Part shown: positions 1 through 64,000 of the stretch, in pieces
Layout of the letters: every line of letters starts with the position of its first letter
Position numbering within the stretch: position 1 is the first letter of the stretch
Assembly: GCA_016928835.1 (NCBI GenBank)
Contig: JAFGJW010000005.1
Coordinates: 37,815 to 101,814 of the forward strand
DNA from: Candidatus Woesearchaeota archaeon
GTDB lineage: Archaea; Nanobdellota; Nanobdellia; Woesearchaeales; GW2011-AR15
Direction of reading: 5' to 3'
Length of the DNA: 64,000 nucleotides
Program-made: the position numbers and the translations under genes
The notes under the pieces: model-generated
Database searches by the model: none
What the model saw: only the letters and a program-made list of their open reading frames with translations
Told to the model about the DNA's origin: nothing

Positions 1-1
1 A

Positions 2-1849
2 CAGGGAGCAAGAGTAGCATACACAAAGACTGGTCAGGCATTCCAAGGCAAAATAACAGATACAGAAGGCCACCCTATAAAGCATGCAAAGATAACACTT
101 GTCTGCGGCGCCACAACAGCATCAAGATACCTGGACGCAAATGGCAATTATAAATTCACTGCAGCAGAACTTAATATAACAAGCCCTATGCAATTATGTA
201 CAGAAGCAAAGATTTTTGTAAAATTAGAGTACCATGATCCAACAGACAAGGATGAGATAAAATTTGTGTATTTATGGAACAGCAACCCTGTGTACTTTTA
301 TAAAAAATTCAATCTCGCAAGCGAAGCAGACCTCACCCAGAATTTCCAATTGAACGAGAGCCTGCCTGCAGCACAATACGGCGGCCTTCCCAATGACCTT
401 ACTGAGATAGATGATTTCGGCATATCATATTATGAGATGGCTCGTGTATATGAATATTATCGCGACATATTAAAAGTAGATATGAAATACAAGATGCCTG
501 TCCATGTGCTTATGTTTGTGGGCGGCACAGACAGCACACACTACACTCCTGAGCCTGCAAATTCAAGGATTGTTATTAGGGATATTGATTCTGACAAGTC
601 CAATTCAAACAGGCCCAAGAACAGAGAATGGCACGAATTTTCTCATTTCGTACAATATAATAATTATGGCAAGTGGCCGCAGCCTCCAGCAGGAAGTGCA
701 GTACCAGAGGTAAACCATAACGGCTACTCCAATCCAAATACTGCGGACAGCTTCTGCGAGGGATTTGCAGAGTTCATGCCCCTGATGATAGCAAAGCATT
801 ATGGGGAAGCAGACTGGAGAGTGTATGCGAGCTGGGGCAATATGGACAAGAAGATAAAGGCATGGCAGAATTATGGAAGATCAGAGGAGATGGCTGTTTC
901 CGCAACCTTCCTTGATTTAGTTGACCCAAAGGATGATGACAATGTTGAGATCCCTTTCATGGACCTCTGGGATATTATCAAGGATTACAGGCAGAACAAC
1001 TATGTTGTGTACACTGCTGTTAAACAAAAATTTGACAAGCAGAAGGATGCAATTGATTTACTGTATATAAACAACGGCTTTTTTAATGATAAAACAAGAG
1101 GGAATGGAAGCTGGGAGCCGAAGGAAAGCTGGCACAATCTTAATCATGACAATGTTATTGATGCAAACGAATTGAGGATTGATTATGCGCAGGAGCCAAA
1201 TCTTGGAAGGCCATGGATGATCAGGCAGGATAATGAGGAGCCGGGATATTCTGCAAACTACCAGAGGGCAAAAAGAGAGAACGCAGTCAGGCTTCCAGGC
1301 CATTTCATAAAGGTGAACAACAAAGTCCCATTATACAAAGTTAAAGTGACTTTTGCAGATAATCCCGAATACAACTATGATACCACTGCTGATAACATTA
1401 ATGGAATGATATTCTTTGAGATACCTTCCTGGGAAAACAATGCAAAGATAATTGTTGAGCCAATAGGCGTCAAATTCACCAAGCCATTAGAATTTACATC
1501 GCTGGAATTTGAGGCTGCGGGCAACAAGCCGCTTGAGCAGGGCTATTTTGTGGAGCATAATTTTGGCATAACAGACTCAGTTCCACAACCAGCTGCAATC
1601 ACAACACAGACACTTGATGATGACATCCCTTACTGGGAGACAAAGGATCTTGTGGCAAAGCCAGAGGATTACAAATACACTTATGTAGAACAGAAGGCAG
1701 ATTATGAAAAAGGCGAGAAACTAATCTCAACTAATCGAGCAGCGCCAAAATCAGGCTTCTTTTTTATCTGGATAATTGTGGGTATTGCTTTAATCTTGAT
1801 TGTGATACTAATCCTTTCCTTAGGGAAAAAGAAAAAACACAGGAAATAA
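2..1849 (+). CDS. Membrane-anchored extracellular zinc metalloprotease (gluzincin-like), 5'-truncated by window edge
   Basis: Frame is open from base 2 (QGARVAYTKTGQAFQGKITDTEGHPIKHAKITL..., carboxypeptidase-regulatory-like strand pattern). HEFSH zinc motif followed by EGFAEF (candidate third ligand). C-terminal TM helix and basic tail KKKKHRK. Confidence 0.75.
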   Translation, partial: QGARVAYTKTGQAFQGKITDTEGHPIKHAKITLVCGATTASRYLDANGNYKFTAAELNITSPMQLCTEAKIFVKLEYHDPTDKDEIKFVYLWNSNPVYFYKKFNLASEADLTQNFQLNESLPAAQYGGLPNDLTEIDDFGISYYEMARVYEYYRDILKVDMKYKMPVHVLMFVGGTDSTHYTPEPANSRIVIRDIDSDKSNSNRPKNREWHEFSHFVQYNNYGKWPQPPAGSAVPEVNHNGYSNPNTADSFCEGFAEFMPLMIAKHYGEADWRVYASWGNMDKKIKAWQNYGRSEEMAVSATFLDLVDPKDDDNVEIPFMDLWDIIKDYRQNNYVVYTAVKQKFDKQKDAIDLLYINNGFFNDKTRGNGSWEPKESWHNLNHDNVIDANELRIDYAQEPNLGRPWMIRQDNEEPGYSANYQRAKRENAVRLPGHFIKVNNKVPLYKVKVTFADNPEYNYDTTADNINGMIFFEIPSWENNAKIIVEPIGVKFTKPLEFTSLEFEAAGNKPLEQGYFVEHNFGITDSVPQPAAITTQTLDDDIPYWETKDLVAKPEDYKYTYVEQKADYEKGEKLISTNRAAPKSGFFFIWIIVGIALILIVILILSLGKKKKHRK

Positions 1850-1852
1850 TTT

Positions 1853-2257
1853 TTATTTCCTTTTCTCCATGAACTTCTTCTTGTAGGGGTTTTTTATGAA
1901 ATAAAGATATGAAAAAGTGACAGCAAGTACTATGCCTGCCCCGATGATATTAATCCAGTTTAATAGAGGATACTTTCCGAGTATAGGTCTTGTCAGGAAC
2001 CCCTTTTCCGAGCGGATATCTACCTTTTTTTCAAATCTTTCTGTGACAGTGGAATTATAGACTGCATCCAGGACAATTGTGTAGGTCCCTTCAGGCAGCT
2101 CTTCCAGAGATGTGTACTCTCTCCACAGAAGAGTGTTGACACTCACTCTGCTGATGTCATGGAAGATGCTATCCCCCTCTTTATTAATAACCGCAAGATC
2201 CAAATCAATTGGCGCTGGACCATCTTCAAAGTTCTCCAGCAGGAGTATTATCTTTTT
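1853..2257 (-). pseudogene. Probable C-terminal remnant (Ig-like domain + TM + basic tail) of a surface protein, or small gene with an unclear start
   Basis: ORF 1853-2203 has only a TTG start. The frame stays open to 2257, directly after the permease TAA (KKIILLLENFEDGPAPIDLDLAVINKEG...LPEGTYTIVLDAVYN...TM). Confidence 0.45.
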
Positions 2258-3496
2258 TTACTCATACCTCAACGCGTCCACCGGCTTTAGCTTAGATGCC
2301 TGGAATGCAGGAATAAAGCCTGCAAATATTCCTATGACAACTGAGACAGAAATTGCTATAATTATTGAATGGACTGAAACAAATGTTCCCTCTCTCAACA
2401 TCCCGACTTCACCCATCATAGCAGGTAGTATTCCTGAGAGTATTGTTCCGAAAACAATCCCTAAAAAACCTCCGACAAGGCCAATAAGCGCAGAATTTAT
2501 TAAAAATATGGTCATAATATCCCTGTTCCGAGCGCCTATAGCTTTCATTATTCCAATCTCTTTTGTTCTTTCCAGAACAGAAGTGAACATAGTATTTGCG
2601 ACACCGACAGCACCCACTATTAGCGAAACTCCTGCTATTGCCACCAGGAATGCATTCATTGATGTCATCATCTCTGACCTTGTCTCCTGCATCTGTTTGC
2701 TAGAGCTTATTGAAAAATCCTGTGTTTTTTCAGTAACATGCCTAACTAGCATAAGCTTGTTCTCAATCTTTTCTATAGTCTCATCTAATGTGTCCTCGTC
2801 CTTGACTTTTATGACAATAGAATCATAAACATTGTTTTCTTTGTCATCAAGCATCTGGTATGCCATCTGTATTGGCATATAAATATTAGTGCTGGAGTCA
2901 TCCAGTATGCCTACAACTCTGAAGACATTTTCTTCGATGGTGATCATCTGATTTATACCGATGGGCTTATCAAAATATGAATCAGCCAATCTTCCTCCAA
3001 TAACTACTACATTTTGGTCAGCAGAATCAAGCATTCTCCCTTCTTGTATCTCGGAGGTTGTTATCCTGGACCACACTTTCTGGTCAACTCCTGTCAATGA
3101 AACTGTGCCAGATTTTCCAAGATAAGCAACTTTAACATTGCCCCTAATATTTGTGTCAATAAGCTCGATGTCTGGGATTCCCCTAAGAGCTTGCACATCT
3201 GTCCTGTCCAGAACAGGCTCCTCTTCAACAGCTGTGCCTCCGCCACTAAATCCTCCTCTCTCGCCCGGCGCACCAAACATTCTAAATCCTCTTGAATATC
3301 CTGCGCTCAGAGTAAGAATATCCCCGCCCAATCCTCCTAACTGCTGCGTCATTGTCTGCTGCATACCTCCGCCTATTGACATTATTGCTATGACTGCAGC
3401 AACACCAATAACAATACCGAGTATGGTAAGCCAGCTTCTTAGTCTGCTATGCAATACCATAGCAAAAGCATGTTTAAGACATTTGCTTAGCTTCAT
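2258..3496 (-). CDS. MacB/FtsX-family ABC transporter permease
   Basis: RSWLTILGIVIGVAAVI N-terminal TM, large extracellular domain, VLERTKEIGIMKAIGA and PAFQASKLKPVDALRYE signatures. Confidence 0.95.
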   Translation of the reverse strand: MKLSKCLKHAFAMVLHSRLRSWLTILGIVIGVAAVIAIMSIGGGMQQTMTQQLGGLGGDILTLSAGYSRGFRMFGAPGERGGFSGGGTAVEEEPVLDRTDVQALRGIPDIELIDTNIRGNVKVAYLGKSGTVSLTGVDQKVWSRITTSEIQEGRMLDSADQNVVVIGGRLADSYFDKPIGINQMITIEENVFRVVGILDDSSTNIYMPIQMAYQMLDDKENNVYDSIVIKVKDEDTLDETIEKIENKLMLVRHVTEKTQDFSISSSKQMQETRSEMMTSMNAFLVAIAGVSLIVGAVGVANTMFTSVLERTKEIGIMKAIGARNRDIMTIFLINSALIGLVGGFLGIVFGTILSGILPAMMGEVGMLREGTFVSVHSIIIAISVSVVIGIFAGFIPAFQASKLKPVDALRYE

Positions 3497-4896
3497 CTTG
3501 ATCTTTTCTTTTTCCTGAGAAGATGCCTTAATCTAAACAAATCTTTGAATCTGAAATTGGGGTTATAGTGTTTCTCTTTTCTGTATTTCCAGTATGTGCC
3601 TCCAACAAGTGTTAAAACAACCAGGACAGCTATATAGTATTTGTATTTCTCGAAAAAGCTCTCTTGTCTAAATCTAGTTCTAAATGCTGTCGACATCTGT
3701 GTTTCTGTTGACTGGGTTAGTGTTGAGCTTGTTATGGCTTGGGTGTTAATGCTTACCTCTTTCTCAATTAATTCCCTCTGGCCTCTTGTGTCTGTGTAGG
3801 CAATCTGAATTTTCAAGCTAGAGGACGTTTGCATCCTGGATCTCTGCTCCATCAATTCTTCTTGTGTCATGCTCTCCTGCTGCTCTGCTGTGTATTGTCT
3901 TGCTTGTGATGATTGCAGAGCAAAACTTGCTACAGTGTAATCACCTGTGTTTAAGTTCCCAATAATCATTGAGTTGGAGCCGGTGACCCTCCATCCTTGT
4001 TGTTCTGGGACAATTACTGAGACAGAGAAGGCGGGATTGCTGCCGACATTTGCCACAGTGAAAGAGGTAGTGCCGCTCGAACTCTCTGAAAAAGCAATGT
4101 CAAAATCAGTTCCGCCGCCGACATAGACCCCTGCAATAGTGTCGATTTCTTTTTCAGTATTGCTCATTGGATCATCATAAGTCAGCTGCAAATTCAGTTC
4201 ATATAGTCCTGCATCAGCGTTTGTATCAGCAATAACTTTGTATTCCAGTTCAGCACTTTCACCAACATCTATGTATTTAACATATTTTGTGTTGTCGCTT
4301 CCAACAGGAAGAATAATCTTGTCTTCATTTATCCAACTAAAAGTCAGATCTCTTAGGGGGGCATTTCCAACATTGTTGATAGTAAATTTAAGAGTATCCT
4401 CCTTTCCTGGAATAAGGATGGTCTTATCTATGTAAATTACTTCAGCACTTTCTCTGTTCTTGATATCTATTGAAAAAGAATTTTCAACAACCACAATTGA
4501 GTCTTTTTTATAACGCAGTACTTTTAAATCATAAGTGCCGGCAACAGCTTCCCTGTTGATTCCTAATCTAAATTTTACTATCTTCATATCCTCTCCTTCC
4601 ATATATCCCATAATCGAGCCGATCTCTTGTACTAGACTCTCCCCAGAAATTTTTTCAAATGGATATTCTGCCTTGATTTCTATGACCTGATTTTCAGCCA
4701 TTTCCCCTCCAATGTTTTCAACACCAATCCTGACCTCCAGGATATTTCCTGCAATAGCAGGGTCAGGATCTTGATTGATCAAACTCAATATAATAAGCTG
4801 CATGTCGCTTGTGTCAGTATAGTCAACGGCAAAAGCAGTGCTGCATAAAAGAATCATTCCGCACAATAAGATTTCAAGATATTTTTGTTTCTTCAT
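3493..4896 (-). CDS. COG1361 S-layer-family protein (signal peptide, Ig-like repeats, C-terminal TM)
   Basis: Signal peptide, QDPDPAIAG, NVGNAP/NVGSNPA Ig-like repeats, IGNLNTGDY, C-terminal TM. Sits between ABC ATPase and permease with 4-bp overlaps. Confidence 0.8.
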   Translation of the reverse strand: MKKQKYLEILLCGMILLCSTAFAVDYTDTSDMQLIILSLINQDPDPAIAGNILEVRIGVENIGGEMAENQVIEIKAEYPFEKISGESLVQEIGSIMGYMEGEDMKIVKFRLGINREAVAGTYDLKVLRYKKDSIVVVENSFSIDIKNRESAEVIYIDKTILIPGKEDTLKFTINNVGNAPLRDLTFSWINEDKIILPVGSDNTKYVKYIDVGESAELEYKVIADTNADAGLYELNLQLTYDDPMSNTEKEIDTIAGVYVGGGTDFDIAFSESSSGTTSFTVANVGSNPAFSVSVIVPEQQGWRVTGSNSMIIGNLNTGDYTVASFALQSSQARQYTAEQQESMTQEELMEQRSRMQTSSSLKIQIAYTDTRGQRELIEKEVSINTQAITSSTLTQSTETQMSTAFRTRFRQESFFEKYKYYIAVLVVLTLVGGTYWKYRKEKHYNPNFRFKDLFRLRHLLRKKKRSR

Positions 4897-5597
4897 TTTT
4901 TCACCACCTGGTTTTTATTTTCTATTTTAACTATCTGCCCGTCCTTCAGTTCAATAAGAGTATGAGCATATTGGGCAAGCTTAAGATCATGCGTAACCAT
5001 TATAATTGTCTTGTGCTCTTCTTTCCAGAGTCTTAGGAATATGTTAATAATTTCTTTTCCTGTTTTTGAGTCAAGGTTGCCAGTTGGTTCATCTGCAAGA
5101 ATCACCTCAGGGTCAGTAACAAGACTTCTGGCAATAGAAACCCTTTGCTGCTGTCCGCCAGAGAGCTGAGAAGGCAAATGGTGCATATGACTTTCCAAGC
5201 CGACCATCTTAAGAATCCTGTCTGCTTTTTCAGAAGAAGTTTTATCATCATATTCAAGGAACTCCATTGGTAGCACTACGTTTTGATAGGCAGACATGCT
5301 TTGCATGAGATTGTACTGCTGGAAGATAAAACCTATTGTCTTGCCCCTCAATGTTGCTAGATCAGATTCAGACAATTCGGTAATCTCCTGATTTTTAAGA
5401 AATATCTTCCCTTTAGATGGAATATCCAGGCAGCCAATCAAGTTCATCATAGTGCTTTTTCCTGAGCCTGAAGCACCTATTATGGCAACAAAATCTCCTC
5501 TCTTGATCTCAACAGTTACCCCTCTTAATGCTGGGACTTCTACTTCACCCATTTGATAAATTTTCCAAACGTCCTTGAGCTTAACCAATGTTTCCAT
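4893..5597 (-). CDS. ABC transporter ATP-binding protein (LolD/MacB type)
   Basis: Walker [10 protein letters not shown], signature LSGGQQQR, Walker [13 protein letters not shown]-loop VTHD. Confidence 0.95.
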
Positions 5598-5688
5598 TGT
5601 CTCTTATAATGGTTTATTAACCAGGTTTATAAGCAATATGGATTTATGTTCCATGTTTTTTTGAATTAAAATAGAAAAATAAGGGAGA

Positions 5689-6138
5689 TTACCATCTCCC
5701 CATGCCAAATCCATTATGGTTAGATTGTGGTCCCATACCTATTCGCGGCCCATTCTCAAAATCTTCATCTCCGTTCTGCCTTGCTTGGTGCATCTCAACA
5801 AGTGTGTTGAAATCCACCTCTGATAGGGTGTCCGCAGCAGTCATGCTTTGGACTGCTTCGACATATGCATCATAGTCGTTGTTCTCAATCGCTTGTCTCA
5901 TCTCCTCTCTGTTTTCCCACATCTCCATCTTTTTTTGATGCCTCTGCACCATATGTTCAAAATTTTCTTCTGTCAACTCTGCTTCCATTGCATTCTTCCA
6001 TGCCTCGTAGTCATTGTTTTCAATTGCTCCTCTTATATCATCGTTCTGCCCAAAGCCGAAGCCGAAAGCAGATGCACCTGCTGCTACTATTCCAACAAGC
6101 AACAGCCCAAGCAGCCCTAGTACTAATTCTTTTTTCAT
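5689..6138 (-). CDS. Secreted helical protein with duplicated AIENNDY motif
   Basis: Start moved to ATG 6138 after GGAGG. Signal peptide MKKELVLGLLGLLLVGIVAAGASA. AIENNDYEAW/AIENNDYDAY repeat and Gly/Met-rich C-terminus. Confidence 0.75.
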   Translation of the reverse strand: MKKELVLGLLGLLLVGIVAAGASAFGFGFGQNDDIRGAIENNDYEAWKNAMEAELTEENFEHMVQRHQKKMEMWENREEMRQAIENNDYDAYVEAVQSMTAADTLSEVDFNTLVEMHQARQNGDEDFENGPRIGMGPQSNHNGFGMGRW

Positions 6139-6272
6139 TTTTCCGCCTCCAAAATTCATTGTAAAGAGCAGATAGCCAAGCATTCTTTATAAACAAGAAG
6201 AAACAAAAATGTGCACTATAAGTCCATATTTTTTATATACTTTTAAATATCTGCTGTGTTTGGTGAACTAAT

Positions 6273-6953
6273 ATGGACGGCCATATGTTTTTCTACAGAC
6301 CAAATTTCTTAATCGAGACCATATATTCTATGATTGTTACTTTCTCGGTTCTGCTTGTTTTTCTGAAAACAAGAGAGATGCACAAACTTACAGACCATAA
6401 AGGTATAAAATACTTCAGCCTTACCTTTTTATTTTTTACAATAGCCCACTTTTTTAGATTTTTCTTTAGGATATTTTTCCGTTCCTTCCTTACCGGGCCT
6501 GGGCCCTTTATGCCTGGAAGGCCCCCATTTAGAATAGGAGAATTGGTATTCATATATGCAAGTGTTATGGCTGGCTTGTTCATGTTTTACAGTGTGATGT
6601 GGAAAAAGACAAAAATAAATGAAAAAATTGTGATTCTGCTGTTCAATATCCTTGCATTTTTAACAGTAGTTTCGGACCTTCTGTTTAGGGATCCTTTTGT
6701 CCATATCTCAATAATCACGCTCCTGTTTGCGGCCACTGTATTTATGAGCCTCTTGCTTCAAAAAAAATCCAAGAAAAAGCACTCGTTTTTTGTCGCTTAT
6801 ATATTGGTTCTGCTTATCTGGATTTTGAATTTGGTGCCAATAGAGATGCCCAGGTTCCTATTTGGGTTAAGAGTTTTTATATATATTATATCTGCAGCAC
6901 TGTATCTCTTGTTAGTCTGGAGAATTCTTAAAAATGGTAAAAAAAAGAGATAG
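6273..6953 (+). CDS. Multi-pass (about 7 TM) membrane protein, possible sensor
   Basis: Seven hydrophobic segments, HKGIKYF motif after TM1. Overlaps the downstream wHTH gene and is divergent from the ABC cassette. Confidence 0.7.
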   Translation: MDGHMFFYRPNFLIETIYSMIVTFSVLLVFLKTREMHKLTDHKGIKYFSLTFLFFTIAHFFRFFFRIFFRSFLTGPGPFMPGRPPFRIGELVFIYASVMAGLFMFYSVMWKKTKINEKIVILLFNILAFLTVVSDLLFRDPFVHISIITLLFAATVFMSLLLQKKSKKKHSFFVAYILVLLIWILNLVPIEMPRFLFGLRVFIYIISAALYLLLVWRILKNGKKKR

Positions 6954-7209
6954 ATTAGAAGTAATCTATGACATTCTGAGACTGATTCAGGATCGGCACA
7001 ATTCTATCAAACCAACTCCTCTGCTTAGGTACTCTAATCTTTCATCTCAGCGGTTCTCTGAGTATATGGATGAGCTTATCACAAAGGATTTTGTCAAGGA
7101 AATCAAAGATAAGAAAGGGAGAAAATATATTACCTTAACAGATAAAGGTTTTAAGTATTTGGAAAGGTATAAAACAATAATTAATTTTATTGATGATTTT
7201 AATCTGTAG
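6934..7209 (+). CDS. Winged-helix transcriptional regulator (COG3432/HTH_45-like)
   Basis: KRDRLEVIYDIL...LLRYSNLS...Y.DEL...YITLTDKG..YL pattern typical of this archaeal family. Confidence 0.85.
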   Translation: MVKKRDRLEVIYDILRLIQDRHNSIKPTPLLRYSNLSSQRFSEYMDELITKDFVKEIKDKKGRKYITLTDKGFKYLERYKTIINFIDDFNL

Positions 7210-7249
7210 CCAGAAAAAATTTTTATTCTTATTCTGTTTTCTATCGCTT

Positions 7250-7768
7250 ATGGTCCATGTTCATTGTGGAAAAAAATCGCATGTCAATACTAAAAGGCTT
7301 CTAAAGCCATTGAACCTGAATAAAACAGATGTGTTCCTGGATGCAGGCTGCTCAGACGGCTATATCTCAATTGAGGCAGCAAAGCAGTGTAAGAAAGTAT
7401 ATGCCCTTGACATCCACAAAGAATCAATAGAGAAATTAAAATCAAAAAACATCCCAAATATTATCCCACTGGTTGCAGATATCACTAAACCATTGCCCAT
7501 AAAAGAGAAGGTTGATTTCTGCTTATTGTCCAATGTACTGCATGGTCTTGTTGAAAATAATGAACTTATAGCTATTAAAAACATAAAAAAGATATTAAAA
7601 GGAGAATTAATCATAGTAGAGTTCAGAAAAGTTGTAAGCGTATTTGGCCCTTCACATAGTGTTAAGTTGAGCAAGGACAAAATTATCTCTATATTAAAAA
7701 AATACAATTTCAGAAAAGTTAAGGATTATAATATCAGCCTGTTCCACTTTGCTCTTGTTTTTGAATAA
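7250..7768 (+). CDS. Class I SAM-dependent methyltransferase
   Basis: Motif I FLDAGCSDG, YALDI, ADI, SNVLH. Start moved to ATG 7250. Confidence 0.85.
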   Translation: MVHVHCGKKSHVNTKRLLKPLNLNKTDVFLDAGCSDGYISIEAAKQCKKVYALDIHKESIEKLKSKNIPNIIPLVADITKPLPIKEKVDFCLLSNVLHGLVENNELIAIKNIKKILKGELIIVEFRKVVSVFGPSHSVKLSKDKIISILKKYNFRKVKDYNISLFHFALVFE

Positions 7769-7831
7769 CTCACCTAAAATTCAGTTTTCTTAACTGAAAC
7801 AATTATATACTACCTGTCCTTAGATATACTT

Positions 7832-8371
7832 ATGAAAAAAGAGCCTCTTGAGATCTCAGAAGACAGGCTAAAGAAGATTGAAGAGGATTTGGAGAAAAAG
7901 GAATATGACTTTATGACCATTTTTCTTTTTGTTGTAGGAACTATTTTGATAGCAAGCATGTTTGTGCTTATCCAGAACCCTTTTTTTCTATCATGGTTTC
8001 ACAGGAACAAAACTATAGAGCTGCCAATGCCCACAACTTTACAGACAACTTCCACCACTCTTCAAGAAAGGGCATTTAATCCTTCTTTCAGGGAATTCTT
8101 GGACAACCCCAACAAATATCTCAACACAAAAATCACAGTATATGGAAAGCTGATGCTGAGGAGCAGGGGTACAGACCCATTAGCCATATCAGAGCCAATT
8201 ACAATTGACAGGTACAACAACAGAATAACCTTAAGGGAAGTTAAGGAAGAGCAATATCATCTCTTTCCTAAAAATGTTGAGACAAAGGATTACTACAAAA
8301 TTGAAGGCTTGTTCATACAAAGCACAGCAGGCTACATTATTGTTGTTGAAAATCTTGAATTGGCGGGCTGA
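7832..8371 (+). CDS. Single-TM protein with Thr-rich linker and possible OB-fold-like extracellular domain
   Basis: TM at about aa 28-48, PTTLQTTSTT linker, FLDNPNKYLNTKITVYG motif. Confidence 0.6.
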   Translation: MKKEPLEISEDRLKKIEEDLEKKEYDFMTIFLFVVGTILIASMFVLIQNPFFLSWFHRNKTIELPMPTTLQTTSTTLQERAFNPSFREFLDNPNKYLNTKITVYGKLMLRSRGTDPLAISEPITIDRYNNRITLREVKEEQYHLFPKNVETKDYYKIEGLFIQSTAGYIIVVENLELAG

Positions 8372-8435
8372 TATTCTGACCAATCTTTATACATCCGAAA
8401 ATCATATAAATCTTAAATACAATTGTGTTGAGATT

Positions 8436-9119
8436 ATGAAGGAAAAAATAACTGATTCGTTCAACAAAATTGTTGATCCATGGCATATCCTGCATATAGC
8501 AGAGTTGGTTGTGCTCATCTTTTCCTATATTGTTATGTTTCCTGTTCTCATTTATATGCCCTTTATCTTCCTTCTGTTCCTGATAGAGGGAAATAATTTG
8601 TACAAAGATTTTTTTGGAATTTTTATTGTAATCTTTCTCTCTCTCATAACATACTTTGTGTATTGGCTTCTTACCAGAAAATTAAAAAAATTCTTTATCT
8701 TTGCCTATTTTTCAATCTCATTTGTCCTTATCTACCTTTTTTACATAATTAACCTAGATATGGCACAGCTTGGTACTATGTTCCCCAGCATAAGCAAAGC
8801 AATTGTCTATTTTGTAGAAATAGTGCTTGGCCTGGCAATAGTATTCATAACACCTCTTTTTCTTGCGCACAGCCTAAGCAAGTTCCTTCATAACAAGGCA
8901 AGTCCAAAATATCTTTTTTGGATTATCATGCCAATTGTTGCTGTATGCAGCATTTTCCTCTTACCCAGAATAATGGATTTGCTCTATAGACAATCAGCAT
9001 TCTTTGATGCGATAGTAAAAATCCTATTAGGTCCACTGATCATTCCTCATCTTAGATACCTTTTTACAAAGGACTTTAAATTTGATTTCAGAAGTGTTAA
9101 TAATTATACTGAATATTAA
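8436..9119 (+). CDS. Hypothetical multi-pass membrane protein
   Basis: Start moved to ATG 8436. Six or seven hydrophobic segments. Confidence 0.65.
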   Translation: MKEKITDSFNKIVDPWHILHIAELVVLIFSYIVMFPVLIYMPFIFLLFLIEGNNLYKDFFGIFIVIFLSLITYFVYWLLTRKLKKFFIFAYFSISFVLIYLFYIINLDMAQLGTMFPSISKAIVYFVEIVLGLAIVFITPLFLAHSLSKFLHNKASPKYLFWIIMPIVAVCSIFLLPRIMDLLYRQSAFFDAIVKILLGPLIIPHLRYLFTKDFKFDFRSVNNYTEY

Positions 9120-9150
9120 ACCAAATCGCAAATCAAAAAAAAAGAAAAAC

Positions 9151-9408
9151 ATGACCCTTTTGTCAACCCTGGCATTAATTGTAGGCAGTATTATGGCTTT
9201 ATCAGCTCTGCCACAGGCTTATAAGATATTTAGGAGAAAGAGCGCCAAAGATATTGCAATAGTGACTTACATTATTTTGATTATTGGGGGCTTGGTCTGG
9301 CTGTTATATGGGATTGAGATAGATAATTTTGCCTTAATCTTGGCAAACACCCTTGGTATCATAACCTCAACTATAGTGGTCTCTGGTTGGTTTTTATATG
9401 GGAGATAG
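9151..9408 (+). CDS. SemiSWEET / PQ-loop transporter
   Basis: LPQAYKIFRRKSAKDI, WLLYGI, ILAN motifs, 3 TM, 85 aa from ATG 9151. Confidence 0.9.
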   Translation: MTLLSTLALIVGSIMALSALPQAYKIFRRKSAKDIAIVTYIILIIGGLVWLLYGIEIDNFALILANTLGIITSTIVVSGWFLYGR

Positions 9409-9411
9409 AAC

Positions 9412-9621
9412 TCACTTTTTCTTTTTTTCAATTAACTTTCTTATATCTTTCACTTCATCTGTCAGTTTTCCAATCTCTCTGATAAGCTCATCCATCTGGT
9501 TATTTACCTTGCTCTGCTTCCAGTTCAAGTACATCATGTAGAGCTGGAACAATAGTGCAATAAAATATCCAACAAGTGCAAAGATAAATGAACCTCCAAT
9601 AAAATCTGTTGTTAGCTCCAT
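9412..9621 (-). CDS. Small single-TM coiled-coil protein
   Basis: 69-aa ORF filling the gap between genes, one TM then a heptad-like tail. Confidence 0.6.
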   Translation of the reverse strand: MELTTDFIGGSFIFALVGYFIALLFQLYMMYLNWKQSKVNNQMDELIREIGKLTDEVKDIRKLIEKKKK

Positions 9622-9669
9622 AACTGTTAATTATTGTAAAGAGTATAAATATTTATCTCTTGGATTTTG

Positions 9670-10326
9670 TTAGGCTCTCTGCTCTCTCCAGCTCCAGTAA
9701 TTATCTCCAATTATCACATGATCTAATACTAGGATATCCAATAATTTCCCCGCTTCTATTACCCTTTCTGTTATCCTTAGATCTTCCCTGCTTGGTCTTG
9801 CATCCCCGCTTGGGTGATTGTGCAAAAGAATGATTTTGGCAGCAGAGTTCTTGATAGCAGGTTTAAAGATTTCTCTTGGGTGTACAATTGCACTGTCCAG
9901 TATGCCTATTGAGACAATCTCTTCTCCGATTATATTATTTCTTGTATCAAGCATCACAACCATGAATATTTCCTGTTTCTCACCTTTGAATTTATTATAG
10001 TAAATATCATAGACATCATTTGCGCAATTTATGTATCTTTTTCCATTCGGCCTAGTTCTTTTGGTGAATTCAAATATGGCCTTGACCTGCATTGCTTTGG
10101 CAGGACCTATGCCATGGATCTTCTTAAGTTCAGCCAATGACAACTGAGACAACTGCTCTATATTATGCTTCTTAAGGAGCCTATTGCACATATCTACTAC
10201 ATTCTCATTTTTGGTTCCTTTTTGAAGTATCACTGCAAGCAGCTCTGCATCGCTTAAAGCTGAGGCACCCATATTCTCAAACCTATGCCTTGGCTGATTC
10301 TGCAAAGGAATGTCTTTGATTCTCAT
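9670..10326 (-). CDS. radC: RadC / JAB-domain protein (UPF0758)
   Basis: LSDAELLAVIL, HhH GIGPAKA, VHPREIF, HNHPSG..PS.ED, VLDHVIIG. Confidence 0.95.
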   Translation of the reverse strand: MRIKDIPLQNQPRHRFENMGASALSDAELLAVILQKGTKNENVVDMCNRLLKKHNIEQLSQLSLAELKKIHGIGPAKAMQVKAIFEFTKRTRPNGKRYINCANDVYDIYYNKFKGEKQEIFMVVMLDTRNNIIGEEIVSIGILDSAIVHPREIFKPAIKNSAAKIILLHNHPSGDARPSREDLRITERVIEAGKLLDILVLDHVIIGDNYWSWREQRA

Positions 10327-10401
10327 GCACAAAAATCATACAACCTTGTTTTAAAAATATTGTGAGAAGAAAAGGATAATAAAAAGAAAAATTGGATAAA
10401 C

Positions 10402-11235
10402 TTATGGCACCAATCCAGTGCATCTCCAGTTGATTTCTGCTGTCTCTGTCTGCTCATCTACAACACAGGCAGGGTTGCAGCCCTCCTGTTCTTCATAAGG
10501 AGTCAGATCTATCCACCATGTTTTTGTGTTCTCATTGTAAACCATGTTGTCTGTAAGCTCCCCTTCTTCAGTGCAATCGCTGTTCTGGGCAATAACTAAT
10601 GCAGCTGCCTTTGAGAGTGCAGGTTCAACAACACATTCTCCTGAAGTCCATGAATCCACATTGCCGCTTGCACACGCAACACATGCATTTGAGTATGTTT
10701 CACCGTCATTGCCGCAGACCGGCAAATATTCCATTGTGCACATCTCTGCTGTCTTCTCCTCATCTGTGCAAGTATGTCCTTCAATCTTCTCAATAAATGT
10801 CTCGCCGCTGGGCACCGTGCATTTTCTGGGGTAGCTTTCCATCACTGGATAGCCTGCATTCACACAATCTTCAAATGAACCAATCTCCTCAAGCTGCTCA
10901 CTAGTATACTCCCATCCTTTGATATTTACTGTCTCTTGCACCTGGTTGTCATTTCTCTGCAGATGAACAACAAAACATCCTTCGCAGTCGACTTTCACAA
11001 CTTCAGTGACTGTCACACGATAGCTTAAGGGAGCAACAGCTATTTTTGCAGCAGCTTTTGTATCCTCATCTAACTCCCATGTTCTGATACATGCAGCCAC
11101 CTCGTCATCCCATGAATAACCAGCAGCTACTAGACAACCGTGCTCTTCTCTATCGCCGCCTATGCTCTGCTGCTTTGCACATCCCGCCATCACCACACAA
11201 AACAGAGTAAGCACTGTAACAAGATACTTTTTCAT
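10402..11235 (-). CDS. Cys-rich lipoprotein with Kazal-type domain
   Basis: Lipobox VMAGC. Modules GGDREEHGC..AGYSW, SFEDCVNAGYPVMESYPRKC, Kazal CTMEYLPVCGNDGETYSNACVAC, and TWWIDL..GCNPACVV..AEINWRCTGL. Confidence 0.8.
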   Translation of the reverse strand: MKKYLVTVLTLFCVVMAGCAKQQSIGGDREEHGCLVAAGYSWDDEVAACIRTWELDEDTKAAAKIAVAPLSYRVTVTEVVKVDCEGCFVVHLQRNDNQVQETVNIKGWEYTSEQLEEIGSFEDCVNAGYPVMESYPRKCTVPSGETFIEKIEGHTCTDEEKTAEMCTMEYLPVCGNDGETYSNACVACASGNVDSWTSGECVVEPALSKAAALVIAQNSDCTEEGELTDNMVYNENTKTWWIDLTPYEEQEGCNPACVVDEQTETAEINWRCTGLVP

Positions 11236-11367
11236 TCATCTCACCTCATCATAACCTATATTATCTGGTATATTATGAAGTATATATAAATATTTTTTTG
11301 ATTTTAGTTTGGGTTAAAGCTATTCCTTTCAAAAGTCTTTTAAATATAATTATTTTACTCCTATTAA

Positions 11368-11934
11368 ATGAGAAGAAAATCACTCTCTTGGATTGTAATC
11401 TCAAAAATAATGGGATTGATGGTTTTCTTGCTTATGCTGTTTCTTGTCAATTTCTTCAATAAATACATTGAAAATCCTATTTACTCAAATATTGTTGCTT
11501 TTATAAACCGGAATGCAGTGCTCCTGGTTGTTATGTCCCTTGTTTTTCTTGTTGGAGAGGTTTTTAATGCTTTGTTTTTTCCATTCAACCTGCCTGCGCC
11601 AATATTCAATTCAGTTGCAGCAGTAATGTTGGTCAAATTTATGCTAAGGATGTTTAGTTTCATAGATCAAGTGATGGAGCTTGGCATTACGGATATCTTC
11701 GCACCAGCTGCTACACTGATTTACACTCTGATTTTTTTCATTGTTATTATTGCCGGATATGTCTCTATTTTTCATAGGCTTCTTAGACATACAAGAAGCA
11801 AAGAAAAACCTGTCAAAACCACAGTGAGAAGAACCCGGGAAAAAAAGGCTAAAGACTGGGAAGACATTGGTAATGAGTTCCGGGGGACAATCTCTGATAT
11901 TTTAGCACATATTAGAGACTCAATAAATAAATAA
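11368..11934 (+). CDS. Hypothetical 4-TM membrane protein
   Basis: Four hydrophobic segments, FPFNLPAP motif, charged C-tail ending WEDIGNEFR. Confidence 0.7.
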   Translation: MRRKSLSWIVISKIMGLMVFLLMLFLVNFFNKYIENPIYSNIVAFINRNAVLLVVMSLVFLVGEVFNALFFPFNLPAPIFNSVAAVMLVKFMLRMFSFIDQVMELGITDIFAPAATLIYTLIFFIVIIAGYVSIFHRLLRHTRSKEKPVKTTVRRTREKKAKDWEDIGNEFRGTISDILAHIRDSINK

Positions 11935-11937
11935 TTC

Positions 11938-12558
11938 TTACACTTTCTCGTGCATATAGTAGTGCAAGTCTCTGATTTTTGCTGTTTTTTCTCTTTTTTG
12001 CTCTAAGAAGAATAGGACGCAGCAACTAATTACTGACATAATTCCAGTAAGTATGAATGTTAACTGAAAGCCAATATATTGGGCAACAGCTGCACCGACA
12101 CCAGCTGTTACTGCAGTACCAAGCCCTGTCAGTGTTGAATAAAGGCTCCACTCAAAACTCTCATGGTGCTTATCAAGGTTAATGCTCCATAAACCCAGCC
12201 ATGTCGGATATGCAAGGCCACTGCCTATCCCGAACAAAAATTGTGCTAGATATATATAATAAATATGGGTGGAAAAGATATAGATAAAGGGCGCTATGCA
12301 AATAATAGATGAGCCAATTATGAGCCACTTGACCTTATTATCATGATCATCTACATATTTTGAGAATGGAAGCTGGACAACAGACTTTGTGATGATGAAG
12401 ATAGTGCTTGCCAGGCCAGCTGCAAATATTGTTCCTTCAGGAAGATTCTCTTTAATAAAAATTGCCAGTATCGGCTGTATTAGTCCGAAGCCTGTTAGCA
12501 TGAAAATATCAGAGAGCATTAATAGCTTGATTGTTCTGTTCACAAGTTTTATTGACAT
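11938..12558 (-). CDS. Half-size (6-TM) MFS transporter
   Basis: MFS motif-A-like QLPFSKYVD, AQFLFGIGSGLAYP. Only 206 aa. Confidence 0.8.
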   Translation of the reverse strand: MSIKLVNRTIKLLMLSDIFMLTGFGLIQPILAIFIKENLPEGTIFAAGLASTIFIITKSVVQLPFSKYVDDHDNKVKWLIIGSSIICIAPFIYIFSTHIYYIYLAQFLFGIGSGLAYPTWLGLWSINLDKHHESFEWSLYSTLTGLGTAVTAGVGAAVAQYIGFQLTFILTGIMSVISCCVLFFLEQKREKTAKIRDLHYYMHEKV

Positions 12559-12592
12559 ACAGGGGGTTTAAATACTTTTCTGAAGAAGATAA

Positions 12593-12748
12593 TAGCCCTG
12601 CCAGGATTATCGTTGAAACCGAAGGATTTGATGATACAGGAAATCCCCGATTTCCGCTTCGAACCTGGGTCGCGTCCTCCAAAGGGACGCATGAGTCGGC
12701 TCTTCTAAGATGATTCTTACGAAGATTTGACCGCTACACCACAGGGCT
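12593..12748 (-). tRNA. tRNA-Gln(UUG) with two non-canonical introns (D-loop about 12695-12726; T-loop 12607-12657)
   Basis: Spliced sequence AGCCCTGTGGTGTAGCGGTCAA|TCATGCGTCCCTTTGGAGGACGCGACCCAGGTTCGAA|TCCTGGCAGGGCTA. Acceptor stem AGCCCTG/CAGGGCT (A1-U72), anticodon stem CGTCC/GGACG with loop CT-TTG-GA, T-stem CCAGG/CCTGG. No encoded CCA. TATA-like TTATAAAA about 25 nt upstream. Confidence 0.93.
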
Positions 12749-12858
12749 ATGTTTCAAGAGAAATTTAGTCAGCTTTTATAATTTATTGTTCCAATAGCGT
12801 TATAAATATACTCTACGTTTTATATATTATAAAATAAATAATAAAATATATAAATAAA

Positions 12859-13128
12859 ATGAAAATAATTATATTAATAACAACCTTGCTGATATCCTGG
12901 TTAGTTCTTTTCAGTACAGTAAAAATTTTTAAGATACACAAAAGCTTTCTGTTTGCATTATTTTTACCTCTTTTTTTGTTTAGCTGTGGATTTTGCTTAA
13001 GATTAAATTCTGGTCAAGGATTAATTGACTTAGGCTTTTTCTTTACAGAATTCAGCTATTTGTATGTCTATGTTTTATTTACTGCTTTCATTGGATTGGG
13101 GCAGATAAGGTATTGGAGGATTAAATAG
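12859..13128 (+). CDS. Small hydrophobic membrane protein (3 TM)
   Basis: 89-aa ORF filling the gap, three hydrophobic stretches, very AT-rich. Confidence 0.6.
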   Translation: MKIIILITTLLISWLVLFSTVKIFKIHKSFLFALFLPLFLFSCGFCLRLNSGQGLIDLGFFFTEFSYLYVYVLFTAFIGLGQIRYWRIK

Positions 13129-13876
13129 TCCACAGCTTCAGCATCTCTTCTTCCATGAAATGCAGTTTTCCAGGTATTATTAGGCAATGCAATGGCTTTC
13201 CGAAATCATAATCCTTTAATTCAGAAACACTGCCATATTTAATTAACTGGGTTTCACTTCCAAGCCTGGCACACCCCACAATCTTTAGAGTTCTTGTAAG
13301 CACTTTTTCTTTTTTTTTTCTTTCTATCTCCAACAACTGGATTATTGCTTCATTTACTGTCATGGATTTATCTTCTTTAATGTCAAGCAAAACAAGGGTG
13401 TGCAAACCAGCTCTTAAATTCTGTTTTACGACCTCATATGGTGTTTCTGGCTTAAATGATTCTTGAAAATAGGGCATTGATGCTGTTCTCCCATACTTGT
13501 ACAGCTCCAGACCAACAACACCAACTGCAGTCAGGATGGAAGTATTATTAATGGTCTCAACTTTAATCCCTTTCTCCCTTGCCCTTAAAAACAAATCAAC
13601 ATGGGTTGTAGCTGAAAAAACATCCCCCACAACTAAAAAACCAATATCCTTTTCCAGTGCCTTATCCAAAATCTGCTCAGCTCTTTTCTCAACCAACTCA
13701 CGGCTGGCTGGGAAAACCTTCTTGCCATAGAACTTCTCTAATTTCTCTAAACTTACGCTTAACCTGGAAGTATAACTCTCCAAAAACAGATAATCGCACT
13801 TCTTCACTGCCTCTAATCCCTTTATGGTAATGTCTTTCTCATCATTAAGGCCGAGGCCGATCATATAGAGTGTCAT
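13121..13876 (-). CDS. dph5: Diphthine synthase
   Basis: LYMIGLGLNDEKDITIKGLE, LESYTS, GDVFSATTH, GLELYKYG, GLHTLVLLDI, PLHCLIIPGKLHFME. Confidence 0.95.
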   Translation of the reverse strand: MTLYMIGLGLNDEKDITIKGLEAVKKCDYLFLESYTSRLSVSLEKLEKFYGKKVFPASRELVEKRAEQILDKALEKDIGFLVVGDVFSATTHVDLFLRAREKGIKVETINNTSILTAVGVVGLELYKYGRTASMPYFQESFKPETPYEVVKQNLRAGLHTLVLLDIKEDKSMTVNEAIIQLLEIERKKKEKVLTRTLKIVGCARLGSETQLIKYGSVSELKDYDFGKPLHCLIIPGKLHFMEEEMLKLWTI

Positions 13877-14027
13877 AAAATTGAGTAATTTTGGGTTAAA
13901 TATAAAACTTTTTTTTTACAAGAAGGGGTAAACCCCTTCTTGAGCCTCCCCTGATGTGTTGGGCGTTGGTAAGAGGGTACCCTTCTTACTAGAATTTATT
14001 ATTAGATCTTTTATCAGAATTAGTTCA

Positions 14028-14063
14028 ATAAAAAAAAGAAATCTCTCCCCTCCCGAGGAGAGA
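14028..14063 (-). terminator. Hairpin + U-tract terminator downstream of ftsZ
   Basis: TCTCTCC/GGAGAGA stem (14042-14063) followed on the minus strand by TTTCTTTTTTTT. Confidence 0.55.
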
Positions 14064-14151
14064 AAAATTTTCAGTGCCTCTACCATAAATTTTTTCGGGG
14101 GTGATTTACAGATAGAGGCAAGAACACACGCACACAAAGACTAAGGGAGTA

Positions 14152-15222
14152 TTAGCGTATAATTTCTATGCCTAGCTCATCTGACATCTGGAGCATTTGC
14201 CTGTTGGGCTGGGTTCTGTCCATTTTCCCTAATATCCATGGACTTTTAACTCCGGTGATGATTGTCATCACAGTGAGCTTCCCTTTCATATCTTCTGTAA
14301 TTCTTGCGCCCCATATCACATTGGCATCGTCGTCCAGACTATCTGTAACGAGCTCTCCAACTCTGTTGATTTCCTCCAGAGTCAGGTCCGGTCCTCCACA
14401 GATGTGTATTAATGCTCCTGTGGCACCTTCGTAGTTAATATCTAATAGAGGATTGCTTAATGCACCCTTCACTGCTTCGTCCACTTTGTTGTTGGTGTCA
14501 GATGCACCTACTCCTATGGCAGCTACACCGCCATTGGTCATTATAGCTTTTACATCTGCATAATCCAAGTTGACTAGTGAGGGCAAAGCTATTGTTTCTA
14601 CTATTCCTTTTATCATTGTGCTAATCAATTCATTAGCAACTGCAAATGCTTGTCTGATTGGAAGATTTCCTGCGATTTGGACAAGCCGATTATTATCAAT
14701 AACAATAACAGTATCACTAACCTGCCTTAGTTGCTGCAAGCCAAACTCAGCTTTGTCAACTCTGGCCCGCTCTATCTTAAAAGGCATGGTTACAGTGCCA
14801 ATTACAATAGATCCTGTCTCGCGGCTTACATTTGCGATTACCGGTGCAGCTCCTGTGCCTGTTCCGCCGCCCATTCCCGCGCATACAAAAACCATATCAG
14901 CTCCTTTCAAGGATTCCTTGATTTGGTTCAATTGTTCTTGGGCAGCCTCAGCGCCTTTTTCTGGAAAACCTCCGCAGCCGAGTCCACGGGTAGTCTCCCT
15001 GCCAATGAGGAATTTCCTGTCTGCTTCGGTCACACTAAGATGTTGTTGATCTGTATTACATGCTATTATCTCAGCACCTTTTACTCCTTTTTGGTACAAC
15101 CAGTTAACCATATTGTTGCCGGCTCCGCCGACGCCAATAACTTTAATATTAGCCTGTTTAATATCTAATGGTTCGAAATCTGGCTGTGCGTTTTTCAATG
15201 CGTTGTCAACGATGAAGTCCAT
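14152..15222 (-). CDS. ftsZ: Cell division protein FtsZ (FtsZ2-like)
   Basis: GVGGAGNN, GMGGGTGTGAAP tubulin signature, NLDYADV T7 loop. ERARV instead of EGxxR resembles archaeal FtsZ2. Start moved to ATG 15222 after a GGGGG-type RBS. Confidence 0.96.
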   Translation of the reverse strand: MDFIVDNALKNAQPDFEPLDIKQANIKVIGVGGAGNNMVNWLYQKGVKGAEIIACNTDQQHLSVTEADRKFLIGRETTRGLGCGGFPEKGAEAAQEQLNQIKESLKGADMVFVCAGMGGGTGTGAAPVIANVSRETGSIVIGTVTMPFKIERARVDKAEFGLQQLRQVSDTVIVIDNNRLVQIAGNLPIRQAFAVANELISTMIKGIVETIALPSLVNLDYADVKAIMTNGGVAAIGVGASDTNNKVDEAVKGALSNPLLDINYEGATGALIHICGGPDLTLEEINRVGELVTDSLDDDANVIWGARITEDMKGKLTVMTIITGVKSPWILGKMDRTQPNRQMLQMSDELGIEIIR

Positions 15223-15496
15223 TTTTTTACCCCCTTCCTCTTTGTCTTTTGTGTAGAGTATATATCGAATTATATATTTTGTATTAAACAAAACTTTATA
15301 TAGGGATTTAGTATATACTCTATTTTAGAACGAGTTAAATATTTCCCACAACCTGTCTTAATTTAAGACAATACAAAGTATTTCTGGTCGAAACTTAGTG
15401 CAAACGAGTTATTTAGATTTGTCCCCACAAATCTTTAATATACTAATATAGTTTTTTACTTCTATTTAAATTTTTTTATTTTAGAATATATATATT

Positions 15497-16213
15497 TTAC
15501 CTCTTAATGATCTTTCCCTTTGCTTTTTCTGCAATATCCTTGCCAGCTTCTATAGTGGTCTTTACTGCTCCTTGTATCTTTCCGAAGACGTCAGGGTTCT
15601 GGAGGACTCTTTCTAAGTTGGCAATCTTGCTGCCATATCTTTCAAAAAAACATACCGCTTCCAAAGTATAGTGCATAGGCGAGGGAACAATTTCATCAGG
15701 AAAGCCTATAGGAAGGATAGCCTGGGGCCTTATGTCCTCAGGTATATTTAATATTCTTCTCAGTGCATTTTCATCAAAAGCACCGACCCAGCAACTGGCA
15801 AGACCAACTGCATGCGCAGCCAGAAGCATGTTTTCTATTGCTGCGGCGCAGTTCTGTATAAGATACAGCCTTTCTCCTCTTACACCGTAGAACTGAGAAA
15901 TCTTCTCTGTCTCAGCGCACACTACCACAACAACTGGGGCCTGATTGATCCAAAGTTGCTGCATAGAGGCTTCTGCAATCTTGGCTATAGTCTCTCTGTT
16001 CTTCACAATAACAAATCTCCAGTTCTGGATATTGCCTGAGCTCGGTGCAAATCTTCCAGCATCAAGTATTGTGCCAAGCATCTCCATGGGGATGTCAGAC
16101 GAAGTAAATTTCCTTATAGATCTTCTTGTTGCCAGGCACTCAAAGATATCCATATTGGATTTCGCTGTAAATTCTGTATCAACTGACTTCTCTTGATCCG
16201 GTTCCTCAGCCAT
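15497..16213 (-). CDS. Nitroreductase family protein
   Basis: RRSIRKF, APSSGNIQNWRF, ENMLLAAHAVGLASCWVG, LPIGFP. Start moved to ATG 16213. Confidence 0.92.
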   Translation of the reverse strand: MAEEPDQEKSVDTEFTAKSNMDIFECLATRRSIRKFTSSDIPMEMLGTILDAGRFAPSSGNIQNWRFVIVKNRETIAKIAEASMQQLWINQAPVVVVVCAETEKISQFYGVRGERLYLIQNCAAAIENMLLAAHAVGLASCWVGAFDENALRRILNIPEDIRPQAILPIGFPDEIVPSPMHYTLEAVCFFERYGSKIANLERVLQNPDVFGKIQGAVKTTIEAGKDIAEKAKGKIIKR

Positions 16214-16329
16214 AATTAGATTAGTAGTCTGCTTCTTTAAATATTTTTTCCCTTGATTTATCATTTCAAAAATGGAACGTTGTTTCAAAAATGGAAAAAT
16301 ATTTAAACCTGATTAAAATTATTTTTTGC

Positions 16330-16863
16330 ATGGAGTCACTTGAAATTCTGGAAAACCTCTTTGATACAAAAATGATAGATATACTGAGGGTTTTCATAAA
16401 CAATGAATCAAAGCAGTATTATCAAAGAGAAATTGCCAAGATGACAAATACGTCTCCTGCTTCAACCTATCGGATTATGGCAAGGTTGACTGAGCTTAAT
16501 ATACTAGAGCTGACTCAGATTAAGAAATTGAAGCTGTATAAGCTTGCCCAGAACAAGTCAACCGAGTTTCTTAAGTCCTTCTTGAAAATAGAGAAAAGAA
16601 TTGTTGAGGCTTTTGTTGATCAAATTAAATCTTTGCCAGGCCTGCAGCAGGTATTAACAGTGGGTGACGACAAAGAAGATAGAGCTAACTTGATTCTTAT
16701 AGGCGAGAATATCGATCCAGCAGAAATTAAGAGGCTCTGCGCTGGAGTAAAGGAAAAATACAGCTTCACAGTATCAACCTTTTCACTCACTCTCGAGCAA
16801 TATGAGCAGATGCTGACAATGGGTCTATACCCAGGTAAGAAAAAGACATTATTCAAGAGATAA
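16330..16863 (+). CDS. wHTH regulator with degenerate nucleotidyltransferase-like C-domain
   Basis: YYQREIAKMTNTSPASTYRIMARL helix-turn-helix, wing KLYKL. C-half resembles an MNT fold but lacks GS/DxD. Confidence 0.7.
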   Translation: MESLEILENLFDTKMIDILRVFINNESKQYYQREIAKMTNTSPASTYRIMARLTELNILELTQIKKLKLYKLAQNKSTEFLKSFLKIEKRIVEAFVDQIKSLPGLQQVLTVGDDKEDRANLILIGENIDPAEIKRLCAGVKEKYSFTVSTFSLTLEQYEQMLTMGLYPGKKKTLFKR

Positions 16864-16895
16864 TTTTTTTAACAATCACCTTTTTTTAACTAAAT

Positions 16896-18782
16896 ATGTC
16901 TCCTGAAGAATACAAGCAGCTGCTCTTTCCATTTGAGAATATAAGGGAAGAGCAAGACACTCTACTTATTCTTGTCAGCAAGATCATTCAAAAACAGAAA
17001 AATCTTCTTGTGCATGCTCCAACTGGTTTAGGAAAGACAGTTGCTGTCCTAGGACCTGCCTTAAACCATGCTTTAAAAAATAATAAGACTGTTTTTTTTC
17101 TTACTTCAAGGCATACCCAGCATAAGATTGCCATAGAGACCCTTGGGCTGATAAAAGAAAAATATAACCCAGGATTCAATGCAGTTTCAATTATAGGGAA
17201 AAAATGGATGTGCCTCCAATCAGGTATCAGGCAGCTCTACAGCAACGAATTCATGGAATATTGCAGAAAGCAGATTGAAGAGAAGAAATGCGATTTCTAC
17301 AATAATGTAAAAAAATCGAACAAGCTGACACAAGAGGCAAGGCTTGTGCAAAGCCGTATCCAGCAGCTCTGCCCAATCGCGACTGAGAAATTTATTGAGA
17401 TATGTGAACAGGAAAAGATGTGCCCTTATGAGATGTCAACAGAGCTGGCAAAGAAATCACAAGTGATAATCGCAGATTACTATTATATTTTTCATCCACT
17501 TGTTGGAAATACCTTCCTCACTAAAATTGGCAAGAGTATTGCTGACCTTATAATCATTGTGGATGAGGCGCATAATCTTCCAAACAGGCTGAAGGACCTG
17601 GCCTCAGAATATCTAAGCAATGTAACACTAAAAAGATCTCTTACAGAAGCTAGAAAGTACGAATACTCCGAAACCCAAGAAGTATTAGAACAGCTAATTC
17701 ATCTTCTGAAAGAGATATCCTCAGGGCTTAGCATAAACACTGAGAAACTCATTCTTAAACAAGACTTTGTAAAGAGAATCGAGGAATTCATTGACTATGA
17801 ACAGCTTATTGCAGACCTGGAATTTATTGGCGAGGAAGTTAGAGAAAAGCAGAAGCAATCCTATATTGGCTCAGTGAGCAGGTTTTTAGAAGCATGGAAA
17901 GGTAAGGATGAGGGCTTTGCCAGAATCCTTTCCTTAAAAAAAGGTTTTAATGAGCCTTTCATACAGCTTTCATACAGATGTCTTGATCCCAGCATTGTGG
18001 CAGCAGATACCATTAATAATTCTTATTCTACTATACTTATGTCAGGAACGCTTATGCCAACATCAATGTACAGAGAGCTCTTAAACATAGAGAACAGTGA
18101 AGAGCATGTTTTTAAGGACCCTTTTCCTAAGAAAAATCGACTGAATCTGATAGTGCCGCAGACAACAACAAAATTCATAGCACGGAGTGAAGCTCAGTAT
18201 AAAGAGATTTCAAAGGTGTGCTCCCAGCTTGTGGAAAAAATACCTGGCAATACTGCTTTATTCTTTCCAAGCTATTCTGTTCTGGATTCAGTGAATAAGT
18301 ATTTGTCCACTTCAATCACAAAACCTGTTTTTGTGGAAGATCCTGGGATGGGCAAATCAGAAAGGCATAGTGTACTGGAGAAGTTTAAGTCCTATAAGGA
18401 TTCCGGTGCAGTTCTTCTTGGAGTTGCATCAGGAAGTTTTGGAGAGGGGATTGATTTGCCAGGCGATTTTCTGAAAGGAGTTATTATAGTCGGTCTCCCG
18501 CTAGGCCCGCCAGACCTTGAGACAAATGAGCTCATAAAGTATTATGACAAGAAATTTAGCAAAGGATGGCATTATGGCTATATGTTTCCTGCCATGATTA
18601 AGTGCTTTCAAAATGCAGGCCGCTGCATCAGGTCAGAAACAGATACAGGCGTGGTAGTATTCCTTGACAAGAGGTTTGTGTGGAGCAACTACTACAATTG
18701 CTTTCCCAGAGACTGGGACATAAAAATATCAAGAGACTACAATAAAGAAATACCTAGATTCTTCAATAATATTCTTATTTAA
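16896..18782 (+). CDS. xpd: XPD/Rad3 (DinG-family) Fe-S DNA helicase
   Basis: APTGLGKT, four Fe-S Cys (KWMC, EYC, KKC, MCPY), DEAH, SGTL, EGIDLPG, QNAGRCIRS. Confidence 0.93.
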   Translation: MSPEEYKQLLFPFENIREEQDTLLILVSKIIQKQKNLLVHAPTGLGKTVAVLGPALNHALKNNKTVFFLTSRHTQHKIAIETLGLIKEKYNPGFNAVSIIGKKWMCLQSGIRQLYSNEFMEYCRKQIEEKKCDFYNNVKKSNKLTQEARLVQSRIQQLCPIATEKFIEICEQEKMCPYEMSTELAKKSQVIIADYYYIFHPLVGNTFLTKIGKSIADLIIIVDEAHNLPNRLKDLASEYLSNVTLKRSLTEARKYEYSETQEVLEQLIHLLKEISSGLSINTEKLILKQDFVKRIEEFIDYEQLIADLEFIGEEVREKQKQSYIGSVSRFLEAWKGKDEGFARILSLKKGFNEPFIQLSYRCLDPSIVAADTINNSYSTILMSGTLMPTSMYRELLNIENSEEHVFKDPFPKKNRLNLIVPQTTTKFIARSEAQYKEISKVCSQLVEKIPGNTALFFPSYSVLDSVNKYLSTSITKPVFVEDPGMGKSERHSVLEKFKSYKDSGAVLLGVASGSFGEGIDLPGDFLKGVIIVGLPLGPPDLETNELIKYYDKKFSKGWHYGYMFPAMIKCFQNAGRCIRSETDTGVVVFLDKRFVWSNYYNCFPRDWDIKISRDYNKEIPRFFNNILI

Positions 18783-18850
18783 TATACTTTTTTGTATACT
18801 AATGTAAAAAAGCGTAATATTTATATACTAGTTTATATTTAATATATTAA

Positions 18851-18993
18851 GTGGTTATCAACCTACCACCCCCACGTCTTGCTTAGGAGGTTGGGATCTC
18901 TTAAGCATCATATTTATCAAGGCTCCCTATTGCCCTTTCTTTCTCTCAAACCCCTCCCCCAATAAGAGAATTAGGGAGCCTTTCCTTATTTTT
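18851..18993 (+). ncRNA. Candidate structured small RNA
   Basis: TTTATATA at 18820-18827. Three stems (18851-18869, 18880-18907, 18919-18982), then a T-run. No ORF, and GC-richer than flanks. Confidence 0.45.
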
Positions 18994-19077
18994 ATTGAAC
19001 TTTAATTGATAAAGAACCTATTGCCATATCCAGCTTCATGAATAAAAATATATATAACAAATTTATCCCCCCTTTTA

Positions 19078-20142
19078 ATGATTGAAGAAGTAATCTCTGA
19101 TACACAATTGACTACTTTGGAAGATGTCTTGCAGGCAATTGCTGCTGAATTTACACAACCCCACGGAGAGAATATAGCAGCTGTAATCGGATACGGCTCT
19201 TTTTTTTATCAAGACCACGCTGCACAATTACCAGGGATTTTAACAAGGGATTTCTTTGACAAACGGCCTGATTTTATTGTTGTTTACAGAGACCCAAAAA
19301 CATTTTTTGAAGCTTTAGGGAAACAATTTGGCTGGGACGCTGAGACAATTGCTTTGCATGTTGAAGATGCTCGAGATAAGATGGCCTTTTATCTTCCAAC
19401 AACCAGGAAATACTACCCTGTGCAATTTAATGACAGGAGTGGTGTTGCACGCCTGCCGTTCAGAATTGGGGCAATAAGTCTTGATGAATTCCAAACAAGA
19501 ACTGCTCTAGAATCACAAGATATGTATATTAAGATGAGGTTAAGAGGGCTTATAAAACCAGTGAATATAAATCCGGATAGTGAGCAAGCTATTGATGGGG
19601 GAATATCAAATTCAAGAAGAAGATTTGTAGAGCTTGCTTTCCAAATATCTTCTGGGACCATTTCTGGGAGGGAGATATTTGCAAACTACATGTGGGCCAG
19701 TTATCTTATGGAAGCATGGAGATTTGAAACCTATAAGGCAGATTATCTGATAGGGAGAGCGGTTGGCGATTTGGATTTCAGAAGAAAGTTGTTTGGTGGG
19801 GCAGTTGCTCATATTCAGAAGTATGTGTCTGATAATGAGGTTCCTATAAGAATTGGAGGCTCATCAATTTCTCCACAAGACATAACCATAGATAATTTAT
19901 TTAATGTTGCTTTTGATTTGCCCTCTCTAAGTTTAGGGCAGAGATATAATCAACTCTTTTATTTTACTGGGCAAAATTTAGCCAGTCTGCGTCAGACCCT
20001 TACAATAAACCGTAAATACGTAAACTATACACCCCAATACGAAGAAGTTTCTTCAGGTGAAGGTAGAGAAATAATCGAGCCCCCTAAGGTGAGTAAATTA
20101 AAATATGTTGTCAGAAAGATAAGCAAAATTTTTAAGCATTAG
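19078..20142 (+). CDS. Nucleotidyltransferase-fold protein resembling Tam41 phosphatidate cytidylyltransferase
   Basis: AVIGYGS...PDFIVV, IGAISLDEF, MYIKMRL..IKPV, ASY..E..R.E..KA. Order and spacing match the remembered Tam41/Mmp37 motif series. Confidence 0.5.
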   Translation: MIEEVISDTQLTTLEDVLQAIAAEFTQPHGENIAAVIGYGSFFYQDHAAQLPGILTRDFFDKRPDFIVVYRDPKTFFEALGKQFGWDAETIALHVEDARDKMAFYLPTTRKYYPVQFNDRSGVARLPFRIGAISLDEFQTRTALESQDMYIKMRLRGLIKPVNINPDSEQAIDGGISNSRRRFVELAFQISSGTISGREIFANYMWASYLMEAWRFETYKADYLIGRAVGDLDFRRKLFGGAVAHIQKYVSDNEVPIRIGGSSISPQDITIDNLFNVAFDLPSLSLGQRYNQLFYFTGQNLASLRQTLTINRKYVNYTPQYEEVSSGEGREIIEPPKVSKLKYVVRKISKIFKH

Positions 20143-20230
20143 TTGTGCATATGCAAGAAAAAACCCTAAAATTTAATTTTTGCAGGTATTTTTAATTAAG
20201 TTCTTAAACCTCTTCTACATTCTAATAAAT

Positions 20231-20506
20231 ATGCGCAGAAGGGTCCATATTATTGTCTCAGGCACAGTCCAGGGTGTCTTTTACAGGTCAGAAACAAAAG
20301 AAAAGGCAACTGAACTTGGACTAGTTGGCTGGGTCAGAAATGCAAGTAAGGGTAATGTTGAAATAATAGCAGAAGGCCCAGAGGAAAATTTAAAGCAACT
20401 GATACAATGGTGCCGTCATGGCCCTCCCAATGCAGAAGTGGATGATATTGACATTGAATGGTTCGGTCCAGTTAATGACTTCAGTTCTTTTAAAATAAGA
20501 TGCTAA
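20231..20506 (+). CDS. acyP: Acylphosphatase
   Basis: SGTVQGVFYR, GWVRN, GPPNAEV. Start moved to ATG 20231. Confidence 0.95.
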   Translation: MRRRVHIIVSGTVQGVFYRSETKEKATELGLVGWVRNASKGNVEIIAEGPEENLKQLIQWCRHGPPNAEVDDIDIEWFGPVNDFSSFKIRC

Positions 20507-20608
20507 ACAAATACTTTACATAATCCATAGTATATTATCCTTTTTCAAAAAAAAATTCGAAAAGTATTAATACCTTTTCATCTGTATTGAGTAATTAGGT
20601 GATTAATC

Positions 20609-20968
20609 ATGAAAAAAGTGCTTGTTGTTGAAGACTCAATATACATTACCCGGGCAATCAAAATAATATTAGAGAAAGAAGGAATTTCTGTTTTAAGTAC
20701 AAGTGATGGCAGCAAGGTAGTTGAAATTGTTAGGAACAAAGGCATTGACCTTGTTATTTTGGATTTGATGATGCCTGGTGTTTCAGGAAAAGACGTCTTC
20801 AAAATGTTGAAAGCAGATCAAGATACAAAAAATGTGCCTGTTCTAATCCTTTCTGCAAGAATAGATTACTATTTAAACGATGAAGAACTAAAGACATGCG
20901 ATAAATTTATGACCAAGCCTTTTGATAATAAGGAGTTGGTGCAGGAAGTAAAAAAACTCATTGGATAA
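20609..20968 (+). CDS. Stand-alone response regulator receiver (CheY-like)
   Basis: VLVVEDS, ILDLMMP (phospho-Asp), LSA, TKPF. Confidence 0.93.
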   Translation: MKKVLVVEDSIYITRAIKIILEKEGISVLSTSDGSKVVEIVRNKGIDLVILDLMMPGVSGKDVFKMLKADQDTKNVPVLILSARIDYYLNDEELKTCDKFMTKPFDNKELVQEVKKLIG

Positions 20969-23336
20969 GTTGGACGATTTTGTTACATCTTTTGCAAAAA
21001 TGAATGGAAAGTCATCGCATCAAATTAAGAGTAGCCCCCACGAACTGGAAGACAAATTTCTAAGAATCTTCGAGTGCGCTCCAGATGGAATTATAATCGT
21101 AAACTTAAAAGGCAAGGTTGAACTATGCAATCAGGCTTTTATTGATTTGACAGGGTATTCAAAAAAAGATATTGTCGGCAGACATTTTTCAAAATTACCA
21201 ACAATAATAAGGCGAGATATTCTTAACTATGTCAGATTATTCAAATCTCTTATTAAAGGGAAGATAAAGAAACCTTTTGAATTTAAATGGAGAAGGAAGG
21301 ACGGGGCTATTCGTTTTGGTGAAATACGAATTAACCTGATTAAGAAAGATAAAAAGGTTATTGGGGTGCAAGCCTTTCTGAGAGACATTACTGAGAGAAA
21401 AAAAACAGAAGAAGAGCTGTTCAGTAGCAAGGAGAACTACAAGCTTTTGACAGAAGGGCTACAGGATGTAATATTTAGAGTCTCAACCAAAGGCGTGCTT
21501 GAATATATCAGCCCAGCAATTAAGGAATTCGGTGGCTACACCCCTGAAAAAGAAGTTGGTAACTTCATTGCAAAGTATTTTGCCACAAAAAAGGAGTTTT
21601 TGTATGCTTTGCAATTAATAAAAAAGATTACTATAGATAAAAAAAAGGCATCAATTCAATTCCTCTACAAATCAAAAAAAGGAGAACCCTTTTATGTAGA
21701 GGTTACTGCTAAACCTGTAATTAAAGGCGGGAAAGTGATTACCCTTCAGTGTGTAATGCGGGACATATCTGAGCACAAGAAATCTGAAGAAATGCTTAAA
21801 GAAAGCGAAGAGAGATACAGGACCCTGTTTCACACTGCAGGCGAAGTAGTAATACAAAGTGATCTGACAGGAAAAATCATTGATGTAAATAAGGCTGTTG
21901 AAGAATATGGCTTGCAAAGAGATGAACTTATTGGAAAAACACTCTTTTATTTCCTAACAAGAGAATCTTGGCCACAAGCCAAAAGAGATTTTCTTGAGCA
22001 ATTGAGAGGCAAGTCCACTGAAGGAGAAACACAGGTTAGAACTCCCGGAGGAGTCAAAACTGCTTATTATAAAGACAGTCCGATAATAAAAAACGGAAAG
22101 GTTGTCGGTGTTCTTACAATTATTCGAGACATAACAGAAAGAAAAAAAATTGAACTTAATCTGATGGAGAGTGAGAAGCGTTTTAGGGATATTTCAAATA
22201 GCATGGCAGATTGGATTTGGGAAGTTGATAAAAGTGGAAAATATACATTTGCATCAGGAAAAGTGAAACAAATTTTGGGCTATGCATCAGAAGAGCTGAT
22301 AGGGAAAAAGCCATTTGATTTCATGCCAAAAAGTGAAGCACAACGGGTCAAGGAGATATTCACCAGAATTGCAAAGGAAAAAGGACCTTTAATTGATATT
22401 GAAAATTGGAACTTGACAAAAAATGGAAAAAGGGTCTGCTTATTGACTAATGGGTTTCCAATTATAGATGATAAAGGAAGTCTGGTCGGTTATAGGGGTG
22501 TTGATAAAGATATCACTGAACGCAAGATGGCAGAAGAGGCACTTAAAAAGAAACACAGAGATTTGATGGAGAAAGAAAAAGAGATAATCTCAGTCAATAG
22601 ACAACTGGAGAAGCTTAACGAAGAGCTTATGCGCCAGGATACCCTGAAAGATACTTTTCTTTCAAATATCTCCCATGAATTGAGAACACCTTTGACCTCG
22701 ATACGCACATATAATCAATTGATCTATGATCAGGTTTTTGGCCCTATCAACAAAAAACAAAAGGAGAGTCTAAAAATAACTTTAGAAAGTGCAGATTATC
22801 TTACTGAGCTAATCAGTAACCTGTTAGAGATATCCAGATTCGAAGTAGGTAAGATGAAAATGCATTTTTCAAGAGAGAATATCATTGCGGTGGTAAATGA
22901 AGTAATCAAAGAGTTTCAGCCAAGAGTTGAGGAGATAAATGGTAACATATTGGTTCACAAAAAAAGATCATATATGTTGAACATTGACAAGACCAGAATA
23001 AAACAAGTCTATCGAAATGTAATTGAAAATTCAATCAAGTATAGAAGCAAAAGACCATTGCGGATTGAAATTAGGCACAGCAAGATAAAAAATTTTGTCA
23101 AAATTCAAATTAGAGACAATGGCATTGGAATATCAAAGCGTAATATTAAGCATTTGTTTAATAAATTCTATCAAGCTGAGCAAGCTATGACGGAAAAAAG
23201 GGGAGGCGTTGGTCTGGGATTATCAATTATAAAACATATTATTGAAGCGCACAAAGGTACAATTATGATTGACAGTAAACTAGGAAAAGGAACAACAGTC
23301 ACTATCTGCTTGCCCATTAAACAAAATAGGCAATAA
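20961..23336 (+). CDS. Cytoplasmic histidine kinase with four PAS domains
   Basis: Four PAS/PAC units ending RDITERK/RDISEHK/RDITERK/KDITERK. H-box SHELRTPL, N-box NVIENSIKY, DNGIG, GVGLGL. No TM. Start may instead be ATG 21000. Confidence 0.93.
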   Translation: MDKLDDFVTSFAKMNGKSSHQIKSSPHELEDKFLRIFECAPDGIIIVNLKGKVELCNQAFIDLTGYSKKDIVGRHFSKLPTIIRRDILNYVRLFKSLIKGKIKKPFEFKWRRKDGAIRFGEIRINLIKKDKKVIGVQAFLRDITERKKTEEELFSSKENYKLLTEGLQDVIFRVSTKGVLEYISPAIKEFGGYTPEKEVGNFIAKYFATKKEFLYALQLIKKITIDKKKASIQFLYKSKKGEPFYVEVTAKPVIKGGKVITLQCVMRDISEHKKSEEMLKESEERYRTLFHTAGEVVIQSDLTGKIIDVNKAVEEYGLQRDELIGKTLFYFLTRESWPQAKRDFLEQLRGKSTEGETQVRTPGGVKTAYYKDSPIIKNGKVVGVLTIIRDITERKKIELNLMESEKRFRDISNSMADWIWEVDKSGKYTFASGKVKQILGYASEELIGKKPFDFMPKSEAQRVKEIFTRIAKEKGPLIDIENWNLTKNGKRVCLLTNGFPIIDDKGSLVGYRGVDKDITERKMAEEALKKKHRDLMEKEKEIISVNRQLEKLNEELMRQDTLKDTFLSNISHELRTPLTSIRTYNQLIYDQVFGPINKKQKESLKITLESADYLTELISNLLEISRFEVGKMKMHFSRENIIAVVNEVIKEFQPRVEEINGNILVHKKRSYMLNIDKTRIKQVYRNVIENSIKYRSKRPLRIEIRHSKIKNFVKIQIRDNGIGISKRNIKHLFNKFYQAEQAMTEKRGGVGLGLSIIKHIIEAHKGTIMIDSKLGKGTTVTICLPIKQNRQ

Positions 23337-23355
23337 ATTATGGTTGGCTTAAAAA

Positions 23356-24378
23356 ATGAAAGAAGCTATGTTCTACGAAAAAAAAGAGAAAGATATTGTC
23401 CAGTGCACACTCTGTCCTCACAGCTGTATTATTAAACCAGACAACGTTGGTGTCTGCGGAGTAAGAAGAAACAAGGAGGGCATTCTTTATTCATTAGTGT
23501 ATGATAATATTGAGACAGTTCATATTGATCCAATAGAAAAAAAGCCGCTCTACCATTTTCTTCCAGGAACAAAGTCTCTATCACTTTGTACTGTTGGATG
23601 CAATTTCAGATGTGAATTCTGCCAGAACTCGACTATATCCCAGGTTACCAAGGATAAAGGATATAACATCGCGGGCGAGAAAGTAAAGCCAGAGGAAATT
23701 GTGGAACTTGCACAAAAGCGGAACTGCGACTCCATCTCTTATACCTATACTGAGCCAACAATATTTTATGAATTAGCTTATGATACTGCCAGAGTTGCAC
23801 ATGGAAAGGGCATTAAAAATGTTTTTGTCACAAACGGCTACATAAATGCAGAACCATTAAAAAAAATGCAGCCCTATTTGGATGCAGCAAATATTGACTT
23901 GAAATCCTTCTCAGATGACTTTTATGGGAAAGTCTGTGGTGCAAAACTCAAACCAGTTCTTGATTCAATTAAGGTCTACTATGAACTTGGGATTTGGATA
24001 GAGATTACAACATTAGTTGTACCTGGGCAGAATGACTCTGAAAAAGAACTTGGACAGATAGCCCAATTTATTGCAGGCATTGATAAAAACATACCGTGGC
24101 ATGTCTCCAGATTTCATCCTGACTATAAAATGTATGAGAGCTCAGCAACTCCAGTTGCGACAATCCATAAAGCAGTTGAGCTTGGCAAAAATGCAGGTCT
24201 CAATTATATCTATGTTGGCAATGTCTGGGGGGATGAACATGATAACACATATTGCCCAAATTGTCATAAGCTCCTGATCCGCAGACATGGGTTCAGCATA
24301 TTGCATAATAATATAAAAGGAGCAAAGTGTAGGCACTGCAATCACACTATCCCTGGGATTTTTTCAAAAAATATTTAA
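23356..24378 (+). CDS. amrS: AmmeMemoRadiSam-system radical SAM enzyme (PFL-activase-like)
   Basis: N-terminal CTLCPHSC, DPIEKKPLYHF, CNFRCEFCQN (CxxxCxxC), YTYTEPT, C-terminal CPNC...CRHC. Confidence 0.88.
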   Translation: MKEAMFYEKKEKDIVQCTLCPHSCIIKPDNVGVCGVRRNKEGILYSLVYDNIETVHIDPIEKKPLYHFLPGTKSLSLCTVGCNFRCEFCQNSTISQVTKDKGYNIAGEKVKPEEIVELAQKRNCDSISYTYTEPTIFYELAYDTARVAHGKGIKNVFVTNGYINAEPLKKMQPYLDAANIDLKSFSDDFYGKVCGAKLKPVLDSIKVYYELGIWIEITTLVVPGQNDSEKELGQIAQFIAGIDKNIPWHVSRFHPDYKMYESSATPVATIHKAVELGKNAGLNYIYVGNVWGDEHDNTYCPNCHKLLIRRHGFSILHNNIKGAKCRHCNHTIPGIFSKNI

Positions 24379-24401
24379 GCTATATCATATTAAACTTTCA
24401 G

Positions 24402-24851
24402 ATGGAAGAAGTAGCAAGAAAGGCGTTGATGTATGCTGTGTTCTTCATAGTGGGTCTCCTTCTTGTAATATCCGGCCTTCCTGAATTTGTGCACGAGCAG
24501 TCATTTGAGCTCACAAGAGCAGTGCTGTCTTCTGTTCAGCTGGCTTATGTCCGCGACCTCAAACCAACTATTGGGTTTATTGGACAATTGATTATGGCAT
24601 CCATACTCCTGCTGTTGCCAGGCTGTGTAATAGGCGGGCTATGGTTTGGCAAACTTGGATATGAGATTTTATTTGGGTATCTAAAAGCCACTGCTCTTTT
24701 TGCGCTTCCCCTTTTTGTAAACAAAGTAATTGCATTATTGTGTCTTGCTCTATGTATTTACGGGTTCTACGAGCAATACAAGATAATCAATAAAATACCT
24801 GTATTTATGGCTCCCAAACAAGAGGACAAAGAGATGCTGAAGTTCATATGA
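24402..24851 (+). CDS. Hypothetical membrane protein
   Basis: 149-aa ORF with about four hydrophobic segments. Confidence 0.6.
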   Translation: MEEVARKALMYAVFFIVGLLLVISGLPEFVHEQSFELTRAVLSSVQLAYVRDLKPTIGFIGQLIMASILLLLPGCVIGGLWFGKLGYEILFGYLKATALFALPLFVNKVIALLCLALCIYGFYEQYKIINKIPVFMAPKQEDKEMLKFI

Positions 24852-24890
24852 ACCAATAAACTCTTAAATCCTGCTTGTATTATTATTCTT

Positions 24891-26609
24891 ATGAAGAATC
24901 TTGAAATTGCTAAGATATTCTATGAAATCGCTGATATACTTGAGATACAGGGAATAGATTTTAAACCAAGGGCTTACAGAAAAGCTGCTAAAAATATTGA
25001 GTCTATGCCACAAGACATTGAGGAACTGCACAAAAAAAATAAGCTTGAGGAGATCCCGGGAGTTGGGGAGCACATTGCAAAAAAGATTGAAGAGATAATT
25101 GAGACAGGCAAATTAAAGTACTTGGAAAAAATAAGAAAGCAGGTACCAGGACATCTTAATGAATTGCTCAAGGTTCAAAGCATAGGTCCAAAGAAGGCTA
25201 AACAGCTCCATGACAAATTAGGAGTAACCACTCTTAAAGATTTAGAAGATGCTGCTAAATCAGGCAAGATTAGAAAATTAGATGGATTTGGGGAGACAAG
25301 TGAGCTGGATATACTTAAAGGTATTGAAATCTATAAAAAAGGCAAGGAAAGAATACCTCTTGGGTTTGCGCTTCCCATTGCTCGAGAATTGGAGCATATA
25401 CTTACGCAGTTGAAAGATACAAGCAAGGTTCTGGTTGCAGGTTCACTTAGAAGAAGAAAATCAACTATAGGCGACCTAGATGTCCTTGTTGCTTCTAAAC
25501 AGCCAGAAAAAATAATGGATTTTGTCACAGCAATGAAAAATGTTCAGAGAGTCCTATCAAGAGGAACAACAAAGTCCAGTGTAATACTTGAAAACGGAAT
25601 TCAAGTTGATTTGAGGGTAGTGCATGACTCTGATTTTGGAGCAGCATCACAGTACTTTACTGGCAGCAAGGAACATGGTATTAAAACCAGAATTATTGCA
25701 AATCAATTAGGGTACAAGCTAAGTGAGTATGGTTTATTTAATAAAAATAATAAGAAAGTGGCTGGAGAAACAGAAGAAGAAATTTACAAGAAACTTGGGA
25801 TGCAGTGTCCTGAGCCTGAGTTGAGGGAGGACAGGGGGGAGATTGAGCTTGCTCAAAAAAACAGGCTTCCAAAGATCATTCCTTATAATGCGGTAAAAGG
25901 AGATTTCCACGTACATAGCAATTACAGTGACGGCTCAGCAAGCATAGAGGAAGTTGCCAAAGAATGCATCAGGCTTGGTTATGAGTATGTTTGTATTGCA
26001 GACCATTCAAAATCAACTAGGATTGGCAATGGTTTAACAGAAGAGAGATTATTGAAAAAATGTAAAGAGATTGATCAGATAAATAAAAAATTAAAAAAAA
26101 TTAGGATATTAAGAGGAGCTGAAGTTGATATTCTGGCAAATGGAGAGCTTGATTATGATAATAAAATACTAAAACAATTGGATATTGTGATTATTGCAGT
26201 CCATTCAAAATTCAAGATGCCAAAAGAGGAGATGACAAACAGGATATTGAAAGCAATGGACAACACTTATGTTAACATACTAGCGCATCCGACAGGTGTT
26301 TATTATGGGATGCGCGAAGCATATGAGATTGATTTTCCAAGGATCTTTGAAAAAGCAGCAGAAAAGAATATCTGTTTAGAGATAAATTGTTCTGCACCGA
26401 GGATGGATCTCAGTGACATAAACATTAAGGCTGCAATTGACAATAATGTTAAACTGGCAATAGGTACAGACACTCATGCATTGGAGCAGTTGAAGACAAT
26501 GGAAATAGGTGTTGCCCAAGCAAGGAGAGGATGGGCTACTAAGAAAGATATTTTAAACACAAGAACATTGAAAGAATTAGGAAAATATTTTAATAAGATT
26601 ATAATTTAA
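24891..26609 (+). CDS. polX: DNA polymerase X with PHP domain
   Basis: RAYRKAA, HhH motifs, GSLRR..TIGDLD, QVDLR, YFTGSKEH. PHP motifs DFHVHS, DHS, AHP, GTDTH are intact. Confidence 0.95.
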   Translation: MKNLEIAKIFYEIADILEIQGIDFKPRAYRKAAKNIESMPQDIEELHKKNKLEEIPGVGEHIAKKIEEIIETGKLKYLEKIRKQVPGHLNELLKVQSIGPKKAKQLHDKLGVTTLKDLEDAAKSGKIRKLDGFGETSELDILKGIEIYKKGKERIPLGFALPIARELEHILTQLKDTSKVLVAGSLRRRKSTIGDLDVLVASKQPEKIMDFVTAMKNVQRVLSRGTTKSSVILENGIQVDLRVVHDSDFGAASQYFTGSKEHGIKTRIIANQLGYKLSEYGLFNKNNKKVAGETEEEIYKKLGMQCPEPELREDRGEIELAQKNRLPKIIPYNAVKGDFHVHSNYSDGSASIEEVAKECIRLGYEYVCIADHSKSTRIGNGLTEERLLKKCKEIDQINKKLKKIRILRGAEVDILANGELDYDNKILKQLDIVIIAVHSKFKMPKEEMTNRILKAMDNTYVNILAHPTGVYYGMREAYEIDFPRIFEKAAEKNICLEINCSAPRMDLSDINIKAAIDNNVKLAIGTDTHALEQLKTMEIGVAQARRGWATKKDILNTRTLKELGKYFNKIII

Positions 26610-26611
26610 TC

Positions 26612-26971
26612 TTACCTGTATCTCCTATGCTTCTCCTCCATCTCCACAAGTCTTGAAAACAACCTTTCAAAAGCAGTTCTTATTTCAGGTGATGTTAGTC
26701 TATATAGCCAGAGGTCAAGATATCCACCTGCTGTCCTTTCCTCACGTTGGAATATGTGAACTGCTGCTAAACTCATGTTTCCTTGGTAAATTGGGTGTGC
26801 AGTATGGACATAACAGCGGGTTTCTTCCACTCTTCTTGGTGCTAGATCAATATGAGGTATTGAATTACCATTGTACCTAACTAATCCTGCCTCTCCTGCG
26901 AGTTGTTCTAAACAATCAACAGCACGTCCGCTTATGAACATAGACCTATGATGGTAGTCTTGTGGATTCAT
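26612..26971 (-). CDS. Hypothetical protein
   Basis: 119-aa ATG ORF filling the gap, convergent with polX and preceded by a TATA-like element. No recognisable motif. Confidence 0.55.
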   Translation of the reverse strand: MNPQDYHHRSMFISGRAVDCLEQLAGEAGLVRYNGNSIPHIDLAPRRVEETRCYVHTAHPIYQGNMSLAAVHIFQREERTAGGYLDLWLYRLTSPEIRTAFERLFSRLVEMEEKHRRYR

Positions 26972-27066
26972 GGTTCCAGCAGGTCAATGTTGCTACTATT
27001 TAAAACTATCTTTTTTTTAGGTATTTCAAATAAAAATTATAAATAAGTTTTTACTTCCTTTCAAGT

Positions 27067-27480
27067 ATGCCAACAAAAGAAAAGTCAGCTGCTGCTGTTG
27101 TATTCTATGAAAAAAACAAAAAAAAAGAATTTTTGCTATTGCACTATTCCCTTGGACACTGGGGTTTCCCTAAAGGCCATATTGAAGAAGGGGAGACAGA
27201 AGAGCAGGCACTGTTAAGAGAGATAAAAGAAGAAACAGGGCTGAAAAAAGTTGAGATTATCCCTGGTTTCAAAGAGAAAACAGAATATTTCTATAGAAAT
27301 AAGAAAGAGCTAATACACAAAGAAGTTGTTTTTATGCTGGTAAAGTCCATGTCACAAAAAATTACACTGTCGTTCGAGCATATAGGATACAAATGGTTAG
27401 AGTATGAAGATGCAATAAATAAATTAACTTTTGAGAACACTAAAAATATGCTGGAAAAAGCATATCATTTCATAAATTAA
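27067..27480 (+). CDS. Nudix hydrolase (Ap4A hydrolase-like)
   Basis: HWGFPKGHIEEGETEEQALLREIKEETGL Nudix box, LSFEH..YKW. Confidence 0.92.
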   Translation: MPTKEKSAAAVVFYEKNKKKEFLLLHYSLGHWGFPKGHIEEGETEEQALLREIKEETGLKKVEIIPGFKEKTEYFYRNKKELIHKEVVFMLVKSMSQKITLSFEHIGYKWLEYEDAINKLTFENTKNMLEKAYHFIN

Positions 27481-27604
27481 TCACTTCTTCTTTTTCTATC
27501 ATACACCAGTAATACAAATACCTTACTTCTGTCATAATGGAAAGGTTTATATATTACATATATACATTATTTGTCATACGAGTATATTACTGCGTATAAA
27601 AATA

Positions 27605-27620
27605 TTTTAGTATACTAAAA
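27605..27620. promoter_or_regulatory. Perfect 16-bp palindrome immediately before the RHH start codon (putative operator)
   Basis: TTTTAGTATACTAAAA abuts ATG 27621. Confidence 0.5.
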
Positions 27621-27770
27621 ATGTCACAGAAGGTTTCAGTAGTCAATGTCCGACTTCCAGAAGATATAGTGGATTGGCTTGATTCTCTTGTTAAGAAAAA
27701 CATTTACAACAGCAGGTCAGAAGCAATAAGAGAGTTTACTCGGGACTATGTTCTTAAAAACAGGGAATAG
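27621..27770 (+). CDS. Ribbon-helix-helix protein (CopG/NikR/CdrS-like), 49 aa, absent from the ORF track
   Basis: MSQKVSVVNVRLPEDIVDWLDSLVKKNIYNSRSEAIREFTRDYVLKNRE*: RHH strand VNVRLP plus SRSEAIRE. Confidence 0.9.
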   Translation: MSQKVSVVNVRLPEDIVDWLDSLVKKNIYNSRSEAIREFTRDYVLKNRE

Positions 27771-27773
27771 CTA

Positions 27774-28034
27774 ATGACAGATAAAATAATCTCAGTTAGA
27801 ATGCCTGTTTCTCTAGTTGATGAGCTCAAGTCATTAGCAGAAAAAAACCATTTTCTTGATGTAAGCGAGGCCATAAGATCTCTTATTAGATACAAATGGC
27901 TCGAATTTCAGGATCCTTACAGTGCTCACCTAAAAGACATTAGAAAGAAGGTAACAAAACTTACTGTTCCTGCAGATGTAAATGCTTTGAAACAGGATTT
28001 AAAAAGGCTTATGGAGAGGCTAAATGAGATATAG
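27774..28034 (+). CDS. Second ribbon-helix-helix protein with C-terminal helical extension
   Basis: ISVRMPVSLVDELKSL...DVSEAIRSLIR. Confidence 0.85.
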   Translation: MTDKIISVRMPVSLVDELKSLAEKNHFLDVSEAIRSLIRYKWLEFQDPYSAHLKDIRKKVTKLTVPADVNALKQDLKRLMERLNEI

Positions 28035-31000
28035 TGTTACAAGCAGAGCAATAACAAGGATGATTTTCCTAATTATAGTAGTGGTAGCAATATCATTTGT
28101 TGCTTCAGAAAACATAACGCTTGAAAATGTGACTTTCGAAGATGAAAATGGTTTGTATGGAGAGATAGAATATGTACAATCAGAGGATCTTTTTAATATC
28201 TCTTATGAGAGTGAATACATTGATATTGATGAATTGCTTAATGAGTCACTTAATGAACCATTACCAAATAATACTCTGAAACTTGGGCTTAGTTCTGAGG
28301 TTGAAAACCTTAAGAACACATTTAGTGAATATGAATTTGCAGAGCAAGGAACAAAAATAATTGTTGCTCATGATGAATCCAAAGCAGTATTTAATGGTCT
28401 GGAGCCAGAGGAAATTACAGATATTAAAATGATCCATGATGCAGAGATGGCAGCAGACATATTTGCCATTAACTCTGTTGAAGTTGAGCAGGCAGTGATT
28501 TCACTTAGAAAAAATAGGGATATAGATAATATAATGTATTGCGATGATTTTGACTTTGAGACTGGTGAATGTACATGGTTATTCACAAACCTGGAATTTG
28601 AACAGAATGGTACTCATGTATGGTTTACTGCTACGCATTTCAGCGCCTATACTGGCTGGAGCAATGATACAAACACAAGCAACAGTACTTATGCTGCTGC
28701 CATGCTGATCTGGGACAGTACAGACAATGATTTGCCTTATGCTAATAAGACAATATACCCTACAAACACCACAGAGTTCTTTGCAAATTATTCAGTGAAT
28801 GAAACTAGGGCAGGTGCAGACTGTCGCATAACATTTGATAGTCTCCAAGCAGCAATGCAGTACAATATGGAGTATTCTATTTATTATTACAACAGGACAT
28901 TTGATAGTCCTGGGACATATGCATATACTGTCAACTGCTACAACGGAAGCTATGACAACCTGACAGCAGCAGATAATGTCATTATAAGCAGCTATTCTTC
29001 ACCTCAGTCAAATACTACTAATTCATCAGATACAGATTATGATGGAGACGGCTACAATGCAAGCATTGACTGCGATGATCTAAACCCAAATGTCAATCCT
29101 GGAATGCAGGAAATCCCATATAATATGATTGATGATGACTGCAATATATCAACGCCAGATTACCTTGTACTTGAACTGGTTGCTAGTAAGCAGACCTATT
29201 CTTTGGGAGAGATCAGCTATATCACAATTGACGCACATTACGGGTCAGATGTGTATATCACAGTAAATACTCCTATTAATATATCCTATATCTACATCTT
29301 TTCAAACAAATCATACCCCATTACACAGGAATTTGTATTCACAAACAGGTCTGGCACATATTCTGTTGAGAGCATTTTGTATTACACCAATTACACACTC
29401 ACAAAAACACTTGATTTCAATGTTGAAAATAGCATTCAAGCCCAGATTTCTGTTAACCAATCTGTTATCTATGTAAATGATAGAGTAACACTATCAGCAT
29501 CAGCTTCAGGAGGCCTTGGAAGCCTGACATACGAGTGGAATCTTGATGACGGTACTACGAGCACTCAGCAAACCCTGGGCCATACATACACACAACCAGG
29601 GACATATAATATTGTACTTATTGTTAAGGACCTGGAAAATAATCAAGTTGTTGTAACCAAGCAGCTTATTGTTTTAAGGAAATATAGCGTAAAAATAACG
29701 GTTGTAGACAACTGCACGAATCATACGCTGGATGATGCAAGAGTTAAGCTTGATGACGAGAAAAAATACACAGAGAATGGAGCTGTTGAATTTATTGCTA
29801 CCAACAAAACCTATAGCCTAAGGATATCTAAATCAGAGTATGAAGACTATGAAGATACAATAACAATCGACTCTGACACATATTTTACCATTGGTCTTAA
29901 GAGTGAAAATGATTTGGACGTGATTCTGCTTGCTCCAATTAATAACTCTGAGATTACTTCAAATGCACAATTCAAATTCACAGCTACAGCTTATGCAAAC
30001 TGTACCCTGTACACTTCTGAGGATAATTCATGGTGGACGTCACAGAAAAGTATTGCAGCAGCACCTGGTGAAGAAATTGGGATAGGTGCAAATGATCTTT
30101 CAAGTGCGCTTGAAAAAGGCGTATATTACTGGAAAATAGAGTGCGAGAACATTGATTCTGTATTTAGCGAGACCTGGAGATTTAAGCTCACAGATATAAT
30201 AGTTGATAGTGATAATGAGGAGGGGGACGAAAATCCGAAGATATTTACCTCTGCGGGAGAGGAAATGGAAGAGAACGAGACATTTAATGTGGTCCAGGAA
30301 GTCTATAACCTCTTGCCTGATTTTGACAAGTTCACTCCTGAGCAGAAAAGGGTTGCGGAAATATTAGTGCTTGAATCCAAACTAAAAGAGTCAAAGAAAA
30401 AACTTGATATGGCAAACAGAGACCTCTTTAATCTGAGGTATAAGACAGACTCAGCTGATATTATTGAGACTAGGGATGAAATACTTGTAAGGATAGAGAC
30501 AATAAAAGATGAGACTCCTATCTCAGTCAGAGTTGAGAAGAATGTGCAGTTTATTAAGTATATAGAGGATGATGATGCTGAGGAATTGCTGAAAAGATAC
30601 TCAGATATTAAGCATCTGGAAGCGAGCAGGAGTTACATAGAGCAAAATAAGATGCTGCAGAAAAAAATCACTATATCAACAGAAGCATATAATGTTGAGC
30701 TTGAATATTTGTCCAAACGGGTGGAGAAGTTTACCATAGTAAGCAAGAGCATTGAGCTCGGCTCAGAAACAAACACATTAAGACTTGTTGAATTCCTACC
30801 AAAAGACATTGTTCAATCTGCTGATGATATAATACTGCTTACTGGAGAAGCTTTAGTCATAGAGAAAGATCCAATTCTAGAGCTCGACCTAAATACAGGT
30901 GTGAGAGAGCTTTCCTACAAATTAAGCAATCAAATCAACCTTGACATAATACCAAAAATCAAATCATTAGTTGTTGCTCTTGATGTTGATGAATCCCAAA

Positions 31001-31518
31001 ACAGGATTACTGGTTTGGCTGTGCTTGACAAAATAGGAGTATCATCAAAAAACAAATTCATTTTTGTTATTGAGATTGTTGTCATTGTTGTCTTGTTAGT
31101 AGTCTATATGAAGAATACAAAAAAGCTTAGTAATGAAGATTTTGAGCAGGTGCCAAGCACATTTGCAGAAATGCAAAAAATCCTGAGTGATGCAGAAGTA
31201 CTATTAACCCAAAATAAAGTCGAGGAGGCAGCAATGAAGTATGAAGAGTCAAAATTAATGTTTAATGCACTCGAAGATAGACAGAAAGAGCAGCTGTATC
31301 CTGAAATAACAGAGTTATGTAATAAGACCAACTATCACTATCTCTTGAAGCTAATCGAGGATATATATTCTCATCTGGCAACAAAGGATCATGAGAGAGT
31401 AATAGAACTCTATAATGAGCTGAATCAGGAATACCAACAGCTCCCTGAAAATTATAAAGAAACGATTTACCCCAAATGTTTAGAATTGGCATCAATACTT
31501 GGAGACAATGAAAAATAA
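28024..31518 (+). CDS. Large membrane-anchored surface protein (MopE-like Cys motif, PKD, Ig-like) with cytoplasmic helical tail
   Basis: Signal peptide, THFSAY, DYDGDG..DCDD.NP.VNPG..EI.YN.IDDDC, PKD (YEWNLDDG..HTYTQPGTYNIVL), TM at about aa 1013-1028, then about 135-aa helical repeat tail. Confidence 0.8.
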   Translation: MRYSVTSRAITRMIFLIIVVVAISFVASENITLENVTFEDENGLYGEIEYVQSEDLFNISYESEYIDIDELLNESLNEPLPNNTLKLGLSSEVENLKNTFSEYEFAEQGTKIIVAHDESKAVFNGLEPEEITDIKMIHDAEMAADIFAINSVEVEQAVISLRKNRDIDNIMYCDDFDFETGECTWLFTNLEFEQNGTHVWFTATHFSAYTGWSNDTNTSNSTYAAAMLIWDSTDNDLPYANKTIYPTNTTEFFANYSVNETRAGADCRITFDSLQAAMQYNMEYSIYYYNRTFDSPGTYAYTVNCYNGSYDNLTAADNVIISSYSSPQSNTTNSSDTDYDGDGYNASIDCDDLNPNVNPGMQEIPYNMIDDDCNISTPDYLVLELVASKQTYSLGEISYITIDAHYGSDVYITVNTPINISYIYIFSNKSYPITQEFVFTNRSGTYSVESILYYTNYTLTKTLDFNVENSIQAQISVNQSVIYVNDRVTLSASASGGLGSLTYEWNLDDGTTSTQQTLGHTYTQPGTYNIVLIVKDLENNQVVVTKQLIVLRKYSVKITVVDNCTNHTLDDARVKLDDEKKYTENGAVEFIATNKTYSLRISKSEYEDYEDTITIDSDTYFTIGLKSENDLDVILLAPINNSEITSNAQFKFTATAYANCTLYTSEDNSWWTSQKSIAAAPGEEIGIGANDLSSALEKGVYYWKIECENIDSVFSETWRFKLTDIIVDSDNEEGDENPKIFTSAGEEMEENETFNVVQEVYNLLPDFDKFTPEQKRVAEILVLESKLKESKKKLDMANRDLFNLRYKTDSADIIETRDEILVRIETIKDETPISVRVEKNVQFIKYIEDDDAEELLKRYSDIKHLEASRSYIEQNKMLQKKITISTEAYNVELEYLSKRVEKFTIVSKSIELGSETNTLRLVEFLPKDIVQSADDIILLTGEALVIEKDPILELDLNTGVRELSYKLSNQINLDIIPKIKSLVVALDVDESQNRITGLAVLDKIGVSSKNKFIFVIEIVVIVVLLVVYMKNTKKLSNEDFEQVPSTFAEMQKILSDAEVLLTQNKVEEAAMKYEESKLMFNALEDRQKEQLYPEITELCNKTNYHYLLKLIEDIYSHLATKDHERVIELYNELNQEYQQLPENYKETIYPKCLELASILGDNEK

Positions 31519-34500
31519 TATAGATAATCTGCTGAAAAATACTTTTGTAGCCTTGCTTATTGTACTGTCTATACTCTCCTTATTAATTGTCCAGGATTAT
31601 GTTGCATACGTAGGTTACCATGAAGCAGAAGCAGGCCAGATAACAGAGCTAATAGTTGAAGAGATATCGCCTGCTTGGTACTGGAACGGGATATATGGAA
31701 TAATTATCATGGCGCCTTCGATTAACAGCACCTGGTATGTAGAGGCTTCAAATGCAGGCATGGACAATCTTAACCCTATAGTGCAGTGCCTTGAACCTGG
31801 GATAGAGCATGAAGTCTACGCTTCTTTGGTAAATTCAGCAAACATAAGCTGGAATACTATAACAAATGCTTCGCCAGAGATGGTTGATACGTGGCTTGGT
31901 ATTCCTCTTAATCACAGCACTTCAGCAGTAAATACCTTTACTGAGACAATTACAGTTGAAGTTGGCAACAATACTATCTCAAATGTTCCTGCTGTTTATA
32001 CCTATCAGTCAACAAACTGGTCCAGCACTGTCTTTGCTCATGGACTCCTTTGGGATGGGACTAATATAATAATAGTCTCAAAAGTCACAGAGGGATATCC
32101 TACAGGATTTAATAATAATCCACTTAATTACCAGATGTTTGTTCCTGTCCAGATAAACACTACCCCTATTTATTATATCTTTTCTGATCCCAGTGATGTC
32201 TGCCCAGCAGGTGAAGGAGAGTCGGTAGAGAAGGGAACTGTATATGGCTGGGTTACTGATAATGCAACTGGTGTGCCGCTGGAAAATGTAATGGTCTTCT
32301 TAGGCAGGGATTATGATGTTACCGATCAATATGGATATTATAATGTCTCAGAGATGGCTGGTGACTATAAGATAGTTGCCATTAAGATGGGTTACAACAA
32401 CTATGTTGGCAATGTGACTGTAATAGAAAACAATTATACAAACCATAACATATCAATGGTCCAGTATCAAGAGCCGCTAACAGGCACCGGGCCGGGAGTT
32501 GGTACAGGTGTAGGGCCTGGACAGACAAGAAAGACTGGTGAGGGCCCAGGCATTGGGCCAGGCATTGGACCTAGCATTGGTCCTTACCTAGAGAAGCCTG
32601 AGCAGATGGGTATAGACCATTTTGTCTCGCTTGACAGGCTGTATAAAAAAATAAGGCTTGGCAACTTCTTTATTGAACACCTTCTGATATACAGCTTCAG
32701 AGCAGAGCCGGCAAGGGTGAATGTGGATATCACTGGAAATGTGACAGAGATTTTGGAGATAGATAAAACACAGTTTGTTATTGAACAGAACCAATATGAT
32801 AATGTTACTATTACGGTTTTTGGTAGCAAAATAGGGACCTTCACCGGAAAGATACAAGTGTCAGGGGATTTTAATGACTCGCTGCCTGTTGAGATCATTG
32901 TAACAGACGAGGACAAACTGCCTGTTGAAGCTCTCCTAATGCAGCTTGAAGTTTTGTCAAGCAGACCTTATGCAGGTGATAAGTTCAAGTTCAGAATGAA
33001 TCTCCATAACTTACTAGTGGAAGAGAAATATAATGTCTCATTGCATTATTACATAAGAGGAGTTGAGTCATCGACTGCTAATAATACACTTTACCTTGGA
33101 AATGATACCGTGGAGCTGCTCACAGCAACTTCTTTGATTAAAGAGGTTGAACTGCCAGAAGACTGGGAAAAAGGGGATTATTTCTTAATCGTAGAAGCAT
33201 ACTATCTTGATTTGTATTCACAGGCATCTACAGTATTCACAATATTTGAACCAATCTACATGTATTCTGTGTTTGGTATAATGCCCTTGTGGAAGCTGCT
33301 CTTGATTTTGCTTGGACTTACTTTACTAATATTAACGGTTATCATAGTCCGGACACGCATGGAAGCAAAAAAGAGATTCCATGCAAAAGTTGAATACAAC
33401 CTGCTTCCAAAAAAAGGTCCAAGATCGATTTATATTGGAAAGATAGCAGAGACTGAAAGAGATACATTCTTCGACATGGACAAGCTTACCGTGCACACAA
33501 TAGTAGCAGGTTCGACTGGAGGCGGTAAAACTATCTCAGCTCAAGTAATAGTGGAGGAATGTTTGATGAGGGATGTGTCAGTTGTTGTGTTTGATCCAAC
33601 AGCACAATGGACCGGCATGTTAAGAAAATGCTCAGATGAGAAGATGATGTCGTTCTATGCCAGATTTCACCTGACAAAAAAAGATTCCAGAGCTTTTAAT
33701 GGGAACATAAGAGCAATTAAGAATCCGAGAGAAAGGATTGATTTGATGAAATATTGGAAGCCTGGAGAAATACATGTTTTCACGTTGAGCACACTTGACC
33801 CTAAGGATATCGATATCTTTGTCGCAAATACTGTTAGAGAGGTCTTCCATTCAAACCTTCAGGAATTCCGTGGGTTAAGAATGCTCATGGTTTATGACGA
33901 GGTCCATAGATTGCTCCCAAAATTCGGAGGTTCTGGAGAGGGCTTTATCCAGATAGAGAGAGCATGCAGGGAATTTAGAAAATGGGGTATAGGTGTACTG
34001 CTTGTGTCCCAGGTACTCGCAGATTTCGTTGGTCAGATTAAGGCAAATATAAACACAGAAGTACAGATGAAGACAAGAGATGAGGGTGATCTTAAGAGGA
34101 TAGAAACCAAGTATGGTAAGGCTTATATCCAGGAACTGGTTAAGGCGCCAGTCGGCTCTGGCATGGTGCAAAACTCTGCCTGGAACAGAGGCAAGCCGTA
34201 TTATGTTACCTTTAGACCTATCCTCCATAGTGTGAAAAGACTTGGTGATGAAGAACTTGACAAATACAACAAGTACAATAATATGGTCGATGATATTGAT
34301 TATCAGCTTGAGCAACTTGAACAGGAAGGTGTTGATATTTTTGACCTTAAGCTTGAACTTAAGCTGGCACGAGATAAGATAAAATCTGGCAACTTCAACA
34401 TGGTTGATATATACCTTGAAGGATTAAAACCAAGAGTTGAGAAGCACTGGCAGACTCTTGGCAAAAAACCTCAAAAGAGAGAGGTTGAATTAATATCAGA

Positions 34501-35467
34501 GCAGGAACTTAGAGAATCCTTGCAGGCTGCAAAACAATCAAGAGAGCAATTTGAGAAAGCAAGTGATGAAGGCGCAGATGTTAAGGAAAAGAAAAAGGAA
34601 GGGCCTCTTGGCTTTAACCAGGATGTTGCCCCTGACAAAATCTTGAAGCTGTCTAATGGTATGCTTGTCATTAATATGAAAAGCCTCTATGATGAGATAG
34701 CGGCAATGAAAAAAGAGGATTTTGAGCAGCATGTGAGCCAGGAAAAAAATGATTTTTCTGACTGGATACGAAATGCTATAAAAAACATAAAGCTTGCTGA
34801 TGTTGCAGACCAGATTATTACAAAGGAAGACTATTTGAGCTTTCTTGAACTTGCAGAGAAGGGAAAAGAGAAGGAATTCAAAATCACAACTCCGAGAGAA
34901 AAACCTTTGGCTAAAAAAGAGCAGCCTAAAGTTGAGCAGCCAGCACAGGAGAGACCAAAACAGGAGCAGCCAGAGCAGGCACAGGAAAAAGAAAAACCTG
35001 AAAAAGCAGCTGAAGAACAGGTACAGAAACAGACTGAGCCTGCTCCTGCTGTTCAGGAGGCACCTGAAAAAAGAGAAGCTGAACAAAAAGAGCAGCTTCA
35101 ACCACAAACCACTGGGCAGCCGGCAGCTATTGGACAGGGAGAACAGGCATCAGCTGGAGCTCTTGGTTTCAATGATGATGTTGCTCCAGAAAAATTCCTT
35201 TTGCTTTCCAACGGCATGCTTGTAGTGAGCCTCAAGAGCCTTAGTGATGAGATAAATAATATGAGTGATGATGATTTCGCACAGCATGTTAATGACCAAA
35301 AAAATGAATTCGCCGACTGGATAAAAGATGCAACAAACAATGCAAAACTGGCAAAAATAGCAGGAGAGGTTAAAACAAAAAATGAATTTGCCAGGCTGCT
35401 TTCACTAGCTGGGCAGAATAAAGAAGATGAGTTTAAAAAAGAGGAGGCAATTGAAAAACAGAATTAG
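31508..35467 (+). CDS. Single-pass membrane protein: extracellular beta-rich domains fused to a cytoplasmic HerA/VirB4-like (DUF87-type) ATPase and two DUF5752-like repeats
   Basis: Signal/anchor, extracellular domain, carboxypeptidase-regulatory-like domain, GPG linker, Ig-like domains, TM near 33280-33350. Walker A GSTGGGKT (33509-33532), FDPT, Walker B YDEVHR, RKWG..SQ. GGAG RBS before ATG 31508. Confidence 0.85.
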   Translation: MKNNIDNLLKNTFVALLIVLSILSLLIVQDYVAYVGYHEAEAGQITELIVEEISPAWYWNGIYGIIIMAPSINSTWYVEASNAGMDNLNPIVQCLEPGIEHEVYASLVNSANISWNTITNASPEMVDTWLGIPLNHSTSAVNTFTETITVEVGNNTISNVPAVYTYQSTNWSSTVFAHGLLWDGTNIIIVSKVTEGYPTGFNNNPLNYQMFVPVQINTTPIYYIFSDPSDVCPAGEGESVEKGTVYGWVTDNATGVPLENVMVFLGRDYDVTDQYGYYNVSEMAGDYKIVAIKMGYNNYVGNVTVIENNYTNHNISMVQYQEPLTGTGPGVGTGVGPGQTRKTGEGPGIGPGIGPSIGPYLEKPEQMGIDHFVSLDRLYKKIRLGNFFIEHLLIYSFRAEPARVNVDITGNVTEILEIDKTQFVIEQNQYDNVTITVFGSKIGTFTGKIQVSGDFNDSLPVEIIVTDEDKLPVEALLMQLEVLSSRPYAGDKFKFRMNLHNLLVEEKYNVSLHYYIRGVESSTANNTLYLGNDTVELLTATSLIKEVELPEDWEKGDYFLIVEAYYLDLYSQASTVFTIFEPIYMYSVFGIMPLWKLLLILLGLTLLILTVIIVRTRMEAKKRFHAKVEYNLLPKKGPRSIYIGKIAETERDTFFDMDKLTVHTIVAGSTGGGKTISAQVIVEECLMRDVSVVVFDPTAQWTGMLRKCSDEKMMSFYARFHLTKKDSRAFNGNIRAIKNPRERIDLMKYWKPGEIHVFTLSTLDPKDIDIFVANTVREVFHSNLQEFRGLRMLMVYDEVHRLLPKFGGSGEGFIQIERACREFRKWGIGVLLVSQVLADFVGQIKANINTEVQMKTRDEGDLKRIETKYGKAYIQELVKAPVGSGMVQNSAWNRGKPYYVTFRPILHSVKRLGDEELDKYNKYNNMVDDIDYQLEQLEQEGVDIFDLKLELKLARDKIKSGNFNMVDIYLEGLKPRVEKHWQTLGKKPQKREVELISEQELRESLQAAKQSREQFEKASDEGADVKEKKKEGPLGFNQDVAPDKILKLSNGMLVINMKSLYDEIAAMKKEDFEQHVSQEKNDFSDWIRNAIKNIKLADVADQIITKEDYLSFLELAEKGKEKEFKITTPREKPLAKKEQPKVEQPAQERPKQEQPEQAQEKEKPEKAAEEQVQKQTEPAPAVQEAPEKREAEQKEQLQPQTTGQPAAIGQGEQASAGALGFNDDVAPEKFLLLSNGMLVVSLKSLSDEINNMSDDDFAQHVNDQKNEFADWIKDATNNAKLAKIAGEVKTKNEFARLLSLAGQNKEDEFKKEEAIEKQN

Positions 35468-35487
35468 CAGATAATTACAAAATCAAA

Positions 35488-35715
35488 ATGTTTGAAAGAT
35501 ATATGGAGATATGCACAAAGAGGAGGACTCACCTTATCAATGTACTTGAGGGCAATACCCAAGAAATTGATCCATGCACTCAGCACAAATTATACGGTGC
35601 AATAAATGAGATTGGGTTCATTATTGATGCACTTCACTATTATGAAGAAAAAAACTCAAATAATGGTAAAGAACATGGTATTAAGGAAGAGCAGGTAGAC
35701 AATGGCACAAACTGA
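35488..35715 (+). CDS. Hypothetical small protein
   Basis: 75-aa ATG ORF in the operon, overlapping the next gene. QHKLYGAINEI motif. Confidence 0.6.
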   Translation: MFERYMEICTKRRTHLINVLEGNTQEIDPCTQHKLYGAINEIGFIIDALHYYEEKNSNNGKEHGIKEEQVDNGTN

Positions 35716-36607
35716 TTCAAATACAAGCATTAAGGAGATTGGTGTGGATAAATACTTTCGCTTCCAAGATGGGCAGATTGCGAAAAATCCAGTTGAATTG
35801 CTCCATATACTACCTAATTTAAACCCGTCAGTATTTGACTTCCACTTGAATCAAAATAAGAATGATTTTGCAAACTGGGTTGAGGATGTCTTTAATAATC
35901 ATGGGCTTGGCAAGGAAATGCGTTCTGTTACATCTAAACCTGAATTGATTGCAGTGTTAGGTAAGTATTTCGACAAAAAAGAAGAAGAAGTGCCGGAGCA
36001 GCCGCAACAGGAAATAGAAAAAAAAGCAACAGAACAACATGATAAGATAGAAAATAATAATGCAGCATATGAGAGCCCTGAGACAAATAATCCTGCAAAA
36101 GAGGACATACAAGTAAAATCTGCGGACTCTGTTGGACAACCTGGGCCAGAAACAGTGGATAATACTGATAATAGTAATACAAGTAATGAACAAACTTCAG
36201 AAGTTCCTCCAGTTAAGGAAAATACTGCGAAATCAGCACCAAAGCTTGATATAAACAGAATTGACAAGATAAAAGAATCAATCCACTATCCGCCAATTGA
36301 GAAAGCGAGTTATGAGCAGGTTCTGTCTCCTGACAGCCTTGCTAAAATGTATGAAGACACCCACTCAAAACTATATTCCCGTTGCAGTGAATTAAGGAAA
36401 AGCGGGAAAGATACTAGACTTGCAGAACTAATGCTTATGAGGATTAAACCAAGGATCAAACTTTTCCGGGCAACACTTGGCAAAAAGGATTCACACTATG
36501 TGGAACAGCTCATAGAGGACGCAAGAGAAGAAATCAATCATATTAACTCATTAGATGAAAATACTCCCAAAGAGCAAAATGCAGAACCAACAAAAGAAGA
36601 AATGTAA
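35702..36607 (+). CDS. DUF5752-like domain protein with acidic linker and helical C-domain
   Basis: N-terminal YFRFQDGQ..KN..EL...FDFHLNQNKNDFANWVEDVF, homologous to the two repeats in the upstream ATPase. Confidence 0.75.
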   Translation: MAQTDSNTSIKEIGVDKYFRFQDGQIAKNPVELLHILPNLNPSVFDFHLNQNKNDFANWVEDVFNNHGLGKEMRSVTSKPELIAVLGKYFDKKEEEVPEQPQQEIEKKATEQHDKIENNNAAYESPETNNPAKEDIQVKSADSVGQPGPETVDNTDNSNTSNEQTSEVPPVKENTAKSAPKLDINRIDKIKESIHYPPIEKASYEQVLSPDSLAKMYEDTHSKLYSRCSELRKSGKDTRLAELMLMRIKPRIKLFRATLGKKDSHYVEQLIEDAREEINHINSLDENTPKEQNAEPTKEEM

Positions 36608-36653
36608 AGTTTTATAAAAATAGAGGAAATAACAAAATAAAAAGAGGTGTAGT

Positions 36654-37922
36654 ATGGGGCTTTTTAAAAAATACAAGCGGATAGAAGATCAGGAGCAGGA
36701 AGAGGCTATCCAAAGCGACCCTGAGCATAAAAAAGAAGATGCCCCAGCAAAGCCAGATGCAAACCTAGCTACTTCTAGATTATCTGCTGAATTTACTAGG
36801 CTCAAAGCCCAATTTGAACAATTCTCTGAGCTAAGGAAGGTAATTAATGAGAGATTCACCAGGATAAACGAGCAGGTTGGTGAGCTTAGAGGGATGATAA
36901 TGGATACCAATAGGGGCATCCAGGACATGGAAGTAAAGACTGTGAAGGCAGTTGACCTTGTTGAAGCAGTCCAGCCTGATAAGTTAATGGTGGAAGTAAG
37001 AAAGCAGGATGCTAAAATAGAGGCATTGAAGGCAAACCTTGAAAGCAACGAGGCTATGATGAAATCCATCCTGGATCAGTTGAAGGAACTGAGACATCAA
37101 ATTACTGTTTTTCGCGGGCTTGATGAAGTTATTAAGCTAAATGAAGAAGTAAAAAAGGAACTATTCAATATTAAGAAGGTACAGGCTACAGTTGAAAGAC
37201 ACTCGGACAAGATTGAGGGAATCTTTGTTGAGTCGCAGAAACGTTTTCAGGAATTTGAAAAGATTTCTGACCGGATAAAGGAGACAGAAAAGCAGCTCAA
37301 GACAGTCTCTCAACAAAGTGATCAAAACAAAGTGAAAATACCTTCTTTGGCTACCAAAAAAGAGGTTGAAAATCTAATCACCAAACTAAATGATTTTGAG
37401 AAACATGTTGGCAATGTCATCGACCTTCTGACAAGAAGAGCAAATGAGCTGCCAAAAGAAGTTAATGAAAGATTTGCCAAACTTGAACAAAGCTTGAACA
37501 ATGTCTTCCAGAATAAATTACGAAAAGCAGACAAAACCAATAGGATACTTGATACTATTGAGAAGCGCGCTCCAAAGATTGCAGCAGAACTGCGGCTGTC
37601 AGAAGTATTAGATAAACAGCAACAGACAGCAGAGCAACAAGTTGAGCCTAAAAAAGAAAAACCAGCTGCCAAGTCACCAGAGCAAGTGCCTGTAAAAACA
37701 GCATCTTCAGAACCAGCATTAGTTGGAAAGGAGGGAGGAACTTCACAAGAGGCTGCAACAGGAATCTCCTCAGGTGAGCCAACAAAAGAGATAAAACCCG
37801 AAGAAGCAAAAGAGAAAAAAGGAATCTTTGGCAAAATTTTCAGCAAACAGAATAATAATAAGCCTAAAGACCAAACTAAAGAAACACAAGATCAATCTGA
37901 GAAACCTGAGCAAGCGGAATAG
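36654..37922 (+). CDS. Long coiled-coil protein with possible amphipathic ends
   Basis: Heptad pattern over about 260 aa. MGLFKK N-terminus and KKGIFGKIFSK near the C-terminus. GAGGTG RBS. Confidence 0.75.
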   Translation: MGLFKKYKRIEDQEQEEAIQSDPEHKKEDAPAKPDANLATSRLSAEFTRLKAQFEQFSELRKVINERFTRINEQVGELRGMIMDTNRGIQDMEVKTVKAVDLVEAVQPDKLMVEVRKQDAKIEALKANLESNEAMMKSILDQLKELRHQITVFRGLDEVIKLNEEVKKELFNIKKVQATVERHSDKIEGIFVESQKRFQEFEKISDRIKETEKQLKTVSQQSDQNKVKIPSLATKKEVENLITKLNDFEKHVGNVIDLLTRRANELPKEVNERFAKLEQSLNNVFQNKLRKADKTNRILDTIEKRAPKIAAELRLSEVLDKQQQTAEQQVEPKKEKPAAKSPEQVPVKTASSEPALVGKEGGTSQEAATGISSGEPTKEIKPEEAKEKKGIFGKIFSKQNNNKPKDQTKETQDQSEKPEQAE

Positions 37923-38071
37923 ACTAATCCAATTTTTACTTCTCCGATCCTTATATTTTTCCTGATAGATTATTTCTCCTATATCAATTATAACATATTT
38001 ATCCAATATAATTGTTTATTATCCTGTTATGATAGCAAAGTTCTTAAATATATCTGTTCACGGATTATTTT

Positions 38072-38998
38072 ATGGGGTTTGAGGATATTACTGATTTAAT
38101 TAAATCAACCAGACTCCATCGAACTCTGACTGGTCTTTGTGCAATAATGGTCCCTGTCTCTATTGCTAATTCAATAACAAAAGAGATATTTTTTCTTGGC
38201 CTAAGCGGAATCCTGATATATGCGGCAGCAGGTATCCATAATGCAAAAAGAGATAGTGATTATGCACTACCTTCATACTATAAAATAGTTATAGCACTAA
38301 TCTTGGTTCTTGCATTGTCAATTGCATTTTCAAATAAAATCATACTAATTACAATTTTATTATATACTATATTGGGTTACGTCTACAACAGCTACTCTAG
38401 ATATGTTTTATTTGGAGATGTGACTCTGCTTAGCATAACTCACCATACTATCCCGACAGTTGCTTCCTCAATCCTGCTTGGTTTAAGATCTGCAATAATT
38501 GTCAAACTCAGTGTTTATATGTTTGTCACATTTTGGTTCTTGATACATTTAAAAAACCTTAAAGATACAAGAGAAGACAAAGACAGAGGTTACAAGACTC
38601 TCACAACCGAATTTAAAAATGGCCGTGAATGGACATTGTTCTGCTATGAGATAGGCTTTGCATCAATTGCTTTAGCTTATTTTCTCTTCGGTTTTGGAAT
38701 AAAATATATTTTTTTTTTATTAATAATCTATATTCTAAAGAATCATATTGTACACACTGCTCTCTTTCATAGAGAAAAAGAGTCACTAAATTACATGAGG
38801 TTTATGGTTCTGTTCTTTTTAATTGGGTTTGTATCTGAGTATGCAACAAGTGCTGTTATATATCTTATCTCAGGAGTCATTTTCTCATTGTACACTATCT
38901 TCCTTATTAATGACATTAAGCCAGATCTACTAAACCTAAGCTACAAATTGCAGCACTTCAAACTGATTACAAGGGAAAAGGCAAGCAGGCATGAATGA
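38072..38998 (+). CDS. UbiA-superfamily prenyltransferase (divergent)
   Basis: About 9 TM. First motif degenerate (HNAKRDSD), YN after TM4, second motif KNLKDTREDKDRGYKTL. Confidence 0.75.
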   Translation: MGFEDITDLIKSTRLHRTLTGLCAIMVPVSIANSITKEIFFLGLSGILIYAAAGIHNAKRDSDYALPSYYKIVIALILVLALSIAFSNKIILITILLYTILGYVYNSYSRYVLFGDVTLLSITHHTIPTVASSILLGLRSAIIVKLSVYMFVTFWFLIHLKNLKDTREDKDRGYKTLTTEFKNGREWTLFCYEIGFASIALAYFLFGFGIKYIFFLLIIYILKNHIVHTALFHREKESLNYMRFMVLFFLIGFVSEYATSAVIYLISGVIFSLYTIFLINDIKPDLLNLSYKLQHFKLITREKASRHE

Positions 38999-40112
38999 CA
39001 TAATAATTCTAGGTGCAGGAATAGCAGGCTGCGGACTGGCATACAACCTTTCTAGACGTATAGGTTCAAAGAGAATTAAAATAATAGATCCTCTAGATAG
39101 AAAAAAAGGGCTTCATAATCTAAGAGGAACATTCCATGAGGTTATCAGGGAATACAATCTGCCCTATGAGCATATTTTCAAGGGAGTGTGCTTTGGGGAT
39201 CACAGAAAAAAATATTTAGTCGTGAATGAAAAACTTTTTATTATTGACTATAATAAGATATGTAATTATCTCTTATCAAGATCAAATATTAAGTTAATTA
39301 AGGAAAAAGCATTGTCATTAGAAAATAATTCCTTAATCACAGATAAAAAGAAGTACAAATATCAATATATTATTGATTGCACTGGAATGGCGTTTTTTGC
39401 AAGAAGACTTCTTAAACTCCCTCTCCCCAAAATCTACATGTATGGAAATAGAAGAGTGATTATCGGGAAAATTGAGCCAGATGAATATGTTAACTTTTTA
39501 TCTGAGCCAGATGGTTATGTGGAGGAGTTTTATACTTTAAACAATAAAATATTGCAGGGGGACTGGGGCATAAGCCAAAAAGTTGATTTATCCAAAATAA
39601 CTCCAAGGCCATACAGTTTTTACCATCGTATAGAGGATAGAAAAATAGCATCAAAAGAATTTGTGATGTATCCTATCTCACCGGTCATGCCCCTAAAATA
39701 TAGGAATATCGCCTTTTTAGGAGATGCCTTTGGTAATGCAACACCAAGCACAGGTGAGGGGATCAGGCCAATACTTGATTCTTCAAAAATTCTTGCCAGG
39801 GCAATTGAACTAGAAAATCTGGATTATTACCAAAATCAGTGGAAACAAAGATATCTTGATTCTTATTTAAAAAACCTAATTACAAAACTCGATCTTAAGA
39901 ATAGGGTGAGTATACTAAAGGTCCTACAAAAGAATACAGATAACTTCATTCAGATGATAAAATGTCAGGGCAATGGCAAATCCAAATTACTAATCAGGAA
40001 GCTTCCAAAAAGAATGCTTTTCAAATACGCCTTCATATATGGCTGGTTATATACTATTTATAGTCTATCTGAGTACAAGCACAAAATTAACGAGCTCTTA
40101 ATCTATACTTGA
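38991..40112 (+). CDS. FAD-dependent oxidoreductase (geranylgeranyl reductase / lycopene cyclase-like)
   Basis: DIIILGAGIAG Rossmann motif, IIDCTG, FLGDAFG..TP.TGEGI. Confidence 0.8.
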   Translation: MNDIIILGAGIAGCGLAYNLSRRIGSKRIKIIDPLDRKKGLHNLRGTFHEVIREYNLPYEHIFKGVCFGDHRKKYLVVNEKLFIIDYNKICNYLLSRSNIKLIKEKALSLENNSLITDKKKYKYQYIIDCTGMAFFARRLLKLPLPKIYMYGNRRVIIGKIEPDEYVNFLSEPDGYVEEFYTLNNKILQGDWGISQKVDLSKITPRPYSFYHRIEDRKIASKEFVMYPISPVMPLKYRNIAFLGDAFGNATPSTGEGIRPILDSSKILARAIELENLDYYQNQWKQRYLDSYLKNLITKLDLKNRVSILKVLQKNTDNFIQMIKCQGNGKSKLLIRKLPKRMLFKYAFIYGWLYTIYSLSEYKHKINELLIYT

Positions 40113-41190
40113 ATCTGTAGCATGTGCTTTCAGGCTCAAATTCAATACGTCTCAGCACACATTCTCTGTTGGTAGCCTCATCCAAGAATCCCTGTAATAG
40201 ATGAGCAAAAAAGAAGGGTTTGTATCTGGAATAAGGAGAGTATAAGCAAGTTACTATTGCTCTTTCACTGCTGCAACTGATAAACAATACTCCATTGCCA
40301 AGAGTTGAAAAGATTTTCTCAATTGCATCCATTTTGCTCACATCTTTCCCTAAGTAAAAAGATTTGAGTAGGTTTCTCCCGCTTTTTACCAAAGCTGCCT
40401 CAAACACATCCAGCAGTGATTCTTTTTCATAGTAATAATAAAAAATTCCAAATAGCCCGACTTCAAGGGGGAATATAGTATGATTCATAAAAACCTGTTT
40501 TTGTTTGCTGAAAGTCAGCTGCTTGAATTCTATAAGTTCTTTTATTGAGTGGACATGTCTTACATACTTTATGTGTTTTGGAAAATTGTATTGGTAATAA
40601 TGTTGGCAGGGTGCAAATTCAGAATGCTCCTCTTTTCTACTTTGTGATCTAATATGGATAATTATTTCACAGTAGCTGTCATTAAAGCAGCATTTTGTTT
40701 TTGATGCGTAGACTTCCTTCTTCATAAGTGAACCTATTAGTGCGGCTGTAATGCCAGCATAAAAACTTCCTATCCCTGTTTTCCTACAGATTAGTGTCTC
40801 ACTGCCTCTGATGATTATTTTATCGCTTTGGAAGATTACTTCACTCCTATTGACACCATAGGCACTGAAAATACCAAAAAGCTTCACAATTACCTGCTTC
40901 AATAGTTGTCTAGGTATCCTTACCTTATTGTTTGATAAGCAGGCAAGTCTTTCGCCCATAGCAATACCAATATTATAATATAATTTATTGGTTCTCTCAA
41001 AACCAATTTTTTCTAATGTGAGTTTCTGCATCTCAACAAATGTATCTTCAAAACAATACAGCATTCTCTTTTTTGATCTAGAGAAATGCCCTGTGCTCTC
41101 ACTAATCACAATCCCTGGTTTGTCAATAATATATGTCTTTGGAAGAAGAAGGTTCTTTACAAAAAGCTCGCTTATGCTGTCTAATACCAT
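40087..41190 (-). CDS. Tandem V4R-like domain protein
   Basis: Two repeats: LYYNIGIAMG...SAYG...FYAGITAAL...TKCC.NDSYCEI, and LVKSGR...LGNG...LLQGFLD...C. Confidence 0.65.
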   Translation of the reverse strand: MVLDSISELFVKNLLLPKTYIIDKPGIVISESTGHFSRSKKRMLYCFEDTFVEMQKLTLEKIGFERTNKLYYNIGIAMGERLACLSNNKVRIPRQLLKQVIVKLFGIFSAYGVNRSEVIFQSDKIIIRGSETLICRKTGIGSFYAGITAALIGSLMKKEVYASKTKCCFNDSYCEIIIHIRSQSRKEEHSEFAPCQHYYQYNFPKHIKYVRHVHSIKELIEFKQLTFSKQKQVFMNHTIFPLEVGLFGIFYYYYEKESLLDVFEAALVKSGRNLLKSFYLGKDVSKMDAIEKIFSTLGNGVLFISCSSERAIVTCLYSPYSRYKPFFFAHLLQGFLDEATNRECVLRRIEFEPESTCYRFKYRLRAR

Positions 41191-41198
41191 TCCAACTA

Positions 41199-41927
41199 CT
41201 AACTAAAATCCTTTCTCAAGTCTTTATCCTTTTGAAGAACTATACCCTTTCTTGTTATTTTGAAAGGAAGAGAACTCTCATATTGTTCTGTCCATCTCAT
41301 TTTTGGAATAAAAATTCTCCTCTCCAGATTTCCAAGAGATAAAAAATCCAGTCTGATGATGCCATCAACCATAAAGGGTATATGCCTGTTGATTGGATCG
41401 CTAAGATCATCAGTGTCTTCTAAGATTAAGAGTGTGTTGAGCTCTTTTGCTCTAAACATGGAGAAAGATGCATTCATAATCTTCCTCATCTCGTTTAATT
41501 TATAATCATCTGCACTCATATTACTATAGTTGCAATAGCTGAAGAAACAATTGAAGCTGTCAATGACCAATCTTTTAATTCTGGCATCATTGCTTATTTT
41601 TTTGAACAATGTTGAGTACATCTTTTCAAGGTCAGTATAACTTATACATAATACACTTATTAGTCTCTTTTTCTCATAATCCCTAAACTCCTTTCCCCAG
41701 TCCATGATCCTAAGCACTCTGTCAATATTTTCTCTTGGCTCTTCAAGAGAGATAAATACGCTTTTTCCACCTGCTTTAGCTCCACATAACACAAACTGCA
41801 TGGCAAATATGGATTTGCCCACACCAGCAGGCCCAAGAAGTCCTACAATACTATTTTTTGGCAGGCCGCCTCCAATCATTGAATCAACTGCCTTTATGCC
41901 TGTGCCTACTCTTATGATATCTGTCAT
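41199..41927 (-). CDS. Single-domain KaiC/RAD55-like ATPase (COG0467)
   Basis: TGIKAVDSMIGGGLP, GPAGVGKS, SLEE, RLVIDS, VDGIIRL, IPKMR. Confidence 0.9.
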   Translation of the reverse strand: MTDIIRVGTGIKAVDSMIGGGLPKNSIVGLLGPAGVGKSIFAMQFVLCGAKAGGKSVFISLEEPRENIDRVLRIMDWGKEFRDYEKKRLISVLCISYTDLEKMYSTLFKKISNDARIKRLVIDSFNCFFSYCNYSNMSADDYKLNEMRKIMNASFSMFRAKELNTLLILEDTDDLSDPINRHIPFMVDGIIRLDFLSLGNLERRIFIPKMRWTEQYESSLPFKITRKGIVLQKDKDLRKDFS

Positions 41928-41929
41928 TT

Positions 41930-42232
41930 TTATATCTTAATCCGATCAACAAGATACACATAGATTGATTTTCCTTTGGTATCAAATCTTTGGCATGTTA
42001 CTTCTTTGCTTTTTCTGATATCCTCTCTCAGTTCTCTTGGGATTAGGAAATACTTTGTTGCTTCGTTCTTGCCCCTGAATGAGATTCTGGATTTAATATC
42101 AGCCGCATCTTCAGAGACCACATAGATATTGTCAACAAATCCTTTGAGCTGCAGAGCCTCTTCTTTGTCCACTGCTATTTCATAAATGACTTTTCCGTCT
42201 GGTTGTACTTTAGAGCTTAAAATTGAACCCAT
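41930..42232 (-). CDS. Small protein, possible AbrB-like swapped-hairpin fold
   Basis: RGKNEATKYFLIPRELR resembles an AbrB-type hairpin. First gene of the KaiC-V4R operon, GGGGG RBS. Confidence 0.6.
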   Translation of the reverse strand: MGSILSSKVQPDGKVIYEIAVDKEEALQLKGFVDNIYVVSEDAADIKSRISFRGKNEATKYFLIPRELREDIRKSKEVTCQRFDTKGKSIYVYLVDRIKI

Positions 42233-42459
42233 CTTGACCCCCCTAATCTTGAAAAATAGAAAACTACTATTTAAACTTTTTGGATATTTTTTGGCATTTT
42301 ATTAGAAAATTTATTATAATTTATCCTGTGTTGTGTTATTATTAAGTAACATATAGCACGATTTATTCTCTGAATTTTATCCATAATATATAATTGATAC
42401 GAACAATTTTACTGTTAATAATATGTCTCATATTATGCGCACTTTCTCTATAATATAAA

Positions 42460-42550
42460 AGATATAATATTATATCTAAATAAGTATAATATTCTACTAA
42501 AAACGTAAAATTTATATATTAATTATGTACCAAAAAGGTATAATATTATA
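42460..42550. promoter_or_regulatory. Repeated TATAATATTATA palindromes in a divergent promoter
   Basis: AGATATAATATTATATCT (42460-42477), TATAATATT (42485-42493), TATAATATTATA (42539-42550). Confidence 0.4.
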
Positions 42551-42584
42551 TTATTTTAATTATAATTAGGAGACAGCGATATCA

Positions 42585-43169
42585 GTGATTGAAGATAGTG
42601 TAGATCTGCAAATTGTAGAACTCTATAATAGAGATATTACTGCTCTATACAGCATCAACCAGATCTCAAAGAAATTAAAAAAGGCTTATCCATATATTAA
42701 CAAAAGGGCAAATAGACTTATCAGCAAAGGGATTCTAAAAAAGGTTACTATAGGAAGAAGCTATCTGTGCTCTATCAACCTTAAGAGTGATTCTGCCAGG
42801 GCTTATTTAATGCTGAATGAGATCAAAAATAAAAATACCCTCTATAAAAAAAATAAACTACTCTCTAAGATTGGCTATGAAATAACTAAACTCATCGCTG
42901 AATTTAAAGTTTATTCTGTCTATTATGCTGATGATTCAATTATTTTTCTTTTGGACCATATACATGATAATGAGGCAATAAAAAGAAAATGCTCGATACT
43001 AACACAGTTTAATCCTATCTTCTTTGAAATTAAGGACTTTGAAGAAGAGGTTCTTCAAAATAAAAAGCTGATCAAAGACAAAATTGTGCTTTACGGATAT
43101 GAGAAATTTTTTGAGGTACTCTCTACAGTCGAAGAGCAGCTTAAGATTAAATATGTTTTGATGCAGTAA
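42585..43169 (+). CDS. wHTH transcriptional regulator with degenerate NTase-like C-domain
   Basis: YSINQISKKLKKAYPYINKRANRL..GIL..VTIGRSYLC. GTG start after AGGAG. Leads the giant-protein operon. Confidence 0.75.
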   Translation: MIEDSVDLQIVELYNRDITALYSINQISKKLKKAYPYINKRANRLISKGILKKVTIGRSYLCSINLKSDSARAYLMLNEIKNKNTLYKKNKLLSKIGYEITKLIAEFKVYSVYYADDSIIFLLDHIHDNEAIKRKCSILTQFNPIFFEIKDFEEEVLQNKKLIKDKIVLYGYEKFFEVLSTVEEQLKIKYVLMQ

Positions 43170-43170
43170 A

Positions 43171-46100
43171 ATGTTGACTCCACATACTTTAAGAACAAAT
43201 ACAAAGACTGTATTACTTATCTTGCTATTTAACATACTCACATTGACTACCTTTTCTGAAGATAGACTCATCCAATTAGATAAATATCAATATTTGCCTT
43301 TTGAAAAGGTCAATATCAATCTAAACATAGATATACAGGATACTCACAGGCTTGTTATCAAAAACCAAGGAAAAGAGTACCAGTTGTTTGATCCCAAGCA
43401 GTATACTTACTTTATACCTTCAGCTGAGGGCAGATATGTAGTTGAGTTATACAGCTCAACAGAGCTAATGGCCAGTCAAGAATTTATGGTTGGAGAAGTT
43501 CCTGAGTCAGAACAAAATGAATCAGATCAAACGCATGAAGAAGAGGAACTGCTGGAGAATACCTCTATAATGAATTTAGCAATCTACACCAATAAACCGA
43601 GTTATTCAGTGAATGAACCAGTTCAGATACTCACTTCGTATGAGGGAGGATTTAAAAATCTTATATTGACTGTACACTGCAAAGATATTGCATACAGATT
43701 CATGAATGAGCCACGTTCTGGGATTATGTTTGTTCCGAAGGAACCAGGCGAGTATGTTATTAAGGTAACTGATCCATTAGGCCGGCTTGTTGCAGAAGTA
43801 CAATTTAATGTGGAAGGAATAGTGGAGACTGCACCAGAGGGCATATCTAATTCAGTATCAGAAATTGGAGTGGTAGAAGATGTGGTTGATGCAGAGCCTG
43901 AGGATAATGAAGATACTGAAGAAGTCAGCTATTCTCTTGTCAAAATAAAAAACAGCAATAATGAGCTTTTCGATTCAAAAGCAAAAATATATGGTCAAAC
44001 ACAGACAATACTTGGAAGTTCCAATGTTAGTAGCAGTACCTACACAATGGAAATCCAGCTAGATAACAATAATGGGCCGAAAATTATTTTTAAGGACATA
44101 AAAATTAGTGATTCTATACTTCTTAATTATGAACAACTTGACCAAGGAATAGTTAGGCAAGGTAATCTTGCTTCAAAAAATATTAAGAAAGCTTATGCAA
44201 TCGATCCTTCTACTCTTGAGTTCAGCTCTGGAGAGCTGAGACTAATTGCCGAGGGTACGGAGCTTTTTAAATGCAAAAATTATGATTTTTTATCTAGGTC
44301 ATGTTATGGGTCCTGGGACAAAATAATGGACATTGTTCCTGGACAAGAATACTCCATAATCCTTGGTCCAGAAGACCCTGCTTATGCTGAGGCAGGAGTA
44401 GCCTCAATAAACACAGTTAAGTCAATCTATCACCCAAATGAAACAGCCGGGATAATGATTGTAGTTCTTGACAAGTATGGTCATCTTGTAAGCAATGCTG
44501 AGGTCAATTTGACTATTACAGATCCTAATAACAGCTCTTTTTACTTTAGCACAAATGCAAATACTATCTCAGAAACCCAGACAGGCATTTATAGCCTGAA
44601 TTTTACTCAGACAGAACATGAAGGGAATTATTTGATGAAGATTATTGCATATGGAGCAAACACCAATCAGACAATGCAGTCTTATTTTAATGTGCAGGAG
44701 CACTATGAATTTGATATTTTAAGAAATACTCCAATCACTATTGATCCCTGGAAATATAGGCTCGTATCTAGTATATTAATTGTTTCTAATAATTACACTG
44801 GGAATTTCAGCTTTGCAGAAGTACTTCCACTTGGTTTTGGAATCGAATCCGCAGCAGGTGCTATATTAACATCAGATGAGTCCAATATTTACCTAACATG
44901 GAATAATCTGGCAAATAACTCATTGATAGTCTATTCAAGCTATATTCCTTTAATTACACCCGCACTTTATGAGATTGGTCCTTCTATTATAACTTATGGT
45001 ACAAGCTCTTTTTATGAAGCAAGAGCATGGTATTTAGCTGTTGATCCCTCCCAGGCACAAATGTTTAAAGAAACATTTCCTAATGCAGATGGAACTTGGA
45101 ATGGTGACGGTAACGGCGACACTGCTCAGGATATGACCGGATGGTATGCGTGGCAGGAAGGAGGTGATATGGCAGTGCAGGTCTCTGATTTAGATAATGC
45201 TGCCGGTTCATTGCCGCCTTCAGGCGGAAACCATCTGACTTTTGAGGATTGTGATAACGGATTCAGCAACACGCAATGCCTTGCAGCTATTAACATTAAT
45301 CTCAGCGCCTGTGATTCAGACACTGTTATTAGCTGGTATTGGCAGCATGATGATACAGATGGATTTCCGGCCAATGAAGGCCACCAAGTCCATTATTCAA
45401 CAGACAGCACAACAGGGCAAGATGGCACCTGGACATTAATGGAAGAGCAGATAGATCCGACAGAAAATACTTGGTTCAGAACTTCATACTCAGTGCCTTC
45501 TTCAGCCAATGTGGAAGGATTTTGGGTTCGTTTCAGGGCGAGAATGAATGTTGACGGAGAACATGTATATATAGATGATGTTGAGGCGAACTGCACAATT
45601 GATTATGAGCCTAATGTAACTTTGGAATATCCTCCACAAAACTATCTAAACTCAACTTCAGATCCAGTTAATGTGGTATTCAATTGCAGCGCAAAAGATG
45701 ATTTTGATGTGTATAACATATCGCTCTATATTACAAATGCTTATAACCAAAGTTTTTCTTTTAATAACTCATGCAATGTTGCAACTCAGAATGGGAGCTG
45801 CAACTGGACACTTAGTCTGCATAATGGAAATTATACATGGAATTGCCTTGCCTATGACAACCGCTCTCAGCATGACTGGGGTGATTCAAACAGAAGCCTG
45901 CTAATAGATGATGCATATCCAAATACACCAGTAGTTAACTCATATGAGTGTGAGATTAACTCTGCAGGAAATTGGCAATTATGCAACAATCTTGCTTATG
46001 GTTCAACACTTAGACAAGTAAGGGTAAACTGTACTGTTCAAGGAGCAAATGTAACAAATGTAACAATATCTCTCTTTAATATACCTGATTCTAATTATCT

Positions 46101-49100
46101 GCTTGACAATTATACCAGTGACAATTCCACTGGATACTGGCAGCTCGATATTGATGATATTCTTATTGAAGACTCAGGTGATTTTAATATTAGTATTATT
46201 TGTTTGAGCAGCCGTGGAATAGAAAAAGCTAATAGCACCTTTTGGTCCATACCTTGGGGAACATTAGAAGGTGTTTTACTTAATCCAACTTCCTCAAGGG
46301 ATGTTATTCAAAACACTACTTTTAATTTTAGCTCAAGGGTGAGCTGTATAGGAGGAGAGTGCGGTGATGTTAATGCTACAGCAGGTTATAAAGGAGAGTG
46401 GTGGGACACAAATTGGAACAAGAGACGCTCATTTAATTTAACCAGCCCTGACAATACAGAAAGAATTAACGAGATTGTCAGAGTTAATGTAAGTGGTTTT
46501 GGAGGAAGTTTATCCAGCTGTGATGATGAGCTGAGGATTATCTCTGGATTAACAAGCGAGCAGTTTGCAGAGATTCCTTTCACTGTAGAATCTGGTGACA
46601 ACAGCACATGGTGTTATGTAAGGTTCTTGGCTAATGTCAGCTCCACTACTCCCACACACTACTATGCATATTATAATAATATCGCTGCCACAAACCCGGG
46701 ATATTCTGCTGTGAAAATTTCCTATGTTGATAACTCCAATTTTTCAGCAACAACAGACTGGACTTATTATGAGACTGAGCCTGATGATACAGGTGAATAC
46801 ACAACAGCTCAGTCATACTCGCCCACACAATCATATAATATATATACAGGAACCGCAGCTACTCAAGGCAATTATGCTGAGATATTCCAGGATATTGTAT
46901 TGCCATGTCATAATTGCTCTTTAACTGTAAGTGCATATAACAGACTTGAAAGCGCAGGCACAACAGAAAATGCCTTTTATGCCCAGATAATTATGGATAC
47001 AACCACTCTTTCGAGTGTTGGCACACCTCCAGACGGATCCTCTCCAATAGACTGGACAATGAGAAGCAATACTTACACGCCTTCTTCAAGCGTAGAGCGT
47101 CTTCATCTCCGTTTCCTGAGTGATGTCACTTTTGCAAGCGGGTGGGGACAGCGTGATGTTTTTTGGGACAATGTTGAAATTGCTCCTGTTAACCCTATAA
47201 ACAACGTAGTTACAATTGGTAGTGAAGAGAATCTAGTTGTTCCAATCTCAACAACACCTTCGGCTGCTCCTTTCTGGACCTCTTCCAGTAATCCATATAC
47301 TCCTTTAACAAGGCCTTGCCTCGGAAACCTGAAATCAGGAGAATCTTGCGATACAACTTGGATTGTAAATGCAACAGGAGCTATAAACAGCAAATGGGAT
47401 TTATTAGTCCAATATGCGCCGACAACATATGCATCATACATCTCTAATAATATAACCTCTCATGTAGAAATTACCATTGTGGATTATATTAGGCCAGAGA
47501 TATCAAATATTCAATGCAAGGAGATTGCCCAAGCATGGGGAGATTGTTCTGATGTCCAATTTAATGACCAGTTAGATGCTATTAGAGCCCAATGTATATA
47601 TGATGTAGGAGACCCTATACAGAATATGACCTTTAAGTTAACCAATATAAATGATAACTATGTTTATTTTGATAGTGTTACCGCAGACAATTCTTCGGGT
47701 TATTGGTTACTAAATATTTCTGATATAACTATAAGGGATTCTGGAGATTTTAATTTATATGCAACCTGTACTGCTAACCCGACAGGAGTTGATGATATTA
47801 ACTGGAGTATTCCGTTTGGCTTTTTGACACTAGGCTTATTACCCTTCACTAATCAGAATAGGAATGTAACACAGAACCAATTTTTTACCTTCAGGGCTGA
47901 GCTCAATTGTAATGGTGGAGAATGTGGAGACTCAAATGCAAGTTTATGGTACAAAAATGCAGACACTAGTTTACAGGTTATTGAATTTATTGGTTTTGAA
48001 GATGATGCTGTTGAAGAAGCGAAGTGGATTGATGATGCTGCACCTAGCGGAGTTCTAAGTGTGGAAGCAGGAGCAGACTGGAACCCTAGGACAGGCAGTT
48101 ATGCATTGGCAATGACAGGCAACATTGACCCGGCTTTAGACTATTGGTACAGAAACATTAGCCTTGCTGGTTACGAGGATGTTTCTATTGAGATGTATTC
48201 AAGCACAGAAGATACAGAATCAGCAGATGATTATATTATGTATTATTGGAATGGGAGTGAATATTCTTTTATGTGGGAAGACCTTAATCGAGATAGCGGT
48301 AGTCAGACTGTCTGGTCACAGCATATAACACCAATTCCATATTCCGAAGTCACTAACGACTTCAGAATCCGTGTTGGGTGGAGTACCTCTTCAGCTGCTG
48401 AAACCATGATACTTGATGATGTTAATGTTAGTGGATATAAGCTCTATTACTGGAATCTGCTTAATACGACCTCTGGAGATTTACCCTTATACACTATTGA
48501 TTCAAATCCGTTATACCCATTAGATACGAGCTGTTTGCATAATATGAGCGGCGGTGATAGTTGTACTCTTGAGTGGCAGGTCAATGCAACAGGTAGTATT
48601 AGCTCTGTTTGGAATATGATAGTATGGTCTGAACCACTCAATTATTCACAGAATGTTTCTAGGATAAACTCATCAATTATCAATCTGACTATTGTGAATA
48701 ATGCCTTACCTCATGTTGTTGATATATCCTTAACTCCGGATTATCCTGAAGATTTCAATGACCTAGTATGTTTCTTCACCGTCGAAGACCCAGACGTATT
48801 TGATGATTTATATGTGAATGTAACCTGGTTTAGAGACAATATAAGTTTTGAATCTAATATAATTAATGTGACATCTGGTATAGAATATTCTGATATTATG
48901 GAATCATCAAATACGTCTATTAATGATGAATGGTATTGTCAAGTAACTCCCTTTGACAATGTTGGAGCAGGCAATACAACAAATTCCTCTGTTGTTACAA
49001 TATTATCAGATGCTCCTCCTCTCATACATTACATTCAATGTCAGGAAGACAATATGACTTGGGGAGATTGCAGCATTATTGGTTTTAGTGATTATCTTAC

Positions 49101-52100
49101 CCAGGTGAGGGTGAATTGCACAGATACACAAAAGGTTACAAATGCAACCTTCAGTTTAATCAATATTCCTGATAATTATGAATTTTTTAATGCGACAACA
49201 AGCTATCAGCAGGGTGACTATTTTATATTAAACATTAGTGATATATTAATTCAAGATTCAGGAGAATTTAATCTTCATGTCGTATGCAGAGATAATGCAA
49301 GTAATGAAAGATATGATTTTGCTGATTGGACTGTACCATGGGGAACTTTGGTAGCGAGTTTAGTAAGTCCCTCTGCTAATGTTAGTGTTTCCAAAGGGGT
49401 ATTTTTTACATGGACATCATCTGTGCTTTGCAGTGGCGGTGAATGCGGAAGTATAAATGCGACTCTGGACCCAGAGGCTTTAAAAGGAAATGAGCCAGGT
49501 ATTAACATCATAAACCCGCAAAGTTATCCAATGCTTGGGGGTAACTGGACTGTACTGTTCAATACAAAAGGCAAATCAGACCTTACAATAACAGTGAACG
49601 AGGATACCGCATGGAGTAATGTTGAAGATAAAGGTGATTTAAAATTCATGGATCTCCGATGCGGTCAGGATATTGTCGATTATGAATGGATACATACTGG
49701 AGATCAGCAATCAGTTTTTGTACCTGGCTATGAATGTAGTGACGTAAGTTATGAAACATCAAGAGTATTAACTTCAGGTAGACACAATCTTGTGTTTGAT
49801 TATGGGCCTAATAGAGTATATGCTCACAATCTTGTGAGTTATGTGCACTCTGATGGCTCTCAAGGTACTTCTTTTACTTTTAACATTAGTTCTCCGGATA
49901 ACCGACTTGTGGTGATTGTTGCAGATGATGAAAGCACTGGAACCTATCTTACTGGAGTTACTGTTGACGGAAAATCATGTGATCTTGTAAATACTGCAGA
50001 TAATCCTGTTGGAGCAGGCAATCACATGGAGATGTGGTATTGTGATGAAGATCATCTTGGTTCATCAAGCGGAGATGTGACCATTGCTATTACTGGGGCA
50101 GATCCTGGTTGGGCAATTCATGCCCATCTCTATACTGGTGTTGACCAGAACGGCCCATATGACAACCAAACTGATAGCACATCACAATCACAAAATGAAA
50201 TATTGCCAGGAGCAATAGATATCCCATTGAATGGTCTTTTAGTATTTGGCGCGGCAAATGGCCAGAGCGGCTCATATAATGATGCAGACTGGGATACAAA
50301 TCCTACAGAGGGCACTGATGATGGACTTTCTCCAGAAATTGAGATGACAGAAGTCACTGATGGGCCTAATCCTGCTTCCGCTGTCCTGGCAACTGCCTAT
50401 TGGATTTCAACAATTTCAGATCAAACTGATAGATTGTTTCGGGCAAGAGGTAGCACTGCCAACAACCGTGGAACAGGTATTATTGCCTCTTGGAAATTGG
50501 CACAACTCAGCAAAGGAGTAATCCCAAATACCCCTGGAAGCACACCCTTCTGGACCTCAACAGCAAATCCCCACGGATACTCAGTGAGTTCATGCCTTGA
50601 AAATATGACTGATGGAGATATCTGCACCACCTCATGGGAAGTCAATGCAACTGGAGGACTAAACACTGTCTGGGAGTTCTTTGCATATTATAATGCTTCC
50701 ACATATACTGGTTATATAGAAACAAATTATACGCCAAGTATATACATTACCATTGTCAATAACACTTTGCCAAACATTACCGCGCTAGATTTGTTACCCA
50801 TCTTTCCTCCGAATTATGTTAACTTGAATTGTACATTCACTATTTATGATCCTGATTTCGACAATGATTTAACAGTGAATGTTACCTGGTTTAGAAACAA
50901 TATCACTTTTGAATCCAATGTTTATTCTGTGACTAGTGGCCAGCAGTATATTGATATTATGGAATCTTCAAATACTTCTACCAATGAAGAATGGCATTGT
51001 CAGGTTGCTCCGTTTGATAACTTAGGGCCTGGAACTCCTATGAATTCATCCCATAGGATTGTGCTGGATAATGCGCCGCCCCAGGTAACTGGAGTGCTAT
51101 GTCAATTGGAGAATACAACCTGGATTGATTGTACAAATATTGTATTTGGTCAAAATTTGACTGCTGTGAGGGCCAACTGCACAGATGACTTTAAAGTTGA
51201 GAACGTTAGCTTCTGGTTCTTTAACTTGGAGGATAATTATGTTTATTTTAATAACCTAAGCAGCTATAATTATTCAAAACAATTTGTCTTTAATAATACA
51301 GATGTCCATATCTTGGACTCAGGTAATTTTTATCTAAATGTAACTTGCTATGATAACTCTAGTCTATGGGATAGACAAGTTATAAATTGGTCAATTCCTT
51401 GGGGAACTTTGTCAGCATCTTTAGTCGATCCTGACTCAGATACAAGTGTTCAGAGAAATGCTTTCTTTACCTTTACTTCTTCTATCACTTGTTTAGGTGG
51501 AGAGTGCGGAGATGTCAATGCTATATTAGATCCCCTCAGTTATGTAAGATCAAGCGGCACGACAGGTACATCATTTAGTTTTGATATAGGTTCTCCACAA
51601 GATAGGCTTGTGGTGATTGTTGCAGACGATGAAAGCACTGGAACCTATCTCACTGGAGCTACTGTTGACGGGAAATCATGTGATCTGGTAAATACAGCAG
51701 ATAACAGTATTGGTACTGGCAATCACATGGAGATGTGGTATTGTGATGAAAACCATCTGGGTTCATCAAGTGGTAGTGTGACTGTGGCTATTCAAGGAGG
51801 AAATGCCGGTTGGGCAGTTCATGCTCATCTCTATACTGATATTGACCAACATGGGCCATATGATAGCCAGACAGATAGCACATCACAATCACAAAACGAA
51901 ATATTGCCCGGAGTTGTGGATATACCCGCAGATGGATTACTAGTGTTTGGAGCTGGTAATGGTATGAGCGGCACATACAATGATGCAGATTGGGATACAA
52001 ATCCAACCGAGATTGCTGACGATGGACTTTCTCCAGAAATTGAGATGACAGAGGTCACTGATGGGCCTAATCCTGATTCTGCTGTCCTCGCAACTGCTTA

Positions 52101-55100
52101 CTGGATATCAAGTACAACGGAGCAGACAAACAGACAGTTTAGAGCAAGAGGTTCAACAGCAAACAATAGGGGTACAGGTATAGTAGCTTCATGGTACGAG
52201 CTTTACAAAGGAATAGTACCAATGTTTGCGGGTTCTCCTTTCTATACCATAGACCAAAACCCTATGAGCTATTTAAATACAAGTTGCCTTGCAGATATGA
52301 TTGCCGGAGACACGTGTCAGGTATCGTGGCAAGTTAATGCAACAGGCCAATTGGGCTCCACTTGGGAATTTTTTGTGGATTACAACACTACAGAATATGA
52401 TGCTCAAGTAAGTGATGCCAGAACTTCATCAGTATATATTACTATTACAGATGCGTCACTGGTACCGCCCCAGGTGTATTTGCTGAATCCAGATGACGCG
52501 ACCCAGACCAATAATGCGTCTATTGAATTTGAATGTCATGCAACAGATAACATTGGTCTTCAAAATTTGAGTTTTTATTTGACTACAACAGATACCCTTC
52601 AATTTAATGATAGTGTACCTGCTTCAGGCACTGAAACCAATGTCACATTCAACAAAACGCTTGAGGAAGGATGGTATAAATGGAATTGTTGGGCATTTGA
52701 CACAGATGGTAATGATGATTGGGGTGCAACTAACAGAACACTAATCATCGATTTGACCAAACCATGGATAAATCTTACCTATCCTACTCCAAATGCAACC
52801 TTTATTGTACAGGATATCATCTTTACGTGGGTTCCGATTGACAATTTTGGAAACCCAATTATATGTAACCTGACAATAAATGCCATTGATTACAGTGTAA
52901 ATTATACTGACACAGGTATAAGCGTAAACAATAATACTGAAGGTAGCAGCCCTATAATGGGAATCTTTCCTAACACTTATCTCTGGTATGTTACCTGCAT
53001 CGATGAGGCTGGGAATGTAAATGTATCTGAGACAAGGAACTTTACCATATCTGACCTTCCGCCAACAGTTGAGCTGATTACTCAAGATGACTACTGGACA
53101 AATCAGCACAATATAACCTTGTATTACAATGCTACAGACAATGAGGGGATTAACCATTCAGATCTTTATATAAATGGTGCCTATAACAAATCTAATTATA
53201 CTGTTGAAATGGAAGAACCACAATGGTTTGACCTCTTCAATCTTGCTGAGGGCAGGTACAATTGGACTGTAAATGTTACAGATGTAGGCAATTTAACTGA
53301 CCAGGCGCCTTGGCAAACCTTCTACATTGATTATACTGACCCCATTATTATTTTGAATTATCCAAACGAATCTATTAGTATTAACAGCAGTTCAATTGAT
53401 GTAAATTTCACGGCAATTGACAACCTTGACCCAACTCTTGTGTGTAACATTACAATAAATGGAACAGTCAATGAATCAGGTATAAATGCAGATAGCAACC
53501 AGTCAACAATACAGACTATCTCTGGATTACGAGACGGGATAAGTTTTATGAATATAACTTGTATAGACGAAGCTGGAAATATTAATACAAGTATGACCGT
53601 GGCAATTAATGTAAGTGCACCCCCAACAATTGAACTTAACTATCCAGACCAAAATCACTCTCAAAAACTAAATTCAATCTATCTGAATTATACTCCTTCG
53701 GACAATTCCGGCTTAGATCATTGCGATTTGCTAATAAACGGAGGATATAATGATACTGAACCAGCCCCAAATAATAATGAAATGAACTACTTTTATCTTG
53801 AAGACATGAAGGAGGGGGCATATACCTGGGCAATTAATTGTACAGATATATCAGGCTATCATAATATATCTAAAACAAGAACCTTTTTTATTGACTTCAC
53901 CGCACCAAACATAACACTTATTATACCTCCGCCAGGCGATATAGTCACAAGTTCGATTGTAGTCTTCAATTACACTGTAGCTGATAATCTTGCTGAGGAT
54001 ATGATGTGTAATCTGACACTGAATGGTGCTGTTAATATATCCAATATTCCCTCTCCAAATAATACTGTAGTAAGTAGGAACATAACCATATTTGAGGAGA
54101 CGACTCACTATTGGAATGTAACCTGCTGGGATGGTGCAGGAAACATCAATGTATCAGTAACCTGGAATTTTTCGGTATTAGTGCCTCCAGCAGTTGATCT
54201 TATATCTCCTGATGATAATTATGTAACCAACATAAGCGAGATTAACTTTACCTACTACTCTTTTGATTCAAGCGGCCTGCAGAATTCAACACTAATTATC
54301 AATGGCCAACCAAACAAGTCTGATCCTGCACCAAATAATGATGCTTACAATTTCTTTAATCTGACTGGGCTGGCAGACGGGAGATACAACTGGACTGTCC
54401 AGGTATTTGATGACGATAATCTCTCAACAACACCTGATGTAAAATGGTTTACAATTGATACTGCACCACCAACTGTACAGATTATTTTTCCAACAAGCTA
54501 TTATACTGTAACTACTAATAACTTTAGTCTTCAATTTAATGCTAGCGATAATTTAGATGACTATCTGAGATGTCACATATATTTCAATGAACAGCTTCTA
54601 TCTGGAAATGTAAGTGTCCAGAACGGATTTGTTCATTCGGAATCAATGCTTAAGAATGACGGTTACTACAACTGGAGCGTAATCTGTTTTGATGAGATAA
54701 ATAATTCAGCATATTCGGGTCTAATCAACTTTTCTGTTGAAGCGCCGCCTAATGTTAGTCTGGATGCTCCGCCGAACATGACAAGGACAAGTAATACCTC
54801 TTTGACCTTTTATTTCACACCTCACGACGATTTTGGGCTGCAAAATTGTACTCTAATTCTGGACAATGAATTAAATGGTTCAGTTATTGACCCTGCTAGT
54901 GATGTGCAGCAGTCCATTTCAGTGGATAATCTTATTGGTGGGATGCATAATTGGACAGTTAGATGCATTGATGCGCCACCAGATCTCAATGAATATGCTC
55001 CTCCTGTCAAACATTTTATTATTGACCTAACAGGGCCCGCAATTGACTTAATATTCCCTGAAGAGTATGGAGTATACAATTATGATGATATCAATTTCAC

Positions 55101-58100
55101 ATGGAATGCGACAGATATGTGGGGTACAGCATTAATATGTAATCTTACAATTGATGAACGGGTTAATGTGACAAATATCTCAGCAACATCAGGTTTGCTT
55201 GCTAATCAAACAGTCTTTAATCTAAGTCAGGGTAATCATAACTGGTCAATTACATGCTGGGATGATTTCAACAATACTAACTCAACAGGACTTGTTAATT
55301 TCACTATCAATGCACCTGATCTTACATTAAATAATACACATATAGGCTTTAATAATACTAATCCGGATATAAATGAGACTCTTACAATAAATGCGTCAAT
55401 ATATAACCTTGGTGGTGCCACTGCATTAAATGTGCCAATTGATTTCTGGGATGGACTGCCGGAGTCTGGAGTATATATTGGAACAGATATCTTGGCCTCT
55501 GTCTCTCCAGGATTTTCTGAACTTGCCGAGATAGAATGGAATATTACTGGAGGCTATCACACTATTTGGGTTATTGTGAATTATACAGGAGTCGAGCTGA
55601 ATACCTCAAATAACAATGCATCAGTAAATATCTCAGTATTAAGATCAATGATTAACTCTCCGCTAAACAACAGCTATTCAAATGCACTCCAACCTACTTT
55701 TAATTTTACACTACAGGATTATACATACGACACAATAAATTACTCGGTCCTTGTGGACGGTGCTCCTAATGGTCAGACAGGACAGGTCACAGATAATGTT
55801 TCACAAACAGTCAATGTACCCTTGTCTGCTGGACAGCATTATGTTCAGATAAGAGCAACTGATTATCTTGGTAGGATAAAAGATTCAGAAAGAGTCTATA
55901 TTATTGTTGATAGGACAGACCCCTCTTTAAATTATATATGGCCCACCCCACCTGATAATTGGGTTCAGGCAGTAACAAATGTCACAATAAATGTGTCAAT
56001 AGAAGAAGATAATCCTGATACTCTTATTCTCTATTGGGCTGGATTTGTCAATGAGACTAGAAAGGACTATGGAAACTTGTCAAATTACACACTATATAAT
56101 CTTTCGGAGGGAGTTTACACATATTATGTGTGGGCCAATGACTCTGCTACCAATTTTGCTCAGACCAGTGAAAGAACAGTGCGGATTGATTTAAAAGAGC
56201 CAACAATCAACTTGGAATCCCCTGATAATGAAGATACATGGACCACCAGTAATGTTGTGGAATTTTATTACAATGTGTCTGACGCATCACAGTATCTAAA
56301 CTGTTCACTTCTCATCAATGGGACAGTGAACGACACTTCCTATAATGTGGAGCCTTATCTAAGCCAGAATTTTGTTATGTATCTTAGGAATGGAAAATAT
56401 ACTTGGGCTATTAACTGTTCAGATCAACTGGGTAGAGTGAATATTTCTGAGACAAGGAATCTTACTGTTAATGCTGAGCTCACAAACTGGAGCAGGATAT
56501 GGTATGAGCGGCATACAAATGACTGGACATCTACTGCTTTCATTAGCCTCATGCCGCAGCCAGATGCTGTTGAAAACAACATCAACACCTCAATAGGAAA
56601 TCAGACATTGTACACGATGGCAAATGCCACTTCTCCCTACTTTGGAGGCAATGGTGTCTTAATACCTATGAACACAGCAGTCGAGTTCTGGGGCACCTTC
56701 CTAAGCACGGGAAGATGGGGTTATGTAACCTGGAAGGTTGTTCTATCTAACTCAACTGGAGAGTATCTAATTGCACAGAGCGGCAATGATGATGATACAT
56801 ATACAGGCAGCAACTACATCTATCCCCCTGCGAACAACAGACGTACGCTCAATGGCACTGATTTTACAGCCAAGACTTGGATCCTAGGACCGTTGGATAG
56901 GATACGTTTGATAGTAAATATATTCAATGATGATACCTCTCAACCAGAAGAGTTCATTCATTACTGGGATGAATATATTGGCAGGTCATGGAGTTATGTT
57001 GAATTTGACCAGTTCATTACAGTGGGCAGTCTTGTTGTTAACTTAACTGAGCCTAGCTCAGACCTTGTTATTCCGCCTAATATGACATATAATCATACCT
57101 GCTTAGTTAATTGTAGTGTGGGCACATGCATTGACACTTATGTATACGCTCTGTACAATTCATCAGGCATTAACTGGACAAATATCTCTTCATCAGGCAA
57201 TCTGGTGCTTAATGGCACACAACAGAACCCACTATTTTTAGGTAATATTACTGAAGCACAGAATGTGACCTTCATAATTAGGGGAGTCCTTGCATCTGAA
57301 AACAATATCCGCTGCTATGCTGAATCTCTCTCCTCCACAGCCTACAGCCCACAGATAAGAAAAGTAACTGTAAATGATACTATCCCACCGAATGTAACAT
57401 TAAGCTCTCCTGAAAATGGTTACTGGCTCGATTACAGAAATGTCACATTCTATTTTGACGCCTCTGATAATGTTGGATTGGGGAACTGCAGTATATTCAT
57501 TGATGGACTCTGGAACGCAACCAAGAGCGGTTCTGAACTAATAAACAATGGCCTTAATAATTTTACTGTGGATAATATACCCGAAGGCTACCATAACTGG
57601 ACAGTGGAGTGCAATGATACCAACACAAACAAAGGAACTACAGACACCTGGAATTTTACTATTGATTTGACTAAGCCGACAATTAATCTCATATACCCGG
57701 GAGATACTGCAAATATAACTTCACAGCCATTTGACCTTAATTTTACAGTGATTGACAACCTTGATACTAATCTTACCTGCAATCTCACTATTGATGGAGT
57801 ATTATATAGATCAAATTTCAGTGCAATCAACAACACTGTTGCGAGAACATCCGTCACTTTAACTGAGGAGGATACACATTATTGGAACGTAACCTGTTGG
57901 GATGGAGAAAGCCTTTCAAACATTAATAATGTAAATTATAGTAAAACAAGGAGCTTCAACTTGTTTATACCTCCAAATATCACTTTGGTAAGTCCTGATG
58001 ATAATAACTGGACTGGCAATGAAAATGTGACCTTTTTCTTCAATGTCTCAGACAGCACAGGCATACATAATTGTACAATTATTATCAATGAGCAGAAAAA

Positions 58101-59733
58101 TACTTCAAAGGATTCCTCTCAGATTATTAATGGTGGTACAAACAACCTCACAGTAAACAGACTCAATGGTACAGTAATATGGAGTATTGAGTGCTATGAC
58201 AATACCAGCCAGCTGATGTATAACAGATCTTCCAATAGAACGCTCAATGTTGATGTTGATGGACCATTACCTATAATAACTACAGCTAATCAATCATGGT
58301 TTAATACAACAACCCCAAGTATCAATTTCTATATAATTGATAATATGGATCTTGACTCAATTAACTATAGTTTTTTTGTAGATGCTGTGAAAAACACTAA
58401 TGGAACTATAGGTAATAATACACCTACATCTGATAACCTTACTATTCTGGCAGATGGGCCACATATAGTGCTGATTGAGGCTTATGATAATGTAGGTAAC
58501 TACAGGAATTCATCCCCTATCACTATTTATGTTGATACAATAAAACCAAGCATAAGGCTTAATGAGCCTACCAACGGGGGAACCACAGTAACAAATATAG
58601 TAACATTCAATTATACTCCAATTGACGCACTTTCATGGAATCTAACCTGTAACCTGACACTTGACAACACTATTAGAAACACATCTGTAATTCTCAATGA
58701 TACCAATTTTACTGTGACTATTGGAGGCTTAACAGCAGGAATCCATTGGTGGAATGTTACATGCATGGATTTGGCTGGAAATATAAATACCAGTGAAACA
58801 TGGAATTTTACAATACCTCTGCCAGATTTTACCCTTAACTCAACACATATTGTGTTCAATACAAGTGCTCCGCAGGAAAATAAAAACCTTACAATCAATG
58901 CAACTGTATTTAATATCGGTCAGTCAGATGCTGAGAATGTTGTCATACAGTTCTATGAAGGACACTATAGTCTGGGAAATCAGATTAACGGTAATTTCAC
59001 AAGGAATATATCCAAAGGGGCTAATGCAACAGTAAGTGTGAATTGGACGCCAACCACTACAGGCAGCTTTGATATTTATGTTATTGTTGATCCTCCTCTG
59101 GCAACTAATGGATCAATTGCAGAAGAGAATGAATCAAACAATTATGCACATAATCAGTTGGGAGTATCCAGCAATCACGTCTTGTATGGGAACCTCAGCG
59201 GAGTTCTTTATATTCAGGACCTGACCAATCAGACACTCTATGAATGGGACCCAACCAACTTCAGTGGAAGCAATATCTATGCGGCAGATTATGATGCACA
59301 GATTGACTGGCAAAAGTTGCATCCTCTTGGAAGAAGTACTGCAAATGTTAGTGAATTTGACGATTTCCATCAGCTTGATACACAATTATTCATGGAAAAC
59401 AACTCGGATGATATCAATGCTACATGGACCTTTAACAACTCTCCAAGACAGACAGATTCATTCACAGTGTTTAAAAAGAGCATTTCTCTTGTGCCAATTG
59501 TGAACTCAACAAACAATACCAATTTTATCACTGGCATAATGTGGGATACCTCTGACCCCAACCTTGGCGGAAGATTTAATGGTTCGCAGGATGTTGTCTT
59601 TGTTACCAGGATAAATGAGAATACTACAGGCTCATTGGGATTATATGATTTTGAGATGAAAATTCCTGCTAATGTCAGGCTTCACAAGACACCAGACCAA
59701 ATTACTGTCAAGTTATATGTTGAAATAAAATGA
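43171..59733 (+). CDS. Giant (5520 aa) secreted adhesin-like glycoprotein
   Basis: Signal peptide, MG2-like, DUF2341-like (WWDTNWNKRRSF), jelly-roll-like inserts, many Cys-stapled Ig-like repeats (NCSL.ING...YNW.V.C.D), two CARDB-like domains, dense N-x-S/T. No C-terminal TM. Confidence 0.88.
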   Translation: MLTPHTLRTNTKTVLLILLFNILTLTTFSEDRLIQLDKYQYLPFEKVNINLNIDIQDTHRLVIKNQGKEYQLFDPKQYTYFIPSAEGRYVVELYSSTELMASQEFMVGEVPESEQNESDQTHEEEELLENTSIMNLAIYTNKPSYSVNEPVQILTSYEGGFKNLILTVHCKDIAYRFMNEPRSGIMFVPKEPGEYVIKVTDPLGRLVAEVQFNVEGIVETAPEGISNSVSEIGVVEDVVDAEPEDNEDTEEVSYSLVKIKNSNNELFDSKAKIYGQTQTILGSSNVSSSTYTMEIQLDNNNGPKIIFKDIKISDSILLNYEQLDQGIVRQGNLASKNIKKAYAIDPSTLEFSSGELRLIAEGTELFKCKNYDFLSRSCYGSWDKIMDIVPGQEYSIILGPEDPAYAEAGVASINTVKSIYHPNETAGIMIVVLDKYGHLVSNAEVNLTITDPNNSSFYFSTNANTISETQTGIYSLNFTQTEHEGNYLMKIIAYGANTNQTMQSYFNVQEHYEFDILRNTPITIDPWKYRLVSSILIVSNNYTGNFSFAEVLPLGFGIESAAGAILTSDESNIYLTWNNLANNSLIVYSSYIPLITPALYEIGPSIITYGTSSFYEARAWYLAVDPSQAQMFKETFPNADGTWNGDGNGDTAQDMTGWYAWQEGGDMAVQVSDLDNAAGSLPPSGGNHLTFEDCDNGFSNTQCLAAININLSACDSDTVISWYWQHDDTDGFPANEGHQVHYSTDSTTGQDGTWTLMEEQIDPTENTWFRTSYSVPSSANVEGFWVRFRARMNVDGEHVYIDDVEANCTIDYEPNVTLEYPPQNYLNSTSDPVNVVFNCSAKDDFDVYNISLYITNAYNQSFSFNNSCNVATQNGSCNWTLSLHNGNYTWNCLAYDNRSQHDWGDSNRSLLIDDAYPNTPVVNSYECEINSAGNWQLCNNLAYGSTLRQVRVNCTVQGANVTNVTISLFNIPDSNYLLDNYTSDNSTGYWQLDIDDILIEDSGDFNISIICLSSRGIEKANSTFWSIPWGTLEGVLLNPTSSRDVIQNTTFNFSSRVSCIGGECGDVNATAGYKGEWWDTNWNKRRSFNLTSPDNTERINEIVRVNVSGFGGSLSSCDDELRIISGLTSEQFAEIPFTVESGDNSTWCYVRFLANVSSTTPTHYYAYYNNIAATNPGYSAVKISYVDNSNFSATTDWTYYETEPDDTGEYTTAQSYSPTQSYNIYTGTAATQGNYAEIFQDIVLPCHNCSLTVSAYNRLESAGTTENAFYAQIIMDTTTLSSVGTPPDGSSPIDWTMRSNTYTPSSSVERLHLRFLSDVTFASGWGQRDVFWDNVEIAPVNPINNVVTIGSEENLVVPISTTPSAAPFWTSSSNPYTPLTRPCLGNLKSGESCDTTWIVNATGAINSKWDLLVQYAPTTYASYISNNITSHVEITIVDYIRPEISNIQCKEIAQAWGDCSDVQFNDQLDAIRAQCIYDVGDPIQNMTFKLTNINDNYVYFDSVTADNSSGYWLLNISDITIRDSGDFNLYATCTANPTGVDDINWSIPFGFLTLGLLPFTNQNRNVTQNQFFTFRAELNCNGGECGDSNASLWYKNADTSLQVIEFIGFEDDAVEEAKWIDDAAPSGVLSVEAGADWNPRTGSYALAMTGNIDPALDYWYRNISLAGYEDVSIEMYSSTEDTESADDYIMYYWNGSEYSFMWEDLNRDSGSQTVWSQHITPIPYSEVTNDFRIRVGWSTSSAAETMILDDVNVSGYKLYYWNLLNTTSGDLPLYTIDSNPLYPLDTSCLHNMSGGDSCTLEWQVNATGSISSVWNMIVWSEPLNYSQNVSRINSSIINLTIVNNALPHVVDISLTPDYPEDFNDLVCFFTVEDPDVFDDLYVNVTWFRDNISFESNIINVTSGIEYSDIMESSNTSINDEWYCQVTPFDNVGAGNTTNSSVVTILSDAPPLIHYIQCQEDNMTWGDCSIIGFSDYLTQVRVNCTDTQKVTNATFSLINIPDNYEFFNATTSYQQGDYFILNISDILIQDSGEFNLHVVCRDNASNERYDFADWTVPWGTLVASLVSPSANVSVSKGVFFTWTSSVLCSGGECGSINATLDPEALKGNEPGINIINPQSYPMLGGNWTVLFNTKGKSDLTITVNEDTAWSNVEDKGDLKFMDLRCGQDIVDYEWIHTGDQQSVFVPGYECSDVSYETSRVLTSGRHNLVFDYGPNRVYAHNLVSYVHSDGSQGTSFTFNISSPDNRLVVIVADDESTGTYLTGVTVDGKSCDLVNTADNPVGAGNHMEMWYCDEDHLGSSSGDVTIAITGADPGWAIHAHLYTGVDQNGPYDNQTDSTSQSQNEILPGAIDIPLNGLLVFGAANGQSGSYNDADWDTNPTEGTDDGLSPEIEMTEVTDGPNPASAVLATAYWISTISDQTDRLFRARGSTANNRGTGIIASWKLAQLSKGVIPNTPGSTPFWTSTANPHGYSVSSCLENMTDGDICTTSWEVNATGGLNTVWEFFAYYNASTYTGYIETNYTPSIYITIVNNTLPNITALDLLPIFPPNYVNLNCTFTIYDPDFDNDLTVNVTWFRNNITFESNVYSVTSGQQYIDIMESSNTSTNEEWHCQVAPFDNLGPGTPMNSSHRIVLDNAPPQVTGVLCQLENTTWIDCTNIVFGQNLTAVRANCTDDFKVENVSFWFFNLEDNYVYFNNLSSYNYSKQFVFNNTDVHILDSGNFYLNVTCYDNSSLWDRQVINWSIPWGTLSASLVDPDSDTSVQRNAFFTFTSSITCLGGECGDVNAILDPLSYVRSSGTTGTSFSFDIGSPQDRLVVIVADDESTGTYLTGATVDGKSCDLVNTADNSIGTGNHMEMWYCDENHLGSSSGSVTVAIQGGNAGWAVHAHLYTDIDQHGPYDSQTDSTSQSQNEILPGVVDIPADGLLVFGAGNGMSGTYNDADWDTNPTEIADDGLSPEIEMTEVTDGPNPDSAVLATAYWISSTTEQTNRQFRARGSTANNRGTGIVASWYELYKGIVPMFAGSPFYTIDQNPMSYLNTSCLADMIAGDTCQVSWQVNATGQLGSTWEFFVDYNTTEYDAQVSDARTSSVYITITDASLVPPQVYLLNPDDATQTNNASIEFECHATDNIGLQNLSFYLTTTDTLQFNDSVPASGTETNVTFNKTLEEGWYKWNCWAFDTDGNDDWGATNRTLIIDLTKPWINLTYPTPNATFIVQDIIFTWVPIDNFGNPIICNLTINAIDYSVNYTDTGISVNNNTEGSSPIMGIFPNTYLWYVTCIDEAGNVNVSETRNFTISDLPPTVELITQDDYWTNQHNITLYYNATDNEGINHSDLYINGAYNKSNYTVEMEEPQWFDLFNLAEGRYNWTVNVTDVGNLTDQAPWQTFYIDYTDPIIILNYPNESISINSSSIDVNFTAIDNLDPTLVCNITINGTVNESGINADSNQSTIQTISGLRDGISFMNITCIDEAGNINTSMTVAINVSAPPTIELNYPDQNHSQKLNSIYLNYTPSDNSGLDHCDLLINGGYNDTEPAPNNNEMNYFYLEDMKEGAYTWAINCTDISGYHNISKTRTFFIDFTAPNITLIIPPPGDIVTSSIVVFNYTVADNLAEDMMCNLTLNGAVNISNIPSPNNTVVSRNITIFEETTHYWNVTCWDGAGNINVSVTWNFSVLVPPAVDLISPDDNYVTNISEINFTYYSFDSSGLQNSTLIINGQPNKSDPAPNNDAYNFFNLTGLADGRYNWTVQVFDDDNLSTTPDVKWFTIDTAPPTVQIIFPTSYYTVTTNNFSLQFNASDNLDDYLRCHIYFNEQLLSGNVSVQNGFVHSESMLKNDGYYNWSVICFDEINNSAYSGLINFSVEAPPNVSLDAPPNMTRTSNTSLTFYFTPHDDFGLQNCTLILDNELNGSVIDPASDVQQSISVDNLIGGMHNWTVRCIDAPPDLNEYAPPVKHFIIDLTGPAIDLIFPEEYGVYNYDDINFTWNATDMWGTALICNLTIDERVNVTNISATSGLLANQTVFNLSQGNHNWSITCWDDFNNTNSTGLVNFTINAPDLTLNNTHIGFNNTNPDINETLTINASIYNLGGATALNVPIDFWDGLPESGVYIGTDILASVSPGFSELAEIEWNITGGYHTIWVIVNYTGVELNTSNNNASVNISVLRSMINSPLNNSYSNALQPTFNFTLQDYTYDTINYSVLVDGAPNGQTGQVTDNVSQTVNVPLSAGQHYVQIRATDYLGRIKDSERVYIIVDRTDPSLNYIWPTPPDNWVQAVTNVTINVSIEEDNPDTLILYWAGFVNETRKDYGNLSNYTLYNLSEGVYTYYVWANDSATNFAQTSERTVRIDLKEPTINLESPDNEDTWTTSNVVEFYYNVSDASQYLNCSLLINGTVNDTSYNVEPYLSQNFVMYLRNGKYTWAINCSDQLGRVNISETRNLTVNAELTNWSRIWYERHTNDWTSTAFISLMPQPDAVENNINTSIGNQTLYTMANATSPYFGGNGVLIPMNTAVEFWGTFLSTGRWGYVTWKVVLSNSTGEYLIAQSGNDDDTYTGSNYIYPPANNRRTLNGTDFTAKTWILGPLDRIRLIVNIFNDDTSQPEEFIHYWDEYIGRSWSYVEFDQFITVGSLVVNLTEPSSDLVIPPNMTYNHTCLVNCSVGTCIDTYVYALYNSSGINWTNISSSGNLVLNGTQQNPLFLGNITEAQNVTFIIRGVLASENNIRCYAESLSSTAYSPQIRKVTVNDTIPPNVTLSSPENGYWLDYRNVTFYFDASDNVGLGNCSIFIDGLWNATKSGSELINNGLNNFTVDNIPEGYHNWTVECNDTNTNKGTTDTWNFTIDLTKPTINLIYPGDTANITSQPFDLNFTVIDNLDTNLTCNLTIDGVLYRSNFSAINNTVARTSVTLTEEDTHYWNVTCWDGESLSNINNVNYSKTRSFNLFIPPNITLVSPDDNNWTGNENVTFFFNVSDSTGIHNCTIIINEQKNTSKDSSQIINGGTNNLTVNRLNGTVIWSIECYDNTSQLMYNRSSNRTLNVDVDGPLPIITTANQSWFNTTTPSINFYIIDNMDLDSINYSFFVDAVKNTNGTIGNNTPTSDNLTILADGPHIVLIEAYDNVGNYRNSSPITIYVDTIKPSIRLNEPTNGGTTVTNIVTFNYTPIDALSWNLTCNLTLDNTIRNTSVILNDTNFTVTIGGLTAGIHWWNVTCMDLAGNINTSETWNFTIPLPDFTLNSTHIVFNTSAPQENKNLTINATVFNIGQSDAENVVIQFYEGHYSLGNQINGNFTRNISKGANATVSVNWTPTTTGSFDIYVIVDPPLATNGSIAEENESNNYAHNQLGVSSNHVLYGNLSGVLYIQDLTNQTLYEWDPTNFSGSNIYAADYDAQIDWQKLHPLGRSTANVSEFDDFHQLDTQLFMENNSDDINATWTFNNSPRQTDSFTVFKKSISLVPIVNSTNNTNFITGIMWDTSDPNLGGRFNGSQDVVFVTRINENTTGSLGLYDFEMKIPANVRLHKTPDQITVKLYVEIK
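49831..52194 (+). repeat. Intragenic duplication of a ~220-aa domain (49831-50493 and 51535-52194)
   Basis: RLVVIVADDESTGTYLTG...NHMEMWYCDE...DDGLSPEIEMTEVTDGPNP...RARGSTANNRGTG occurs twice, with long identical nucleotide runs. Confidence 0.95.
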
Positions 59734-62700
59734 GAACCAACCATACCAACCATAGGCAGGAAAAAATATTGTATGGGTTTAGCATATTTTTGGTCATGCT
59801 TTTTGGATTAGTCATTGTTAAATATGTTTTGGCTCCTGCAGGAAGCACTTGTGCAACTGAGAATTATGTCTGCGCCTGCGACCCTAATTGCCAGGGAACA
59901 TATGAACTAATGGGCAATAGCAAGACTTTCTGCCAGAGCAACCCCATAAATTGCTTTAACACAATTGACAGCTGTGCCGATGGTTCAGACGAGTCAGGTT
60001 GGGAGTATGTTGAAAAAATGATTATTACTAATATTAACAGTACTGATTTTACTGGAGGGAATATTGTAGAAGTCTTTGGGCAGTATTATTGTTATCCGGG
60101 GGACATAATAACAATAGCATATTCAAATAATTCAAATGCAGACAGTACTATATGGAGAAATGTTTATTCAGGTCAATGTCCCAGCTTCGGCTACTATAAT
60201 GTTTACAGGAATTTTACCTTAGACGAAAACGGAGGAATGCATGCTTATAGGTTTATTATAGCCTATCCAGGGGCTTCTGAGATGACATGTGGCCAAGCAT
60301 ATTCTAGTTCAGACACTGATGATATTGATTTCTATGTGATACCAAAACCAGACCTCGAGAGCCCAAATATTCTAAATATATATCCTGCCACAGGACAGAA
60401 TTTTGAGTATTCTGTTGGATTAGAAATACCTGTTATCGTGAATGCAACGGATTTTACAGGAGTCAATGAGATTTATGCCAATATAACCTGGCCTGGAGGA
60501 CAAAATCTGAGTAAAATCATTTTCCACTCTGCTAACCAGTATAATGCAACAATTAAGAATCTGGCAAACTTCACTAGATACAATATCACAATAATTGCAA
60601 ATGATACTTTAGGCAATCTGGGACATAATTACTCACACTTTTTTATTACAAACAACTATGGTGTCAATATTACCAGCCCAATTCTTTCCAATACCTACCC
60701 TTACAAAAATATTAGCTTAAGATTTATTATCAATGACAATAATACACCTTATCAGGAAGTGTATTATTCTTTGAATTCCCAGAATAACACCTATTTATTT
60801 GAAACATTTTCTATTGTAAATAATATTAGCAACAGCCCTGCTTCATATCTGCAAAACAACTTAACTAACATATCCCAATCCTTCAACACAACAGAAGCAA
60901 TGAATGTTAATTCTATTAGAATGCGACTTAAGAAGAGCACAAGTAGCACATATCTAACCTCAGTTCAGATACGGGAAGACAATTCTGGCGAGCCAGGCAC
61001 AATGTTGATTTCCTATAACCTAAGTTCTGATTTAATGAGTGATACTGACTTTCAATGGGTAAATATCACTTTTAATGATACTATCACTCTGCAAAGCAAT
61101 TCATACTATTGGGTTTACCTGAACTCATCAGAGGACGACACTGATTACTTACTGTGGGAGGCAAACAATGACACATTTGCAAACGGAGTCTCATATCAGA
61201 ATAATAGTATGGACTTGCTTTTTTATATCTATGATCGCTTTAAATATTCTGCTACCCTAAATGCTTTAGAAGGAGGTAACACTCTGGATGTGTGCGAGAG
61301 AGATGCTATCAGCATTATTAAATGCTCGTACACAACTTTCAAGGCTGACACTATACCCCCTGTTTCAGGAATTCCAACTGAGACATCAGATCCATTTGAG
61401 CTTGGTAATCCTTATCAGTTTATTACAATTAATATAAATGATGTGACTAGTTCTGTGAACAGTGTTAGAATTAATGCCAATGGTACCAATTATACAACTG
61501 ACTATCTTGGAAGCAATAATTATCAGTATAGATGGGATATTGACCATCTAGGCACGTATTACTATTGGTTCTATTTTAATGATTCTGTTGGAAATACTAA
61601 CCAGACATCGGCATACAATTTTTCAGTTGATGATACAAGAGCGCCTGACACCTCTGATCTAGCTTATTATCCTACAATTTCAGGGCAGCTTGATCCAAAT
61701 CAGACTATATATGTAAATATAACGGTTGCAGATTATTCAGAGATTATGAATGTTACGCTGCAGTACAAAATCCAAGACACATCAATATGGATTAACAAAT
61801 CTATGTATAATTCAAGCTCAACATACATGCAGAATTTCACTCCTGACACAGAGGCGAATTGGTCATTTAGAATTTTTGTAGTTGATGAGCACAACAATAG
61901 TAATACTACGCAAACAATAAACGTATCCGTATTCTATGACAAAACATGGAACTCATCGCCAAGTGAATTCAGTGAAATCTTCATAGCTCAGGGTGAAATC
62001 ATTGAGGCAGGCAATATCACAATAAATAATACTGGCGATACAAACCTGGATTTCACTGTTGCCAAGTATGCAGGGACCCCTGTTGTCTATATTAATGAGA
62101 CCTCTTTCATTGTTCCTTCCCAGGCGACTAAACTCGTTAATATCTCTGTTCAAGCCCCTGCTCAGCACCCTCTGCCATACTCATACACATTGGTGATTAA
62201 TTGTGTAACTGAGAATTGCGAAAAAAGTCTGGATTACGTTGATGGACTTATCGCGGTTGGCGAGGGAGGAACTTATCTGAGTTTCAGTGAAGTTATCTAT
62301 GATCCATCAGTTACTCAAGGACAGAGAAAAATCCTGCTAAATACTACTATCAAAAATATTGGCAATGAAACTGCCTTGAACACAACATTGAACTGGTCTT
62401 TGCCACCTGGCTGGGGAACCAATGATAACCTCACTACATATTTTGGAAATATCTCTCCATACTCAACCACGTTCCAACTTGAATATTATGGTATTTACAC
62501 AGATGTTGCATTAGACGCACCAACAGGTACACAGAATCTTACTATTTATCTTGAATATTATACTATCTCAAATGAGAGTAGGCTAAGATATATTACTAAA
62601 TCAATTGAAGTGGCAATATATGATACTGGTCAGGGGGGAGAAGAAACTCCGGGCCCAGGTGATGATACCCCTAGTAGAGGGCCTAGTGGACCTGTATCTC

Positions 62701-64000
62701 CAACAATAAGCTCAGGGGGACCACTTTTTGTACCTACATACAACCTTACACTATCTTTTCCAAGAACAATAGAGATACTACGGGGGCAAAATAAGACATT
62801 GAGAGTGAATGTTACTAATAATAATGATGCAATATTCAATGATTTAAATGTTGGAGTATTAGGTTTCCCTGTTTCCAGGTTTAAAATAACCCCTCTAACA
62901 ATCGAAAAATTAGAGCAGAATGAAACAGCTTATTTTGATATTTTTTTTGATATTCCCACTTATATGGGTTATGAGATATACACTCTTAATCTGATATTTA
63001 ATGCTGTAACTACACGTACCATTAATTCGAGCAGAAGAGAATTTACACAGGAAGAAATTCTTGCTTTGATTGTATCAGAAACTGACCTGAATTCTTCCTT
63101 AGTCTGTTTGGTTGAATCTGAGGCATTGATTGATGAGATGATTGGAAAGAACTTAAATACAGATAGTGTACAGGGGCTCTTATCTGAAGCAAAAGCTGCA
63201 TTTGGCAATCTTGATTATACTAGAGTTAAATTACTATGTGACCAGATTCGCGATATACATAGAAAAGCTCTTGAATTAAATGGTAGGATACTGGCACTTA
63301 GCAAAGAGATTGAGATTGCGGAATCAGATGGTTATGACATAAGTGCAATTATTAGATTACTAAATCTAACAAGTGATATGTTTAATAGAGGAGAATATGA
63401 TGGAGCAGAGCTACAACTAGAGAAGACTGAGGAATCCCTGGTGCTGCAAATACAGATGGAAGATGCAATGCTTACTAGAAAATTTTTTAGGATATTTAAA
63501 AAATATTGGTGGGCCTTTTTGCTCTCCCTAACCGTTGGGTTTGTAATTGCTGTCCAGACTTACAGGAAGAAATCTGAACTCAGAGTCAAGGAGAAAATAA
63601 GTAAATTAGAGAAAGAAGAATCAACAATTAGTGAACTGACGAAAAAATTGCAGCATGAGCATTTTGTGGAGCATGCAGTCTCTAAAAAAGTGTACGAGAT
63701 AAGGATGGAGGACTATAAAAAGAGGCGTGCAGAGATAAAAGATGAGATTATTTCGCTAAAAAATCTACAGATTAAATTATTCAAGATATCAGATTCAGTT
63801 GAGGGACTAGAAAAACAGAGAAACGAACTGACTGATTTAATTAAAAAAATGCAGTATGATTATTTTGTATCACATTCAATTGATAAAAACACATATGCGA
63901 GAACTCGAGAAGTATATAAAAAAAGGATGAGTGAAATTGAAAAGAACTTAGAGACAAAAAAAGGAGGAGTGGAAGGAAAGCCAGAAAATGCAATTTCTGG
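59730..64000 (+). CDS. Large membrane-anchored surface protein (>1420 aa), 3'-truncated by window edge and absent from the ORF track
   Basis: ATG overlaps the giant gene's TGA (ATGA). MRTNHTNHRQEKILYGFSIFLVMLFGLVIVKYVLA signal, Cys-rich N-domain, Ig-like domains, G/P-rich linker near 62630, helical stalk. The same frame gives a TM (WWAFLLSLTVGFVIAV, about 63507-63554) and a repeated cytoplasmic tail. Both ends were translated; the middle was not checked codon by codon. Confidence 0.85.
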   Translation, partial: MRTNHTNHRQEKILYGFSIFLVMLFGLVIVKYVLAPAGSTCATENYVCACDPNCQGTYELMGNSKTFCQSNPINCFNTIDSCADGSDESGWEYVEKMIITNINSTDFTGGNIVEVFGQYYCYPGDIITIAYSNNSNADSTIWRNVYSGQCPSFGYYNVYRNFTLDENGGMHAYRFIIAYPGASEMTCGQAYSSSDTDDIDFYVIPKPDLESPNILNIYPATGQNFEYSVGLEIPVIVNATDFTGVNEIYANITWPGGQNLSKIIFHSANQYNATIKNLANFTRYNITIIANDTLGNLGHNYSHFFITNNYGVNITSPILSNTYPYKNISLRFIINDNNTPYQEVYYSLNSQNNTYLFETFSIVNNISNSPASYLQNNLTNISQSFNTTEAMNVNSIRMRLKKSTSSTYLTSVQIREDNSGEPGTMLISYNLSSDLMSDTDFQWVNITFNDTITLQSNSYYWVYLNSSEDDTDYLLWEANNDTFANGVSYQNNSMDLLFYIYDRFKYSATLNALEGGNTLDVCERDAISIIKCSYTTFKADTIPPVSGIPTETSDPFELGNPYQFITININDVTSSVNSVRINANGTNYTTDYLGSNNYQYRWDIDHLGTYYYWFYFNDSVGNTNQTSAYNFSVDDTRAPDTSDLAYYPTISGQLDPNQTIYVNITVADYSEIMNVTLQYKIQDTSIWINKSMYNSSSTYMQNFTPDTEANWSFRIFVVDEHNNSNTTQTINVSVFYDKTWNSSPSEFSEIFIAQGEIIEAGNITINNTGDTNLDFTVAKYAGTPVVYINETSFIVPSQATKLVNISVQAPAQHPLPYSYTLVINCVTENCEKSLDYVDGLIAVGEGGTYLSFSEVIYDPSVTQGQRKILLNTTIKNIGNETALNTTLNWSLPPGWGTNDNLTTYFGNISPYSTTFQLEYYGIYTDVALDAPTGTQNLTIYLEYYTISNESRLRYITKSIEVAIYDTGQGGEETPGPGDDTPSRGPSGPVSPTISSGGPLFVPTYNLTLSFPRTIEILRGQNKTLRVNVTNNNDAIFNDLNVGVLGFPVSRFKITPLTIEKLEQNETAYFDIFFDIPTYMGYEIYTLNLIFNAVTTRTINSSRREFTQEEILALIVSETDLNSSLVCLVESEALIDEMIGKNLNTDSVQGLLSEAKAAFGNLDYTRVKLLCDQIRDIHRKALELNGRILALSKEIEIAESDGYDISAIIRLLNLTSDMFNRGEYDGAELQLEKTEESLVLQIQMEDAMLTRKFFRIFKKYWWAFLLSLTVGFVIAVQTYRKKSELRVKEKISKLEKEESTISELTKKLQHEHFVEHAVSKKVYEIRMEDYKKRRAEIKDEIISLKNLQIKLFKISDSVEGLEKQRNELTDLIKKMQYDYFVSHSIDKNTYARTREVYKKRMSEIEKNLETKKGGVEGKPENAIS

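Follow-up and report, generated by a model that had tools for sequence, protein, structure and literature searches.

A woesearchaeotal gene cluster as a probable split variant of the SPEARE-type surface proteins of DPANN archaea

Do two neighboring operons that encode anchored surface proteins, a membrane-bound ring ATPase and an adhesin of 5520 aa specify a new kind of attachment apparatus, or a variant of a known one? The stretch of 64,000 nucleotides analysed here (the window), from a tiny archaeon of symbiotic type, was originally predicted to hold an undescribed, ATPase-rooted machine, and all of the genes listed for it are present. However, the cluster is a rearranged version of the SPEARE giants known from salt-loving nano-archaea and not an unknown type of machine. 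The SPEARE kind is itself known but mechanistically unsolved, and the window holds a split variant of it.

Two operons and their products

Neighboring genes of operon 1 (+ strand) overlap or are separated by 3 to 46 bases, and operon 2 lies downstream on the same strand:

27621..27770, +, RHH1, ribbon-helix-helix regulator of 49 aa, first gene of operon 1
27774..28034, +, RHH2, ribbon-helix-helix regulator of 86 aa, Pfam RHH_1
28024..31518, +, surface protein of 1164 aa, Pfam PKD_4, PKD and MopE motif
31499/31508..35467, +, SPEARE-type ATPase gene, 1322 aa, DUF87/HerA central domain
35488..35715, +, 75-aa open reading frame
35702..36607, +, cytoplasmic protein of 301 aa, DUF5752-like module
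36654..37922, +, coiled-coil partner of 422 aa, last gene of operon 1
42585..43169, +, putative winged-helix regulator of 194 aa, heads operon 2
43171..59733, +, giant adhesin of 5520 aa, Pfam matches Big_13, CARDB and Big_7
59730..64000 (to 64082 in the genome), +, membrane-anchored surface protein of 1450 aa

The topology of the 1164-aa protein, the ATPase, the giant adhesin and the 1450-aa protein was read from a hydrophobic-segment scan with a threshold and from the number of NxS/T sequons per 100 aa, which is 3.2-5.1 in the parts predicted to lie outside versus 0-0.65 in those predicted to be cytoplasmic. RHH2 scores 26.3 bits for RHH_1 (cut-off 20.5), and RHH1 matches ribbon-helix-helix domains of the NikR N-terminal/CdrS/aCcr1 type at sub-threshold level only. 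RHH1 has a homologue in the same position in 11/11 same-family loci and in L045, L046, L053, and L064, with RHH2 colinear in all of them. The 1164-aa surface protein, found immediately 5′ of the ATPase in all 11 family loci, has hydrophobic segments at aa 9-27 and about 1004-1030; its predicted layout is an N-terminal signal or anchor, a PKD ectodomain, a C-terminal membrane segment and a helical cytoplasmic tail of ~135 aa, with sequon densities of 3.24 outside and 0.65 in the tail. The 75-aa gene has no Pfam or NCBIfam match and a homologue in only two of the 11 loci (L033, L041). The 301-aa protein, with homologues downstream of the ATPase in 10/11, consists of an N-terminal DUF5752-like module, a low-complexity linker and a C-terminal helical part.

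The DUF5752-like module is common to the ATPase tail, the 301-aa protein and the tail of a homologue (G008) of the 1450-aa surface protein. Its original naming is borne out by aligned copies: single copies stay below threshold (E 7.6e-4 and 0.021, the latter for the 301-aa protein), yet 18 of the 26 in the alignment match PF19027 at E <= 0.01, the module of ~75 aa aligning to positions ~53-81 of that family. The alignment profile also matches PDB 4cso, the “ORFY protein” (E 3.3e-6). The label “transcription factor” of 4cso is that of its depositor.

In operon 2, the winged-helix matches of the 194-aa protein are all sub-threshold (HTH_24, E 0.0098; a LysM-type regulator, E 1.2e-4), and homologues of it immediately precede the giant gene in L035 (45% identity) and L044 (35%). 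The giant adhesin carries Big_13, CARDB and Big_7 domains above cut-off and a sub-threshold MG2, arranged as a weak N-terminal signal-like segment, Ig-like/CARDB repeats and a conserved C-terminal domain of 240 aa (the tail domain). It has 5.1 sequons per 100 aa and no hydrophobic segment at the threshold used. The 1450-aa gene overlaps the giant gene by 4 bases. The scan lists only one hydrophobic segment in its product (aa 17-35). Another one, near aa 1265-1285, was read by eye from the tail sequence, and the predicted layout is an N-terminal anchor, an ectodomain, this membrane segment and a repeated helical cytoplasmic tail. Homologues of this protein occur near the ATPase operon, after a KaiC-like gene, in L034, L036, and L038, and the one in L034 (ORF 14449-18891) ends in a DUF5752-like module. 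The two operons of the window are 4.7 kb apart, and the genes in this interval seem unrelated: one of UbiA type, one for an FAD oxidoreductase and three KaiC-like genes on the minus strand.

The ATPase and its family

The ATPase is laid out as follows:

aa 8-26, weak N-terminal hydrophobic segment
aa ~36-245, head domain, related to the tail domain of the giant adhesin
between head domain and juxtamembrane region, CarboxypepD_reg-like domain
aa ~370-590, conserved juxtamembrane region
aa 599-617, membrane segment
aa ~620-1010, HerA-like ATPase domain
aa ~1031-1120 and 1216-1305, two DUF5752-like modules

The central DUF87/HerA domain is above the Pfam cut-off (E 4.8e-9), and its Walker A, Walker B and REFRKWG blocks show no variation across 15 aligned sequences. 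Orthologues occur in 17 of 19 same-family genomes (71-82% identity). Given the second, weak hydrophobic segment at the N-terminus, the original description of the protein as single-pass assumes that this segment is a cleaved signal peptide. The ectodomain is short, about 560 aa.

A database search gave 219 large proteins (2315-5000 aa) with 44-64% identity to the ATPase domain; among the names of their sources are Woesearchaeota, Pacearchaeota, Micrarchaeota, Aenigmatarchaeota, Nanohaloarchaea, and Ca. Nanosalina. A profile search gave 427 cluster representatives at E <= 1e-30; the 150 listed range from 452 to 6253 aa, and most have the domain close to their C-terminus. A hydrophobic segment lies <=70 aa before the domain in 217 of the 228 members whose sequence extends 80 aa or more upstream of it. 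The domain is also found within open frames of 3903-15811 aa (genomes G037, G049, G052, G053, G054, and G060), and this fusion to giant ectodomains in other families ties giant surface proteins to the motor.

This is the arrangement of the published SPEARE proteins, which combine a giant ectodomain and a conserved cytoplasmic part with a membrane segment close to the C-terminus (PMC6642349, PMC10266531). By sequence, the ATPase of the window is that conserved cytoplasmic domain. The family was reported in 2019 by Hamm et al., with homologues noted in Woesearchaeota (PMC6642349), and its ATPase was re-read in 2023 as membrane-anchored and VirB4/TraG-like, under Ig-repeat giants (PMC10266531). 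The apparatus was thus not undescribed, and the locus maps in part onto a known system, namely this ATPase family. We found no published account of the colinearity and gene extension described below, of a coiled-coil gene that tracks the SPEARE-type ATPase across genomes, or of a HerA-nearest fold in a genome without VirB4 N-domain and VirB6.

Linkage to the ATPase and the proposed machine

The original prediction had proposed looking for a conserved neighborhood around ATPase homologues, and there is one. The order RHH-RHH-surface protein-ATPase is colinear in 11/11 same-family loci, and in 10/11 the DUF5752-like and coiled-coil genes follow suit. By genome counts, no other gene is as closely tied to the ATPase throughout the phylum as the coiled-coil gene: it is present in exactly the 30 of 60 relatives that carry the ATPase, and in a phylum sample of 301 genomes 51 have both, two the ATPase only, 11 the coiled coil with no ATPase detected and 237 neither. 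In 37 of these 51 genomes the two genes are no more than 5 kb apart, and in G004 they are on different contigs. Related genomes, here and in the counts below, are not independent samples. The coiled-coil family is conserved with fixed motifs; searches of Pfam, NCBIfam and PDB gave the protein no relatives, only coiled-coil noise, and its Atlas neighbors are only DPANN clusters without names.

For the giant adhesin, the predicted resemblance of its last domain to the first domain of the ATPase stands at profile level. BLASTP gives no match (best E 1.4), whereas hhalign gives a probability of 93.4% (E 2.5e-7, 106 columns) and our own script 90.7% (E 1.3e-6), in one comparison, for which the profiles were shallow (13 and 10 related sequences). 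The tail domain recurs, 38-58% identical, at the C-terminus of relatives' open reading frames of 636-8809 aa, including giants of 4238-8809 aa. Among 20 relatives, 11 have tail domain and ATPase, two the ATPase only, none the tail only and seven neither.

These data bear on the possible, though rather unlikely, reading in which the ATPase operon stands alone as a “mini-SPEARE” receptor or adhesin unit and the giant operon is an unrelated surface locus, one of many in this genome, with no docking or cooperation between the giant and the ATPase. The unrelated genes between the operons fit such a reading, as do three relatives with the matching giant on a different contig from the ATPase (G001, G006, G009) and three more in which it ends 37-53 kb away (G002, G008, G010; 14-26 kb of this distance is taken up by the giant gene). 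The genome also has at least seven further open reading frames of >1800 aa on other contigs, none with this ATPase domain, and the 4-base overlap couples the giant translationally to the 1450-aa protein, a possible anchor for it. However, the full order, with operons side by side and coiled coil, regulator and giant contiguous, is found in the more distant relatives L044, L053, and L064, and only a KaiC-like gene intervenes in L035. Tail-domain proteins adjoin the ATPase in L055 and L057, the tail domain is restricted to ATPase-carrying genomes (11/11), the head and tail domains appear homologous, and giants are covalently fused to the ATPase in other families.

From sequence, the genes could plausibly form one machine with the giant adhesin as a component; two domains recur among the parts, the head/tail domain outside and the DUF5752-like module inside. 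The cluster as a whole is probably a SPEARE-type surface apparatus in split form and with a short ectodomain. A search for RNA runs of this organism found none. Its core would be a membrane-anchored protein with a modular adhesive stalk outside and a HerA-like ring ATPase of the FtsK-HerA superfamily inside, accompanied by a dedicated cytoplasmic coiled-coil protein. To this, the core operon of the window's family adds two RHH regulators, an anchored PKD surface protein and a protein with a DUF5752-like module. The giant adhesin, ATPase-fused in other lineages, has a gene of its own here, next to that of another anchored surface protein; it is predicted to be secreted and may be held at the surface by its C-terminal domain, the homologue of the ATPase's outermost domain. 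The ATPase may hexamerise under the membrane and bring several stalks together at a single attachment site, where the coiled-coil and DUF5752 modules would serve as a scaffold in the cytoplasm. ATP hydrolysis could move a polymer, either DNA or protein, or do mechanical work where the cell touches a host cell. With a single membrane helix per subunit, the ATPase is unlikely to form a channel that conducts DNA or protein, and its operon encodes no multi-pass membrane partner.

The motor and its known relatives

The AlphaFold2 model of the ATPase (pLDDT 88.3) places its fold nearest to HerA and not to VirB4. Its top Foldseek match is Sulfolobus HerA 4d2i (E 1.1e-11, TM 0.53), HerA structures rank first, followed by TcpA, FtsK and VirB4 (4ag6, E 5e-8 versus 1e-11), and PDB sequence matches are to HerA only. 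The FtsK-HerA superfamily takes in VirB4 and the coupling proteins. TcpA and VirB4 among the matches would fit a type IV secretion-like injector, as would the sub-family Pfam labels of some homologues (TrwB_AAD_bind, for example). In such an injector a VirB4/TraG-homologous ATPase would push effectors into the host through an Ig-repeat “straw”, as PMC10266531 puts forward for nanohaloarchaeal giants. We consider it improbable here, given the HerA ranking. Neither the protein nor the genome, which is 95% complete, has the VirB4 N-domain PF03135, no TrbL/VirB6 was found in the genome, and the second ATPase of ~700 aa beside the fused giants in G060 is of DUF87/HerA type without PF03135. Ig-like repeats are solid beta-sandwiches and are not known to act as conduits, a further point against an injector. 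A cytoplasmic DNA-repair or anti-virus HerA system (HerA-NurA, Sir2-HerA or DUF4297-HerA type) standing among surface genes by chance could appeal to the nearest solved structures, which are HerA of repair and defence complexes, but it is very improbable and already contradicted by the architecture of the ATPase: a membrane segment before the domain throughout most of the family, a sequon-rich ectodomain, only about 50 residues from membrane segment to Walker A and so no room for the N-terminal barrel of HerA, no NurA, Sir2 or nuclease gene in the operon, and a separate 659-aa HerA on contig C8 of the same genome with NurA 3.3 kb away.

The split SPEARE variant that we favor shares features with several systems. 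The modules of the ATPase tail and the 301-aa protein resemble DUF5752/OrfY but match only part of the 208-position family, below gathering score in the window's own copies. Sulfolobus HerA is the best structural match for the core, with Walker A, Walker B and the arginine-rich block conserved; however, the ATPase is only 12-17% identical to HerA, is membrane-anchored, and lacks both the barrel and a NurA, Sir2 or DUF4297 partner, the housekeeping HerA-NurA pair lying elsewhere. FtsK/SpoIIIE, TraB, VirD4/TcpA, VirB4 and the archaeal Ced ATPases likewise tether a ring-ATPase core to the membrane by an N-terminal segment, and the NCBIfam matches to TraD, CedD and TraB cover the Walker A region, sub-threshold and far below cut-offs (27 bits versus 366-600). 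The window's ATPase differs from such pumps in having one membrane helix instead of several and a predicted large glycosylated ectodomain, and no FtsK gamma domain, VirB4 N-domain or type IV secretion channel genes were found.

The likeness to SPEARE (PMC6642349) and to SVXNc_0300/BNXNv_0298 (PMC10266531) rests on published descriptions and database homologues. These proteins have the same cytoplasmic P-loop domain right after the membrane segment, an adhesive ectodomain before it and a DPANN distribution that includes Woesearchaeota (PMC6642349), and homologues named Nanohaloarchaea or Nanosalina are 48-59% identical to the window's ATPase. The coiled coil that follows the ATPase is within the protein in the published giants and a separate gene in the window. 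No serine-protease, laminin-G or toxin-like region was detected by Pfam in the window's proteins, and its family has no second ATPase gene downstream. The window's ectodomain has ~560 aa compared to thousands, its giant adhesin is a separate unanchored product, and its operon adds the RHH pair, the PKD surface protein and the DUF5752-like modules.

Gene content and conservation of the two operons

ORF listing and translation placed two plus-strand gene strings where the original prediction had put them, on contig C7 of a 1.53-Mb genome in 20 contigs (95% complete). The features of the region are as follows (window positions).

24891-27480: family X DNA polymerase with PHP domain and NUDIX hydrolase, just upstream of operon 1
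27621-37922 (+), operon 1, tightly packed: two small ribbon-helix-helix (RHH) genes, the second passing Pfam RHH_1, the first with sub-threshold RHH matches only
operon 1, continued (+): 1164-aa surface protein with PKD
operon 1, continued (+): 1322-aa protein with a DUF87/HerA match (the ATPase)
operon 1, continued (+): 75-aa, 301-aa (DUF5752-like) and 422-aa (coiled-coil) genes
38072-40112: UbiA-type prenyltransferase and FAD-dependent oxidoreductase, between the operons
40087-42232 (-): 100-aa protein, KaiC-like ATPase (Pfam KaiC, E 1.7e-35) and 367-aa protein without family
42585 onward (+), operon 2: 194-aa gene with sub-threshold winged-helix matches only
operon 2, continued (+): 5520-aa protein with Ig-like/CARDB repeats (the giant)
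operon 2, continued (+): surface protein, 1450 aa in the genome, with a 4-base overlap with the giant gene

No operon protein scored above cut-off in NCBIfam. A promoter and terminator scan of the sigma-70 type, which is not applicable to archaea, gave 61 vs 58.6 in shuffles and 11 vs 9.4. Among sequencing runs, a single DNA run was listed for the sequence, perhaps its source sample, and no RNA run. The topology originally proposed is backed by hydropathy and by the density of N-glycosylation sequons (per 100 aa, 3.2-5.1 where the chain is predicted to lie outside vs 0-0.65 where it is predicted to be cytoplasmic). Both anchored surface proteins carry helical tails on the predicted inner side, and the hydropathy scan detected no membrane segment in the giant at the threshold used.

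Twenty ATPase neighbourhoods of 14-20 kb each were compared with the window's proteins by tblastn, and the conserved neighbourhood that the original prediction had asked to be looked for was found: RHH-RHH-surface protein-ATPase is colinear in 11/11 same-family loci. The DUF5752-like and coiled-coil genes follow in ten of these, the exception being genome G004, in which the coiled-coil gene lies on another contig; the 75-aa gene is detectable in 2/11 only. Two loci of other families (L045 and L046) have the RHH pair and surface protein ahead of the ATPase, and in L044 the order surface protein-ATPase-DUF5752-like-coiled coil-regulator-giant is uninterrupted. In nine of 14 loci taken from named genome records, the gene immediately after the ATPase is a coiled-coil homologue; the homologue comes after a KaiC-like gene in L061 and after a second ATPase in L062 and L064, and two further loci are too short to place it. 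The complete series RHH-RHH-surface protein-ATPase-coiled coil-giant is seen in L053 and L064.

We also noticed that KaiC-like genes recur next to the cluster in relatives. In L034 and L036 such a gene immediately precedes the homologue of the 1450-aa protein, and in L040 a 100-aa and KaiC pair comes after the coiled-coil gene. In L039, the UbiA/FAD pair is followed by minus-strand 367-aa and KaiC genes, syntenic with the window.

The ATPase, its coiled-coil partner and the DUF5752-like modules

Orthologues of the ATPase domain (aa ~620-1010), with 71-82% identity, are present in 17/19 same-family genomes, and strong matches occur in 13/41 genomes of other families within the order. In several of these other families the domain ends open frames of 3903 to 15811 aa, often with a ~700-aa paralogue after them. 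When only long proteins were searched, with a word index, 219 (2315-5000 aa) matched at 44-64% identity (E <= 1e-10), with Woesearchaeota, Pacearchaeota, Micrarchaeota, Aenigmatarchaeota, Hadarchaeales, Nanohaloarchaea and Ca. Nanosalina among the source names. The profile search of cluster representatives gave 4330 matches at E <= 0.001, 854 at 1e-10 and 427 at 1e-30; the 150 representatives listed are 452 to 6253 aa long, and in most of them the domain is near the C-terminus.

Some individual cases stand apart. Two giants with the ATPase domain (P0078 and P0080) are labelled Hadarchaeales, a non-DPANN group; either a contig was mis-binned or the distribution is wider. In G008 (C5:26413-27498), a further copy of the domain has one to four stop codons, depending on the aligned span, and looks like a decayed paralogue. 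In G060 (C41 and C93) and G049 (C4 and C11), the domain sits within open frames of 9862-15811 aa, one with in-frame TGA and TAA, which, if real, would be among the longest archaeal genes.

The membrane segment of the window's ATPase protein spans aa 599-617, with a sequon density of 3.24 outside vs 0.14 inside, and its ectodomain of about 560 aa has one CarboxypepD_reg-like match. A hydrophobic segment lies at most 70 residues ahead of the domain in 217/228 retrieved members with at least 80 upstream residues, a set biased to long proteins by the search restricted to these, and the upstream part in the members examined varies from 82 to 5646 aa. The conserved chassis consists of a juxtamembrane ectodomain, then a single membrane helix, then the HerA-like ATPase; the ectodomains it carries are exchangeable and range from under 100 to thousands of residues. 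In the window's family the chassis belongs to a fixed operon that also encodes the two RHH regulators, the anchored PKD protein and DUF5752-like modules.

The coiled-coil gene is an almost obligatory partner gene of the ATPase. In 60 relatives it occurs in exactly the 30 with a strong ATPase match and in 0/30 of the others. The phylum was sampled with 301 evenly drawn, high-quality genomes, for which counts are given without a statistic because related genomes are not independent: the ATPase (E <= 1e-30) was found in 53 and the coiled coil (E <= 1e-8) in 62, both together in 51, the ATPase alone in 2, the coiled coil alone in 11 and neither in 237. Of the two ATPase-only genomes, one has a match truncated where its contig stops, and the other has a 79-position fragment only. 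Where both are present, they lie within 5 kb in 37 genomes, further apart on the same contig in six and on different contigs in eight, and the pattern covers dozens of families. An alignment of the 422-aa protein and its homologues shows a true family with fixed motifs beyond the heptads. We found no named relatives; the PDB profile search gave coiled-coil noise (best E 0.005) and the Atlas search only unnamed DPANN clusters.

The DUF5752-like module, ~75 aa in length, occurs twice in the C-terminal tail of the ATPase, and the 301-aa protein has a single copy. Relatives carry it in additional genes too, and in G008 the homologue of the 1450-aa surface protein ends with it. DUF5752 (PF19027) is matched by 18/26 module copies at E <= 0.01, and the module profile matches the OrfY structure 4cso. 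The window's own copies reach 14.6 and 19.3 bits vs a cut-off of 23 and align to positions ~53-81 of the 208-position PF19027. Judged by these alignments, the modules are related to a sub-region of DUF5752 and would not count as full members.

The giant adhesin and the proposed working

The last 240 aa of the giant form a domain that is found at the C-terminus of relatives' ORFs of 636-8809 aa at 38-58% identity, including giants of 4238-8809 aa, and that also ends a second protein of the window genome (2282 aa). The resemblance of this tail to the first domain of the ATPase, noticed in the original reading, holds at the profile level: profile-profile comparison gave 93.4% with E 2.5e-7 over 106 columns (ATPase aa ~104-217), and a repeat with our own script gave 90.7%. 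By BLASTP, no similarity was seen between the ATPase head and the tail of the giant (best E 1.4), and the single-sequence tail-domain search matched the ATPase head in 0/21 genomes.

Across 20 relatives, 11 have both the tail domain and the ATPase, two the ATPase only, none the tail only and seven neither. The giant is on the contig of the ATPase in six genomes (G000, G002, G005, G008, G010, G012) and on another contig in three (G001, G006, G009), and tail-bearing genes lie near the ATPase in L055 and L057. The linkage between giant and ATPase is loose, not strict.

Several other observations were made on the giant and its relatives. ORFs of ~230-275 aa with weak similarity to the tail domain (E 1.9e-5 to 9.1e-4) are present in G000 (the window's own genome), G006, G008, G010 and G024, and weak matches in the window genome lie at C2:33386-33826 and C5:1983-2255; the small ORFs may be free-standing versions of the shared domain. 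On other contigs of the window genome there are five more ORFs, 2277-4469 aa long, none with the ATPase domain:

C19:84392-97801
C2:16715-28339
C17:105128-116532
C16:66235-76176
C5:5663-12496 (with the C-terminal domain of the giant, 44% identity)

Within the giant gene (window about 47500-52500), a block of several hundred residues is seen by eye in the translation twice, nearly identical, which points to recent internal duplication.

As to how the parts might work together, members of the ATPase's superfamily suggest that it would form a hexameric ring below the membrane, bundling the stalks, and that this ring could translocate DNA or protein, or perform mechanical work, at a contact with the host. 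The translocase idea is weakened by the lack of a multi-pass membrane partner. From domain sharing, and from the fusion of giant and ATPase in other lineages, the separate giant appears to belong to the ATPase apparatus and may be held via the homologous head and tail domains. Complex prediction with the two domains scored 0.00 vs a mark of 0.32, which speaks neither for nor against docking, and the AlphaFold2 model of the tail domain (10-row alignment) has a mean pLDDT of 49.7 and is therefore unfit for a fold search; a weak point of the docking idea is that the former gave no answer and the latter no confident fold.

The most far-reaching proposal, which we consider improbable as it stands, is that a DPANN-wide envelope motor has as its core two genes, those of the single-pass HerA-like ATPase and its dedicated coiled-coil partner; this motor would differ from type IV pili, type IV and type VII secretion systems and FtsK-type pumps, and lineages would attach interchangeable adhesive ectodomains to it; here the giant would have split off, re-attaching non-covalently via the beta-rich domain it has in common with the ATPase tip, and the ring would move DNA or protein between symbiont and host at contact.

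Comparison with known systems

The ATPase is of a HerA-like and not a VirB4-like type. Its domain was modelled with AlphaFold2 from a 15-sequence alignment (pLDDT 88.3, pTM 0.88) and the model submitted to Foldseek against the PDB, where Sulfolobus HerA 4d2i ranks first (E 1.1e-11, TM 0.53), next come the HerA subunits of HerA-NurA and defence complexes, and further matches are TcpA (E 4e-9), FtsK (E 6e-9) and VirB4 4ag6 (E 5e-8). PDB matches by sequence are to HerA only. Fifteen diverse members all keep Walker A, Walker B and an arginine-rich block unchanged, so the window's ATPase is probably active as an enzyme.

With HerA of the HerA-NurA type, the window's ATPase shares a RecA-like core nearest to HerA, with Walker A and B present, but it lacks the barrel that stands at the N-terminus before the core and is the defining feature of HerA. 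Only about 50 residues, modelled as three short strands, separate the membrane segment (599-617) from Walker A (~671-678), which leaves no space for such a barrel. No NurA partner lies beside the ATPase; the sole NurA match in the genome is on contig C8, 3.3 kb from the gene of a separate 659-aa HerA. The window's ATPase is not a HerA in the strict sense. FtsK/SpoIIIE proteins have a multi-pass N-terminal membrane domain and a gamma domain; here one membrane segment precedes the motor, the FtsK_SpoIIIE signature PF01580 has no match in the protein at E <= 0.01, and FtsK falls below HerA in Foldseek. The VirB4 N-terminal domain PF03135 is absent from the protein and from the whole 95% complete genome, in which the channel component VirB6/TrbL (PF04610) was not found either, and by these tests the ATPase is not a type IV secretion component. 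Type IV filament ATPases are present in the genome, on contigs other than the window's. A mobile or conjugative element is opposed by the even GC across the window, by the operon following the family's genomes and by the NUDIX gene, whose same place in L035, L037 and L040 argues for a stable chromosomal location.

The closest relatives are the SPEARE proteins. Those of Nanohaloarchaeota were described by Hamm et al. 2019 (PMC6642349) as up to 8553 aa long and for the most part extracytoplasmic; a membrane segment stands close to the C-terminus, and the intracellular portion, annotated then as type III restriction-like, is the most conserved region. Short versions have 655 and 717 aa, SPEARE-like sequences are noted in Woesearchaeota, Aenigmarchaeota, Micrarchaeota and Altiarchaeales, and proteomics shows that a SPEARE protein is produced (PMC6642349). 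The same intracellular region was later re-read as a VirB4/TraG-like ATPase preceded by Ig-like repeats and then a membrane segment; the giants terminate in a coiled coil, and another ATPase gene lies downstream. For them, a "straw" resembling type IV secretion was proposed, and the serine-protease/toxin-like domains of the original proteins were disputed (PMC10266531). Neither serine-protease nor toxin-like regions were matched by Pfam in any of the surface proteins of the window, the giant and the ATPase protein included. In G060, the short second ATPase beside a fused giant is again of the DUF87 type.

Since the ATPase family is thus already in print as SPEARE (PMC6642349, PMC10266531), the original description of an "undescribed" attachment apparatus fails for its central component. 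What was originally seen in the sequence is confirmed, and its interpretation partly borne out. The coiled-coil partner, the RHH pair, the split arrangement and the head/tail homology did not appear in the portions seen of the DPANN literature on HerA, VirB4, SPEARE and giant proteins; the non-halophilic homologues in SI Fig. S17 and Table S3 of PMC6642349 may be relevant here. Other coiled-coil proteins, which adjoin type IV pilus genes, are described in bioRxiv 10.1101/2023.02.24.529834.

How DPANN archaea hold and take up from their hosts is an open question for which SPEARE-type giants are among the few candidate molecules, and the motor part is far more widely distributed, and far more modular, than one would expect from the nanohaloarchaeal examples. 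The short split version provides small tractable proteins vs giants of 6000-9000 aa, namely the 390-aa ATPase domain, which models confidently, the 422-aa partner and the 75-aa DUF5752-like modules. With SPEARE, the window's ATPase shares the conserved cytoplasmic P-loop domain (44-64% identity to the 219 giants, the published accessions being compared by description), and its sub-threshold ResIII match recalls the 2019 annotation (PMC6642349). The membrane segment likewise lies just ahead of the cytoplasmic domain, with the bulk of the protein outside. SPEARE ectodomains, however, are thousands of aa long with several adhesion domains, whereas the window's has about 560 aa and the giant is a separate gene. 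The locus is a split, short-ectodomain form, with defined accessory genes, of a known and mechanistically unsolved kind.

What the first reader, a model, noticed from the sequence alone, without database searches (positions are those of the whole stretch)
31622..59733. Same domain at the N-terminus of the membrane ATPase and the C-terminus of the giant adhesin: a donor-strand pilin-like coupling domain?
Manual alignment of ATPase 31622-32190 against giant protein 59170-59733 gives collinear matches: WNGIYG/HVLYG; EVYASLVNSANISW/NIYAADYDAQIDW; VDTWLGI..STSAVNTFT/LDTQLFM..SDDINATWT; VEVGNNTISNVPAV/FTVFKKSISLVPIV; FAHGLLWD/FITGIMWD; NIIIVSKV..TG..NYQMFVP/DVVFVTRI..TG..DFEMKIP; IYYIFSD/VKLYVEIK. 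The ATPase copy has an extra N-terminal strand (EAEAGQITELIV) right after the signal, which the adhesin copy lacks. Established: in chaperone-usher pili, the tip adhesin ends in a pilin domain without a donor strand and is completed by the N-terminal strand of the next subunit. Inference: the adhesin is the tip and the ATPase fusion is the base, which would explain how an anchorless 5520-aa protein stays on the cell. From memory (unverified), stand-alone small exported proteins with AGxVTELxI..WQGYYG..YYFYVEL occur in archaea and would be the shaft subunit.
Basis: partly seen in the sequence, partly recalled or inferred. Interest (0 to 1): 0.85.

Follow-up and report, generated by a model that had tools for sequence, protein, structure and literature searches.

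The report
Pilin-like domain linking ATPase and adhesin
A tiny symbiotic archaeon carries one unannotated surface domain in three forms (small secreted subunits, the tail end of giant adhesins, and the outer tip of a membrane motor ATPase), which looks like the parts list of a new strand-swapping surface fibre.

Summary
Pairwise BLASTP of the two segments is not significant (E 0.98). Profiles do join them: an HMM built only from five stand-alone paralogs in this genome hits the adhesin C-domain (3.9e-8) and the ATPase N-domain (3.4e-6) among 3240 ORFs, and hhalign of ATPase against adhesin profiles gives 96.9%, E 1.8e-10.

The domain has no Pfam or NCBIfam model and no PDB match by sequence or fold.

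A G-x-hydrophobic-T-x-hydrophobic-x-hydrophobic strand precedes the domain in 42/42 small proteins and 22/22 ATPases. It is missing from 16/16 adhesin copies. Both monomer models leave it unpaired. In a three-chain prediction the ATPase strand pairs in parallel with the small subunit's first strand (ipSAE 0.68, best control 0.00).

In 3/3 loci of a sister family, adhesin, two subunits and an ATPase-less base protein form one operon.

Best reading: a chaperone-free donor-strand fibre with an adhesin tip, a shaft of small subunits, and a HerA-type ATPase or its ATPase-less equivalent at the base. Binding, polymerisation and the adhesin's open groove remain inferred.

The parts
28024..31518 (+). 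1164-aa surface protein (signal, PKD/PEGA-like domains, C-terminal TM and cytoplasmic tail). Overlaps the ATPase start by 20 nt. Conserved upstream partner.
   Evidence: Pfam PKD_4 1.4e-12; sequence; same order in 6 of 7 related loci
31499..35467 (+). Membrane HerA-type ATPase, 1322 aa (likely ATG at 31508). Layout: TM1, about 550 extracellular residues, TM2, cytoplasmic ATPase, tail.
31526..31615 (+). TM1 / signal-anchor (residues 10-39)
   Evidence: Hydropathy scan; helix 2-32 in the AF2 model
31631..31657 (+). Candidate donor strand AGQITELIV
   Evidence: Motif conserved in 22/22 ATPase N-termini (G 22/22, I/V 22/22). Unpaired in the monomer model, with mean pLDDT 53 and 65 for the two 10-residue blocks that cover it. 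Pairs with small-subunit residues 71-75 in the complex model.
31622..32190 (+). Pilin-like domain, ATPase-type (with strand)
32243..32458 (+). CarboxypepD_reg-like beta-sandwich in the extracellular part
   Evidence: Pfam PF13715 3.7e-5, below the curated cut-off
33263..33361 (+). TM2 (residues 589-621)
   Evidence: Hydropathy scan
33371..34378 (+). HerA/FtsK-superfamily P-loop ATPase core (GSTGGGKT; VYDEVH)
   Evidence: Pfam DUF87 37.1 bits against cut-off 23.2; profile against PDB: HerA-family entries down to 2.3e-10
34379..35464 (+). Cytoplasmic tail with two DUF5752-like repeats
   Evidence: PF19027 E 0.0012, below cut-off; PF19027 is precomputed on orthologs P0126 and P0127
35702..36607 (+). 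301-aa cytoplasmic protein with a DUF5752-like motif; conserved downstream partner
36654..37922 (+). 422-aa coiled-coil protein; conserved downstream partner (43-63% identity in 7/7 loci)
42585..43169 (+). 194-aa HTH-like protein directly upstream of the adhesin
   Evidence: Weak HTH_24 hit; a homolog lies 2.5 kb from the ATPase cassette in L035
43171..59733 (+). Giant adhesin-like protein, 5520 aa, with an N-terminal signal and no TM-like segment
58822..59148 (+). CARDB domain immediately before the C-domain
   Evidence: Pfam CARDB 8.9e-13
59170..59733 (+). Pilin-like domain, adhesin-type (no strand motif), at the extreme C-terminus
59730..63998 (+). 1450-aa surface protein with a C-terminal TM and coiled-coil tail (runs past the window end); overlaps the adhesin stop
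   Evidence: homologs lie next to the ATPase cassette in L034 and L038

Best explanation
The two segments are copies of one unannotated extracellular domain that was found only in DPANN archaea (the sources name Woesearchaeota, Nanoarchaeota and Pacearchaeota). The domain comes in three forms. (a) Stand-alone secreted proteins of 220-280 aa, usually several per genome and often in tandem. They carry a Sec-type signal, a roughly 40-residue N-terminal arm holding a conserved G-x-hydrophobic-T-x-hydrophobic-x-hydrophobic strand, then the domain. (b) A strand-less copy at the extreme C-terminus of large surface proteins (CARDB, Ig-like, lectin-like or beta-helix bodies). (c) A strand-bearing copy at the N-terminus of a membrane protein, directly after its first TM helix. 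In this family of genomes that membrane protein is a two-TM HerA-type ATPase. I propose a chaperone-free donor-strand fibre. Each subunit's N-terminal strand lies in parallel beside the first beta-strand of the next subunit outward. The adhesin can only accept, so it sits at the distal end. The small proteins form the shaft. The strand of the membrane protein plugs into the innermost subunit and ties the fibre, and with it the anchorless 5520-aa adhesin, to the cell. Shown: the homology, the motif distribution, the architecture rule, the gene linkage and the co-occurrence. Predicted in silico: trans insertion of the ATPase strand into the small subunit. Inferred: polymerisation of the small subunits, an open acceptor site on the adhesin, and any role of ATP hydrolysis.
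For: Homology:.

Stand-alone subunits: five in this genome; 194 database proteins at E<=1e-3, of which the 120 listed carry no source name other than 'hypothetical protein'.

Motif: G 42/42, T 42/42 and three hydrophobic positions 42/42 in small proteins; G 22/22, I/V 22/22, T/S 19/22 in ATPase N-termini. Adhesin-type matches begin at or just before the first core strand in 9/9 database proteins and 5/5 genome loci.

Architecture rule: the strand-less copy is at the C-terminal end in 9/9 database proteins and in the 7 genome and locus copies. The ATPase-type copy lies at about residue 40-230 in most of the 150 listed representatives; one, P0253, has it at the C-terminus, and others are fragments.

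Monomer AF2 models have the same order of secondary-structure elements. Both leave the strand unpaired: small protein pLDDT 91.3 with no DSSP strand at residues 28-67; ATPase N-terminus pLDDT 89.1 with no strand at 33-58 and mean pLDDT of 53 and 65 for blocks 31-40 and 41-50.

Complex prediction (adhesin C-domain + small protein 25-231 + ATPase N-domain as partner): ipSAE 0.70/0.68/0.61 in three runs, median 0.68, best of 3 controls 0.00. This mark was reached by 58 of 80 solved complexes and 2 of 110 mismatched pairs; those counts hold only roughly here because I used my own alignments and three chains. The runs agree in at least 95% of contacts and the partner's pLDDT is at least 82. ATPase residues 1-18 touch small-protein residues 64-85, with register 72:9, 73:10, 74:11, 75:12, which is parallel pairing. 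No like complex or fold is in the PDB, so recall from a solved structure is unlikely.

Co-occurrence: among 61 related genomes, all 26 with an ATPase-type copy (E<1e-19) also have small subunits. Four have the family without an ATPase-type copy and 31 have neither. Two genomes of genus g7 lack both while four of its members have both.

Gene linkage: in 3/3 examined loci of family f44 one operon reads adhesin(strand-less C-domain) - subunit - subunit - TM-anchored protein - protein with signal and ATPase-type N-domain. That last protein matches the window's ATPase N-terminus at BLASTP 1e-11. In this genome's C5 contig an adhesin is followed by two subunits. Five of the 7 adhesin-type hits listed have a small subunit within 12 kb.

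The adhesin has no TM-like segment.
Against: No experiment exists, so binding and filament formation rest on one structure-prediction job and on genomics.

That job reports only the partner's contacts. Whether the small subunit's strand enters the adhesin domain was not seen.

In adhesins the last CARDB strand lies 2-5 residues before the first core strand. In one case the small-protein HMM aligns it to the strand positions, so cis completion cannot be excluded.

The ATPase-type domain is itself a complete domain whose own acceptor edge would need filling, and the model does not say by what.

A HerA-type hexamer would present six such domains, which fits a single thin fibre poorly.

If TM1 is not cleaved, the strand begins about 4-5 residues after the TM-like segment (end at residue 39 by the hydropathy scan), or about 10 after the modelled helix (end at residue 32), which leaves a tight geometry.

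The ATPase gene is 8 kb from the adhesin and on other contigs than the small subunits in this genome.

A third class of large proteins carries the full module including the arm at its C-terminus (L029-L031), which blurs the rule that tip proteins lack the strand.

Kin genomes are not independent, so the co-occurrence is overstated.
Confidence: 0.5

Rival explanations
1. Docking module without a fibre. The domain mediates one-to-one or few-to-few strand-swap docking of secreted proteins (small ones and adhesins) onto the membrane protein's ectodomain, forming a surface coat or receptor complex and not a polymer.
For: The same evidence that supports trans pairing fits a heterodimer. Nothing here shows small-subunit self-polymerisation. 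Six ectodomains per presumed hexamer could each hold one partner.
Against: There are several tandem paralogous small subunits per genome (2-9 matches per genome). Each small subunit carries both a donor strand and an acceptor domain, which is what a polymer needs. The operon order resembles pilus operons.
Confidence: 0.2
2. Shared fold only. The domain is a self-contained surface module (for example glycan-binding or structural) reused in different proteins. The N-terminal strand folds back in cis in the real proteins, and there is no physical coupling between ATPase and adhesin.
For: Domain reuse is common in surface proteins. The ATPase and adhesin genes are not in one operon here. AF2 is known to be unreliable for flexible arms.
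Against: Both monomer models leave the strand unpaired. The predicted pairing is parallel, which a 7-8-residue linker can hardly achieve in cis (inference). 16/16 adhesin copies do without the strand. The three forms co-occur tightly and share an operon.
Confidence: 0.15
3. Ring closure. The six N-domains of the ATPase hexamer exchange strands cyclically to build an extracellular ring or collar (a channel vestibule), independently of the adhesins.
For: HerA/FtsK-class ATPases are hexamers (established knowledge; PDB relatives). Each copy has both a donor strand and an acceptor domain.
Against: The ATPase-less base protein of family f44 keeps the same domain inside a subunit/adhesin operon. The prediction put the strand on the small subunit with high confidence. 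Not tested directly.
Confidence: 0.1
4. Chance resemblance of two low-complexity, N/T-rich segments.
For: Pairwise BLASTP E 0.98; the composition is N/S/T-rich.
Against: Independent profiles connect them at 1e-6 to 1e-13, and hhalign gives 1.8e-10. The alignment is collinear over the whole domain.
Confidence: 0.01

Closest known systems
Archaeal threads of Sulfolobus acidocaldarius (Saci_0406, putative cap Saci_0405)
   Same: A Sec-exported, beta-rich subunit whose N-terminal strand complements the next subunit. A related neighbour gene is proposed as the end cap. No chaperone or usher (passages of PMC9715654).
   Different: No sequence or fold match to any PDB chain. Here the end subunits are fused to a giant adhesin and to a membrane ATPase. 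For threads, the passages read say the gene cluster revealed no protein that could be definitively assigned as chaperone or usher.
Chaperone-usher pili (Fim/Pap)
   Same: The logic is alike: a tip adhesin whose pilin domain accepts but does not donate, shaft subunits with an N-terminal extension, and a special last subunit. This comparison is recalled from general knowledge, partly covered by passages of PMC9715654.
   Different: No PapD-like chaperone and no usher in the genome. There is no outer membrane. The fold was not recognised as Ig-like. The predicted pairing is parallel.
Pam pili of CPR bacteria (preprint PMC13278184)
   Same: A donor-strand pilus in ultra-small episymbionts that lacks a trans-envelope machine. 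It has membrane-tethered helpers and a last protein whose N-terminus inserts into a pilin and tethers the fibre to the membrane (passages).
   Different: Bacterial, with Ig-like two-domain pilins and Pap-like chaperones. The word ATPase does not occur in that text (0 occurrences). No homology was tested.
Archaeal bundling pili (AbpA, TasA-like) and cannulae (CanA)
   Same: Chaperone-free donor-strand polymers in archaea. For PMC9245690 I saw only the search listing; for PMC12518558 I saw the title and passages.
   Different: Peptidase_M73/TasA family not found in this genome. No fold match. No adhesin-tipped or ATPase-based architecture is described in the passages I saw.
CedB/CedD/VirB4-type membrane HerA-clade ATPases
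   Same: A TM segment plus a HerA-like P-loop ATPase; in Sulfolobales these work with pili in DNA import (PMC11868833, abstract and passages). NCBIfam CedD and TraD models give weak local hits on the Walker A region.
   Different: The scores are far below the family cut-offs (27 bits against 600). This protein has two TMs enclosing about 550 extracellular residues with the pilin-like domain. No CedA/VirB6-like partner was looked for.

Membership tests
New DPANN pilin-like domain family (defined here by alignment A2) | Significant match to the profile of stand-alone subunits over the whole domain | tested here: met
   ATPase N-domain 1.4e-13 (profile positions 49-234 of 239); adhesin C-domain 1.4e-12 (74-238). 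Independent 5-sequence HMM: 3.4e-6 and 3.9e-8.
New DPANN pilin-like domain family (defined here by alignment A2) | N-terminal G-x-hydrophobic-T-x-hydrophobic-x-hydrophobic strand | tested here: met
   Met for the ATPase copy. Absent from the adhesin copy and from 16/16 adhesin-type sequences.
Chaperone-usher pili | Incomplete Ig-like pilin fold | tested here: inconclusive
   Foldseek against PDB: nothing at E<=1e-3. VIA-align wide: best Z 2.8. A missing match does not exclude the fold.
Chaperone-usher pili | PapD-like periplasmic chaperone | tested here: not met
   PF00345: 0 matches in the own genome (95% complete); the control rings in E. coli.
Chaperone-usher pili | Outer-membrane usher | tested here: not met
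   PF00577: 0 matches in the own genome.
Chaperone-usher pili | Donor strand on shaft subunits, none on the tip adhesin's pilin domain | tested here: met
   Motif counts; adhesin-type starts.
TasA / archaeal bundling pilin (Peptidase_M73-like) | Match to PF12389 or a TasA-like fold | tested here: not met
   PF12389: 0 matches in the genome. No Pfam hit on the small proteins. By fold alone this is inconclusive.
Archaeal thread subunit (Saci_0406-like) | Sequence or fold similarity to the solved thread subunit | tested here: inconclusive
   Profile against PDB sequences: no hit below E 0.7. Fold searches gave no clear match.
Archaeal thread subunit (Saci_0406-like) | Inter-subunit isopeptide bonds | not tested
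   No coordinates of the complex model were available.
HerA/FtsK superfamily ATPase (HerA clade) | P-loop core matching DUF87/HerA above the curated cut-off; Walker A and B motifs | tested here: met
   PF01935 37.1 bits against 23.2. GSTGGGKT and VYDEVH are in the sequence. Profile against PDB: HerA entries at 2.3e-10 to 2.4e-6, FtsK at 4e-3.
HerA/FtsK superfamily ATPase (HerA clade) | Hexameric ring | not testable with these tools
   Not modelled.
CedB/CedD DNA-import ATPases | Equivalog-level match (NF053655 cut-off 600 bits) | tested here: not met
   27 bits, local match on residues 644-708 only.

The most novel reading that the evidence does not exclude
A hexameric HerA/FtsK-class pumping ATPase is joined covalently, through its own donor strand, to a chaperone-free strand-exchange fibre tipped by multi-thousand-residue adhesins. 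This would be a motor- or translocase-coupled donor-strand pilus. DPANN episymbionts might use it to hold a host cell and perhaps to move DNA or another polymer across their own membrane, as the HerA-clade CedB/CedD ATPases do alongside Ced pili. The subunit fold would also be a new pilin fold.
Probability: 0.15. Interest if true: 0.92.

Novelty: new variant of a known kind. Interest (0 to 1): 0.8.

Why it matters
Donor-strand fibres are now known in archaea (threads, bundling pili, cannulae), but the passages I read name no assembly machinery for threads, and my searches found no such system described for DPANN archaea. Here one unannotated domain family supplies a candidate tip, shaft and base. 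The base is sometimes fused to a cytoplasmic HerA-type ATPase, a coupling my literature searches did not find described for any strand-exchange pilus.

The family is widespread. The ATPase-type profile hit 45 of 201 sampled high-quality genomes of the phylum, counting ATPase-type proteins and, at weaker scores, small subunits. It also found 348 representative clusters, and the small protein found 194 database proteins. It explains how anchorless giant surface proteins could stay on very small cells that live by attachment.

It gives concrete and cheap experiments: express one 230-aa protein and look for filaments.

Tried and rejected
Pairwise BLASTP of the two segments: E 0.98. It is not usable as evidence, so I replaced it with profile tests.

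Pfam and NCBIfam scans of the two segments and of two small paralogs gave nothing significant. A PDB sequence-profile search with A2 gave a best E of 0.71, an LRR design, which is noise.

Fold searches of the small-protein model: Foldseek against PDB had 0 matches at E<=1e-3; VIA-align wide had 0 chains of 48161 at Z>=5, best 2.8. A fold search of the ATPase N-terminal model was dominated by its TM helix (best Z 4.3, residues 1-48) and says nothing about the domain. The ESM Atlas returned only unnamed archaeal clusters of the same family; other structural rows had TM<=0.30. None of these shows that the fold is new. They show only that no known family was recognised.

Complex prediction control in which the small subunit was replaced by an unrelated protein while the adhesin C-domain and ATPase N-domain stayed: score 0.00. 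That is no support for direct ATPase-adhesin docking. In the real run, contacts between the ATPase domain and the adhesin chain were few (adhesin residues 15-17 and 23).

I tested whether the TM-anchored protein upstream of the f44 base protein is related to the window's 1164-aa PKD protein. It is not similar (E 2.3).

Literature searches: 'donor strand/archaea/pili/DPANN', 'DPANN/HerA/membrane/pilus', 'DUF5752' (0 papers) and 'Woesearchae/DUF87/pilin/adhesin/FtsK'. None of the listed papers describes this family or such an ATPase fusion. Passages of PMC6393860 and PMC5898192 concern other predicted archaeal secretion systems and do not mention HerA or FtsK. Supplements of papers were not opened; the supplementary synteny figures of PMC9715654 might bear on thread-locus ATPases.

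Not done: expression check (look-up of sequencing runs and read laying unused); signal-peptidase cleavage prediction for TM1 (no tool).
Full report
**What is in the window.** ORF 31499-35467 (+) encodes a 1322-aa protein. It has:
- an N-terminal hydrophobic helix (residues 10-39);
- about 550 residues predicted to lie outside the cell;
- a second TM-like segment (589-621);
- a cytoplasmic P-loop ATPase. Pfam DUF87/HerA scores 37.1 bits against a cut-off of 23.2. A profile of eight orthologs matches solved HerA-family proteins down to 2.3e-10 and FtsK only at 4e-3.
- a tail with two DUF5752-like repeats.

The finding's first segment, 31622-32190, is the first extracellular domain. ORF 43171-59733 (+) encodes a 5520-aa protein with an N-terminal signal, many Ig-like and CARDB-type repeats, and no TM-like segment. 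The finding's second segment, 59170-59733, is its last 187 residues, directly after a CARDB domain.

**Is the similarity real?** Direct BLASTP is not significant (E 0.98). The genome itself supplies the bridge. A search of the whole assembly with the adhesin segment found a second adhesin (2282-aa open frame, contig C5) with the same C-terminal domain (1.8e-46) and small open frames of 233-274 aa.

The genome holds five such small proteins. Each has a signal peptide, a conserved AGNVTxLxI-like strand, WQGFYGN, and a C-terminal YYFYVEL.

- An HMM built from these five alone, searched against all 3240 ORFs of the genome, hits the two adhesins (3.9e-8, 2.5e-7) and the ATPase (3.4e-6). The next hit is at 0.012.
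- With a 42-sequence alignment of database relatives (A2) the values become 1.4e-13 for the ATPase, and 1.4e-12 and 7.1e-11 for the adhesins.
- A2 against A5 gives 99.7% and E 1.6e-25, including the N-terminal strand.

**What the family is.** The small protein has 194 database relatives at E<=1e-3. All 120 listed are unnamed or 'hypothetical', and the sources that give an organism name Woesearchaeota, Nanoarchaeota, Nanoarchaeia, Pacearchaeota or simply 'archaeon'. None has a Pfam domain.
- Pfam and NCBIfam do not cover the domain.
- A profile search of PDB sequences finds nothing.
- An AF2 model of the small protein is confident (pLDDT 91.3, pTM 0.83). It has no Foldseek match at E<=1e-3 and no VIA-align match above Z 2.8 among 48161 chains.
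- The ESM Atlas returns only unnamed archaeal clusters.

I therefore treat it as an undescribed family. I cannot say the fold is new, only that nothing known was recognised.

**Three architectures.**

(a) Stand-alone subunits. These are 220-280 aa, with 2-9 profile matches per genome, often in tandem.

(b) Strand-less copies. They lie at the extreme C-terminus of larger secreted proteins. Nine database proteins of 378-1771 aa have CARDB, Ig-like or beta-helix bodies. Giant open frames of 2501-4878 aa occur in relatives. The profile match starts at or just before the first core strand in 9/9 and 5/5 of these.

(c) Strand-bearing copies at the N-terminus of a membrane protein.
- The ATPase-type profile finds 348 representative clusters at E<=1e-3 (146 at <=1e-10). 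The domain sits at about residues 40-230 of proteins up to 1970 aa. Many shorter entries are probably fragments, and one 3096-aa protein has the domain at its C-terminus.
- Among 61 related genomes it gives strong hits (E<1e-19) in 26. Of these, 21 lie in open frames of 1197-1655 aa.
- In a sample of 201 high-quality genomes of the phylum, 45 have a hit at E<=1e-15, which includes some small-subunit hits. Of these, 23 genomes have open frames of 1000 aa or more, and 7 genomes of family f44 have a version of about 530-550 aa.

A fourth, rarer form carries the complete module including the arm at the C-terminus of large proteins (L029-L031).

**The strand.** In the small proteins the motif is A-x-A-G-N-V-T-x-L-x-I. 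G and T are invariant (42/42), and the three alternating positions are always hydrophobic. In the ATPases it is A-x-(G/A)-G-x-I-(T/S)-E-(L/I/V)-x-(I/L/V), with G 22/22 and I/V 22/22. It lies about 8 residues before the invariant W of the first core strand.

Both AF2 monomer models leave it unpaired. The small protein has no DSSP strand between residues 28 and 67. The ATPase N-terminus has a TM helix at 2-32, no strand at 33-58, mean pLDDT of 53 and 65 for the 10-residue blocks 31-40 and 41-50, and its first strand at 59-64. After that, both models run through the same order of strands and helices.

**The complex prediction.** I used my single job on three chains with my own alignments: the adhesin C-domain (A4), the small protein residues 25-231 (A2), and the ATPase N-domain (A5) as the scored partner.
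- ipSAE was 0.70, 0.68 and 0.61 (median 0.68). The best of 3 controls was 0.00.
- This mark was reached by 58 of 80 solved complexes and 2 of 110 mismatched pairs in the tool's calibration. That calibration holds only roughly for this set-up.
- The runs agree in at least 95% of contacts, and the partner's pLDDT is at least 82.
- ATPase residues 1-18, which are the strand and its flanks, touch small-protein residues 64-85. The register is 72:9, 73:10, 74:11, 75:12, so the pairing with the subunit's first strand is parallel. Small-protein residues 27-38 and 201-230 also touch the partner.
- My inference is that a parallel pairing is hard to reach in cis across a 7-8-residue linker, which favours a trans role.

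The tool's caveat stands: this is the model's confidence, not a measurement. No like complex is in the PDB, so recall from memory is unlikely. The output lists only the partner's contacts, so I did not see where the small subunit's own strand went. Contacts between the ATPase domain and the adhesin chain were few.

**Genomic linkage.**
- All 26 genomes with an ATPase-type copy also have small subunits. Four have the family without an ATPase-type copy, and 31 of the 61 have neither. Within genus g7, two genomes lack both and four have both. Kin are not independent.
- The ATPase sits in a conserved cassette: 1164-aa PKD protein with C-terminal TM, then ATPase, then the 301-aa DUF5752-like protein, then the 422-aa coiled-coil protein. 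The order is the same in 6 of 7 loci examined.
- In three of those loci, homologs of the window's adhesin-side genes (HTH194, the KaiC-like g41199, the 1450-aa protein) lie within a few kb of the cassette.
- In this genome's contig C5 a 2277-aa adhesin is followed by two small subunits. Upstream lie PKD proteins and a KaiC-like ATPase with DUF5752.
- The most telling case is family f44. In 3 of 3 loci examined, one same-strand string reads adhesin (strand-less C-domain), subunit, subunit, a TM-anchored 554-575-aa protein, and a 509-547-aa protein with a signal and the ATPase-type N-domain with strand but no ATPase. That last protein matches the window's ATPase N-terminus at BLASTP 1e-11.

So the strand-bearing N-terminal module on a larger protein is the conserved element, and the HerA ATPase is an addition in this lineage.

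**Mechanism proposed.** I propose a polar, chaperone-free donor-strand fibre.
- The acceptor-only domain always sits at the C-terminal end of a large body: the adhesin at the distal end.
- The donor-plus-acceptor subunits form the shaft.
- A donor-bearing domain always sits at the N-terminal end of a large body: the proximal end, which here is the two-TM HerA-type ATPase.

The complementary placement of the cargo in the two end proteins is what a polar fibre predicts. I give the fibre reading with the ATPase as anchor a confidence of about 0.5.

Open problems:
- what fills the ATPase domain's own acceptor edge;
- how six ectodomains of a presumed hexamer relate to one fibre;
- whether TM1 is cleaved;
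- whether the adhesin's first-strand edge is really open, since the last CARDB strand lies 2-5 residues upstream.

What the ATPase does is unknown. Its nearest functional analogues are the membrane-bound HerA-clade CedB/CedD proteins, which work with pili in DNA import (PMC11868833), but family-level scores are far below the cut-offs.

**Comparison with known systems.** It works like chaperone-usher pili in its tip, shaft and base logic, but it is not a member. There is no PapD-like chaperone, no usher and no recognised Ig-like fold.

It is closest in kind to the archaeal chaperone-free donor-strand filaments: threads, bundling pili and cannulae (PMC9715654 passages; PMC9245690 search listing only; PMC12518558 passages). 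It also resembles the CPR Pam pilus, whose last protein inserts its N-terminus into a pilin and tethers the fibre to the membrane (PMC13278184 passages). I found no homology to any of these.

My four literature searches found no description of this family or of a strand-exchange pilin domain fused to a HerA-type ATPase.

**Verdict.** I rate it a new variant of a known kind, a donor-strand fibre. What is new is an unrecognised subunit family and an unprecedented ATPase-borne base. Interest 0.8.

Noticed in passing
window 34301-35464 and 35702-36607; L008:16106-18082(-) and L008:3845-4759(-): A DUF5752-like cytoplasmic motif (..KNDFxxWI..) recurs in four places: the ATPase tail, the 301-aa ORF downstream of it, a KaiC-like ATPase (PF19027 4.8e-15), and a 304-aa protein in the second adhesin/subunit locus on contig C5. 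It may link the two loci on the cytoplasmic side. No paper in the library mentions DUF5752.
   Followed up: partly
L039:79-8273, L040:128-7324, L041:139-6894: In family f44 there is a compact same-strand operon: adhesin with strand-less C-domain, two small subunits, a TM-anchored 554-575-aa protein of unknown family, and a 509-547-aa signal-bearing protein with the ATPase-type N-domain but no ATPase (3 of 3 loci).
   Followed up: yes
L029 (2360-aa frame), L030 (615 aa), L031: Large proteins whose C-terminus is a complete small-subunit module including the N-terminal arm (profile positions 25-239). This is a fourth architecture and does not fit a simple rule that tip proteins lack the strand.
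   Followed up: partly
window 40087-42232 (-): Three reverse-strand genes lie between the ATPase cassette and the adhesin: a 242-aa KaiC/RecA-like protein, a 100-aa ORF and a 367-aa ORF. Homologs of the 242-aa protein lie near the ATPase cassette in L034, L035 and L038.
   Followed up: no
L004:574-1170 and window 42585-43169: A winged-helix regulator gene sits directly upstream of subunit or adhesin genes. An ArsR-type gene (HTH_5 2.3e-10) precedes the tandem subunits on C2. An HTH-like 194-aa ORF precedes the giant adhesin, and a homolog of it lies 2.5 kb from the ATPase cassette in L035.
   Followed up: partly
alignments A2, A4, A5: The small subunits have two invariant cysteines (C116 and C161 of P0005), a likely disulfide, which the adhesin-type copies lack. 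The ATPase-type copies instead have one invariant Cys inside a conserved insertion (consensus CLEPGxxHE) between the first and fourth strands. That insertion might cap the domain's own acceptor edge.
   Followed up: no
P0132, P0129, P0130: Some adhesin-type proteins of about 735 aa give a second, weak match to the small-subunit HMM near their N-terminus (best i-E 1.6e-4), so two family domains may occur in one chain.
   Followed up: no
G207:C46:8999-9691: One ATPase-type N-domain match contains an in-frame TAA. It could be a broken gene or an assembly error.
   Followed up: no
window 38072-40112: UbiA-type prenyltransferase and FAD-dependent (geranylgeranyl-reductase-like) genes, typical archaeal lipid genes, separate the ATPase cassette from the adhesin locus here but not in the relatives examined.
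   Followed up: no
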